From: Anaeramoeba ignava BMAN
Taxonomy: Eukaryota > Protista > Anaeramoebae
DNA length: 64,000 nucleotides
Direction: 5' to 3'
NCBI GenBank assembly: GCA_028826165.1
Contig: JAPDFW010000119.1
Span: 1 to 64,000, forward strand
Shown here: positions 1 through 64,000 of the stretch, piece by piece
Layout of the letters: every line of letters begins with the position of its first letter
Position numbering within the stretch: position 1 is the first letter of the stretch
Program-made: the position numbers and the translations under genes
Notes under the pieces: model-generated
Told to the model about the DNA's origin: nothing
Databases searched by the model: none
The model's input: only the letters and a program-made list of their open reading frames with translations

Positions 1-3000
1 TAGCATTAATATCAAGTCCTTTTTCAACCAAATACTTGATAACTTCTAAAGATGAATTACACTGGCAAGCAATATGTGAGAGCTGTTTGATTTTGAGTTG
101 TTTTTTCATTAATATCAATTCCTTTTTCAATCAAATATTGAATAGTTTCTATTGATGGATTGTATTGGCAAACAAAATGGAAAATTGATTCGTTTTGATT
201 TGTTTTTTCATTAATATCCATTCCTTTTTCAACCAAATATTTGATAACTTCAAGTGAAGAATTGTATTGACAAGCAATATGTAAAGCTGTTTGATCATAA
301 TTTGTTTTAGCATTAATATCAATTCCATTTTCAACTAAATATTTAATGATTTCTAATGGAGAATTTTTTTGACACACAATATGTAAAACTGTTTGATTTT
401 CAATAGTTTTAGAATTAATATCAATTCCTTTTTCAATTAAATATTTAATAACTTCAAGAGATGGATTGTATTGGCAAATAAGATGCAAAATTGTTTCATT
501 CCGAGATGTTTTTTCATTAATATTCATTCCTTTTTCAATTAAATATTTAATAACTTCAAATGATGAATTATTATATTGGCAAGCAATATGTAACGCATTT
601 TCATTCCAACTTGTTTTTGCATTAATATCAATTCCTTCATCGATCAGTAATCGAATAACTTCAATTGGATTATTGTTTTCACAAGCAATATGCAAAGCTG
701 TTTGATCTTGTTTTGATTTTTCATTAATATCAATTCCCTTCTCAATCAAATATTCAATAACTTCAATAGAAGAATGGTTTTTACAAGCAATATGCAACAA
801 TGTATAATTTTGGTTTGCTTTGGAATTAATATCAACACCTTTTTCAATCAAATATTCAATAACTTCAATAGAAGGATTATGATGAAAAGCAATATGGAGA
901 GCTGTTTCATTTTGATATGTCTTTGAATTAACACTTATTCCTTGCTCAACCAAATATTGAATAATTTCAAAGGATAAATTATGTTGACAAGCAGAATGCA
1001 AAGTTGTTTCATTAGAATTTGTTTTGGCATTTATATTTGCTCCTTTGGAAATCAAATATTGAATAACTTCAAGTGATGTGCTATATTGACAAGTAAAATG
1101 TAAAACTGTTTCATTTCGTGTTGTTTTGGCATTAACATCCATTCCTTTTTCAATTAAATATTTGATCACGTCAAATGAGATGTTATATAAGCACGCAAAA
1201 TGTAAAGCTGTTTGATTCCGTTTTGTTCTTGCATGAATATTAATTCCTTTTTCAATCAAATATTGAATAACTTCAATTTTAGTTTTATACAAACAAGCAA
1301 AATGTAAAGCTGTTTCATTTTGATTTGTTTTTGCATTAATATCTATTCCTTTTTCAATTAAATATTCAATAACTTCTAATTCTGGTTTGTATTGGCAAGC
1401 TAAATGCAAAGCTGTTTCATTTTGAGTCATTTTTGAATTAATATCAATTCCTTTTCAATCAAATATTTAATAACTTCAAGAGATTGATTTTGATGTTGAC
1501 AAGCATAATGTAAAACTGTTTCATTTTGATTCGTTTTAGCATTAATATCAACTCCTTTTGAAATCAAATATTTAATAATTTCAAGTGATGAATTGTTTTG
1601 ATTTTGGCAAGCTAAATGTAAAGCTATTTGATTTTTATTTGTTTTAGCATTAATATCAACTCCTTTTTCAATTAAATATTCAATAATTTTAAGAGATGTA
1701 ATATATTGGCAAGCAAAATGTAAAGCTGTTTCATTTTGATTTGTTTTAGCATTAATATCAACTCCTTTTTCAATTAAATATTGAATAATTTCAAGTGATG
1801 AATTGTTTTGATTTTGGCAAGCAAAATGTAAAACTGTTTGATTTTGATTTGTTTTAGCATTAATATCAATTCCTTTTTCAATTAAATACTGAATAACTTC
1901 AAGAGATGTAATATATTTGCAAGCAAAATGTAAAATTGTTTGATTTTGATTTGTTTTAGCATTAATATCAACTCCTTTTTCAACTAAATATTTTATAACT
2001 TCAAGAGATGAATTATTTTCACATATATAATGTAAAATTGTTTCTTGATCAATTGTTTTTGAATTAATATCAATTCCCTTTTCAACTAAATATTTAATAA
2101 CTTCAAGTGATGAATTGTTTTGACAAGCATAATGTAATGGTGTTTGGTTTGTATATGATTTCTCATTGATATTAATTCCTTTTTCAACTAAATATTTAAT
2201 AACTTCAAGTGAATTATTTTTACATGCATAATGTAAAACTGTTTCATTAAAATTTGTTTTAGCGTTAATATCAACACCTTTTTCAATCAGATATTTGATA
2301 ACTTCAAGTGATGAATTATTTTGACAAGCTAAATGTAAAATTGTTTTATTTTCATTTGTTTTAGCATTAATATCAACATCTTTTTCAATCAAATATTTGA
2401 TAACTTCAACTGAATTTTTTTGGCATGCATAATGTAAAACTGTTTCATTAAAATTTGTTTTAGAATTAATATAAACACCTTTTTCAATCAAATATTTAAT
2501 AACTTCAAGTGAATTCTTTTGACAAGCTAAATGTAAAATTGTTTTATTTTCTTTTGTTTTTGAATCAATATCAACACCTTTTTCAATCAAATATTTAATA
2601 ACTTCAAGTGAATTTTTGTGACATGCTAAATGTAAAATTGTTTGATTAAAGTTTGTTTTAGAATTAATATCAACACCTTTTTCAATCAAATATTTAATAA
2701 CTTCAAGTGAATTCTTTTTACATGCAAAATGTAAAATTGTTTCATTATGAATTGTTTTAGCATTAATATCTATTTCTTTTTCAATTAAATACTTGATAAC
2801 TTCAAGTGATGAATTCTTTTTACAAGCAAAATGTAAAATTGTTTCATTAGATTTTGTTTTTGCATTAATATCAATTCCTTTTTCAATTAAATATTGAATA
2901 ACTTCAAGAGATGAATTGTTTTTGCATGCAAAATGTAAAGCTGTTTCATTATGAATTGTTTTAGAATTAATATCTATTCCTTTTTCAACTAAATATTTAA

Positions 3001-3346
3001 TAACTTCAAGTGAATTATATTGACATGCATAATGAAATGGTGTTTTTGTTTTTTTATCTTTTGAGTTAATTGAAATTCCTTTTGAAATGAAATATTCAAT
3101 AATTTCAATTTGGGATTTATTTATAATTGAAATGTGTAATAAATTTCTTTCTTTTTCATCTTTTAAATTGATATTTATTCCTTTTGAAATTAATAATTCA
3201 ATTATTTCTTTGGAAACTTTTTTTTGAATTGCAAATTTAATTATTTTTTCTTTTTCTTCTTCTTCTAAAATTGATTTGATTTCTTTTAATTTGTAAATTT
3301 CTTCTTTTTCAATTATTTCATAAATGTTTTCATTATTATTATTCAT
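1..3346 (-). CDS. Long ankyrin-repeat protein (>30 repeats), tandem paralog of the ankyrin-BTB gene at 3950-7778; runs off the left edge; two 1-nt frameshifts (~1452 and ~77)
   Basis: ORFs 1427..3346 and 57..1430 are continuous repeats of KTxxxxTxLHxACxxxxSLEVIKYLIEKGxDINA. At ~1452 the run reads CCTTTTCAATC (4 T) versus 5 T in the other repeats. At ~77 one extra base breaks ALHIAC, after which HIACQCNSSLEVIKYLVEKGLDINA resumes to position 1. The N-terminus MNNNNENIYEIIEKEE matches that at 7778. Confidence 0.9.
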
Positions 3347-3507
3347 TTTAAAAATGAAAAAAAATGAAAAAAAATGAAAAAAATAATTTTGATTTTTTTT
3401 ATTCTTTCAAAAATTATTCTTTTTAAATATTCTTTTTAAATATTATTTTTAAATATTCTTTTTAAATATCCTTTTTAAATATTCTTTTTAAATATTCTTT
3501 CTTTTTA

Positions 3508-3595
3508 ATTAAATTGTGAATTTAAATTTAATTGATAATAATCTTTTAATTCTTCAAATTCTTCATTATTAATATTTTCTTTTTCATTTTCTTTT
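3508..3595 (-). repeat. Duplicated 3'-end fragment of the ankyrin-BTB gene (ENEKENINNEEFEELKDYYQLNLNSQFN*)
   Basis: Near-identical to 3950-4040 and embedded in a (TTTTTAAATATTC)-like low-complexity tract. Confidence 0.85.
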
Positions 3596-3949
3596 TAAAT
3601 ATTTCTTTTTAAATACTCTTTTTAAATATCCTTTTTAAATATTTTTTTAATTATTCTTTTCTTTTTAATTTTTAAATATTGAATTCTTTTTAAAAATTTA
3701 AATATTATTTTTAAATATTCTTTTTAATTATTCTTTCAAATTTAAATTTGAATTAAAATTTAATTTTAAATCTTTTAATTTTTAAATATTCTTTCTTTTT
3801 AAATATTATTTTTAAATATTCTTTCTTTTTAAATATTATTTTTAAATATCCTTTTTAAATTTTCTTTTTAAATATTCTTTTTAAATATTCTTTTTAAATA
3901 TTATTTTTAAATATTATTTTTAAATATTCTTTTAAATTATTCTTTTATT

Positions 3950-6900
3950 TTAATTAAATTGTGAATTTAAATTTAATTGATAATAATCTTTTAATTCTTC
4001 AAATTCTTCATTATTAATATTTTCTTTTTCTTTTTCTTTTTCAAATTCATCATGATAAAGAAAATAAATAAATTGTTGAATTGTTTTAAATGATTTTCTT
4101 GAATAATCATGAACTTGATTTGATGAATCATTAACACTTAAAAACATTCCTTTAAATAATTCACTTCTTAATATTAATATTAATTTATCAACTTTAATTT
4201 CTTTTTCTTCAACAATTATTGTAAAATCTTTTGTTTCATTTTGTTGATATAATTTTGATAAATCTTTGATTATTCCTTTTCTTCTTTTTTTACTTTCAAT
4301 CCAATTTGAATTAATTCCAATTTCTTCAAAAAATTGTTTAATTTTTGTTTCATTTTCTTCAATTTCTTTTAATACTCTTGTTTCTTCTTGATAAATTCTC
4401 ATTCCCCAAAAACTTATTCTTCGATTTTGATTTTGATTAATTTGATTTTGATTAAATTGATAATTTAATTTTTCAATAATTTGTTTAAAATTAGGAAATC
4501 CAGTATAAATAAAATTAAGAATATTTTCAACTTCTTCTTTGGTTTTTTGAAAACAATTATCAATAAATTTTTGTAAAATTGAATTATCATTATCAAATCT
4601 TGTTAATAAAATTAATTTATGAACTTTAAATTTAAATGAATCATTTGTTCTAATTTCAAAATCTGAAAAATTATCATTTGAATTTAATAAATTGTTTAAA
4701 TCTTGATTAATTGAATAAATTTTTAAAAATGAATCAATAAATTCTTTTTTAATTTCATCTTTTTGTAAATCATAAATATCAACTTCATTTTTTAATAAAA
4801 TTTCAATTAATTTTATATTTTCATTTTTGATTGCTAATGAAAGTGGAGTTTGATTAAAATTTGTTTTTGTGTTAACATCAACTCCTTTGGAAATCAAATA
4901 TTCAAAAACTTCAAAAGATGAATTATAGTAACAAGCAATATAAAAGGGTGTTTCATTTGAATTTGTTTTTGCATTAATATCAGCTCCTTTTTCAACTAAA
5001 TATTTAATAACTTCAAATACATTATTGTAATGACAAGCAATATGTAAAACTGTTTGATTTTCATTTGTTTTAGTGTTGATGTCAGCTCCTTTTTCAACTA
5101 AATATTTAATAGTTTCAAATGATGGAATATAATATTGACAAAGTGTATGTAAAGCTGTTTTATTTTGATTAGTTATTGCATTAATATCAATTCCTTTTTC
5201 AACTAAATATTGAATAATTTCAAGAGATGGTTTATATTGACAAAGTAAATGTAAAGCTGTTTGATTTCGATCTGATTTTGCATTAATATCAATTCCTGTT
5301 TCAATTAAATATTTAATAACTTCAAAAGATGGATTATATTGACAAGTAATATGTAAAGCTGTTTGATTTTGACTTGTTTTGGCATTAATATCAATTCCTT
5401 TTTCAACCAAGTATTGAATAATTTCTATTTGAGTATTTTTTTCACAAATAATATGTAAAGCTGTCTTGTTTTGAACTGTTTTAGCATTAATATCAATTCC
5501 TTTTTCAATTAAGTATTTAATAACTTCAAGAGGTTTATCTTTCATACAAACAAAATGTAAAGCTGTCTGATTTTGATTTGTTTTAGCATTAATATCAATT
5601 CCTTTTTCAACTAAATATTTAATAACTTCAAGAGATAAATTATTTTGACAAGCTAAATGTAGACATGTTTTTTTTTGGTTTGTTTTAATATTAATATTAA
5701 TTCCTCTTGAAATCAAATATTTAATAGTTTCAAAAGATGAAATGAATTGACAAGCGAAATGTAAAGCTGTTTCGCCATGACTTGTTTTAGCATGAATATT
5801 CGTTCCTTTTTCAACTAGATATCTGATAACTTCAAGTATATTGTTATGTTGGCAAGCAATATGTAAAGCTGTTTCATTTTTTTTTGTTCTACCATTAATA
5901 TTAATTCCTTTTTCAACCAAATATTTAATAACTTCTATTTTTTGTTTATATTCGCAAGCAACATGTAAAACTGTTTCGTTTTGATTTGTTTTTGCATTAA
6001 TATCAATTCCTTTTTCAATTAAATATTGAATAACTTCAAGAGATGGAATATATTTGCAAGCGAAATGTAAAGCTGTTTCATCATAATTTGTTTTAGCATT
6101 AATATCAATTCCATTTTCAACTAAATATTTAATAACTTCAAGAGATGGAATATATTTGCAAGCTAAATGTAAAGCTGTTTCATCATAATTTGTTTTAACA
6201 TTAATATCAATTCCATTTTCAACTAAATATTTAATAACTTCAAGAGATTGATGTTGATGTTGACAAGCATAATGTAAAACTGTTTCATTTTGATTTGTTT
6301 TAGAATTAATATCAACTCCTTTTTCAATTAAATATTTGATAACTTCAAGTGAATCCTTTTGACAAGCTAAATGTAAAGCTGTTTCATTTTGATTTGTTTT
6401 TGAATTAATATCAACTCCTTTCTCAATTAGATATTTGATAACTTCAAGTGAATTCTTTTGACATGCTAAATGCAAAGCTGTTTTCCTTTGATTTGTTTTT
6501 GAATTGATATCAGCACCTTTCTCAATTAGATATTTAATAACTTCATGTGAATTCTTTTTACAAGCTAAATGTAAAGCTGTTTTCCTTTGATTTGTTTTTG
6601 AATTGATATCAACTCCTTTCTCAACTAAGTATTTAATAATTTCAAGTGGTGAATTATTTCGACAAGATAAATGTAAAGTTGTTTGATCATGAATTGTTTT
6701 GGAATTAATATCGACTCCTTCTTCAATCAGATATTTGATAACTTCAAGTGAATTATATTGGCAAGCATAATGTAAAATTGTTTGCTTTTGATTTGTTTTT
6801 GCATTAATATCAACACCTTTTTCAATCAAATATTTGATAACTTCAAGTGAATTATATTGACAAGCTATATGTAAAGCTGTTTGATTTTGAATTGTTTTCG

Positions 6901-7778
6901 CATTAATATCTATTCCTTTCTCAATTAAATATTTGATAACTTCAAGTGAATTTTTGTGACAAGCTAAATGTAAAACTGTTTTATTTTCATTTGTTTTTGT
7001 GTTAATATCAACTCCTTTTTCAATCAAATATTTAATAACTTTAAGTGAATTTTTTTGACATGCAAAATGTAAAATTGTTTCATTTTCATTTGTTTTAGCA
7101 TTAATATCAACACCTTTCTCAATCAAATATTTGATAACTTCAAGTGAATTATATTGACATGCATAATGTAAAACTGTTTCATTTTCATTTGTTTTAGAAT
7201 TAATATCTATTCCTTTTTCAACTAAATATTTAATAACTTTAAGTGAATTCTTTTGACATGCATAATGTAAAACTGTTTCATTTTCATTTGTTTTAGAATT
7301 AATATCTATTCCTTTTTCAATCAAATATTTAATAACTTCAAGAGATGAATTGTTTTTACAAGCATAATGTAAAATTGTTTTATTTTCTTTTGTTTTTGCA
7401 TTAATATCAATTCCTTTTTCAATCAGATATTTAATAACTTCAACTGAATTATATTGACATGCATAATGAAATGGTGTTTTTGTTTTTTTATCTTTTGAGT
7501 TAATTGAAATTCCTTTTGAAATGAAGTATTCAATAATTTCAATTTGGGATTTATTTATAATTGAAATGTGTAATAAATTTCTTTCTTTTTTATCTTTTAA
7601 ATTGATACTTATTCCTTTTGAAATTAATAATTCAATTATTTCTTTGGAAACTTTTTTTTGAATTGCAAATTTAATTATTTTTTCTTTCTTCTTCTTCTAA
7701 AATTGATTTGATTTCTTTTAATTTGTAAATTTCTTCTTTTTCAATTATTTCATAAATATTTTCATTATTATTATTCAT
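3950..7778 (-). CDS. Ankyrin-repeat protein (~28 repeats) with C-terminal double BTB/POZ-like module; intronless; 2-nt homopolymer deletion near 7685
   Basis: ORF 3950..7324 extends upstream in frame. The ATG at 7778 matches the paralog start at 3346. C-terminus contains FSDFEIRTNDSFKFKVHKLILLTR and KDFTIIVEEKEIKVDKLILILRSELFKGMFLSVNDSSNQVHDYS...YYQLN (BTB signatures). Confidence 0.9.
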
Positions 7779-7873
7779 TTTAAAAATGATAAAAAAATGA
7801 AAAAAAATGAAAAAAATAATTTTGATTTTTTTTATTCTTTCAAAAAAAAAAAAACAAATTTAAATTTTAAACT

Positions 7874-10800
7874 TTAAAGATCAAATTTTTCATCTCCATT
7901 TGATTGTTCATCTGGAGAATTTGAAATAAAATCTTCATCTAAATCATCTTGTAGATCACTAAAATAAGTTGAAATTATTTCTTGAGATTTTTTTGAAATT
8001 TCTTCATTTGGATGTTTTAGAAGATTTTCAATAAGTGGAAGAGCTCCTCCTTCTTCAATAGTATCTGCATAAGGATTTTGCTCATCCATTGAATTTTTTC
8101 CAATTTCAAGAATTGACTGTAAAGCTTCTAAACTAATCATAAGAATTTCTTTGTCTGTGTTTGTTAATAAATCACAGATAGGATTAATTGCTCCTTGATC
8201 AACAATATATCTAAAAAATAAAATTAAATTAAAATAAATTGATTAATTTTTTTTGAACTAGCAAAAAAAAAATTTGAACTAGCAAAAAAATTGTTTTGAG
8301 AACAAACCGAATCTGGTCAGGATTTGCTCCTGTAATTGCATTTGAGACTGCCCATGATGCTTCTTTTTTTACTTCAAAAACATCTGTAGAAAGAATTGTG
8401 ATTAAACGTTGAATTAAATCAGGAATTTCAAGAACTTTTTGGATTTGGAGTTCTGTTCCAGCAGTGATATTGGATATTATCCAACAAACTTCTTTGCGAA
8501 GAGAAACTCGAGAATGTTTTAAAAGATTGACCAATGTAGGAAGTGGATTATAACTCAATACATCATCTGTTTGTTCGTCTTTTCCAGTTACAACATTTCC
8601 AAGAAGTCTTAAAACTGGAGTGAGTAATTTAAGATTATTAGTTCTAAATTTTGATAAGAAATTGAGAGGAAAAAAAAAATTTTTTTTTTTGAACCAAATT
8701 GAGTTTGACATTCTTTTTTTTTTTGAAAATAATATTAGTTTTAATTTTACGTTAAAAGTTCCATAACACGAGGTAAAATTCCAGCTTGAACACAAAATTC
8801 AATTTCATCATCATCACCATTTGTCATATAAGCCAAAGCCCAAGAAGAATCAATAACAGTTTCGATTTCATCAAGATTTATGAGTTTTTCGAGATAAGGA
8901 AGAGCTTTTGCAATCTAAAATGTAAATAAATATTATTTATATTTATATTTATATTTATATTTATATTTATATTTATATTTATATTTATAATTATATTTAT
9001 ATTTATATTTATATTTATATTTATATTTATATTTATATTTATATTTATATTTATATTTATATTTATATTTATATTTATATTTATATTTATATTTATATTT
9101 ATATTTATATTTTAATTATATTTATATTTATATTTATATTTATTTATATTTATATTTATATTTATATTTATATTTATATTTATATTTATATTTATATTTA
9201 TATTTATATTTATATTTATATTTATATTTTATATTTATATTTATATTTATATTTATATTTATATTTATATTTATATTTATATTTATATTTATATTTATAT
9301 TTATATTTGATTTATATTTATAATTATATTTATATTTATATTTATATTTATATTTATATTTATATTTATATTTATATTTATATTTATATTTATATTTATA
9401 TTTATATTTATATTTATATTTATATTTATATTTATATTTATATTTATATTTATATTTATATTTATATTTATATTTATATATTTATAGATTTAGATTTATA
9501 ATTATATTTATATTTATATTTATATTTATAATTATATTCAATTTATATTTATATTTATATTTATATTTATATTTATATACTAATGGAAATGTTGGTTTGG
9601 GTTTTCCTCGAATTAAATTGGAAATTGCCCAAGCTGAATTTTGAATTATTCCTGGATTAGATGTTTGATCTAAAATATTCAAAATTTTTTCTAAAGTTCC
9701 AAGTTGTAAAAGTTCATCACGATATTCAATTCGATCTCCTGCAATATTTCCAATTGCCCAAATTGACTTTTTTTTTGTTTAAAAAAAAAAAAGATAAAAA
9801 TTTCCCAATAAAATTATTAAAGATTGTTTTGTTTTTCCATCTTAAAATTCAATCCAAAAAAAAAATACTTGTTCTTGAACATTTTCATCTTGAAAAGAAA
9901 GTAAATTTGCAAATATTGTTATTGCATTTGCTTGAACAACAATTTGTGTTTGTTCTTTTGTTCCTGAAGCTATATTTGTTAAAATCCAAGCTGCTTCAAA
10001 CTATTATCATTTTAATTTTCATTATAATTTTAATATTAATTTTAATTTTAATTTTAATTTTAATTTCAATTTTGATTTTAATTTTAATTTTGATTTTAAT
10101 TTTAATTTAAATTTTAATTTTAATTTTAATTTAAATTTTAATTTTAATTTTAATTTTAATTTTAAATTTAATTTTAATTTTTTAAATTTTAATTTTAATC
10201 CAAAAATATTTTGTTTTTAAATTACATTTTAATTTTAATTTTAAAATTTAAATTTTAATTTTGATTTTTAATTTTAATTTTTAATTATAATTTCAATTTT
10301 AATTTAATTTCAATTTTAATTTTGAATTTTATTTTTAATTTTAAATTTTGATTTCAATTTTAATTTAAATTTTAAATTTTAATTTTGATTTTAATTTTAA
10401 TTTTAATTTTAATTTTAATTTTAATTTTAATTTTAATTTTAATTTGATTTTAATTTTAATTTTAATTTTAATTTTAATTTCAATTTTAATTTTAATTTTA
10501 ATTTTAATTTTAATTTTGATTTTAATTTTAATTTTTAAATTTTGATTTCAATTTTAATTTAAATTTTAAATTTAATTTTGATTTTAATTTTAATTATAAT
10601 TTTAATTTTAATTTTAATTTTAATTATAATTTTAATTTTGATTTTGATTTTAATTTTAATTTTGATTTTAATTTTAATTTTAATTTTAATTTTAATTTTA
10701 ATTTTAATTTTAATTTTGATTATAATTTTAATTTCAATTTTAATTTTAATTTTAATTTTAATTTTAATTTTGATTATAATTTAAATTTTAATTTTAATTT

Positions 10801-11393
10801 TAATTTTAATTTTGATTTTGATTTTGATTTTAAATTTTAATTTTAATTTTAATTTCAAATAAAAAAGGAAAAAAAATACAATAATTTTGGGATCTTTTGA
10901 ATTTAAAAGTAAATTAGCTAAAACTGGAGTAATTCCAGTATCAACAATTTCTTTAATTGGTGGTTGAATTTCAACAGAAATTATTTTCCTAATTTTAACA
11001 AGAGCAAATTTCAAATCTTCTAAATTATCACCCATTATTGCATCAATATAATTTTGAAGATATTGCATCTTATAAATTAAAAGAGAAAAAAAAATAAAAC
11101 AAAAAAAAAATATTTTGAATTATAATAATAGTTTCCAAAATGAATATCAATGAATCGAAATATTTATAAAATACATGTTCGCGAAGAAATTCAAGATCAT
11201 CAATATCTTCATCAGAATCACTACTTTCATTTGAATATTGAATATTTGTGAATCTTTTCTTCATTAATTGTTCTTCTCTCTTTGTTTTGCTGATTTGAAT
11301 TGCTTGTTGAAGACGCTTGTTTCTTGTTTCATTGAAATCAAATTTTTTTTTGTATTGACTGTGTCTTTTTGCTAATCTTTCACGAAAACTCAT
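7874..11393 (-). CDS. KPNA: Importin subunit alpha (karyopherin alpha), 7 exons: 11393-11175, 11068-10880, 10000-9869, 9766-9581, 8914-8751, 8643-8308, 8210-7874
   Basis: IBB-like N-terminus ([24 protein letters not shown]). ARM repeats [62 protein letters not shown]. All six introns are GT-AG and keep frame. Confidence 0.95.
8935..9577. repeat. (TATTTA)n microsatellite filling an importin-alpha intron
   Basis: Direct reading; source of the spurious YIYIYI ORF. Confidence 0.95.
10010..10857. repeat. (ATTTTA/ATTTTG)n microsatellite filling an importin-alpha intron
   Basis: Direct reading; source of the spurious ILILIL ORFs. Confidence 0.95.
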
Positions 11394-11509
11394 TATTTTT
11401 ATTTTTTTTTACACACAGAAAAAAAAAATTTATAAGAAAAAAAATGATTTTTAATTCTTGTTAAAAAAAATTGTGTTTTTTTTTCCTTTTCTTTTTCAAA
11501 CAAATTTTA

Positions 11510-12747
11510 AATCAAATTGAATCAAATTAAATCATTAAATTAAATCAAATTAATTTAAATCAAATCAAATCAAAATCAAATCAAATTAAATTAAATTAAA
11601 TTAAATCAAATTAAATAAAATCAAATTAATTTAAATCAAATTAAATTATTAAATCCAATTAAATAAAATCAAATTAAATCAAATTAAACTAAATTAAATT
11701 AAATTAAATTAAATTAAATTAAATCAAATTAAATCAAATTAAATCAAATTAAATTAAATTAAATCAAATTAAATTATTAAATTAAATCAAATTAAATTAA
11801 ATTAAATTAAATCAAATTAAATTAAATCAAATTAAATCAAATTAAATTAAATTAAATTAAATTAAATTAAATTAAATTAAATTAAATCAAATTAAATTAA
11901 ATTAAATCAAAATAAATTAAATTAAATTAAATTAAATTAAATTAAATTAAAAATTAAATTAAATTAAATTAAATTAAATTAAATTAAATTAAATTAAATT
12001 AAATTAAATTAAATTAAATTAAATTAAATTAAATTAAATTAAATTAAATTAAATCAAATTAAATTAAATTAAATCAAATTAAATTAAATTAAATCAAATT
12101 AAATTAAATCAAATCAAATCAAATTAAATCAAATTAAATTAAATTAAATTAAATTAAATCAAATTAAATTAAATTAAATCAAATTAAATAAAATTAAATT
12201 AAATTAAATTAAAATTAAATTAAATTAAATTAAATCAAATCAAATTAAATTAAATCAAATTAAATTAAATTAAATTAAATTAAATTAAATTAAATTAAAT
12301 CAAATTAAATTAAATCTAAATCAAATTAAATTAAATTAAATTAAATCAAATTAAATTAAATCAAATTAAATTAAATTAAATCAAATTAAATTAAATTAAA
12401 TTAAATTAAATCAAATTAAATTAAATCAAATTAAATCAAATTAAATTAAATTAAATTAAATTAAATCCAAATCAAATCAAATTAAATTAAATTAAATCAA
12501 ATTAAATTAAATTAAATCAAATTAAATTAAATTAAATTAAATTAAATTAAATTAAATTAAATTAAATTAAAATTAAATTAAATTAAATTAAATTAAATCA
12601 AATTAAATTAAATTAAATTAAATCAAATTAAATTAAATTAAATCAAATCAAATTAAATTAAATCAAATTAAATTAAATTAAATCAAATTAAATCAAATCA
12701 AATTAAATCAAATCAAATCAAATCAAATTAAATTAAATTAAATTAAA
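11510..12747. repeat. (AATTA/AATCA)n pentamer satellite, ~1.2 kb, intergenic
   Basis: Direct reading. Confidence 0.95.
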
Positions 12748-12817
12748 ATGTTTAAATAAATTTGTAAAAAAAATTGCTGGAAATGTTTAATTAAAAAATT
12801 ATAGAAAAAAATCAAAA

Positions 12818-14170
12818 TCAAAATCTTTCCCAAACACCAGAACACAAATCTCTTGCTTTTTTCATAACATCAGCTTCATCAAAAGTTAAAATCTTTCTAT
12901 TCTTCATAATAACCTTTCCATGGACAACGGAAGTTGAGATATCAGCACCAGCCATACCGAATACGAAGTGCCAAGGGAAGTTACCAGAATTAATAGGAGT
13001 AGGAGGATCATAATCCGAAATAACGAAGTCAGCAAAGGCGCCAACTTGCAGAACGCCAACGGGAGCAGAAAAGAATTTTGAAGCAATTGCAGAATTGTTC
13101 TGAAACAAAAGCTGCATGACTTCTGCGCCCATAACGCGGGGATCACTGTGGTGGTGTTTGTGTATAAAATAGGTTGATTTTGCTTCTTGGAACATATCAT
13201 AAGTAATTCCATCAGTTCCAAGTCCAACAAGCAAATTGTGGGAAAGAAACCCCATAACGTCAGAAACCCCTCCAACGCCATTATTCATATTAGATTCGGG
13301 ATTGTGCAAAATATTAACGCCTCTTTCGGAAAGAAGCTTTATTTCGTCAGAATCAACAAAAACACAATGACCAGCCAAAGTGTTTTTATTCAAGATCCCA
13401 AACGAATCAAGACGCTGAACAGTGCGCTTGCCGCACAACGCCAGACTCTCCTTAGCATCAGTCCCATCTTCTGCAATATGGATATGGAATCCCGTCTTCT
13501 CCAAAACTTCCTTTGGCAATTTTTCCATTTCACTTTTGCATTTCTTCAACGTTGCATCCGACAGTGTAAACGCGGCATGAAGTCCAAAAGCAGCTGCTGT
13601 GTACGGATCCGGATCCTCCATATATGTCTTCTTGATGAATCTAATATTCTCAGCAATCCCTTCATCCGCTCCTTTTTCACCATTGCGATCAGTTACTTCA
13701 TAACAAAGACATGATCGAATTCCACTTTTTTTAACGGCTTTTTGGATCACGTCAAGTGAACCGTTTATGAAATTTGGTGACGCGTGGTGGTCAATAATAG
13801 TTGTAGTCCCTGCTTTGATAGCTTGGATTATGCACACCATCGCACTGCTTTCTGTTGAGTCGCTGTCTAACGCCTTGTCAAGTCGCCACCACAATTTCTC
13901 AAGAACTTCCACAAAGTTTTTTGGTGGTTCGTCGGTTTTAAGTCCCATCCCCCGTGAATACATCCCATAGAAATGCCCGTGTCCGCAAATCAAGCCGGGC
14001 AGCACTAGCTTGTTCTCTGCATCAATTACTTCTGTTGATTCTGTTTTGTATTTCTCTTCTAATTTTTTTGTTTCATCAATTTCTTTGATTATTCCGTTTT
14101 CTATGTATAATCCATGTTGTGGTTTTAGTTCTTTTCCTGTAAATAATAATGCATTAAGAAGTAAAGTCAT
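12818..14170 (-). CDS. ssnA: SsnA-like metal-dependent amidohydrolase (450 aa), intronless, GC-rich relative to neighbours
   Basis: Amidohydrolase motifs LPGLICGHGHFY (HxH), WWRLDKALD, IDHHASPN, YEVTDRNG, GLHAAFT, FHIHIAED, HNPESNMNNGVG, LGTDG closely follow bacterial SsnA. First ATG is at 14170; the ORF-track start is a TTG. Confidence 0.85.
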   Translation of the reverse strand: MTLLLNALLFTGKELKPQHGLYIENGIIKEIDETKKLEEKYKTESTEVIDAENKLVLPGLICGHGHFYGMYSRGMGLKTDEPPKNFVEVLEKLWWRLDKALDSDSTESSAMVCIIQAIKAGTTTIIDHHASPNFINGSLDVIQKAVKKSGIRSCLCYEVTDRNGEKGADEGIAENIRFIKKTYMEDPDPYTAAAFGLHAAFTLSDATLKKCKSEMEKLPKEVLEKTGFHIHIAEDGTDAKESLALCGKRTVQRLDSFGILNKNTLAGHCVFVDSDEIKLLSERGVNILHNPESNMNNGVGGVSDVMGFLSHNLLVGLGTDGITYDMFQEAKSTYFIHKHHHSDPRVMGAEVMQLLFQNNSAIASKFFSAPVGVLQVGAFADFVISDYDPPTPINSGNFPWHFVFGMAGADISTSVVHGKVIMKNRKILTFDEADVMKKARDLCSGVWERF

Positions 14171-14224
14171 ATTTTTTTGTTTTGAATAAATGAAAAAAAT
14201 GAAAAAATCAAAAATCAAAAAAAA

Positions 14225-16435
14225 TTTTTTTTTTCCAATTTTTTAATTAACTTTTAATATAAATTTGTTTTAAAATTAATTACAAATTATATTTTATTAA
14301 TATTTTATTTTAATTTATAAATAATTTATTAATTCAATTTTAATATAAATTTAATTAAATTTTTTATTTATTTTTTTTCCAATTTTTTAATTAAGTTTTA
14401 ATATAAATTTATATTAGAATTAATTATAAATTATATTTTATTAATATTTTATTTTAATTTATAAATAATTTATTAATTCAATTTTAATATAAAATTTAAT
14501 TAAATTTTTTATTTATTTTTTTTCAATTTTTTAATTAACTTTTTAATATAAATTATATTTTAGAATTAATTATAAATTATATTTTATTAATATTTTATTT
14601 TAATTTATAAATAATTTATTAATTCAATTTTAATATAAAATTAATTAAATTTTTTATTTATTTTTTTCCAATTTTTTAATTAAGTTTTTAATATAAATTT
14701 ATATTTTAGAATTAATTATAAATTATATTTTATTAATATTTTATTTTAATTTATAAATAATTTATTAATTCAATTTTAATATAAAATTAATTAAATTTTT
14801 TATTTATTTTTTTCAATTTTTTTAATTAACTTTTAATATAAATTTATTTTAGAATTAATTATAAATTATATTTTATTAATATTTTATTTTAATTTATAAA
14901 TAATTTATTAATTCAATTTTAATATAAAATTAATTAAATTTTTTATTTATTTTTTTTCAATTTTTTAATTAACTTTTAATATAAATTTATTTTAGAATTA
15001 ATTACAAATTATATTTTTATTAATATTTTATTTTAATTTATAAATAATTTATTAATTCAATTTTAATATAAAATTAATTAAATTTTTTATTTATTTTTTT
15101 TCCAATTTTTTAATTAACTTTTAATATAAATTTATATTTTAGAATTAATTATAAATTATATTTTTATTAATATTTTATTTTAATTTATAAATAATTTATT
15201 AATTCAATTTTAATATAAAATTAATTAAATTTTTTATTTATTTTTTTCCAATTTTTTAATTAACTTTTAATATAAATTTATATTAGAATTAATTATAAAT
15301 TACATTTTATTAATATTTTATTTTAATTTATAAATAATTTATTAATTCAATTTTAATTAAAATTTAATTAAATTTTTTATTTATTTTTTTCAATTTTTTA
15401 ATTAATTTTTAATATAAATTTATTTTCAAATTAATTATAAATTATATTTTATTAATATTTTATTTTAATTTATAAATAATTTATTAATTCAATTTTTAAT
15501 ATAAATTTAATTAAATTTTTTATTTATTTTTTTTCAATTTTTTAATTAATTTTTAATATAAATTTGTTTTCAAATTAATTATAAATTATATTTTATTAAT
15601 ATTTTATTTTAATTTATAAATAATTTATTAATTCAATTTTAATATAAAATTAATTAAATTTTTTATTTATTTTTTTTCAATTTTTTAATTAACTTTTAAT
15701 ATAAATTTATTTTTAGAATTAATTATAAATTACATTTTATTAATATTTTATTTTTAATTTATAAATAATTTATTAATTCAATTTTAATTAAAATTTAATT
15801 AAATTTTTTATTTATTTTTTTTCAATTTTTTAATTAATTTTTAATATAAATTTATTTTAGAATTAATTATAAATTATATTTTATTAATATTTTATTTTAA
15901 TTTATAAATAATTTATTAATTCAATTTTAATATAAAATTAATTAAATTTTTTATTTATTTTTTTTCCAATTTTTTAATTAACTTTTAATATAAATTTATT
16001 TTTAGAATTAATTACAAATTATATTTTATTAATATTTTATTTTAATTTATAAATAATTTATTAATTCAATTTTAATATAAAATTAATTAAATTTTTTATT
16101 TATTTTTTTTTCCAATTTTTTAATTAACTTTTAATATAAATTATATTTTAGAATTAATTATAAATTATATTTTATTAATATTTTATTTTAATTTATAAAT
16201 AATTTATTAATTCAATTTTAATATAAAATTAATTAAATTTTTTATTTATTTTTTCCCAATTTTTTAATTAACTTTTAATATAAATTTATTTTAGAATTAA
16301 TTATAAATTATATTTTATTAATATTTTATTTTAATTTATAAATAATTTATTAATTCAATTTTAATATAAAATTAATTAAATTTTTTATTTGTTTTTTTTC
16401 CCAATTTTTTAATTAACTTTTAATATAAATTTGTA
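14225..16435. repeat. Tandem satellite, ~143-bp unit, ~15 copies, almost pure A/T
   Basis: Unit AATTTTTTAATTAACTTTTAATATAAATTT...AAATAATTTATTAATTCAATTTTAATATAAAATTAATTAAATTTTTTATTTATTTTTTTTCC recurs at ~143-nt spacing (e.g. 14235, 14378). Confidence 0.95.
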
Positions 16436-16619
16436 TTCAATTCTTGTTTTTAATTGATGATAAAATGCAAAGTGTCAAATTTTATAAATGAATTTTTTTA
16501 CATTTATTTTTGAACCAATTAACTTTTTTTTGATCAATTTTTTTGCTTTTTTGTTTTAAAAAATAAAAGAATTTAAATTAAATTTATTTTTCATTTTCTT
16601 TTATTTCAAAAAAGAAAAA

Positions 16620-18785
16620 ATGAGCGAAAAGAAAGAAGAAACGGTTTTTAAAAAATATTTGTAAATTTATTTAAAAAGCAATTTATTTTGTTCTTCTCAT
16701 TTCAAACTTTGAGTTTTATTTTGAAAATAATTTTTTGTGTTTTTTTCACCATTTTTGTTATTAAATTCAATTCTTAAATTACCAAAAAAAAAAATAAAAA
16801 AATAAACTTGTTTCCTTTTTAGTTATTATGAAAAAGAAAAAGATATTAACAAAACAAGAGTAAAGTTTAATTTTGGATTGTTACCAACATTCAATTTGAA
16901 AACACTTTTTATTATCCTTGTTCTTGGTTTTATGATTCATTCTTTTAAATTAGAAATATTTTTATCTCATTTTCTTGATCTTTTTAATAAAATTATTTTT
17001 TCAGAATACAGAAAGTTTTTCATTATTAATATTCTAATAATTGTTGGATTCTTCTTTTATTACTTGAAAAAAAACAAACCAGGTATATAATTTTAAATCC
17101 AATATCAAATCCAATTTTAAATATAATATCAAACCCAATTTTAAATATAATATTAAATATAATATTAAATACAATTTTAAATATAATTTTAAATACAATA
17201 TTAAATATAATATTAAATATAATATTAAATACAATATTAAATATAATATTAAATATAATATTAAATATAATATTAAATATAATATTAAATCCAATTTTGT
17301 TTTAGTTTATATTGTTGATTTTACAGTATGGAGAGGAGAAAAAGGAATGGAAACACCAACTAATGAATTTGCTGAAAGATCAAGAAAATTAAATATTTAT
17401 AAAGAAGATACTCTCAATTTTTTTGAAAGGATTTTAACTAGAGCAGGATTATCAGAAAAAACTTATATGTCAAAAGGAATCAAACAATTTCCATTTGATA
17501 CATCTTATCAAGCAGCTAGAGATGAATTAGAACAAGTTTTCACTAGTTGTATTGATGAACTTTTTGAAACAACAGGAATCAAACCAAGTCAAATTGATTT
17601 TTTAGTTTGTAATTGTTCTTTGTTTAATCCAACTCCTTCTATTTGTGCAACTATTATTAATCATTATAAAATGAAAGAAAGTATTTTAAGTTTTAATTTA
17701 GCTGGAATGGGTTGTAGTGCTGGTTTACTTGCTGTTAAATTAGGTTCTGAATTATTACAAAATCGTCCTAATTCTTATTGTTTAATTTTTAGTACTGAAA
17801 ATGTTACAAAGAATTGGTATTTTGGAAATGAAAGAGTATGTTTCCAAAAAAATATTACTTTAAAATCAAAATTAAAATTAAAATCAAAATTCAAAATTAA
17901 AATTAAAATTAAAATCAAAATTAAAATCAAAATCCAAAATTAAAATTAAAATTAAAATCAAAATTAAAATTAAAATTAAAATCAAAATCCAAAATTAAAA
18001 TTAAAATTAAAATCAAAATCAAAATCAAAATTAAAATTAAAATTAAAATTAAAATCAAAATCAAAATTAAAATTCAAAATCAAAATTAAAAAAAGAGTAT
18101 GATCATCCAAAATGCTTTGTTTAGAGTAGGAGGAGCTGCAATTCTTTTAACAAACAAAAAATTTGGAGTTTCACATAAATATGAATTAGATACAATTGTA
18201 ACAACTCATCATGGAAAAGATGATCAAGCCTTTAAATCAGTTTATCATATGGATGATTCACAAGGAAACACAGGAGTATTTCTTTCAAGAGATTTAATGA
18301 AAGTTGTTTCAAAAGCACTTCGTTCAAATATGACTTCTTTAGGTTCAAAAATTCTTCCAATTTCAGAAATCACAAAATATTTAATTAATTTTGCACTTAG
18401 AAAATTTTTGAAAAGAAAAATTGAACCATATCAACCAAATTTTAAGAAAGTAATTCAACATTTTTGTATTCATGCAGGAGGAAGAGGAATACTTGATGGA
18501 ATTGAAAAAGATCTTAAACTTAATGAATATCAAATGGAACCATCAAGAGCATCATTATATCGATATGGAAATACAAGTAGTGCATCAATTTGGTATGAAT
18601 TTGCATTTATTGAAGGAAGAGGAAATATGAAATATGGAGATAAAATATGGCAAATTGCATTAGGAAGTGGATTTAAAGTTAATTCAGCTGTTTGGAAAAG
18701 TTTAATTTCAATTCCAAAAACAAATGTTAAACCAACTTTTCCTGAAGATGAAATTGAAGATGAAATTAAAGATAATCAAAATTAA
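16620..18785 (+). CDS. KCS: 3-ketoacyl-CoA synthase (FAE1/CUT1-type elongase condensing enzyme), copy 1; exons 16620-16660, 16823-17082, 17306-17835, 18096-18785
   Basis: N-terminal TM segments, VYIVDF, NCSLFNPTPS, catalytic LAGMGCSAG (Cys), HFCIHAGG (His), YGNTSSAS (Asn), QIALGSGFKVNSAVW. GT-AG introns keep frame. Confidence 0.93.
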
Positions 18786-19880
18786 AATTAAAATCAAATT
18801 AAAATTAAAATCAAAATGAAAATTAAATCCAAAATTAAAATCAAAATTAAAATTAAAATCAAAATTAAAATTAAAATTAAAATCAAAATCAAAATTAAAT
18901 CAAAATCAAAATTAAAATTAAAATTAAAATCAAAATTAAAATTAAAATCAAAATTAAAATTAAAATTAAAATCAAAATTAAAATTAAAATTAAAATCAAA
19001 ATTAAAATCAAAATTAAAATCAAAATTAAAATTAAAATTAAATCCAAAATTAAATCCAAAATCAAAATCAAAATTATAATTAAAATTAAAATCAAAAATC
19101 AAAATTAAAATTAAAATCAAAATTAAAATCAAAATTAAAATTAAAATTAAAATTAAAATTAAAATCAAAAATCAAAATTAAAATCAAAATTAAAATTAAA
19201 ATTAAAATTATAATCAATATTAAAATTAAAATTATAATCAAAATTAAAATCAAAATTAAAATTAAAATTAAAATCAAAATTAAAATTAAAATCAAAAATC
19301 AAAATTAATATTAAAATTAAAATTAAATCCAAAATCAAAATTAAAATTAAAATTAAAATCAAAAATCAAAATTAAAATTAAAATCAAAATTAAAATCAAA
19401 AATCAAAATCAAAATTAAAATTAAAATTAAATCCAAAATCAAAATCAAAATTAAAATTAAAATTAAAATTAAAATCAAATTCAAAATTAAAATTATAATC
19501 AAAATCAAAATCAAAATTAAAATTAAAATCAAAATCAAAATCAAAAATTAAAATTAAAATCAAAATTAAAATTAAAATTAAAATTAAAATCAAAATTAAA
19601 ATTAAAATTAAAATTAAAATTAAAATTAAAATCAAAATTAAAATCAAAATTAAAATCAAAAATCAAAATTAAAATTAAATCCAAAATTAAAATTAAAATC
19701 AAAAATCAAAATTAAAATCAAAATTAAAATTAAAATCAAAATCAAAAATTAAAATTAAAATCAAAATCAAAATTAAAATTAAAATCAAAATTAAAATCAA
19801 AATCAAAATCATAATCAAAATCAAAATTAAAATTAAATCCAAAATTAAAATTAAAATTAAAATCAAAATTATAATCAAAA
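18786..19880. repeat. (AAAATT/AAAATC)n hexamer tract between the KCS copies
   Basis: Direct reading. Confidence 0.95.
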
Positions 19881-19992
19881 ATTTTTTTTTTGATTTTTAT
19901 TTTTCATTTTTTTCAAATCCTTTTTGAAAAGAGAAAAAAAAACTAAAAATTAATAAAACAAAATTTCTAAACAAATTCCAAATTTAAAAAAA

Positions 19993-22900
19993 ATGAGTGA
20001 AAAAAAGGAAGATTTTGTTCCAAAGAAATATTTGTATGAAACAATAAATTAATCAAATTTTTAAAAAAACAAAAAAAAAATAAAAATTAAACTTGTTTTT
20101 ATTTTAGTTATTATGAAAAAGAAAAAGATATTAACAAAACAAGAGTAAAGTTTAATTTTGGATTTTTGCCATCATTCAATTTGAAAACACTTTTTATTAT
20201 CCTTGTTCTTGGTTTTATGATTCATTCATTCCAAAAAATAATATCTTTCTCTTATCTTCTTGATCTTTTTAATAAAATTATTTTTTCACAACATCGAAAA
20301 TTATTGATTATAAATTTTTTGATTATTTTTGCGTTTTTAGTTTATTATTTTAAAAAACGAAAGCCAGGTATTTATTTCAATACAACAATATCATTTAATA
20401 TTAAATATAATATTAAATATAATTTTAAATATAATATTAAATATAATATTAAATATAATATTAAATATACAATTAAATATAATATTAAATATAAAATTAA
20501 ATATAATATTAAATATAATTTTAAATATAATATTAAATATAATATTAAATATAATATTAAATATAATATTAAATATAATTTTAAATCCAATTTTAAATAT
20601 AATATTAAATATAATTTTAAATATAATATTAAATATAATATTAAATATAATATTAAATATAATATTAAATATAATTTTAAATCCAATTTTAAATATAATA
20701 TTAAATATAATATTAAATATAATTTTAAATCCAATTTTTAAATATAATTTTAAATATAATATTAAATATAATTTTAAAATATAATATTAAATATAATTTT
20801 AAATATAATATTAAAATATAATTTTAAATATAATATTAAATATAATATTAAATATAATATTAAATATAATTTTAAATATAATATTAAATATAATATTAAA
20901 TATAATATTAAATATAATATTAAATATAATATTAAATATAATATTAAATATAATATTAAATATAATATTAAATATAATTTTAAATATAATTTTAAATATA
21001 ATTTTAAATCCAATTTTAAATATAATATTAAATATAATATTAAATATAATATTAAATATAATTTTAAATATAATTTTAAATCTAATTTTAAATTTAATTT
21101 TAAATCCAATTTTAAATATAATATTAAATCTAATATTAAATATAATATTAAATATAATATTAAATATAATATTAAATCCAATTTTAAATATAATTTTAAA
21201 TATAATTTTGTTTTAGTTTATATTGTTGATTTTACAGTATGGAGAGGAGAAAAAGGAATGGAACTCACACCAAAATGGATGATTGAAGGATCACGATTAG
21301 TAGGAAAATATACGGAAGATTCAATTAATTTTATGGAAAGATTATTAAGTCGATCAGGATTATCAGAACAAGTTTATATTGCAAAAGGATTATTAACGAC
21401 ACCATTTGATACATCTTATCAAGCAGCTAGAGATGAATTAGAACTATTATTTACTGGTTCTATTGATGAACTTTTTGAAACAACAGGAATCAAACCAAGT
21501 CAAATTGATTTTTTAGTTTGTAATTGTTCTTTGTTTAATCCAACTCCTTCTATTTGTGCAACTATTATTAATCATTATAAAATGAAAGAAAGTATTCTAA
21601 GTTTTAATTTAGCTGGAATGGGTTGTAGTGCTGGTTTACTTTCTGTTAAATTAGGTTCTGAATTATTACAAAATCGTCCTAATTCTTATTGTTTAATTTT
21701 TAGTACTGAAAATGTTACAAAGAATTGGTATTTTGGAAATGAAAGAGTATGTTTCCAAAAAAATATTACTTTAAAATTAAAATTAAAATTAAAATTAAAA
21801 TCAAAATTAAAATTAAAATTAAAATTAAAATTAATATTAAAATTAAAATCAAAATTAAAATTGAAATTAAAATCAAAATCAAAATTAAAATCAAAATTAA
21901 AATTAAAATTAAAATCAAAATTAAAATCAAAATCAAAATCAAAATCAAATTTAAAATCAAAATTAAAATTAAAATTAAAATTCAAAATTAAAATTAAAAT
22001 TAAAATCAAAATTAAAATCAAAATTAAAATCAAAATTAAAATTAAAATTAAAACTAAAATCAAAATTAAAATTAAAATTAAAATTAAAATTAAAATCAAA
22101 ATTAAAATTAAAATTAAAATTAAAATTAAAATTAAAATTAAAATCCAAAAAGAGTATGCTTATACCTAATATACTTTTTCGAGCAGGAGCTTCTGCAGTT
22201 CTTTTAACAAACAAAAAATTTGGAGTTTCACATAAATATGAATTAGATACAATTGTAACAACTCATCATGGAAAAGATGATCAAGCCTTTAAATCAATTT
22301 ATCATATGGAAGATTCACAAGGAAACACAGGAGTATTTCTTTCAAGAGATTTAATGAAAGTTGTTTCAAAAGCACTTCGTTCAAATATGACTTCTTTAGG
22401 TTCAAAAATTCTTCCAATTTCAGAAATCACAAAATATTTAATTAATTTTGCACTTAGAAAATTTTTGAAAAGAAAAATTGAACCATATCAACCAGATTTT
22501 AAGAAAGCAATTCAACATTTTTGTATTCATGCAGGAGGAAGAGGAATACTTGATGGAATTGAAAAAGATCTTAAACTTAATGAATACCAAATGGAACCAT
22601 CAAGAGCATCATTATATCGATATGGAAATACAAGTAGTGCATCAATTTGGTATGAATTTGCATTTATTGAAGGAAGAGGAAATATGAAATATGGAGATAA
22701 AATATGGCAAATTGCATTAGGAAGTGGATTTAAAGTTAATTCAGCTGTTTGGAAAAGTTTAATTTCAATTCCAAAAACAAATGTTAAACCAACTTTTCCT
22801 GAAGATGAAATTAAAGATGAAATTAAAGATAATTCTAATGAAAATTCTAATGAAAATTCTAATGAAAATTCTAATGAAAATTCTAATGAAAATTCTAATG

Positions 22901-23022
22901 AAAATTCTAATGAAAATTCTAATGAAAATTCTAATGAAAATTCTAATGAAATCAAGGATGAAATTAAAGATGAAATTAAAGGAGAATCTAATGAAATTAA
23001 AGATGATTCAAATGAAAAATGA
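19993..23022 (+). CDS. KCS: 3-ketoacyl-CoA synthase, copy 2; exons 19993-20033, 20108-20367, 21217-21746, 22153-23022; C-terminal (NSNE)n extension
   Basis: Same motifs and identical intron positions as copy 1. Confidence 0.93.
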
Positions 23023-24215
23023 AAATTAAAATCAAAAATCAAAATTAAAATCAAAATCAAAAATCAAAATTAAAATCAAAATCAAAATCAAAATTAAAAT
23101 TAAATCCAAATCAAAATCAAAATTAAAATCAAAATCAAAATCAAAATCAAAAATCAAAATTAAAATCAAAATCAAAAATCAAAATTAAAATCAAAATTAT
23201 AATCAATATCAATATTCAAAATTAAAATTCAAATTAAAATTAAAATTAAAATTCATTTATAAAATTAAAATTCATTTATAAAATCAAAATTAAAATCAAA
23301 AATCAAATTAAAATTAAAATTAAAATTAAAATGAAAAATGAAAATTAAAATCAAAATTAAAATTAAATCCAAAAATTAAAAATAAAATTAAAATTAAAAT
23401 CAAAATTAAAATTAAAATTAAAATCAAAATTAAAATTAAAATCAAAATTAAAATTAAAATTAAAATTAAAATTAAAATTAAATCCAAAAATTAAAATTAA
23501 AATCAAAATCAAAATTAAAATTAAAATTAAAATTAAAATTTAAAATTAAAATTAAAATTAAAATCAAAATCAATATTCAAAATTAAAATTAAAATCAAAA
23601 TTAAAATCAAAATTAAAATTCAAAATTAAAATCAAAATTAAAATCAAAATTAAAATCAAAATCAAAATTAAAATTAAAATCAAAATAAAAATTAAAATCA
23701 AAAATCAAAAATTAAAATTAAAATCAAAAATTAAATTTAAAATTAAAATTAAAATCAAAAATCAAAATCAAAATCAAAATTAAAATCAAAATCAAAATTA
23801 AAATCAAAATCAAATTCAAAATTAAAATTAAAATCAATATTCAAAATTAAAATCAAAAATCAAAATTAAAATTAAAATCAAAATCAATATTAAAATCAAA
23901 ATCAAAATTAAAATCAAAATCAAAATCAAAATCTAAATCAAAATCAAAATTAAAATTAAATCCAAATCAAAATCAAAATCAAAATCAAAATCCAAATCAA
24001 AATCCAAATCAAAATCAAAATTAAAATTAAAATCAAAATCAAAAATCAAAATCAAAATTAAAATTAAAATCAAATTCAAAATTAAAATTAAAATTAAAAT
24101 TAAAATCAAATCCAAAAATTAAAATTCAAAATTAAAATTAAAATTAAAATTAAAATTAAAATTAAAATCAAAATCAAAATTAAAATTAAAATTAAAATTA
24201 AAATTAAAACTAAAA
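23023..24215. repeat. (AAAATT/AAAATC)n hexamer tract
   Basis: Direct reading. Confidence 0.95.
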
Positions 24216-24319
24216 TTGGAAAGAAAACAAAGTTGGATCAAAAAATTTGAAAAGATTTTGAAAATTATCTTTTTTTTTTTAGACAAAAATAATTTCTTTT
24301 CAATAGAAAAAAAACAATT

Positions 24320-24372
24320 TTTTTCATTTTTCATTTTTCATTTTTCATTTTTTCATTTTTTTCATTTTTCGA
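24320..24372 (+). promoter_or_regulatory. Tandem TCATTTT initiator-like motifs upstream of the WD40-BTB gene
   Basis: (TTTTTCA)n about 60-110 nt before ATG 24429; the same motif precedes many genes in the window on their sense strand. Confidence 0.45.
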
Positions 24373-24428
24373 AAAATTTAAATCAATCAATCAATCAAAA
24401 AAAAAAAAAAACAAAATTATAAAAAGCA

Positions 24429-27400
24429 ATGGAAAAAAATATAAAATTCGAAGAATTTGGAGAGCATGTCAGCGAAGTTCGATGTCTTCATTTACACGAT
24501 CAATATTTATATTCAGGAAGTTTTGATTGCAAAATAATAAAATGGGAAATTGAAGTAAAAAATCACATATTTATAACATTAACCGATAAAGATTTAAGTA
24601 TCTCATTTGCATGAATTTTTAAACCTAATAATATTTCTCTAAAAAAATAATCACGCCAAAAAGACTAAAAAAAAGTGCTGGACGTTTACATCTTCTAGCT
24701 ATGTGTTCTATCTACAAGTGCATTCAAATCTTCTTTATTTGGCTAATTCTTCCTTGCAAGCTCTTGATATAAATGTTTGTCATAAATCCTTCTTATGTTT
24801 TTTCTGAGTCTCTTTGGATTTTTATGTTTCAAAAAGAGTTTTTTTTTTGAAACTTAATTTGACTATTTTTTTTGCTTATAAATTTTTATTTTCTTTTCTT
24901 TTGCTTTTTTTTTATAATTAGACTGGAAAAGTTGTTAAAACTTTTGAATCAAATCTTTCTGAATATATTTATGGTTTCAAAATTATTGAAGATAGAATTT
25001 ATAGAGTTGGAGGTGATCGTTTATTAAAAGAATTTGATATTGTAATTTTAAATCAATTTTTAAACCAATTTCTAAATAAATTTTTAAATCAATTTCTAAA
25101 CCAATATTTAAATCAATTTTTAAATCAATATTTAAACCAATATTTAAACCAATTTTTAAATCAATTTCTAAATTAATTTTTAAATAAATATCTAAATCAA
25201 TTTCTAAATCAATATTTAAATCAATTTTTAAATCAATTTTTAAATAAATATTTAAATAAATATTTAAATCAATTTTTAAATAAATATCTAAATTATTTTC
25301 TAAATCAATTTCTAAATCAATTTTTAAATCAATTTTTAAATAAATATTTAAATAAATATTTAAATCAATTTTTAAATAAATATTTAAATCAATTTTTAAA
25401 TCAATTTTTAAATCAATTTTTAAATCAATTTCTAAATAAATATTTAAACCAATATCTAAATTATTTTCTAAATCAATATTTAAATCAATTTTTAAATCAA
25501 TTTCTAAATCAATTTCTAAACCAATATTTAAATCAATATTTAAATCAATTTTTAAACCAATTTTTAAATCAATTTCTAAATCAATATTTAAATCAATATT
25601 TAAATTAATATTTAAATCAATTTTTAAATCAATTTTTAAATAAATATTTAAATCAATTTTTAAATAAATATTTAAATCAATTTTTAAATAAATTTCTAAA
25701 TCAATATTTAAATCAATTTTTAAATAAATATTTAAATCAATTTTTAAATCAATTTTTAAATCAATATTTAAATCAATTTCTAAATAAATATTTAAATCAA
25801 TATTTAAATCAATTTCTAAATTAATTTCTAAATCAATATTTAAATCAATTTTTAAATTAATTTCTAAATCAATATTTAAATCAATTTCTAAATCAATTTT
25901 TAAATTAATATTTAAATCACTTTCTTTTTTTTTGCTTTAGGTTTCAAATCAATTTTTAAGAGAAGCTAAATTTGATTCTCCTTTGTGGTCAATTGAGATT
26001 TATGGAACAAGAATTTTTGTTGGAGCATCTTCTAATTTTATTATTGAATATGATTTAGATGTATTTTTTATATAGATTTACAATTACAATCAAAATCAAA
26101 ATCAAATTCAAAATCAAATTCAAAATCAAAATCAAATTCAAATTCAAATTCAAAATCAAATTCAAATTCAAAATCAAAATTAAAATCAAAATCAAAATCA
26201 AAATCAAATTCAAATTCAAAATCAAAATCAAAATCAAATTCAAATCCAAAATTATTTTCTTTTAGACTTTTGAAAAAGTTCATACATATCAATTACAAAG
26301 TTCTGGAGTTTGGGGTTTAGCACAATTTTCAAATAAATTATACATTGGTGCAAGTTCCAAAATTTATAAATTAGATTTAACAGTATTTATTTAAATTAAA
26401 AGAAAAAAAGAAAAAAAGAAAAAAGAACAAATTGTTCTTAATCATAATAATAATAATTTAATTTATAAAAAAGAAAAACTCAAAAGAAGTTATTTCTTGG
26501 AAAAATCAAGACGGAACAATTGTTGGCTTTCAAATTTATGATGGGATTTTATTTTCTGGAGATGAACATTCTGAAATTTATGCTTGGGATTTATCAGTAA
26601 AATGGATTTTATTAATATTTAGATTTATATTTATAATTATATTTATATTTATATTTATATTTATATTTATATTTATATTTATATTTATATTTATATTTAT
26701 ATTTATATTTATATTTATATTTATATTTACATATTTATATTTATATTGATTTTTATATTTATATTTATATTTTAATTTATATTTATATTTATATTTATAT
26801 TTACATATTTATATTTATATTTATATTTTTATTTATATTTTAAATATTTATATTTATATTTATATTTATATTTAAATTTATATTTATATTAATATTTACA
26901 TATTTATATTTATATTGATTTTTATATTTATATTTATATTTTAATTTATATTTATATTTATATTAATATTTACATATTTATATTTATATTTTAATTTATT
27001 TTTATTTTTAAAATTAAAAGACAGAAAAAAATCTTTATTCTTTTAAAAATGTTTCAAGTTGTTGGTGTGTTTCTTCAAATTCTACTTTTTTATTTTCTGG
27101 TTCAACAGATCATAAAATTCGCAAATGGGAAATTTCTGTAAGAAAATTTATCCGATTTTAATTATAATTTTAATTTTAATTTTAATTTTAATTTTAATTT
27201 TAATTTTAATTTTAATTTTATAAATGAATTTTAATTCTAATTTTAATTTTAATTTAAATTTTATAGAGCTTGTTTTATCATCTTTCATATATCGAAGATT
27301 TCAAAAATTTTTATAAAAGACAAGAATTATGTGATACAAAATATTATACAAGCGATGGAACAATATCATTTCACAAATTAATAGTGAAAGCAAGATTAAA

Positions 27401-27917
27401 CTGTGATTTTGAAAAATTAAGAGAATGCTTATCAAATAAAACAACAAAAATAGTAAATCAATTTTTAAAATGGATTTATACAGGAAAATCAAAAGATGAA
27501 GTTTTAATTCAAGATATTTTAAAAGAACTTTCAATTGAAAAATTCGACGAATTAAATCAAGTTGAAGGATTAAGAAAATCACTATCAAATTTATATAATG
27601 AAAATTCAACAAAAGATTTCATAATAATTGCACAAAATCAAAGGGTTTATGTTCATAAAGAAATTCTTCATGCTAGAAGTGATTTATTTCGTGGAATGTT
27701 TTTGAGTGTGAATGATAGTACAAATCAAGTTAATGATTATAGTAATAAATCTGTCAAAACTATTCAAGCTTTTGTTTATTTTTTATATCATGATCAATTC
27801 AATCCAAAATTAATGACTAAAAGAGTTCGAAAAGAATTACAAGATGCTGTTGATTTTTATCAACTTAATCCTCAATCAGTTTTGCCAAATGAACTTCAAA
27901 AATTTCAAAAGAAATGA
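24429..27917 (+). CDS. Seven-blade WD40-like propeller + double BTB-like protein; exons 24429-24554, 24664-24774, 24922-25041, 25941-26060, 26266-26382, 26474-26596, 27021-27137, 27267-27917
   Basis: Each of the first 7 exons is one ~40-aa WD-like repeat (LYSGSFDCKIIKWEIE, LFSGDEHSEIYAWDLS, LFSGSTDHKIRKWEIS). All introns are phase-0 GT-AG. The last exon has FHKLIVKAR and VHKEILHARSDLFRGMFLSVNDSTNQVNDYS...VDFYQLN. Confidence 0.88.
25045..25918. repeat. 12-mer (AAATCAATTTTT-type) tandem repeat inside a WD40-BTB intron
   Basis: Direct reading. Confidence 0.93.
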
Positions 27918-28128
27918 TTATTATTTTTTTTTTTCAAATTTTAATTAAAAAAAAAAGAAAATTAAATAATAAAAGAAATGAAAGGAAATGAAATTTAATT
28001 GTTTTGGTTTTTGTTTAAAAAAAAAATTTGAAAAGAAGAAAGAATCTCAAAAAGAAAAAAAATTCAAAAAAAAATTCAAAAAAAAATGATAAAAAAAAAA
28101 TGATAAAAAAAAAATAAAAGAAGTTGAT

Positions 28129-32103
<3,975 letters not shown>

Positions 32104-32304
32104 TGATAAAATGAGAAAAATAATAAAATTTTGTTATTTTTTTTATTCAAAAAAAAAATTAAAAAAAAAAGCAAAAAAAAAGAAAAACAAAAAGAAAAGA
32201 AAAATGAATTTTTGATCTATTAAATTATTTTTTAAATTATATTTTTTTTTTCTCCATTTATTATTTTTTCTCCTTTTTAATTAAAGAAAATTAAATAAAA
32301 AAGA

Positions 32305-33310
32305 ATTTTCATCAAATCCAAAATAATAAATAAAAATAAATTTAGATTTAAATAATAATAAATATTTTCATCAAATCCAAAATAATAAATAAAAATAAAT
32401 TTAGATTTAAATAATAATAAATATTTTCATCAAATCAAAAAATCCAAAAAATAATTTAAATATAAATAAATTTAAATTTAAATAATAATAAATATTTTCA
32501 TCAAATCCAAAATAATAAATAAAAATAAATTTAGATTTAAATAATAATAAATATTTTCATCAAATCTAAAATAATAAATAAAAATAAATTTAGATTTAAA
32601 TAATAATAAATATTTTCATCAAATCCAAAATAATAAATAAAAATAGATTTAAATTTAATTAATAATAAATATTTTCATCAAATCCAAAATAAAAAAATAA
32701 TAAAAATAAATAAATTTAGATTTAATTAATAATAAATATTTTCATCAAATCCAAAATAATAAATATAAATTTAGATTTAATTAATAATAAATATTTTCAT
32801 CAAATCCAAAATAATAAATAAAAATAAATTTAGATTTAATTAATAATAAATATTTTCATCAAATCTAAAAAATAAATAAAAATAAATTTAGATTTAAATA
32901 ATAATAAATATTTTCATCAAATCTAAAATAATAAAATAAAATAAATTTAAATTTTCATCAAAATTAATAATAAAATATTTTCATCAAATCTAAAATAATA
33001 AATAAAAAATAAATTTTTCATAAAATTTTCATCAAAATAAAATAATAAATAAAAATAAATTTAGATTTAAATAATAATAAATATTTTCATCAAATCTAAA
33101 ATAATAAATAAAAATAGATTTAAATTTAAATAATAATAAATATTTTCATCAAATCCAAAATAATAAATAAAAATAGATTTAAATTTAATTAATAATAAAA
33201 ATATTTTCAACAAATCTAAAATAATAAATATAAATAGATTTAAATTTAATTAATAATAAATATTTTCATCAAATCCAAAATAATAAATATAAATTTAGAT
33301 TTAAATAATA
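32305..33310. repeat. ~59-bp tandem minisatellite, ~17 copies, intergenic
   Basis: Unit TATTTTCATCAAATCCAAAATAATAAATAAAAATAAATTTAGATTTAAATAATAATAAA (e.g. 32363, 32422). Confidence 0.92.
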
Positions 33311-33426
33311 AAAATAGAATGAATTTTTGATTTTGGATTTCTTTTTATTCAACCATTCAAAAAAAATCCAAAAGAAAAAAATCATTCAATCCAAAAGAAA
33401 AAAATCCAAAAGAAAAAAAAATTTCT

Positions 33427-36400
33427 TCAGTAAATTGCAGCATCAACTTCACGTCCAACAAGAAAGTTCCAAGAATAAGGCTTTTTCCATTCATCTAAAT
33501 ATAAATTAAAATATAAATCAAAACATAAATCAAAACATAAATTAAAATATAAATTAAAATATATATTAAAACATAAATTAAAATATAAATTAAAATATAA
33601 ATTAAAATATAAATTAAAATATATATTAAAATATAAATTAAAATATAAATTAAAATATAAATTAAAAATTATAAATTAAAATATAAATTAAAATATAAAT
33701 TAAAATATAAATTAAAATATAAATTAAAATATAAATTAAAATATAAATTAAAATATAAATTAAAACATACTAGGTTTTAAAGTAATTAAATTTGTTAATT
33801 GATTAATTGCTTGAGCCATTAATTCACTTTCATAAAAATTATCTCCTTCATAACAAAATAAAATCAAAGCAACAAAACCTAATTTAGTTTCTTTTGGTTC
33901 AATTGATAAATTTTCCATTTGTGATTCAATTTGAATCTTTTGATTTTGATCATTTTCATTTTCATTTTCATTTTCTTTTTCATTTTCTTTTTCATTTTCT
34001 AAAACTATTTCATCAATATAACGATGAAAAAGACCACAAGATCGAATCAATGATCGATTTTTCCATTCTATTTCGTTGAAATTGTGGAAATCAAAATTCA
34101 AATCAATTCCACTTTTTGTCATATTCATTTGATAAATAATTTGTTTGTTTGTAATCATTTTGTCTGTTCTAAAAGATGCATCAGCTCCAGTAACAAAAAT
34201 AATATTTGCGAAATTCTGTTGTTGAATCCAGTTCATTAAATCTGTTGCAAATAATTTTCCATACATTAAAAAAACTGGTGATCTTTGTTGAATTATAGCA
34301 AATTTTTCTTTCACATAAACTTTTTGATTTTTTGAATTTAAATTTGATTTAGAATTGAAATTGTTTTGAAATTAAATTGATTTGAATTTAAATTGATTTG
34401 ATTTTAAATTGGATTGAATTTAAATTGATTTGAATTTAAATTTGATTTGAATTTAAATTGATTTGAAATTAAATTGATTTGAAATTAAATTGATTTGAAT
34501 TTAAATTGATTTGAAATTTAAATTGAATTTAAATTGATTTGAAATTAAATTGATTTGAATTTAAATTGATTTGAAATTAAATTGATTTGAATTTAAATTG
34601 ATTTGAATTTAAATTGATTTGAATTTAAATTGTTTTGAAATTAAATTGGATTGATTTTGGATTGTTTGATTTAAAATGATTTGAATTTAAATTGATTTGA
34701 AATTAAATTGATTTGAAATTAAATTGATTTGAAATTAAATTGATTTGAATTTAAATTTGATTTGAATTTAAATTGATTTGAAATTAAATTGATTTGAAAT
34801 TTAAATTGTTTTTGAAATTAAATTGATTTGAATTTAAAATGATTTGAAATTAAATTGATTTGAATTTAAAATGATTTGAAATTAAATTGATTTGAATTTA
34901 AATTGTTTTTGAATTTAAATTGTTTTGAATTTAAATTGTTTTGAATTTAAATTGATTTGAAATTAAATTGATTTGAATTTAAATTGATTTTGAATTTAAA
35001 TTGATTTGAATTTAAATTGATTTGATTTTAAATTGATTTGAATTTAATTTGTTTTGAAATTAATTTGTTTTGAATTTGATTTGAAATTAAATTTGAATTT
35101 AAATTTGATTTGAATTTAAATTGATTTGAAATTAAATTGGTTTGAATTTAAATTGATTTTGAAATTGATTTGAAATTAAATTGATTTGAAATTAAATTGA
35201 TTTGAAATTAAATTGATTTGAAATTAAATTGGATTTGAAATTAAATTGATTTGAAATTAAATTGGATTGATTTTGGATTGTTTGATTTAAATTTGATTTG
35301 AATTTAAATTGTTTTGAATTTAAAATGTTTTGAAATTAAATTTGATTTGAATTTAAATTTGATTTGAATTTAAATTTGATTTGAATTTAAATTTGATTTG
35401 AATTTAAATTGATTTGAAATTAAATTGTTTTGAAATTTAAATTGTTTTTGAAATTAAATTGATTTGAATTTAAAATGATTTGAAATTAAATTGATTTGAA
35501 ATTAAATTTGATTTGATTTGAATTTAAATTGTTTTGAATTTAAATTGATTTGAATTTAAATTGATTTGAATTTAAATTGATTTGAAATTAAATTGATTTG
35601 AATTTAAATTGGTTTTGAAATTAAATTGATTTGAATTTAAATTGATTTGAAATTAAATTGATTTGAAATTAAAATTGATTTGAAATTAAATTGATTTGAA
35701 ATTAAATTGATTTGAAATTAAATTGATTTGAATTTAAATTGATTTGAAATTAAATTGATTTGAATTTAAATTTGATTGAAATTAAATTGATTTGAAATTA
35801 AATTAAATTTGATTTAAATTGATTTGAATTTAAATTGATTTGAATTTAAATTGGATTTAAATTGATTTGAATTTAAATTGATTTGAATTTAATTTGTTTT
35901 GAAATTAAATTGTTTTGAATTTAAATTTGATTTGAATTTAAATTGATTTGAATTTAAATTTGATTTGAAATTAAATTGTTTTGAAATTAAATTGATTTGA
36001 AATTAAATTGATTTGAATTTAAATTGATTTGAAATTAAATTGATTTGAAATTAAATTGGATTTAAATTAAGTTTGATTTAAATTGTTTTGACTTTAAATT
36101 GATTTGAATTAAATTGTTTGATTTAAAATGTTTTGACAAACCTTCCATTGCTAAATAAATAAAATAAATAAAATAAATAAAAGAAATAAGTAAAAATAAA
36201 TAAATAAATAAGGAATTTTTATATTTATACAAGTATTGATTTGACCAGAATTTGTTTGATCAGGAGAAATACAATCATTTCCAATAAAAGGAGATAAACA
36301 AGAATGATCCAAAATCCCAATTTTTATTGCTTGAGAATTAAGAAGAATCAAATCAATTGCTAATTGAGAAACATTTCCAAAAGATAAAGTAGGCTATTTT

Positions 36401-36535
36401 TAAATTAAAAATTAAAAATTAAAAATTAAAATTAAAAATAAAAATTAAAATTAAAAATTAAATTGATTGTTTTACAAGAATTAAAGTAAAATCTTTAAAT
36501 CCTTGAAATTTTGAATCAATTAAATGAAATTCCAT
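33427..36535 (-). CDS. PSMG2: Proteasome assembly chaperone 2 (PAC2), 5 exons including a 9-nt micro-exon at 36142-36150
   Basis: Spliced: FTLILPTLSFGNVSQLAIDLIL...SPFIGND...INTSMEVY...IQQRSP...LFCYEGDN...WKKPYSWNFLVG...AIY*, matching the PAC2 motifs PxxSxGNVxQLAxDL, EGDN and WxxPxSW. Confidence 0.88.
34330..36125. repeat. ~16-mer (ATTTAAATTGATTTGA) tandem repeat filling a 1.8-kb PAC2 intron
   Basis: Direct reading. Confidence 0.93.
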
Positions 36536-36738
36536 AAAGTCAGAACCAAAAAAAAAAGAATAGAAAAATGAAAAATTAAAAAAAAAAATTAAAAAAATTA
36601 AAGTAAGAAAATTTTTATTTATTTTTGTTTTTGTTTTTATTTTTAATTTTTGTTTTTGTTTTTGAAAAGAAATGAAAAGAAAAAAACAAGAAAAAAATAT
36701 TTCTTTTCGATTTTTTTTTTTTGATTAAATTTTTTCTT

Positions 36739-39700
36739 TCATTTTTTTGGATCGAAATCTAAATTTTTTCGAAAAACGAAAATACTTGTTGAAAAATGTC
36801 GATAAACTGCAAAAATAGCAATAATGATAAATAAAATCATAATTGATAAAAATAGTTTAAATTTACTAATTGGTAATTTATTTGTGATTCTTTTTTCAAG
36901 TAAATTGCAATAATTTGTGCATCCTTTAATTTGAATTAATCCAATTCTTTGTTGATTAAATATTCCATTTTTATCATTTTCTATATGAAAAATTCCATTT
37001 ATAATTTCTAAATTTGTTCGTTGGAAATAATGAAGAAGTTGAAGCATTTCTTTTGTAGAAATCTAAATAAAAATTATTATTAAATTTAAAATCGGATTAA
37101 AATTAAAATTAATATTAAAATTAAATTCAAAATTATTATTAAAATTATTATTGAAATTAATTGTAGAAAATACTTTATTTTTTAAATTATTCCAATTAGT
37201 GTAAATATATTTAATCAATTTGGAAGATTGAGGAATTAAAGTAGAATAACATCTTTTCCATTCTTCAAAAGTTTTTGAATCTCTTTCCAAAATTTGAACA
37301 AGATAACTAAATAAAGAAGATTTAGAAGCTTTTGCCAAAGAAATAGCAAGAATATTTTCAAAATATAAATGTTGAGATTCTTGTTGAAAAAATATAGAAA
37401 TTTTTTCTAATTGTGGAAGAATTTCTGAAAGTATTTTATGTGCATCAACTCGATATTTTTTATCAAGTTGTGCTGATTTTTTTAATGTAGTTTTATGAAC
37501 TCTTTCATTAACTGAATCTGTCTTAATTGCAAATGAAATATTATCTGTAATTAGGATATATTTAGCAAAAAATTTTGCAGAAACTACATCTTGAACTAAT
37601 CTTTTAGTCATTTCTTCAAAACTTTTATTTTTTTTAATTTAAAATTTCAATTATTTTTTTTAATTTAAAATTTAAAATTTCAATTATTGATTTTTTCACC
37701 TGTTTGATTTTAAAAGTCTTTGGAATAATTCAGTTAATTGAAATAAAGATTTTGCTGGAATTGTTGTTTTATCAAGAATAGGTAAAATAAATTCTAGCCA
37801 AGCTAATAAATTTTATAATAAATTTTATAATAAATTTTATAATTAATTTTATAATAAATTTTATATTTAATTTTATAATAAATTTTATAAATAAATTTTA
37901 TATTTAATTTTATAAATAATTTTATAATAAATTTAATAAATAATTTTATAAATAATTTAATAAATAATTTTATAATAAATTTTATAAATAATTTAATAAA
38001 TAATTTTATATTTAATTTAATAAATAATTTTATATTTAATTTTATAAATAATTTTATAAATAATTTTAATAAATAATTTTATAATAAATTTTATAATAAA
38101 TTTTGAAATAATTTTATAAATAATTTAATAATTAATTTTATAAATAATTTTATAAATAATTTTATAAATAATTTTATAAATAATTTTATAATTAATTTTA
38201 TAAATAATTTTATAATAAATTTTATAAATAAATTTTGAAATAATTTTATAATAAATTTTATAATTAATTTTATAATAAATTTTATAATTAAATTTTATAA
38301 ATAATTTTATAAATAATTTTATAATAAATTTTATAAATAATTTTATAATAAATTTTATAATAAATTTTGAAATAATTTTGGATTCGATTGTCAAAAATAT
38401 ACCAGAAAGTAAAGAACCAGGATCTTTTTCAATAAATTGTGAAAGACACCAAACAAGTTCAGAAAGAAAATGAATTCTGATTTTTTTCGGAAAACTTTCA
38501 TATTTTGTTAAAAATGACTTGATAATTGTTTCTCTAAGTAAATGATCTCTTAAAACTGTACTTTTTGCATTAATCATAATTTGAATCAAAACTTTAATTC
38601 CAGAAGTTAAATCTGATACTGATTTATTTTCTAATTTAAAGTAAAAGAAGGAAATTAAAATATTATTATTATTTTTTGATAAACTTTTTCTTTTTGAAAA
38701 AAAAATACCAAATGAAATAAATATTTCAGTAAATCTTCCAATTAAATCGGATAAACTTTTTCCAAGAATAGTTTGTGGATAAAGTCTAAGAAATGTTTTA
38801 ACAAGAGTTTTTATTTTTGGATCAACTAAAGCAAGTGGGAAATCTTTTTTGAAATTTAAAATTAATTCAATTAAAATTATTTCAATTAAATTTTTTCAAT
38901 TAAAAATTATTTCAATTAAAAATTAATTCAATTAAAAATTATTTCAATTAAAATTATTTAATTAAAAATTATTTCTTAAAAATTAATTCAATTAAAATTA
39001 TTCAATTAAAAATAATTCAATTAATTAAATTAATTCAATTAAAAATTATTTCAATTAAATTTTTTCTATTAACTTGGATTGAGTTGATCTGATTTTGTTT
39101 CTTCAATTTCTGGTATTGGAATATGAATGTGATTTTCGAAAAAATTTTGAAGTTGTTGAAGTTGTTGGAGTTGATGTTTTTGACTTTTTTTAAATGTTTT
39201 TTGAAGTTCTTCTATAAATTTTTTAAGTTCTTCTATATCAAACTTTTTTTTAATTTTTAATTTTAATTTTAATTTTAATTTCAATTTTAATTTTATAAAT
39301 GAATTTTAATTTAATTTTAATTTTATAAATGAATTTAAATTTAAATTTTGTTTTATAAATGAATTTTAATTTTAATTTTAATTTTAATTTTAATTTTAAT
39401 TTTAATTTTAATTTTAATTTTAATTTTAATTTTAATTTTAATTTTTAATTTTAATTTTAATTTTAATTTTAATTTTAATTTTAATTTTAATTTTAATTTT
39501 AATTTTAATTTTAATTTTAATTTTAATTTTAATTTTAATTTTAATTTTAATTTTAATTTTAATTTTAATTTTATAAATGAATTTTAATTTTAATTTTAAT
39601 TTTAAATTTTAAATTTAATTTAAATTTGAATTTTAATTTAAATTTTAATTTTAATTTAAATTTTAATTTTAATTTTAATTTTAATTATAATTTTAATTTA

Positions 39701-40159
39701 AATTTTAATTTTAATTTAAATTTTGTTTTACTTCACTCATTGCTTTGTGTAAATTTGGTTCAGTTGTTGATTGTATAATTTTTTTTGAATGATCTTCCTT
39801 TCCATTTTCCTCTTTATGAATTTAAATTTAATAGAAATATTTTTTATTAAAATTTTTTTTTATTTTGAATTTAAAATTTGGAGAAAAAAAAAAATTATTA
39901 AAAGAAATAAACCATAAAGTGAATTAAATTTGTGATGTAAATGCTCTTTTTTTTGGGAATGAGGATGAGATGTAGTTTTATGTGATAATTTATCTTTTTT
40001 TGGATTGGATTTGGATCTTTGAAGACGAGGAGTTGAAGGAAGACTTGTTGTATTTGTGTTGTGATTATCAATTGTGAAATGTTTATGGTGATGATTATTT
40101 TTATTATTATCGTTATTATCGTTATTATTATTGTTATTATTTGATTCGTTATCTGACAT
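36739..40159 (-). CDS. TMEM214: TMEM214 (DUF2359)-like membrane protein, ~8 exons
   Basis: Spliced segments LVWCLSQ...LSAWLEFILPIL and LERDSKTFEEWKRCYSTLIPQSSKLIKYIYTNW resemble the TMEM214 conserved blocks; one C-terminal TM helix; GT-AG boundaries. Confidence 0.7.
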
Positions 40160-40384
40160 TTTTTTTCTTTAAATTAAAATTAAAAAATGAAAAAAATGAA
40201 AAAAATGAAAAAATGAAAAAATGAAAAATTATTTTTGTTGTTTTAAAGAAAACGTTTTTGCTTTTTTTTTGGATTATTTGAACTAAAATTATTTTGCCTT
40301 TCAAATTATATTTTGGAAAAAAAAAAAATGGAACAAAAAAATATTTCTTTCTTTTCTCTTTTAATTTTAATTTTAATTTTAATT

Positions 40385-41716
40385 TTAATTTGAATTTGAA
40401 TTTGAATTTGAATTTGAATCTGGATCTGAATCTGAAAAACTAGTATCATTGTCAGTTTCATTATTATCATCATTGTCAGTTTCATTATTATCATCATTGT
40501 CAGTTTCATTAGAATCATTGTCAGTTTCATTAGAATCATTATCATTGTCATTGTCATTATCATTGTTATCATTATCACTTTCATTATCATTATCACTTTC
40601 ATTATTATCATTGTCATTATCATTATCACTTTCATTTTGATTATCACTTTCATTTTGATTATCACTTTCATTTTCATTATCACTTTCATTTTCATTGTCA
40701 CTTTCATTATCATTATCATTGTCACTACTAAAGCTTGAAGAAGTTGAAATTTTAGAATTTGATGTTTTATTTTTTGGAGTGAGAAATTTTTGATTCTCTT
40801 TTTGATTTTCTTTTTGATTTTCTTTTTGATTTTCTTTTTGATTCTCTTTTTGATTTTCTTTTTGATTCTCTTTTTGATTCTCTTTTTGATTCTCTTTTTG
40901 ATTTTCTTTTTGATTTTCATTCAATAACATTTTTTTAATATCCTTAATTTCATTCTCAAGTTCTTCATTAATTTTCATTTGTTCAACAATAAATTGAACC
41001 AAAATGGAAAATAAATCTTGTTTATCAAAACTAGAACTTTTAATTTTCAAAAACATTTGAATAAATTGTTTATCTTTTCCATCCAAAACAGAAAACAAAC
41101 GATAAAACCTCAAACTTTGACTTCCATCAAATAACGTTAAAATATCAGTTGTAATTTCAGGAAAAGAATCAATTAAACGTTTTGAAGATTTTATTCGAAA
41201 AGTTTCACATTCAAGTAACAATAAAATAGATTCAGTCATTTTTGCATTAATTAAAGGAACAAACAAATCTTTTTGGATCGAATCAGCTTCTAATTGCAAA
41301 AATTCGCTATAAATTTTAGTGCTAAATGGTGGTAAATGTGATTGTAAAAATTGAGTAAATAATCTTTGTGCAATTTTTTCAACACAATTTTGTCCCGAAT
41401 TTTCAACAAATAATGCAGGCAAAATTGAAAGAAGAAGTTTAACTTGTTCCGTTGGTTTTTTTTCTTCTAATTTCACAAAAAATTCATTAATTCGCTTTAA
41501 AACTTCTTGTGTAATTTCTTCTTGAAGATCTTTTAATTCGGAAATTTTTCCGATTGATATATTTGTTGGAACTGCACTTTGATCAACAATTTTTCCTTTA
41601 AGAAGAACTGGTGAAGAATATAAATTGCTTGTATCCGCGTTGATTAAATGATCTGGGATACTTTCTTTAAAATGAGTGCTAATAAATTTTAATAACTTAT
41701 CAAAAACTGTGATCAT
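40385..41716 (-). CDS. Uncharacterised helical protein with (ENQK)n and acidic D/N/E/S-rich tail
   Basis: 443-aa intronless ORF with ~265 aa of complex sequence; upstream TCATTTT motifs; no family recognised. Confidence 0.75.
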   Translation of the reverse strand: MITVFDKLLKFISTHFKESIPDHLINADTSNLYSSPVLLKGKIVDQSAVPTNISIGKISELKDLQEEITQEVLKRINEFFVKLEEKKPTEQVKLLLSILPALFVENSGQNCVEKIAQRLFTQFLQSHLPPFSTKIYSEFLQLEADSIQKDLFVPLINAKMTESILLLLECETFRIKSSKRLIDSFPEITTDILTLFDGSQSLRFYRLFSVLDGKDKQFIQMFLKIKSSSFDKQDLFSILVQFIVEQMKINEELENEIKDIKKMLLNENQKENQKENQKENQKENQKENQKENQKENQKENQKENQKENQKFLTPKNKTSNSKISTSSSFSSDNDNDNESDNENESDNENESDNQNESDNQNESDNDNDNDNNESDNDNESDNDNNDNDNDNDNDSNETDNDSNETDNDDNNETDNDDNNETDNDTSFSDSDPDSNSNSNSNSN

Positions 41717-41848
41717 TCAAAAAAGAAAATGAAAAAATGAAAATGAAAATGAAAAAATGAAAAAATGAAAAAAAAATTAAATTCAAAAAAGTTTTTTTCC
41801 GATTTTTTCCAAATTCATTTTTTCTTTCCTTTTCTTCTTTTTATTTTT

Positions 41849-43253
41849 ATGGAAGAATATAATGTTATTAAAGCTGGAACAATGTAAATTTTTAATTTTT
41901 AATTTTTTCAAAATTATTTTTTTGGATCGAATTTGATAAATTTTTATTATTATTTTTTAGAGATGGATCTGGAAGAGAAATACATGATAGGGCAATAAAA
42001 AGAGCTTTAATTTCTAATTGTAAAAAAAAATATTAATTTGAATCTAAATCAAAATTTATTTTATTGAAATATTTTTTTTTTAAAATAAAAGATCAACCAA
42101 AAAAAGATTCAAAAATTAAAACTGATCCTGAAAAAACAATTTTTATTGGTCGTTTAAATTTAGAAACAACAGAAGAAACATTGAAAAATGTTTTTGAAAA
42201 ATTTGGAGAAATTCAATATGTGAGATTAATTAGAGATATTGGTAAATTTTATAGATGAAATTTAGTTTAATATTTTTTGAATTAAAGAAATTTGAAAAAA
42301 ATTTTTAAATTGAAAACAATATTAATTTTAGTAACAGGATTTTCAAAGAGATATGCTTTTATAGAATTTAAGCATAGAAGTGATTTTAAAAGGGTTTTAA
42401 ATGTAAATATTAAATATTGAATTAAATATTAAATATTGAATTAAATTAAATATTGAATATTAAATATTGAATATTAAATATTAAAAATTGAATTGAATTG
42501 AATTAAAAATTAAATAAAATATTAAATATTAAATTAAATATTAAATATTAAATATTAAATATTAAATATTAAATATTAAATATTAAATATTAAATATTAA
42601 ATATTAAATATTAAATATTAAATATTAAATATTAAATTGAATAATGAATTAAATATTAAATATTGAATTGAATTAAATATTGAATATTAAATATTAAAAA
42701 TTAAATTAAATTAATTTTGAAGACAAGAAATAAAATGAAGATTGATGGAAATGAGATTTTAGTGGATTCACAAAGAGGAAACTTTCAGGAAAATTGGATT
42801 CCAAGAAGATTTGGAGGAGGTTTAGGTGGTGAAAAAAAATCAGGACAAATGAGATTTGGAGGAAAACTAACTCCTTTTCGGAAAATTAGAAATCAAAAAA
42901 GAAAAATAGATATCCCAATCCAAAATGAAGAAATTTCAAGAAGAAGAAAATCAAATCAAAAAGAAACAGAAAAAGAAAAAGATAATAAAAATAAATATTC
43001 AAATTATGATTATCAAAAAAAACATCAACATCAACATCAACATCAAAGTCATCAACATCAACATCAAAGTCATCAGCATCATAAACATCATAAATATCAT
43101 CAACATTATGAACATCAAAGTCATCAGCATTATGAACATCAAAGTCATCAGCATCATAAATATCATCAACATTATGAACATTATAAATATCATCAACATT
43201 ATGAACATTATAAAAGTGAAAAGGAGAATAAGAATAAGAAAGGAAACAATTGA
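41849..43253 (+). CDS. SNRNP35: U11/U12 snRNP 35-kDa protein (minor spliceosome); exons 41849-41883, 41961-42019, 42092-42241, 42332-42402, 42723-43253
   Basis: Spliced [32 protein letters not shown]...[12 protein letters not shown]...[19 protein letters not shown]...[30 protein letters not shown]. The KAGxIDG..HDRA and GxKxSGQxRFGG..PFRK motifs are typical of 35K rather than U1-70K. Confidence 0.92.
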
Positions 43254-43573
43254 ATTGAATATTAATTTTATTTTAATTGAATTGTATTGATTTCTTGACT
43301 GTTTTTGATTTTCTTTGTTGTAAAAAAAATTTTAATCAAAAAGAAATCTCCTTTCTTCTTTTTTATTTTATTTTTTTTATTTTTTTTATTTTTTTCAATT
43401 AAATGATCTTGTTTAAAAAAAAAAACCCCATTAAATAATAAAAATAAAAAAAAAAAAGATTTCATTTTTTTCATTATTTTATTAATTTTATTACTTTTTT
43501 TTTCAATTTATTTTTTTGGTTAATCCAAAAAAAAAAAAACACATAATTTAACGAACTAAAACAAAAAAAAAAT

Positions 43574-44926
43574 ATGGGAAATATAAATGAAAGTTTAAGT
43601 GCTATTATTACTCCTGTTAAATCTTATAAAATGCCTTTAAAAAGATATAAAAGTTTATTAAATGCAACAGCAGAAGCAATTTGTACTTTTTCAAAAGATG
43701 GAAAAATAACTGAGATCAACAAACAAGCAATTGAAATTTTAGGTGGAAAATCTTCAAGTGAATTTATTCAAAAAAGTTATAAAAATTTTATTGAAAAAGA
43801 GCAACCACATCTTGATTTAAGTGTTGAAATTTATTTAAATCAATTAATAGATTCTTTAGTTGTGTAAATTAAAAATCAAAATTAAAATCAAAAATAAAAT
43901 CAAAACTAAAATCAAAATCAAAATCAAAATTAAAAATCAAAATCAAAATTAAAAATCAAAATTGAAATTAAAATCATAATTAAAATAAAATCAAAACTAA
44001 AATCAAAATTAAAATTAAAATTAAAATTAAAATCAAAAATAAAATCAAAACTAAAATCAAAATTAAAATTAAAATCAAAATCAAAATTAAAATTAAAATC
44101 AAAATTAAAATTAAAATTAAAATTAAAAATCAAATCAAAATCAAAATCAAAATCAAAATCAAAATTTGAATAAAAAAAAAGAGATCCACAAAAATCAACA
44201 GGATTTGATCTTCTTGCATTAAGAATAGATGGAAATAATCAATGGGTTCATTGTAATGTTTCCCCAATATTTTTATCCAAAGGAACAATTCTTCAAGTTA
44301 TAATTAAATCCACTTTTCCAAGAACAAAATCAAGAAATTTAGAACAGAAAAAAGAAAATGAAAATGAAAATGAAAAAGAAAAAATTATCAGAAAAAATTC
44401 TGATCTAAAATCTTTTGAGATTAATTCAAAAAAAGAAAATTCTTATCAAGATGAAAAAGATGAAAAATTGGAATTAAAAGAAAAAATTATGATAAACAAA
44501 TTGAAACTGAAAAATTTGAAACAAAAGAAAAAAGAAGTTAAAAAAGCAAAAAAAGATACTTGGAAAAAAGAGAAAAATATGAAAAGGAAACGAATTCAAG
44601 AACTTATAAAATCAATCCAATTTTCTCAAACAGTTTTCGAAAAAGTGGAACAAAATTTACAACAAAAAGAAAAGGAAACTCAAAAAATTTCACAACTTGA
44701 AGATTTATCAAAAACAAATGCAAATGAAATTGAAAAATTAATCCAAAAAATTTCTGAAATTAAATCAAAAAATCAAAAAAAAATTTCTTTGCTTAAAAAA
44801 AATTTGAAAAAGGAATTGGAAGAAAAAGAAAAGGAATTGATAAAATCTGAAAATGAAATTCACAGACTTTCAAACAGAATTAAACTTGTTGAAGAACAAA
44901 AAGAAAATTTAAGTCTTCTTATATAA
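43574..44926 (+). CDS. PAS/PAC-domain protein with C-terminal coiled coil; exons 43574-43863 and 44182-44926
   Basis: RYKSLLNATAEAICTFSKDGKITEINKQAIEILG (PAS) continues after splicing into RIDGNNQWVHCNVSPI (PAC), then K/E-rich heptads. Confidence 0.75.
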
Positions 44927-45027
44927 AAATAAAAATCAAATTCAAAATCAAAATTACAAAAAATTTTTTCATTTTATTTTTTCATTTTTTTTCAATTCAA
45001 TTCAATTCAATAAAACAAAATGAACCC

Positions 45028-46150
45028 AAATCAAAATCAAAATCAAAATCAAAATCAAAATCAAAATCAAAATCAAAATCAAAATCAAAATCAAAATCAA
45101 AATCAAAATCAAAATCAAAATCAAAATCAAAATCAAAATCAAAATCAAAACCAAAATCAAAATCAAAATCAAAATCAAAATCAAAATCAAAATCAAAATC
45201 AAAATCAAAATCAAAATCAAAATCAAAATCAAAATCAAAATCAAAATCAAAATCAAAATCAAAATCAAAATCAAAATCAAAATCAAAATCAAAATCAAAA
45301 TCAAAATCAAAATTAAAATCAAAATCAAAATTAAAATCAAAATCAAAATTAAAATTAAAATCAAAATCAAAATCGAAATCAAAATCAAAATCAAAATCAA
45401 AATCAAAATCAAAATCAAAATCAAAATCAAAATCAAAATCAAAATCAAAAATCAAAATCAAAATCAAAATCAAAATCAAAATCAAAATCAAAATCAAAAT
45501 CAAAATCAAAATCAAAATCAAAATCAAAATCAAAATCAAAATCAAAATCAAAACCAAATCAAAATCAAAATCAAAATCAAAATCAAAATCAAAATCAAAA
45601 TCAAAATCAAAATCAAAATCAAAATCAAAATCAAAATCAAAATCAAAATCAAAATCAAAATCAAAATAAAAATCAAAATCAAAACCAAAATCAAAATCAA
45701 AATCAAAATCAAAATCAAAATAAAAATCAAAATCAAAATCAAAATCAAAATCAAAATCAAAATCAAAATCAAAATCAAAATCAAATCAAAATCAAAATCA
45801 AAATCAAAATCAAAATCAAAATCAAAATCAAAATGAAAATCAAAATCAAAATCAAAACCCAAATCAAAATCAAAATCAAAATCAAAATCAAAATCAAATC
45901 AAAATCAAAATCAAAATCAAAATCAAAATCAAAATCAAAATCAAAATCAAAATCAAAATCAAAATCAAAATCAAAATCAAAATCAAAATCAAAATCAAAA
46001 TCAAAATCTAAATCAAAATAAAAATCAAAATCAAAATCAAAATAAAAATGAAAATCAAAATTAAAATTAAAATCAAAATAAAAATGAAAATCAAAATTAA
46101 AATTAAAATTAAAATTAAAATTAAAATTAAAATTAAAATCAAAATTAAAA
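45028..46150. repeat. (AATCAA)n tract of ~1.1 kb starting at an orphan MNP(NQ)n start codon (45020)
   Basis: Same 5' context and ATGAACCCAAAT start as the RCC1-BTB paralogs at 48052 and 50394. Confidence 0.9.
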
Positions 46151-46178
46151 ATCATTTTTCTTTTTTTTCTTTTCAAAA

Positions 46179-47957
46179 ATGAATGAAATTTTATATTTTG
46201 GTTTAAATGATTTTCCAAAACTTATAAAAAATAAACCAAAAAAAATAAAAAAACCAATTCAATTTAAATTTGAATTTGAATTTGAATTTGAAAATGAAAA
46301 ACAAATTAAACAAATTTCAACAGGAGGTTTTGGAACAATTTTCCTTTTTGAAAACGGAACAGCAATACAATATTTAAATGAAGATCAAGATTATCAAGTT
46401 GAAAATCCTGAAGAAATTGAAATTGAAAATGAAAATATTCAAAAAGTAACTGTTGGTGATGAAAATGAAGCTATTTTAACAATAGAAGGAAATATATTTG
46501 CCAAAGGAGAAGATATTAATCCAGAAAATCCAAAAGAAATTATCAATATTTCATCATTAATTGAAGATAAAAATGATAGAATAATTGAAGATGTTGTTTC
46601 TGGATATAGTTCAGTTTACTTATTAACTTCAAACCAAAATGTTTATGGAATTGGTTCAAATCAATATGGTCAACTTGGTTTTGATTCTGGAATACTTAAA
46701 AAAACAGAAAAACCAATTTTAATGATGAAAAATGTTTCTAAAATATTTTCAGGAAATTCTTCAGAATATGTTTTTCTTTTAAATTCAAATCAAGAATTAT
46801 TTGGATGCGGTGATAATAGTTCTAGTCAACTTGGATTAGGAGAATCAAGAAAAGCAAAAATCGATAAATTAACCAAAATCCAAAATATTCCAAAAGGTAA
46901 AATAATTGATATTCAATGTGGAAGTTCTCATTCAATAATGTTGATTGAAAATCAAAATCAAAATCAAAATCAAAATCCAAAAAGAAAACTTTATTCATGT
47001 GGAGATTATGAATATAATGGACTTGGCAAATATGAAGAAAATACTTATGAATTTACTGAAATCAAATCATCTTTATTTGAAAATGATAATATTGTTGATT
47101 TTTCTTGTGGATTTAATCATACTTTGATTTTAACTTCCAAATCAAAATTAATCGGATTTGGAAATAATTTCTCTGGACAATTAGGAACTGAAGATATAGA
47201 ATATAATCAATTAATTCCAATTCAAATTGAACTTCCTAAATTAATATTTAATGAAAATATTTCTAATTATCATATTTCTTGTGGAGATTCGGATTCATTT
47301 CTTTATTATTCTCCTTCTTTTTCCAATCTTGAAGAAGATTTGATAAAATTATTTGAAAGAAAAGAATTTTGTGATATTTCATTTAAAACCAAAAATGGAG
47401 AAATAATTGAAGCTCATAAATTAATATTGAAATATAGATTAAATCAAAATCAAAATCAAATTGAAAAACTTCAAGAAATAATTTCAAAAAAATCAATTAA
47501 AGAATCAAATCAAATATTTGAAATGATTTATTCAAATAATTCCAAAATAAATCCAAAATTATATTTTGAAATTAAAGAAATTATAAATTCAAATGAAAAA
47601 ATAGAAGAAACAATGAAAAGAATTTATTTAAATGAAAATGAAAAAGATTTTATAATTGAAAGAAAAGAAAAGAAATATAAATTTCCTAAATTAATATTAA
47701 TAATGAGAAGTGAATTATATCGAGGAATGTTTTTATCTGTAACAGAAGATACTTCTAATAAAGTTACAGATTATAGTGAATTAAGTAATAAATCTTTTCA
47801 AATATTTGAATATTGGATTTATTCAAATCAAATCAAAGATGGAATTCAAATTACACAAGAAATCATTGATGAATTAGAAAGAGGAATTGATTATTTTCAA
47901 TTAAATCAAACAAATCCAAATTTATTTGATTTATTAATTAATAAATTTAATAATTAA
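46179..47957 (+). CDS. RCC1-repeat + double BTB-like protein, copy A
   Basis: RCC1 motifs GSNQYGQLG, GCGDNSSSQLGLG, CGFNHTLIL, GFGNNFSGQLG; BTB motifs EFCDISF..IEAHKLILKYR and FPKLILIMRSELYRGMFLSV..DYFQLN; intronless. Confidence 0.92.
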   Translation: MNEILYFGLNDFPKLIKNKPKKIKKPIQFKFEFEFEFENEKQIKQISTGGFGTIFLFENGTAIQYLNEDQDYQVENPEEIEIENENIQKVTVGDENEAILTIEGNIFAKGEDINPENPKEIINISSLIEDKNDRIIEDVVSGYSSVYLLTSNQNVYGIGSNQYGQLGFDSGILKKTEKPILMMKNVSKIFSGNSSEYVFLLNSNQELFGCGDNSSSQLGLGESRKAKIDKLTKIQNIPKGKIIDIQCGSSHSIMLIENQNQNQNQNPKRKLYSCGDYEYNGLGKYEENTYEFTEIKSSLFENDNIVDFSCGFNHTLILTSKSKLIGFGNNFSGQLGTEDIEYNQLIPIQIELPKLIFNENISNYHISCGDSDSFLYYSPSFSNLEEDLIKLFERKEFCDISFKTKNGEIIEAHKLILKYRLNQNQNQIEKLQEIISKKSIKESNQIFEMIYSNNSKINPKLYFEIKEIINSNEKIEETMKRIYLNENEKDFIIERKEKKYKFPKLILIMRSELYRGMFLSVTEDTSNKVTDYSELSNKSFQIFEYWIYSNQIKDGIQITQEIIDELERGIDYFQLNQTNPNLFDLLINKFNN

Positions 47958-48051
47958 AATAAAAATCAAAATTAAAATCAAAATTACAAAAAATTTTTTC
48001 ATTTTATTTTTTCATTTTTTTTCTTTTCAATTCAATTCAATAAAACAAAAA

Positions 48052-49946
48052 ATGAACCCAAATCAAAATAAAAATCAAAATCAAAATCAAAATCAAAATC
48101 AAAATCAAAATCAAAATCAAAATCAAAATGAAAATCAAAATCAAAATCAAAATCAAAATGAAATTTTATATTTTTGGTTTAAATGATTTTCCAAAACTTA
48201 TCACAAATGAACCAAATGAAATAAAAAAACCAATTCAATTTAAATTTGAAAATGAATTTGAATTTGAAAATGAAAAACAAATTAAACAAATTTCAACAGG
48301 AAGTTTTGGAACAATTTTCCTTTTTGAAAACGGAACAGCAATACAATATTTAAATGAAGATCAAGATTATCAAGTTGAAAATCCTGAAGAAATTGAAATT
48401 GAAAATGAAAATATTCAAAAAGTATCTGTTGGTTCTCAAATTGAAGCTATTTTAACAAAAGAAGGAAATATATTTGCCAAAGGAGAATATATTAATCCAA
48501 ATAATCCAAATGAATTTATCAATATTTCATCATTAATTGAAGATAAAAATGATAGAATAATTGAAGATATTGTTTCTGGATCTAAATCAATTTACTTATT
48601 AACTTCAAATCATATAGTTTATGGAATTGGTTCAAATTCTTATGGTCAACTTGGTTCTGATGAAAACTTTGATTATACAGAAATTCCAATTTTAATGATG
48701 AAAAATGTTTCTAAAATATTTTCAGGAAATACTTCAGAACATGCTTTTCTTTTAGATCCAAATGAAGAATTATTTGTATGCGGAAATAATGGTGATGGTC
48801 AACTTGGATTAGGAGAATCAAGAAAAGGAAAAATCCAAAAATTAACCAAAATCCAAAATATTCCAAAAGGCAAAATAATTGATATTCAATGCGGATTGAG
48901 TAATTCAATAATGATGATTGCAAATGATGTTGGAAAAAGAAAACTTTATTCATGTGGAAATTATTATTCAAATGGACTTGGAACAGAAAAATATGAAGAA
49001 CATACTTATGAATTTACTGAAATCAAATCATCTTTATTTGAAAATGATTATATTATTGATTTTTCTGTTGGATTTAATCATACTTTGATTTTAACATATA
49101 ATTCAAAATTAATAGTATTTGGAAATAATGAATTTGGACAATTAGGAACTGAAGATATAGAATATGATCAATTAATTCCAATTCAAATTGAACTTCCTAA
49201 ATTAAGATTTAATGAAAATATTTCCAATTATCATCTTTCTTGTGAAGAAGGCAAATCATTTATTTATTATTCTCCTTCTCTTTCTTCTTTTTTTTCCAAT
49301 CTTGAAGAAGATTTGATAAAACTATTCCGAAAGAAAAGAATTTTGTGATATTTCATTTAAAACCAAAAATGGAGAAATAATTGAAGCTCATAAATTAATA
49401 TTGAAATATAGATTAAATCAAAATGAAAATGAAATTGAAAAACTTCAAGAAATTATTTCAAATAAATCAATTAAAGAATCAAATCAAATATTTGAAATGA
49501 TTTATTCAAACAGAATAATAAATCCAATATTATATTCTGAAATTAAAGAAATTATAAATTCCAATGAAAAAATTGAAGAAACAATGAAAAGAATTTATTT
49601 AAATGAAAATGAAAATGAAAATGAAAAAGATTTTATAATTGAAAGAAAAGAAAAGAAATATAAATTTCCTAAATTAATATTAATAATGAGAAGTGAATTA
49701 TATCGAGGAATGTTTTTATCTGTAACTGAAGATACTTCAAATAAAGTTAAAGATTATAGTGAATTAAGTAATAAACCATTTCAAATATTAGAATATTGGA
49801 TTTATTCAAATCAAATCAAAGATGGAATTCAAATTACACAAGAAATCATTGATGAAATTCAAATTGGAATTGATTATTTTCAATTAAATCAAACAAATCC
49901 AAATTTATTTGATTTATTAATTAGGAAATTTAATAATCAAAATTAA
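48052..49946 (+). pseudogene. RCC1-BTB copy B with two +1 homopolymer frameshifts (~48175, ~49331); pseudogene or assembly error
   Basis: ORFs 48128..49348 and 49401..49946 join. TATTTTTGGT has one more T than copy A, and CGAAAGAAAAG has one more A than copy C. Confidence 0.8.
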
Positions 49947-50393
49947 AATTAAAATTAAAATTAAAATTAAAATTAAAATTAAAATTAAATTATTAATTAG
50001 GAAATTTAATAATCAAAATTAAAATTAAAATTAAAATTAAAATTAAAATTAAAATTAAAATTAAAATTAAAATTAAAATTAATATTAAAAATTAAAATTA
50101 AAATTAAAATTAAAATTAAAATTAAAATTAAAATTAAAATTAAAATTAAAATTAAAATTAAAATCAAAATTAAAATTAAAATTAAAATTAAAATTAAAAT
50201 TAAAATTAAAATTAAAATTAAAATTAAAATTAAAATTAAAATTAAAAATTAAAATTAAAATTAAAATTAAAATTAAAATTAAAATTAAAATCAAAATTAA
50301 AATTCAAAATCAAATTCAAAATCAAAATTAAAATTAAAATTAAAAAAATTTTTTCATTTTATTTTTTCATTTTTTTCAATTCAATAAAACAAA

Positions 50394-52277
50394 ATGAACC
50401 CAAATCAAAATCAAAATCAAAATCAAAATCAAAATCAAAATCAAAATCAAAATCAAAATCAAAATCAAAATCAAAATCAAAATCAAAATCAAAATCAAAA
50501 TCAAAATGAATTTTTATTTTTTGGTTTAAATGATTTTCCAAAACTTACCACAAATGAACCAGAAAAAATAAAAAAACCAATTCAATTTAAATTTGAAAAT
50601 GAAAATGAAAATGAAAATGAAAATAAAAAACAAATTAAACAAATTTCATCAGGAAGTTTTTCAACAATTTTCCTTTTTGAAAACGGAAAAGCAATACAAT
50701 ATTTAAAGGGAAATCAAAATACTCAAAAAATCCAAATTAAAAATATTCAAAAAGTATCTGGTATTTATCATATTGAAGCTATTTTAACAAAAGAAGGAAA
50801 TGTATTTGCCAAAGGAAATGATGTTAATCCAAAAAATCCACATCAACTTATTAATATTTCATCATTAATTGAAGATAAAAATGATAGAATAATTCAAGAT
50901 ATTGTTTCTGGAAATACTTCAGTTTACTTATTAACTTCAAATCAAAATGTTTATGGAATTGGTTCAAATGAATATGGTCAACTTGGTTTAGATTCCAAAA
51001 TGTTTGGATATAAACAAAAACCAATTTTAATGATGAAAAATGTTTCTAAAATATTTTCAGGAAATTTTTCAGAATATGTTTTTCTTTTGGATTCAAATCA
51101 AGAATTATTTGGATGCGGATGGAATTCATATGGTCAACTTGGATTAGGAGAATCAAGAAAAGGAAAAATCCAAAAATTAACCAAAATCCAAAATATTCCA
51201 AAAGGCAAAATAATTGATATTCAATGCTCTGATGCTCATTCAATAATGATGATTGCAAATGATGTTGGAAAAAGAAAACTTTATTCATGTGGAAATTATT
51301 ATTCAAATGGACTTGGAACAGAAAAATATGAAGAGGATACTTATGAATTTACTGAAATTAAATCATCTTTATTTGAAAATGATTATATTATTGATTTTTC
51401 TGTTGGATTTAATCATACTTTGATTTTAACATATAATTCAAAATTAATAGGATTTGGAAATAATGAATTTGGACAATTAGGAACTGAAGATATAGAATAT
51501 GATCAACTAACTCCAATTCAAATTGAACTTCCTAAATTAAGATTTAATGAAAATATTTCCAATTATCATCTTTCTTGTGGAGATTCGGATTCATTTCTTT
51601 ATTATTCTCCTTTTCTTTCTTCTTTTTTTTCCAATCTTGAAGAAGATTTGATAAAACTATTTCGAAGAAAAGAATTTTGCAATATTTCATTTAAAACAGA
51701 AAATGGAGAAATAATTGAAGCTCATAAATTAATATTGAAATATAGATTAAAAGATGAAAATCAAATTGAAAAACTTCAAGAAATTATTTCAAATAAATCA
51801 ATTAAAGAATCAAATCAAATATTTGAAATGATTTATTCAAACAGAATAATAAATCCAATATTATATTCTGAAATTAAAGAAATTATAAATTCCAATGAAA
51901 AAATTGAAGAAACAATGAAAAGAATTTATTTAAATGAAAATGAAAATGAAAATGAAAAAGATTTTATTATTGAAAGAAAAGAAAAACAATATAAATTTCC
52001 TAAATTAATATTAATAATGAGAAGTGAATTATATCGAGGAATGTTTTTATCTGTAACTGAAGATACTTCAAATAAAGTTAAAGATTATAGTGAATTAAGT
52101 AATAAACCATTTCAAATATTAGAATATTGGATTTATTCAAATCAAATCAAAGATGGAATTCAAATTACAGAAGAAATCATTGATGAAATTCAAATTGGAA
52201 TTGATTATTTTCAATTAAATCAAACAAATCCAAATTTATTTGATTTATTAATTAAAAAATTTAATAATCAAAATTAA
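50394..52277 (+). CDS. RCC1-repeat + double BTB-like protein, copy C, with N-terminal (NQ)n
   Basis: Intact 627-aa ORF with the same motifs. Confidence 0.92.
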   Translation: MNPNQNQNQNQNQNQNQNQNQNQNQNQNQNQNQNQNQNEFLFFGLNDFPKLTTNEPEKIKKPIQFKFENENENENENKKQIKQISSGSFSTIFLFENGKAIQYLKGNQNTQKIQIKNIQKVSGIYHIEAILTKEGNVFAKGNDVNPKNPHQLINISSLIEDKNDRIIQDIVSGNTSVYLLTSNQNVYGIGSNEYGQLGLDSKMFGYKQKPILMMKNVSKIFSGNFSEYVFLLDSNQELFGCGWNSYGQLGLGESRKGKIQKLTKIQNIPKGKIIDIQCSDAHSIMMIANDVGKRKLYSCGNYYSNGLGTEKYEEDTYEFTEIKSSLFENDYIIDFSVGFNHTLILTYNSKLIGFGNNEFGQLGTEDIEYDQLTPIQIELPKLRFNENISNYHLSCGDSDSFLYYSPFLSSFFSNLEEDLIKLFRRKEFCNISFKTENGEIIEAHKLILKYRLKDENQIEKLQEIISNKSIKESNQIFEMIYSNRIINPILYSEIKEIINSNEKIEETMKRIYLNENENENEKDFIIERKEKQYKFPKLILIMRSELYRGMFLSVTEDTSNKVKDYSELSNKPFQILEYWIYSNQIKDGIQITEEIIDEIQIGIDYFQLNQTNPNLFDLLIKKFNNQN

Positions 52278-52733
52278 AATTAAAATTAAAATTAAAATTA
52301 AAATTAAAATTAAAATTAAAATTAAAATTAAAATCAAAATCAAATCAAAAATTAAAATTAAAATTAAAATTAAAATTAAAATTAAAATCAAAATTAAAAT
52401 TAAAATCAAAATCAAAATCAAAATCAAAATCAAAATTAAAATCAAAATTAAAATTTAAAATTAAAATCAAAATTAAAATTTAAATTAAAATTAAAATTAA
52501 AATCAAAATCAAAATTAAAATTAAAATTAAAATCAAAATTAAAATTAAAATTAAAATTAAAATTAAATTAAAAATTAAAATTAAAATTAAAATCAAAAAT
52601 TAAAATTAAAATCAAAAATTAAAATTAAAATTAAAATTAAATTAAAATTTAAATTAAAAATTAAAATTAAAATCAAAATCAAAATTAAAATTTAAAAAAA
52701 TTTTTTCATTTTTTCATTTTTTTTTTTTCAAAA

Positions 52734-53678
52734 ATGTTTTTCCAAAAAAAAGCTCATTTAATTATTATATCCTTGTTAATTTTATCAAGTATAATTCCTG
52801 GATTTTTTTATATTCCTTGGAATTTAGAAAAATTATTAACTCTTTCAACAATTATTTTATTAATACAATTTTCCAGTTGTTTTTTATTTTCAATTTTTTT
52901 CATTAAAAAAAAGAATCATCAAATGAATTCTTTGAAAAAAACAAAGACTCAACAAACAAATATAAAATTTTTTAACAAGGGATCTTTTGTTGAAAAAATA
53001 TTAAGAAGATCTGTTTCAATGATTTTATTACTTTTGATTGGAATTATTTCATTTTATTTAATTGCAATATTATTTGGAGCACCATTATTATCGTAAAAAA
53101 AAATAATAAGAATAAGAATTAATTTTCATTTTAAATTTTTCGTTATTTATTCCGTTTTTTAAAGACAATTTAAAGATACATTTAATTGGGCTTATTTTAT
53201 ATCAATTCTTTCTTTGATTCCTTTAAGTTGCTTTTATTCAATAGATGATCTAACAAGCATAAAAAGTGTTTTATTACTCAGTTATTTTTTTGGAAGAAAA
53301 ATTGGATTAAAAGAAAAAGAAGATGAAAAAAAAGCAAAAATTGAGAAAATTGAAAAAAAAGCAAAAATTGAAGAAGTTGAAAAAATTCCCAAAGTTGAAA
53401 AAATAGGGAAAAAAAAAATGTCATATTCTGAAGATGAATTGGTTGAAAATTTTATTTTTGGATTGAGTTCTGTTAGTTTTATTGGACCTGTTATTGGGAC
53501 TTGGATAAGTTCTGTTGTTTATCCACTTGATTGGGATCGACCTTGGCAAAAGTGGCCAATTCCTGCTTGTTTTGGAAGTTTTTTTGGATATGAAGTTAGT
53601 TTGGTTTTGTTTTTTTTGTTTGCTTTATTTAGATTTAGAAGAAGAGAAGATGACTTAAACAAAAAGAAATTAAAATAA
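52734..53678 (+). CDS. PIGF: GPI biosynthesis protein PIG-F/Gpi11; exons 52734-53092, 53165-53678
   Basis: AILFGAPLL and PLDWDRPWQKWPIP signatures; multiple TM helices. Confidence 0.9.
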
Positions 53679-53679
53679 A

Positions 53680-54425
53680 ATTCATTTATAAAATTAAAAT
53701 TCATTTATAAAATTAAAATTAAAATAAAATTCATTTATAAAATTAAATTTAAAATTAAAATTCATTTATAAAATTAAAATTAAATTCATTTATAAAATTA
53801 AAATAAAATTCATTTATAAAATTAAAATTAAAATTTATAAAAATAAAATTCATTTATAAAATAAAATTAAAATTTAAAAATTAAAATTCATTTATAAAAT
53901 TAAAATTAAAATAAAATTCATTTATAAAATTAAAATAAAATTCATTTATAAAATTAAAATTAAATTCATTTATAAAATTAAATTCATTTATAAAATTAAA
54001 ATTAAAAATAAAATTCATTTATAAAATTAAAATTAAAATTCATTTATAAAATAAAAATTTATAAAATTAAAATAAAATTCATTTATAAAATTAAAATTAA
54101 AATTCATTTATAAAATTCATTTATAAAATTAAAATCAAATTCATTTATAAAACTAAAAATTAAAATTCATCAAATTCATTTATAAAATTAAAATTCGTTT
54201 ATAAAATTAAAATTCATTTAAAAATAAAATAAAATTTAAAATTTAAAAATTAAATTGAAATTAAAATTCATTTATAAAATTAAAATTAAAATAAAATTCA
54301 TTTTGAGTAAAATTAAAATAATTAAAATTCATTTATAAAATTAAAATTAAATTCATTTATGAAATTAAAATTCATTTATAAAATTAAAATTCAAAATTTT
54401 TTCATTTATAAAATTAAAATTCATT
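53680..54425. repeat. Irregular tandem repeat built on AAAATTCATTTATAAAATT
   Basis: Direct reading. Confidence 0.9.
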
Positions 54426-54578
54426 TTTTTTCATTTTAAAATTTTTTCATTTTTTAAAACGAAAAATAAAAGAATAAAAATGACAATTTAAAAATAAAAG
54501 AATTTAAAAATAAAAAGAAAATTTTTGTTTTATTTTTCATTTTTCTTCATTTTTGCTTTTAACGAACAAAAGAATAAA

Positions 54579-55877
54579 ATGACAACAAAGGAATTTAAAG
54601 ATGAAGATAAATCATCAGAAAATTATGAAGAGAATCAAGGAATAACAGGAGAAGATCAAGACTTTGCAAAATTAAAACGGAACGATTTAAAAACAAACAA
54701 AATAAGCCTTCGATTCACGCCGAACTTGGAAAACTATAAGGGATTAGATAGCTTAGTTTTTGCATTAAGTTATAATTCATGGAAACTTGTGACAACTGAT
54801 TATCAACAAGAAAAAGAAAAAGAAAAAAAAGAAAAAGAAAAAACTAACGTCAAAAAAGTTGACAGCCAAAATAATAATAATAATAATAATGATGAACTTG
54901 AAATTGAGAAGGATGACCAAGATAATAAAGAAAAGCAAAAAAGTTCCGAAAATGATCCTGAAAAACAAAACAAAATTCAAGTTGAAGAAGTTTCTGTTCG
55001 CGCAATTATTGCCCAAAGATATCAATTCACAACAAAACACCAAGAAAGAGCGTTACAAAACGCGCGATCCAAAAAAACCGTTTTTAGCACAACACTTGAA
55101 AAAAATGAAATGAAACAAGAAATCCTCATTGAATTATCCGTAGATACTGTCAGATTAATGGTGAAAAAAAAAGTCGTTGAAAAAGTTCTTTTACATGAAA
55201 TCATCTTCCAATATGTCGATGTCAAACCGACAGTGATGCACATTATAATCCAAAGAAAAAATAACAAAAGCGAATTGACAGTTTCTTTTGCTGACGTTTC
55301 GACACGTGATACTTTTATTGAAACCGTTGCGATTTTGATGAAGCAATTTCTTCGTTCAATCGGAGCAGAAACAAAAATGCAAAAAGAAGGTCATCTTTTG
55401 GGCGGCAGTTATTTTCAAGGGGATCTTAAAAAGCAACCCAAAGCGGATGAAGAAGTAATCCGTTCCATTGTGGGTCAAAAGAAGGCAAAATTTCACGTCA
55501 TTTTAAAACATAATAACGCCAACAGACCCGCTTTTATTCGTTTTACTTATGATGATATTTCTTTTGGTGTCGAAAACACTACGATTCTTAAATTCCCTTA
55601 TAATCACTGCAATATCAACCAAAATGAGTCAAATCCTCTCACTTTTGTTTTGAGAGTCAAAAATCAACGGCCTGTTGAACTTATGGCTAAAAATACGAAC
55701 CAAAAAGACTTGATTCTTCATACTTTCAATTATTTCCAAGAAATCGGTTTAAAGGTTTCTCTTTCAGGTGGTTTGACAACTGGTTTTGGTGTTTATTCAA
55801 ATTTGAATTATGGTTATGAAACCGATTTCTTTGATTCTTTTGCTGATACTCGACTTGAAAAAGAATTTACTTTTTAA
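54579..55877 (+). CDS. Uncharacterised 432-aa protein, possibly two PH-like domains; intronless, GC/CpG-rich
   Basis: Long ORF. Two segments show a beta-strand pattern ending in a helix (ELTVSFADVSTRDTFIETV; PVELMAKNTNQKDLILHTF). The fold call is tentative. Confidence 0.75.
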   Translation: MTTKEFKDEDKSSENYEENQGITGEDQDFAKLKRNDLKTNKISLRFTPNLENYKGLDSLVFALSYNSWKLVTTDYQQEKEKEKKEKEKTNVKKVDSQNNNNNNNDELEIEKDDQDNKEKQKSSENDPEKQNKIQVEEVSVRAIIAQRYQFTTKHQERALQNARSKKTVFSTTLEKNEMKQEILIELSVDTVRLMVKKKVVEKVLLHEIIFQYVDVKPTVMHIIIQRKNNKSELTVSFADVSTRDTFIETVAILMKQFLRSIGAETKMQKEGHLLGGSYFQGDLKKQPKADEEVIRSIVGQKKAKFHVILKHNNANRPAFIRFTYDDISFGVENTTILKFPYNHCNINQNESNPLTFVLRVKNQRPVELMAKNTNQKDLILHTFNYFQEIGLKVSLSGGLTTGFGVYSNLNYGYETDFFDSFADTRLEKEFTF

Positions 55878-55989
55878 TCTTTACTTTTTTCTATTCTTTT
55901 TTCTTTTGAATTCTTTCTTCTTTTTCTTTTCAATTAATAAAAAACAAAACAAAACAAAACAAAACAACTTTGATAATATTATTTTAATT

Positions 55990-58525
55990 AAATATAAATT
56001 GTTAATAAATGAATAAATCTTAAAGTTTTTATTATTATCTTTTAATATTTATTAATTAATTATTGAAATATTTATTAATAAATTATTTTAAAAAAAATAA
56101 TCCAAAAAATTAAATATTTTAATTAATTATTTTATTTAAATACTTTAAAATTAATTTAATTAATTTAAAAGTTATAAATTATTAATAAATGAATAGATCT
56201 TAAAGTTTTTATTATTATCTTTTAATATTTATTAATAAATTATTGAAATATTTATTAATAAATTATTTTAAAAAAAATAATCCAAAAAATTGATTATTTT
56301 AATTAATTATTTTATTTAAATTTTTAAAATTAATTTAATTAATATAAAAGTTATAAATTATTAATAAATGAATAGATATCTTAAAGTTTTTATTATTATC
56401 TTTTAATATTTATTTATTAATTAATTAATTATTGAAATATTTATTAATAAATTATTTTAAAAAAATAATCCAAAAATTAAATATTTTAATTAAATATTTT
56501 ATTTAAATATTTAAAATAAATTTAATTAATATAAAAGTTATAAATTATTAATAAATGAATAGATATTAAAGTTTTTATTATTATCTTTTAATATTTATTA
56601 ATTAATTATTGAAATATTTATTAATAAATTATTTTAAAAAAAATAATCCAAAAATTGAATATTTTAATTAATTATTTTATTTAAATATTTAAAATTAATT
56701 TAATTAATATAAAAGTTATAAATTGTTAATAAATGAATAGATCTTAAAGTTTTTATTGTTCTTGTTTTTAATATTTATTAATTAATTATTGAAATATTTA
56801 TTAATAAATTATTTTTAAAAAAATAATCCAAAAATTAAATATTTTATTTAAATTTTTAAAATAAATTTAATTAATATAAAAGTTATAAATTATTAATAAA
56901 TGAATAGATCTTAAAGTTTTTATTATTATCTTTTTAATATTTATTAATTAATTATTGAAATATTTATTAATAAATTATTTTAAAAAAATAATCCAAAAAT
57001 TGAATATTTTAATTAATTATTTTATTTAAATATTTAAAATAAATTTAATTAATATAAAAGTTATAAATTATTAATAAATGAATAGATCTTTAAAGTTTTT
57101 TTTATTATTATCTTTTTAATATTTATTAATTAATTATTGAAATATTTATTAATAAATTATTTTTAAAAAAATAATCCAAAAAATTAAATTATTTTATTTA
57201 AATATTTAAAATTAATTTAATTAATATAAAAGTTATAAATTATTAATAAATGAATAGATCTTTAAAGTTTTTATTATTATCTTTTTTTTATATTTATTAA
57301 TTAATTATTGAAATATTTATTAATAAATTATTTTAAAAATAATCCAAAAATTGAATATTTTAATTAATTATTTTATTTAAATTTTTAAAATAAATTTAAT
57401 TAATATAAAAGTTATAAATTATTAATAAATGAATAGATCTTAAAAGTTTTTATTATTATTACTTAATATTTATTAATTAATTTTTGAAATATTTATTAAT
57501 AAATTATTTTAAAAATAATCCAAAAATTGAATATTTTAATTAATTATTTTATTTAAATTTTTAAAATTAATTTAATTAATTTAAAAGTTATAAATTGTTA
57601 ATAAATGAATAGATCTTAAAGTTTTTATTATTATCTTTTAATATTTATTAATTAATTATTGAAATATTTATTAATAAATTATTTTAAAAATAATCCAAAA
57701 ATTGATTATTTTAATTAATTATTTTATTTAAATTTTTAAAATTAATTTAATTAATATAAAAGTTATGAATTATTAATAAATGAATAGATCTTAAAATTTT
57801 TATTGTTATTATTTTTTAATATTTATTAATTAATTATTGAAATATTTATTAATAAATTATTTTAAAAATAATCCAAAAATTGAATATTTTAATTGATTAT
57901 TTTATTTAAATTTTTAAAATTAATTTAATTAATATAAAAGTTATAAATTATTAATAAATGAATAGATCTTAAAGTTTTTATTATTATTGTTTTAATATTT
58001 ATTAATTAATTTTTGAAATATTTATTAATAAATTATTTTAAAAATAATCCAAAAAATTCAGATTATTTTAATTAATTATTTTATTTAAATTTTTAAAATA
58101 AATTTAATTAATATAAAAGTTATAAATTATTAATAAATGAATATATCTTAAAAGTTTTTATTGTTCTTGTTTTAATATTTATTAATTAATTATTGAAATA
58201 TTTATTAATAAATTATTTTAAAAATAATCCAAAAATTGAATATTTTAATTAATTATTTTATTTAAATTTTTAAAATTAATTTAATTAATATAAAAGTTAT
58301 AAATTATTAATAAATGAATAGATCTTAAAGTTTTTATTATTATCTTTTAATATTTATTAATTAATTATTGAAATATTTATTAATAAATTATTTTAAAAAA
58401 AATAATCCAAAAAATTGATTATTTTAATTAATTATTTTATTTAAATTTTTAAAATAAATTTAATTAATTTAAAAGTTATAAATTATTAATAAATGAATAG
58501 ATCTTAAAGTTTTTATTGTTCTTGT
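55990..58525. repeat. Tandem satellite, ~178-bp unit, ~14 copies
   Basis: Landmarks AAATGAATAGATCTTAAAGTTTT, AATAATCCAAAAA and AAAAGTTATAAATT recur every ~170-185 nt. Confidence 0.95.
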
Positions 58526-58729
58526 TTTTTTTTTGAACAATTTACCATTTTCCTTTTTTGATTTATTTTTTTTTGATTATTTGCTATTTTTACACGTGCT
58601 TAGATCAAATTAATATAGCAAAAGGAAAATGGATTTAAAAAGAAAACCTTCCAAAAAAAAAAATATTTTTCATTTCTTTTCAAATCAATTTTTTTTTGAT
58701 TTATTTTTTAAAATTTTTAAAACAACAAA

Positions 58730-59137
58730 ATGAATAATCAATTAATTCTTTTAGTTTTTCTATTCTCACTTGCATTTGCATCTCAAAAATCATTGGATAT
58801 GGCAGTTTATAACGGAACAGATTGTGCAGGACAATATCAATGGAGACATAGATATCAAACAAGAGAAAGACAACAAGGACAAGATGGCGGGAATTTTGAA
58901 ATAAAAGGAGGAAACCAAAAACAATGGGCTTGGCAATATTGCTATTCTTCTGATAATTGCACAACTATTTTGGAATTGAATGAAAACGAATGTCATAATA
59001 TTACAGAAATTGAAGTTACTTCTGGACAACAAAAATTTATGGATTGGGAAGGTCAATCTTTTGAATTAACTTCTTCTGCAACTCAAACCATTTTTGGATT
59101 TATGCTTCTTCTTTTATTAAACTTTTTCATTTTCTAA
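58730..59137 (+). CDS. Small secreted, probably GPI-anchored surface protein (135 aa)
   Basis: Signal peptide MNNQLILLVFLFSLAFA-SQ, four Cys, and TSSA followed by a hydrophobic C-terminal tail (IFGFMLLLLLNFFIF). Confidence 0.75.
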   Translation: MNNQLILLVFLFSLAFASQKSLDMAVYNGTDCAGQYQWRHRYQTRERQQGQDGGNFEIKGGNQKQWAWQYCYSSDNCTTILELNENECHNITEIEVTSGQQKFMDWEGQSFELTSSATQTIFGFMLLLLLNFFIF

Positions 59138-59196
59138 ACTTTATTTTGAAAAAATTCAAAAATAAAAAATTTTTCATTTCAATTTTCATTTCATTT

Positions 59197-60243
59197 TCAT
59201 TTCATTTTCATTTCTTCTGCAAATTTTTCAAATTCTAAAATCTTATTTTGTATAAATTTTTCTTCTTCTTCTGGATTTCTTTCAAACCATAATTTATATT
59301 CTTGGAAAATAATCAAAAAATCAATCAGTTCAAAAATTTTTTCTCTTTCTTCAAATCCTTTTGGTTTTTGAATTCCTTTTTGGATTAATTCTGCAAAGAA
59401 AAAATCACTCAACTCTGAATCAGGAAGAATTTGTTTTGTGATAAGATGTGATCTCAAGTCATCATCTTCAATACAAGAACCGCTCCATTCCCAATCCAAA
59501 AAAGCCGTTATTTGGATATTTTTTGGATCAATCAAAATATTATCAACAGTTAAATCTGCATGAGTAAAAACAAATTGATCTTTATATTCAACTTTTGGAA
59601 GAATTTCTTCAGCGAATTTCTCCAAATAAGGAATAAAGTGTGCTAATTTTTGTTCTTCCAAAATAAAATGTTTGCCAACCTCGATTCGAGCTCGTAAATA
59701 GTCTTGGTAAGTATTAAAAGGCCCTTTTCCAAGATCAATAACTTTTGTCAAATTTAAATTTCCATTTCGATCAAGTTGAAAAGATCCTATTTGATCAAAA
59801 GTGAATTTTCTTAATTCAACCAAAAAATCTACAATTTGGATCAACACTGTTTTTTTTTGTTCTTTTGTTAAAGATTTCCAAATGCTTTCAAGAAGAACTC
59901 CTTCTTTTTTTTCTAAAATCATGTATTCAAACCCAAAAGCAGAATTTGGATCTGAAGAAAATGCCAAAATTTTTGGAATCGTAATTGTTGATTTTTCATT
60001 AAGAAATTTGTGGATTGCAACTTCATTTTCTGTTTTGATTCTTTTCCAAATTTTTCCAGGAGTTCGAATTCTTAAAACAAATTCCTTTTCACAAGAAGTT
60101 TTTATTAAATAAACAAAATTAAGAACACCTGTATTAAATCTTATCAATTCTGTACATTTGACTGATGAATCTATTAATTTTTCTTCAAGTAATAATTTCT
60201 CAACTTCTTTTATTGAGATGGAAACTTTTGGTCTTCCAGACAT
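59197..60243 (-). CDS. Aminoglycoside phosphotransferase/choline kinase-family (APH-like) phosphotransferase
   Basis: GVLNFVY, VLRI, ENEVA, PKILA, Brenner motif HADLTVDNILI, LDWEWS; intronless. Confidence 0.88.
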   Translation of the reverse strand: MSGRPKVSISIKEVEKLLLEEKLIDSSVKCTELIRFNTGVLNFVYLIKTSCEKEFVLRIRTPGKIWKRIKTENEVAIHKFLNEKSTITIPKILAFSSDPNSAFGFEYMILEKKEGVLLESIWKSLTKEQKKTVLIQIVDFLVELRKFTFDQIGSFQLDRNGNLNLTKVIDLGKGPFNTYQDYLRARIEVGKHFILEEQKLAHFIPYLEKFAEEILPKVEYKDQFVFTHADLTVDNILIDPKNIQITAFLDWEWSGSCIEDDDLRSHLITKQILPDSELSDFFFAELIQKGIQKPKGFEEREKIFELIDFLIIFQEYKLWFERNPEEEEKFIQNKILEFEKFAEEMKMK

Positions 60244-60312
60244 TTTTATCCAAATGAAAAATGAAAAATGAAAAATTCAAAAAATCATTTTTTCATTTTT
60301 TTCTTTTCAAAA
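60244..60312. promoter_or_regulatory. 69-bp bidirectional promoter candidate with TCATTTT motifs pointing both ways
   Basis: AAATGAAAAATGAAAAATGAAAAA (minus-strand TCATTT repeats) before the APH ATG, and TCATTTTTTCATTTTTT before the RCC1-BTB ATG. Confidence 0.55.
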
Positions 60313-62112
60313 ATGAATGAAATTTTATTTTTTGGTTTAAATCAATCACCAAAACTTTTCAAAAATAAATCAAATAAAATAATAAAACCAATTCAATTTA
60401 AATTTGAAAATGAAAATGAAAATGAAAATGAAAATGAAAATGAAAATGAAAATGAAAATGAAAATGAAAATGAAAAACAAATTAAACAAATTTCATCAGG
60501 AAGTTATTCAACAATTTTCCTTTTTAAAAATGGAAAAGCAATAGAATATTTAAATGAAAAAAATTTAAATGAAAATATTCAAAAAATCCAAATTGAAAAT
60601 ATTCAAAAAGTAACTGTTGGTAATGAAAATGAAGCTATTTTAACAAAAGAAGGAAATGTATTTGCCAAAGGAAGAAATATTAATCCAAAAAATACAAAAG
60701 AATTTATCAATATTTCATCATTAATTGAAGATACAAATGATAGAATAATTCAAGATATTGTTTCTGGATATAATTCAATTTACTTATTAACTTCAAATCA
60801 TAATGTTTATGGAATTGGTGATAATTATTTATCTCAACTTGGTTTTGATTATATAACACTTAAAGAAACAGAAAAACCAATTTTAATGATGAAAAATGTT
60901 TCTAAAATATTTTCAGGAAATTTTTCAAATCATATTTTTCTTTTAAATTCAAATCAAGAATTATTTGGATGTGGTGATAATTCATTTGGTCAACTTGGAT
61001 TAGGAGAATCAAGAAGAGAAACAAAAATTCAAAAATTAATCAAAATACAAAATATTCCAAAAGGTAAAATAATTGATATTCAATGCTCTCATGGCCATAC
61101 AATAATGATGATTGCAAATGATAATGGGAAAAGAAAAGTTTATTCAAGTGGAAATTGGCAATATAATGGACTTGGCAAGTATATTGAAGATACTTATAAA
61201 TTTACTGAAATCAAATCATATTTATTTAGAAATGATGATATTCTTGATTTTTCTGTTGGGCAATATCATACTTTGATTTTAACATCAAATGGAAAACTGA
61301 TAGGATTTGGGAATAATGTATTTGGTCAATTAGGAACTGGAGATACAGAAAACCAAAAAATTCCCATTCAAATTAAACTTCCTAAATTAAGATTTAATGA
61401 AGATATTTCTAATTATCATATTTATTGTGGATATTTCAGATCATTTCTTTATTATTCTCCTCCTTCTTTTTCCAATCTTGAAGAAGATTTGATAAAACTA
61501 TTTGGAAGAAAAGAATTTTGTGATATTTCATTTAAAACCAAAAATGGAGAAATAATTGAAGCTCATAAATTAATATTGAAATATAGATTAAATCAAAATG
61601 AAAATCAATTTGAAAAACTTAAAGAAATTATTTCAAAAAAATCAATTAAAGAATCAAATCAAATATTTGAAATGATTTATTCAAATAATTCCAAAATAAA
61701 TCCAATATTATATTCTGAAATTAAAGAAATTATAAATTCCAATGAAAAAATTGAAGAAACAATGAAAAGAATTTATTTAAATGAAAATGAAAATGAAAAA
61801 GATTTTATAATTGAAAGAAAAGAAAAACAATATAAATTTCCAAAATTAATATTAATAATGAGAAGTGAATTATATCGAGGAATGTTTTTATCTGTTACTG
61901 AAGATAAATCTAATAAAGTTACAGATTATAGTGAATTAAATAATAAATCATTTCAAATATTTGAATATTGGATTTATTCAAATCAAATTAAAGATGGAAT
62001 TGAAATTACACAAGAAATAATTAATGAAATTGAAATTGGAATTGATTATTTTCAATTAAATCAAACAAATCCAAATTTATTTGATTTATTAATTAACAAA
62101 TTTAAAAATTAA
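60313..62112 (+). CDS. RCC1-repeat + double BTB-like protein, copy D
   Basis: Intact ORF from MNEILFFG with the same motifs. Confidence 0.92.
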   Translation: MNEILFFGLNQSPKLFKNKSNKIIKPIQFKFENENENENENENENENENENENEKQIKQISSGSYSTIFLFKNGKAIEYLNEKNLNENIQKIQIENIQKVTVGNENEAILTKEGNVFAKGRNINPKNTKEFINISSLIEDTNDRIIQDIVSGYNSIYLLTSNHNVYGIGDNYLSQLGFDYITLKETEKPILMMKNVSKIFSGNFSNHIFLLNSNQELFGCGDNSFGQLGLGESRRETKIQKLIKIQNIPKGKIIDIQCSHGHTIMMIANDNGKRKVYSSGNWQYNGLGKYIEDTYKFTEIKSYLFRNDDILDFSVGQYHTLILTSNGKLIGFGNNVFGQLGTGDTENQKIPIQIKLPKLRFNEDISNYHIYCGYFRSFLYYSPPSFSNLEEDLIKLFGRKEFCDISFKTKNGEIIEAHKLILKYRLNQNENQFEKLKEIISKKSIKESNQIFEMIYSNNSKINPILYSEIKEIINSNEKIEETMKRIYLNENENEKDFIIERKEKQYKFPKLILIMRSELYRGMFLSVTEDKSNKVTDYSELNNKSFQIFEYWIYSNQIKDGIEITQEIINEIEIGIDYFQLNQTNPNLFDLLINKFKN

Positions 62113-62357
62113 ATTTAAATTTAAAATTCATTTTGAGATTAAAATTAAAATCAAAATCAAAATTAAAATTAAAATTAAAATTAAAATTAAAATCAAAATT
62201 TAAAATTAAAATTAAAAATTAAAATAAAAATAAAATTAAAAACAAAATTAAAATTAAAATTAAAATTAAAATCAAAATTAAAATTAAAATCAAAATTAAA
62301 ATTAAAATTAAAATTAAAGTTCCAAAAATTATTTTTTCATTTTTTTTCTTTTCAAAA

Positions 62358-64000
62358 ATGAATGAAATTTTATTTTTTGGTTGGAATCAAAACCCAAAAC
62401 TTATCAAAAATGAACCAAAAAAAATAATAAAACCAATTCAATTTAAATTTGAAAATGAAAATGAAAATGAAAATGAAAATGAAAATGAAAATGAAAGTGA
62501 AAAACAAATTAAACAAATTTCAACAGGAGGTTTTGGAACAATTTTCCTTTTTAAAAATGGAAAAGCAATAGAATACTTATCTGTAAATTATTCAAAACAA
62601 AATCCTGAAAAAATCCAAATTGAAAATATTCAAAAAGTAACTGTTGGTGGTCTAAATGAAGCTATTTTAACAAAAGAAGGAAATGTATTTGCCAAAGGAT
62701 GGAATATTAATTCAAATAATCCAAAAGAAATTATCAATATTTCATCATTAATTGAAGATACAAATGATAGAATAATTGAAGATATTGTTTCTGGATCTGA
62801 TTCAATTTACTTATTAACTTCAAATCATAATGCTTATGGATTTGCTGATAATTATAATGGACAACTTGGTTTTGATTATATAACACTTAAAGAAACAGAA
62901 AAACCAATTTTAATGATGAAAAATGTTTCTAAAATATTTTCAGGAAATTCTTCAAAATCTGTTTTCTTTTTAAATTCAAATCAAGAATTATTTGGATGTG
63001 GTGATAATTCATTTGGTCAACTTGGATTAGGAGAATCAAGAATAGAAATAAGAATCCAAAAATTAACCAAAATCCAAAATATTCCTAAAGGCAAAATAAT
63101 TGATATTCAATCTGGATATGCTCATTCAATAATGTTGATTGAAGATGAAAATGAAAATCCAAAAAGAAAACTTTATTCATGTGGAAATTGGCAATATAAT
63201 GGACTTGGCAAAATGTTTCAAAATACTTATGAATTTACTGAAATCAAATCATCTTTATTTTAAAATGGTGATGATATTCTTAATTTTTCTGTTGGAGATC
63301 ATAATTTGATTTTAACTTCCAATTCAAAATTGATAGGATTTGGAGATAATCAATTTGGTCAATTAGGAACTGAAGATACAAAATCTCAATCAATTCCAAT
63401 TCTAATTTTACTTCCTAAATTAAGATTTAATGAAGATATTTCCAATTATCATATTTCTTGTGGTAATCACAGATCATTTCTTTATTATTCTCCTCCTTCT
63501 TTTTCCAATCTTGAAGAAGATTTGATAAAACTATTTGGAAGAAAAGAATTTTGTAATATTTCATTTAAAACAGAAAATGGAGAAAAGATTGAAGCTCATA
63601 AATTAATATTGAAATATAGATTAAATCAAAATGAAAATGAAATTGAAAAACTTCAAGAAATTATTTCAAATAAATCAATTAAAGAATCAAATCAAATATT
63701 TGAAATGATTTATTCAAATAATTCCAAAATAAATCCAAAATTATATTCTGAAATTAAAGAAATTATAAATTCCAATGAAAAAATTGAAGAAACAATGAAA
63801 AGAATTTATTTAAATGAAAATGAAAATGAAAAAGATTTTATAATTGAAAGAAAAGAAAAACAATATAAATTTCCTAAATTAATATTAATAATGAGAAGTG
63901 AATTATATCGAGGAATGTTTTTATCTGTAACTGAAGATAAATCTAATAAAGTTACAGATTATAGTGAATTAAGTAATAAATCATTTCAAATATTTGAATA
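62358..64000 (+). pseudogene. RCC1-BTB copy E with in-frame premature TAA at 63261-63263; runs off the right edge
   Basis: SSLF-TAA-NGDD where copies A-C read SSLF-GAA-ND. The same frame then stays open through the last RCC1 blades and the BTB motifs. Confidence 0.82.

Follow-up and report, generated by a model that had tools for sequence, protein, structure and literature searches.

A constant tandem-BTB tail on variable scaffolds in Anaeramoeba ignava: a candidate superfamily of Cullin-3 substrate receptors

Why genes built on ankyrin repeats, WD40 repeats or RCC1 propellers should all end in one and the same C-terminal module is the question raised by a 64,000-nucleotide stretch of DNA, hereafter the window, from contig C120 of Anaeramoeba ignava, an anaerobic protist and free-living metamonad bearing symbionts. 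A first-pass annotation, made from the letters of the window, had proposed a modular design in which a scaffold is followed by a constant BTB tail, with seven genes ending in a common double-BTB module of ~210 residues. Both points are borne out by Pfam and by a dedicated hidden Markov model (HMM): one ankyrin, one WD40 and five RCC1 genes end in this cassette.

Cassette-bearing genes in the window

The features concerned are listed below, together with the matches of the cassette HMM.

1..3346, minus strand: ankyrin-repeat paralog, N-terminal part; ORFs 57-1430 and 1427-3346 in different frames, frame change at 1427-1430
3517..3585, minus strand: relic of a cassette C-terminus, covering HMM positions 177-199 and lying between the ankyrin genes; six-frame hmmsearch, E=4.5e-5
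3950..7778, minus strand: ankyrin-BTB gene, ~27 Ank repeats and tandem-BTB cassette (3962-4717, minus); Pfam, cassette HMM, repeat entropy
24429..27917, plus strand: WD40-BTB gene with several introns, cassette 27282-27908; NCBI model KAJ5068160.1 (P0124), 494 aa
46179..47957, plus strand: RCC1-BTB copy 1, intact, intronless, 592 aa, seven-blade RCC1 propeller and cassette 47316-47954; Pfam
48128..49946, plus strand: RCC1-BTB copy 2, broken, ORFs 48128-49348 and 49401-49946, cassette 49323-49937; alignment to copy 3
50394..52277, plus strand: RCC1-BTB copy 3, intact, 627 aa, NQ repeat at the N-terminus, cassette 51627-52268; Pfam, HMM
60268..62112, plus strand: RCC1-BTB copy 4, intact, 614-aa ORF, cassette 61465-62109; Pfam, HMM
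62358..64000, plus strand: RCC1-BTB copy 5, in-frame stop (GAA to TAA at 63261-63263), cassette 63498-63998 ended by the window edge

The HMM was built from six cassettes (36-41% identity between scaffolds, 40 invariant columns) and, in the six-frame translation of the window, it finds exactly seven cassettes in addition to the relic. The Pfam BTB family (PF00651) is placed C-terminally in 3950-7324, 27270-27917, 46179-47957, 50394-52277 and 60268-62112, and is also found in 49401-49946, every cassette ORF tested scoring 25-55 bits, above the gathering cut-off of 20.5, and two of the RCC1 genes having two matching stretches. At the DNA level, a pattern for the GMFLSV motif has seven matches in the window, with 0.00 expected.

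In the ankyrin-BTB gene, ORF 3950-7324 matches Pfam Ank with E=5e-207 and, C-terminally, BTB with E=9e-14; an insert of ~55 residues separates BTB1 from BTB2, and the 5′ end comprises an ATG near 7778 and a frame shift near 7700 inside an A-rich run. The N-terminus of the neighbouring ankyrin paralog is nearly identical to that of this gene, and its C-terminal end, presumably with a cassette, would lie beyond the window start. The WD40-type NCBI model maps exon by exon onto its locus by tblastn, the whole cassette being encoded in the last exon (27270-27917; Pfam BTB, E=9e-15) and the WD40 families being those of precomputed Pfam.

That some of these genes are disrupted, as had been noticed at first pass, is confirmed: the ankyrin paralog, the ankyrin-BTB gene and RCC1-BTB copies 2 and 5 are out of frame or stopped, and the breaks are real as they stand in the assembly. 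In copy 2, the break is a 1-nt insertion near 49328, between propeller and cassette and outside any homopolymer. Among the intact genes, copy 1 is modelled by AF2 with a pLDDT of 89.1, and translation of copy 4 likely starts at the internal Met preceding NEILFFG.

Fold of the cassette and its link to Cullin-3

The AF2 model of the 215-aa cassette (pLDDT 95.4, pTM 0.90) has a shortened BTB1 packed onto a full BTB2, and the model and its fold matches agree on a compact unit made of two successive BTB folds, the top PDB match being a tethered POZ-POZ dimer. The cassette stops ~20 residues past BTB2 and is followed by a median of 3 residues among 150 representatives; it is without the 3-box/BACK helices, by which KLHL and SPOP proteins bind Cul3 more strongly. 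Its fold matches LZTR1, RhoBTB3, the plant Ank-BTB protein At2g04740 and BTBD7 (TM 0.73-0.78 over 202-207 of the 215 residues), BTBD8 being likewise named. A structure-atlas feature search returned generic BTB clusters only. Judging from the modelled fold, the cassette is not an invention of Anaeramoeba, the tandem-BTB fold being already known elsewhere; indeed, several of the scaffold and cassette combinations are old eukaryotic architectures, because the two-domain fold matches LZTR1, RhoBTB3, At2g04740 and BTBD7/8. An unrooted cassette tree, built without outgroup BTBs, is star-like, with 73 of its 137 branches unsupported.

As for a ligase to which such a tail could be attached, a Cul3 locus is present on contig C58 (best PDB match Cullin-3 at 4e-127, as compared with 2e-107 for Cul4), and the orthologue, protein P0278, shares 45-52% identity with the Cul3 proteins of many eukaryotes. 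The BTB2 profile matches known Cul3 adaptors first, namely KBTBD4 (3e-12), KBTBD2, SPOP and KLHL3. A model of the cassette-Cul3 complex scores 0.66, against 0.00 for the best control, with the reservation that the score may reflect the BTB-Cul3 complexes already solved; of 78 solved complexes, 51 reach the mark set for this score, as do 2 of 108 mismatched pairs. At least 77% of contacts recur between runs, with a partner pLDDT of at least 83, and the modelled interface, of the canonical BTB-Cul3 type, joins Cul3 residues 42-59 and 110-121 (helices H2/H5) to cassette residues 135-155 and 191-197. Residues of the interface are more conserved than the remainder of BTB2 (p=0.005), and the most conserved motif of BTB2 sits on it. 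On the strength of this model, the double-BTB tail most likely plugs into a Cullin-3 ubiquitin ligase, a statement that concerns the one complex modelled and does not establish binding for each of the more than 1,000 copies. The earlier proposal of rapidly diversifying ubiquitin-ligase receptors stands as far as a huge, diversifying family and the presence of a Cul3 orthologue are concerned, whereas docking to Cul3 stands at the level of a predicted model.

A large family with hypervariable propellers

Counting across the genome, as suggested at first pass, shows the family to be large and to include several N-terminal partner domains. The GMFLSV motif has 1,375 matches in the 42.8-Mb genome (2 in the control), equivalent to ~9% of the 15,022 predicted proteins of A. 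ignava (PMC11550330). An AGY serine codon is used in 110 of these matches and, therefore, ~1,265 have TCN, the RCC1-type codon. With ~150 cassettes scored of >2,200 candidates for each type, at least 148 are of RCC1 type at E<1e-103 and at least 125 are full-length cassettes of Ank type at E<1e-74; a word-based homologue search started from the WD40 cassette yielded just 7 matches. Scaffolds recognized among 135 N-terminal parts are Ank (77), RCC1 (30), WD40 (8) and Ras (8), and also Kelch, G-alpha, SKICH and Sel1, one Kelch protein with the cassette carrying the NCBI name LZTR1. EukProt transcriptome ORFs were found for one WD40-type and one ankyrin-type member only, and for none of the sampled RCC1-type members. 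The family is not mentioned in the main text of the genome paper, and in the accessible part of its supplements the RCC1-type PANTHER names appear only in the table of lateral-transfer candidates (PMC11550330).

Members lie mostly in tandem arrays, 72 of the first 100 motif places lying <3 kb from another on the same strand. An assembly artefact is ruled out, the copies being distinct from one another and present on nearly all contigs. A ciliate or other alternative genetic code is likewise ruled out by long standard-code ORFs and by the identity of the organism as Anaeramoeba, and a giant-virus origin by introns, housekeeping neighbours and the nuclear assignment of the contigs at NCBI.

Among 113 RCC1-BTB paralogs, which are 80-87% identical, entropy is focused on ~39 positions, the cassette showing almost none. 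In the AF2 model, these hypervariable positions fall in the s1-s2 hairpin and in the s3-s4 connection of every blade, and strand topology would put the loops on a single propeller face. AT-rich codon bias, too, favours the residues seen at the hypervariable sites (Y, N, D, E, K, S and F). With hypervariable columns defined on 103 paralogs and codon analyses covering 19 others, dN at the hypervariable sites is 0.82, as compared with a framework dS of 0.107 and a dN of 0.019 in conserved columns, a contrast that is not a clean rate test since gene conversion may partly lower the framework dS. The dN/dS ratio of the cassette is 0.33 and, to judge from these substitution rates, cassette and framework are under purifying selection. 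Elevated nonsynonymous change is limited to the recognition domain, and the docking domain is conserved throughout a family of 1,375 motif loci. Furthermore, the RCC1-BTB paralogs are mosaic (PHI recombination test, p=0.0005).

Readings of the repertoire and known counterparts

It is probable, in our judgement, that these genes belong to a superfamily of tandem-BTB receptors, greatly expanded in A. ignava and diversified by selection, which recruit substrates to its Cullin-3 ligase. The N-terminal recognition scaffold (seven-blade RCC1 propeller, ankyrin solenoid, WD40 or Kelch propeller, small GTPase, G-alpha, Sel1 or SKICH) would offer its bound protein to the ligase for ubiquitination, a presumed step, with BTB2 docking, via the most conserved motif of the family (RSxLFRGMFLSV..V.DYS and DYYQ), onto H2 and H5, two helices in the N-terminal domain of Cul3. 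In the RCC1 branch, the near-invariant framework would carry the varied residues on two loops per blade, and several processes would together keep the variation up: copies would arise in tandem, exchange segments by gene conversion with their paralogs, come under diversifying selection in their loops and often decay into pseudogenes. As to targets, loop diversification and turnover point to a repertoire that most likely recognises very diverse or fast-changing proteins.

Against this reading, the amplification could have been largely neutral or selfish, with (AAAATT)n-promoted tandem and ectopic duplication, decaying copies and relaxed constraint on the loops. Such a history fits the (AAAATT)n arrays that flank copies, the mosaic paralogs, the absence of EukProt ORFs among the sampled RCC1-type members and the frequency of broken frames (a truncated upstream frame in 37 of the 149 top RCC1-type cassettes, ~25%, and two broken RCC1-BTB copies out of five within the window). 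It is, however, unlikely: relaxed constraint predicts dN close to dS, whereas dN at predefined sites is 0.82 against a framework dS of 0.11 (with the reservation on gene conversion made above), framework and cassette bear the marks of purifying selection, variability recurs at identical structural positions in every blade and a general upstream promoter-like motif is retained by the copies. Improbable, too, is that the RCC1-BTB proteins are GEF-like or effector-like regulators of expanded small GTPases, with a face fitting Rab, Ras or G-alpha and a BTB tail serving assembly or localisation. RCC1-like domains are classic GTPase binders, many members bear the NCBI/PANTHER name ‘claret’ (a Rab-GEF-like family), direct fusions of the cassette to Ras-family and G-alpha domains exist, and the genome contains large Rab and TBC expansions (PMC11550330). 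Yet, GTPase surfaces are conserved, whereas the 39 loop positions reach a dN ~8x the framework dS, subject to the same reservation; the ankyrin, WD40, Kelch and Sel1 scaffolds bear the identical type of tail, and the best-conserved surface of this tail is the modelled Cul3 interface.

A tail that works without Cul3, in self-assembling scaffolds or in decoys or inhibitors sequestering the bound proteins, is very unlikely, although many BTB proteins are not Cul3 binders, BTB1 is shortened and no 3-box/BACK is present, and the top PDB fold matches of the cassette include transcription-factor POZ dimers (4u2m). Cul3 adaptors, however, rank first for the BTB2 sequence profile, the complex model passes with controls at 0.00, and the known tandem-BTB proteins of like fold (LZTR1, RhoBTB and IBTK) are Cul3 adaptors.

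As a probable set of Cullin-3 receptors, the family can be compared with several known systems. Kelch, Ras and Ank domains joined to the cassette resemble LZTR1 (Kelch and two BTBs), RhoBTB1-3 (Rho GTPase and two BTBs), ABTB1/At2g04740 (ankyrin and two BTBs) and BTBD7/8; these, however, are conserved genes present once or in few copies and usually extended by BACK or at the C-terminus, whereas in A. ignava the cassette, with its shortened BTB1, ends the protein, at least 125 full-length ankyrin cassette loci and >1,000 RCC1 loci are found, and binding-surface positions are variable in both. Animal RCBTB1/2 and IBTK share an RCC1 propeller N-terminal to BTB, but RCBTB1/2 have one BTB and a C-terminal (BACK-like) domain in place of two BTB units; IBTK does have two BTBs, but combines ankyrin and RCC1 in one chain, while the window genes have either scaffold, never both. 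IBTK is described as a Cul3 substrate receptor (PMC4447969). Many A. ignava members bear the PANTHER-derived name ‘btk-binding protein-related’. Amoeba-associated Chlamydiae and giant viruses show massive expansions of F-box/BTB and repeat-domain proteins (PMC4209131), but as effectors by which intracellular parasites hijack the host ligase, whereas the A. ignava genes belong to the nuclear genome of the host, carry promoter-like motifs of eukaryotic kind and, in the WD40 type, contain introns. The MATH-BTB and F-box families of Caenorhabditis and plants also comprise hundreds of tandem paralogs with conserved ligase docking, adaptive change restricted to the substrate-binding domain and many pseudogenes. 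Reportedly, such lineage-specific, positively selected E3-adaptor families were given an anti-pathogen role in a proposal by Thomas (2006, Genome Res). The A. ignava family differs in its scaffolds, RCC1 propellers and ankyrin repeats in place of MATH or FTH, and in belonging to a unicellular metamonad; it also takes up a larger part of the gene set (~9%), and its loop hypervariability is far more regular, affecting two loops in each of seven blades.

By analogy, the size and pattern of the repertoire may recall an immune system, as the first-pass annotation had suggested. It is possible, though this is put forward tentatively, that it provides germline-encoded, cell-autonomous intracellular immune or symbiont/prey-protein surveillance, in which >1,200 RCC1 and at least 125 ankyrin receptors, wired to Cullin-3 and reshuffled by gene conversion, would tag foreign proteins for degradation. 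Under such surveillance, the RCC1 loops would be antibody-like and the ankyrin receptors DARPin-like.

If the receptor reading is true, ~1 gene in 11 codes for a ubiquitin-ligase receptor in which a hypervariable binding face is joined to a constant docking tail. Relative to genome size, this repertoire of E3 receptors would rank among the largest, and the RCC1 fold would for the first time be seen to serve as a diversified receptor scaffold. The family would then lend itself to studies of how a single-celled eukaryote copes with recognising numerous proteins that are foreign or change, a question that is pointed in A. ignava because sulfate-reducing bacteria live in its symbiosome and much of its DNA was acquired laterally. 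Its propeller and ankyrin binders, each type built on a fixed framework, could also be used as a natural library.

Cassette genes of the window and their surroundings

Seven genes of the window had been held, in the first-pass annotation, to share one C-terminal double-BTB cassette on ankyrin, WD40 and RCC1 scaffolds, and on this Pfam, a profile HMM and the DNA pattern of the conserved GMFLSV motif agree. By Pfam, 3950-7324 (-) encodes about 27 ankyrin repeats and a BTB domain, BTB is present in the last WD40 exon (27270-27917), and 46179-47957, 50394-52277 and 60268-62112 each encode an RCC1-like propeller and BTB. Six cassettes were aligned over about 210 residues (36-41% identity between scaffolds, 40 invariant columns); the HMM built from them finds seven cassettes in the window and a short relic at 3517-3585, and the GMFLSV DNA pattern falls in the same seven places, with none expected by chance. 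The WD40 gene is multi-exon and its product identical to the NCBI protein KAJ5068160.1, from which its protein sequence was taken. The relic (minus strand) consists of 23 codons of the cassette C-terminus, lies between both ankyrin genes and is a remnant of an earlier copy.

That some copies are disrupted, as was also claimed, holds for the contig as assembled: two of the five RCC1 copies and both ankyrin genes carry the following breaks, any of which may be an assembly error.

Near 49328, plus strand: RCC1 copy 2, 1-nt insertion outside any homopolymer
63261-63263, plus strand: RCC1 copy 5, GAA to TAA
1427-1430: left ankyrin paralog, frame change
About 27 codons past the ATG, minus strand: ankyrin-BTB gene, frame shift in an A-rich run

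The window has a G+C content of 15-21%, and its genes are eukaryotic and intron-containing, amid simple-repeat intergenic DNA; the first RCC1-BTB gene, used as a protein query, matches A. ignava proteins only (locus tags M0811_). The A. ignava genome is 80.65% A+T with 15,022 predicted proteins (PMC11550330). The words BTB, RCC1, ankyrin and ubiquitin are absent from the main text of the genome paper, and in the supplements consulted RCC1-type PANTHER names occur solely among lateral-transfer candidates (PMC11550330); none of the papers searched connects Anaeramoeba with BTB, RCC1 or cullin. The cassette family has ordinary neighbours:

8229-8795, minus strand: armadillo-repeat (importin-alpha-like) exon
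52734-53678, plus strand: PIG-F-like GPI-synthesis gene
59197-60243, minus strand: APH/choline-kinase-like phosphotransferase

Elsewhere in the window, two tandem duplicate genes for FAE1/type III polyketide-synthase-like 3-ketoacyl-CoA synthases (17347-18785 and 21258-23022, plus strand) are each interrupted by an intron full of simple repeats, and an intronless amidohydrolase-family gene of bacterial look (12818-14218, minus strand; Pfam Amidohydro_1, E=1e-32) is a possible lateral transfer, many of which have been reported for this genome.

The tandem-BTB unit and its partners

The AlphaFold2 model of the cassette is a single compact unit that combines a shortened BTB1 with a full BTB2 (pLDDT 95.4, pTM 0.90), whose best whole-length fold matches in the PDB are tethered POZ-POZ dimers (4u2m, TM 0.58-0.60), single-domain matches including SPOP and KBTBD4. 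The full cassette also matches, in the ESM Atlas, the tandem BTB of LZTR1, RhoBTB3, At2g04740 and BTBD7/8 (202-207 residues, TM 0.73-0.78), and is therefore the known tandem-BTB unit. The fusion of Kelch repeats with the cassette is LZTR1-like, and plant At2g04740 is itself an ankyrin-BTB protein; the fusions with Kelch, Ras and ankyrin appear to be old eukaryotic architectures and not local inventions.

A profile search of 1.84 billion representatives at 50% identity gave 1,350 matches with E<=1e-3, 192 of them with E<=1e-30; in almost all, the cassette lies at the extreme C-terminus (median tail, 3 residues). Its N-terminal partners by Pfam (n=135) are mostly ankyrin (77) and RCC1 (30), with eight each of WD40 and Ras-family GTPases, and single look-ups added Sel1 repeats (in A. 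flamelloides), Kelch (one protein being named LZTR1), G-alpha and SKICH/HECW_N. Elsewhere in the A. ignava genome, G-alpha is fused in proteins P0240 and P0193, SKICH/HECW_N in P0203 and Kelch in P0209 and P0269; we know of no other organism with a cassette joined to a heterotrimeric G-protein alpha subunit or to SKICH. All 37 representatives and matches looked up come from A. ignava or A. flamelloides, and the one A. flamelloides RCC1-BTB gene inspected is a singleton within its neighbourhood. A hydrothermal-vent metagenome run contains 14% of the words sampled from the RCC1-BTB stretch 46179-52277, which may reflect a relative in nature or else low-complexity sharing.

The unrooted tree of 140 cassettes is star-like, with scaffold labels that are clustered (35 changes vs 61 when shuffled) and not monophyletic: its well-supported branches imply at least two origins each for the RCC1, WD40 and Ras combinations and at least four for ankyrin. 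The RCC1 cassettes of the window fall in a pure clade of 15 representatives, and its ankyrin cassettes in one of 17.

Family size and surface variation

The family is far larger than could be seen by the first-pass annotation, which had proposed an HMM of the C-terminal ~210 residues as a check. In the assembly searched (42.8 Mb, 147 contigs, the window being C120:1-64000), the GMFLSV pattern has 1,375 matches, as against 2 for the reversed control; the serine codon is TCN in about 1,265, like all five RCC1 copies of the window, and AGY in 110, like its ankyrin and WD40 cassettes. In each of the profile and protein searches there were more than 2,200 candidates at first look, of which about 150 were scored, every scored match being strong; RCC1-type cassettes among these number at least 148 (E<1e-103), and full-length ankyrin-type ones at least 125 (E<1e-74). 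Divergent cassettes (35-49% identity) often occupy separate terminal exons of 220-260 aa. Copies occur on nearly every contig, and since 72 of the first 100 GMFLSV places have a same-strand neighbour no more than 3 kb away, most copies would be in tandem arrays of 2-6; a truncated upstream frame precedes 37 of the best 149 cassettes of the RCC1 type. Dispersed RCC1-BTB copies (loci L001-L030; in the window, 47958-48127 and 62113-62357) have (AAAATT)n microsatellite arrays on both flanks, which could be substrates for unequal or ectopic recombination.

All pairs among 113 full-length RCC1-BTB paralogs are 80-87% identical, nearly all variation lying in about 39 positions and the cassette being almost invariant. 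When hypervariable columns were set on 103 paralogs and then measured on 19 other genes with DNA, dN in these columns was 0.82, as against dS of 0.107 and dN of 0.019 at conserved columns; at intermediate columns dN (0.23) also exceeded dS (0.14), and the cassette had a dN/dS of 0.33. In the full-length model (pLDDT 89.1) all seven blades carry their hypervariable residues at the tip of the s1-s2 hairpin and in the s3-s4 connection, and we infer that these residues form one common face of the predicted propeller, because both loops share a blade end in an up-and-down meander. The sites are occupied chiefly by Tyr, Asn, Asp, Glu, Lys, Ser and Phe, a set that AT-rich codons also favour.

The sequences of the paralogs are mosaic: the four-gamete test fails for 47% of informative site pairs, PHI is 0.443 as against 0.468 +/- 0.008 in permuted data (p=0.0005), and pairwise distances taken from one third of the gene correlate poorly with those from another. 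Gene conversion would therefore homogenize the framework and reshuffle the loops, which weakens dating based on dS and leaves the contrast between sites unaffected. The repeats of the window's ankyrin-BTB gene vary mainly at hairpin and first-helix positions, which we take to be those randomized in designed ankyrin binders.

Cullin-3, function and expression

About eight cullin loci are present in the genome. The best PDB match of the locus on contig C58 is Cullin-3 (4e-127, vs 2e-107 for Cul4), its protein (P0278) shares 45-52% identity with Cul3 proteins from many eukaryotes, and it is the Cul3 orthologue; three other loci are Cul4-like. Two Cul4-like loci on different contigs, L031 (C64:571676-576454) and L035 (C109:171937-176325, split into two frames), have identical N-terminal sequence, which may point to recent duplication, a pseudogene or assembly redundancy.

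When the BTB2 portion of the profile is compared with the PDB, Cul3 adaptors come first (KBTBD4 at 3e-12, then KBTBD2, SPOP and KLHL3). The complex model of Cul3 1-380 with the cassette scores 0.66 vs 0.00 for the best control; of 78 solved complexes 51 attain this mark, as do 2 of 108 mismatched pairs. The runs share at least 77% of their contacts, and the partner has a pLDDT of 83 or more. The modelled interface is canonical: residues 42-59 and 110-121 of Cul3 face residues 135-155 and 191-197 of the cassette, which correspond to the RSELYRGMFLSV..VTDY motif and the DYFQ helix. Residues at this interface are more conserved than the rest of BTB2 (140 diverse cassettes, permutation p=0.005). 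Because similar complexes have already been solved, the model speaks for likeness to a Cul3 adaptor and not for binding.

We consider it rather probable that the cassette genes constitute a superfamily of Cul3 substrate receptors, in which an ancient tandem-BTB module would provide the base, and the enormous RCC1 branch and the large ankyrin branch would evolve variable surfaces on constant frameworks. Neutral or selfish amplification of the family seems unlikely, as does, to much the same degree, a role of the RCC1-BTB proteins in GTPase regulation, and we regard it as quite improbable that the cassette proteins are Cul3-independent scaffolds or decoys. For the Cul3 receptor superfamily, a function in immunity or symbiont control may be suggested tentatively, by analogy with the adaptor families of nematodes and plants.

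Cassette proteins of A. ignava with a transcriptome ORF in EukProt include one of the WD40 type and one of the ankyrin type, and none of the RCC1-type members looked up has a transcriptome source. The RCC1-BTB genes retain the upstream motif TTTTTCATTTTTTTC... common to many unrelated genes of the window, a feature compatible with their transcription. This motif, T-rich with an embedded TCA and often doubled, lies 10-60 nt before the start codons of many unrelated genes and appears to serve A. ignava generally as a core-promoter or initiator-like element. The window holds 22 matches of the TTTTTCATTTTTTTC type vs 3.4 expected, among them:

14188-14206, minus strand: upstream motif
24341-24367, plus strand: upstream motif
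41746-41772, minus strand: upstream motif
52702-52728, plus strand: upstream motif
60289-60307, plus strand: upstream motif
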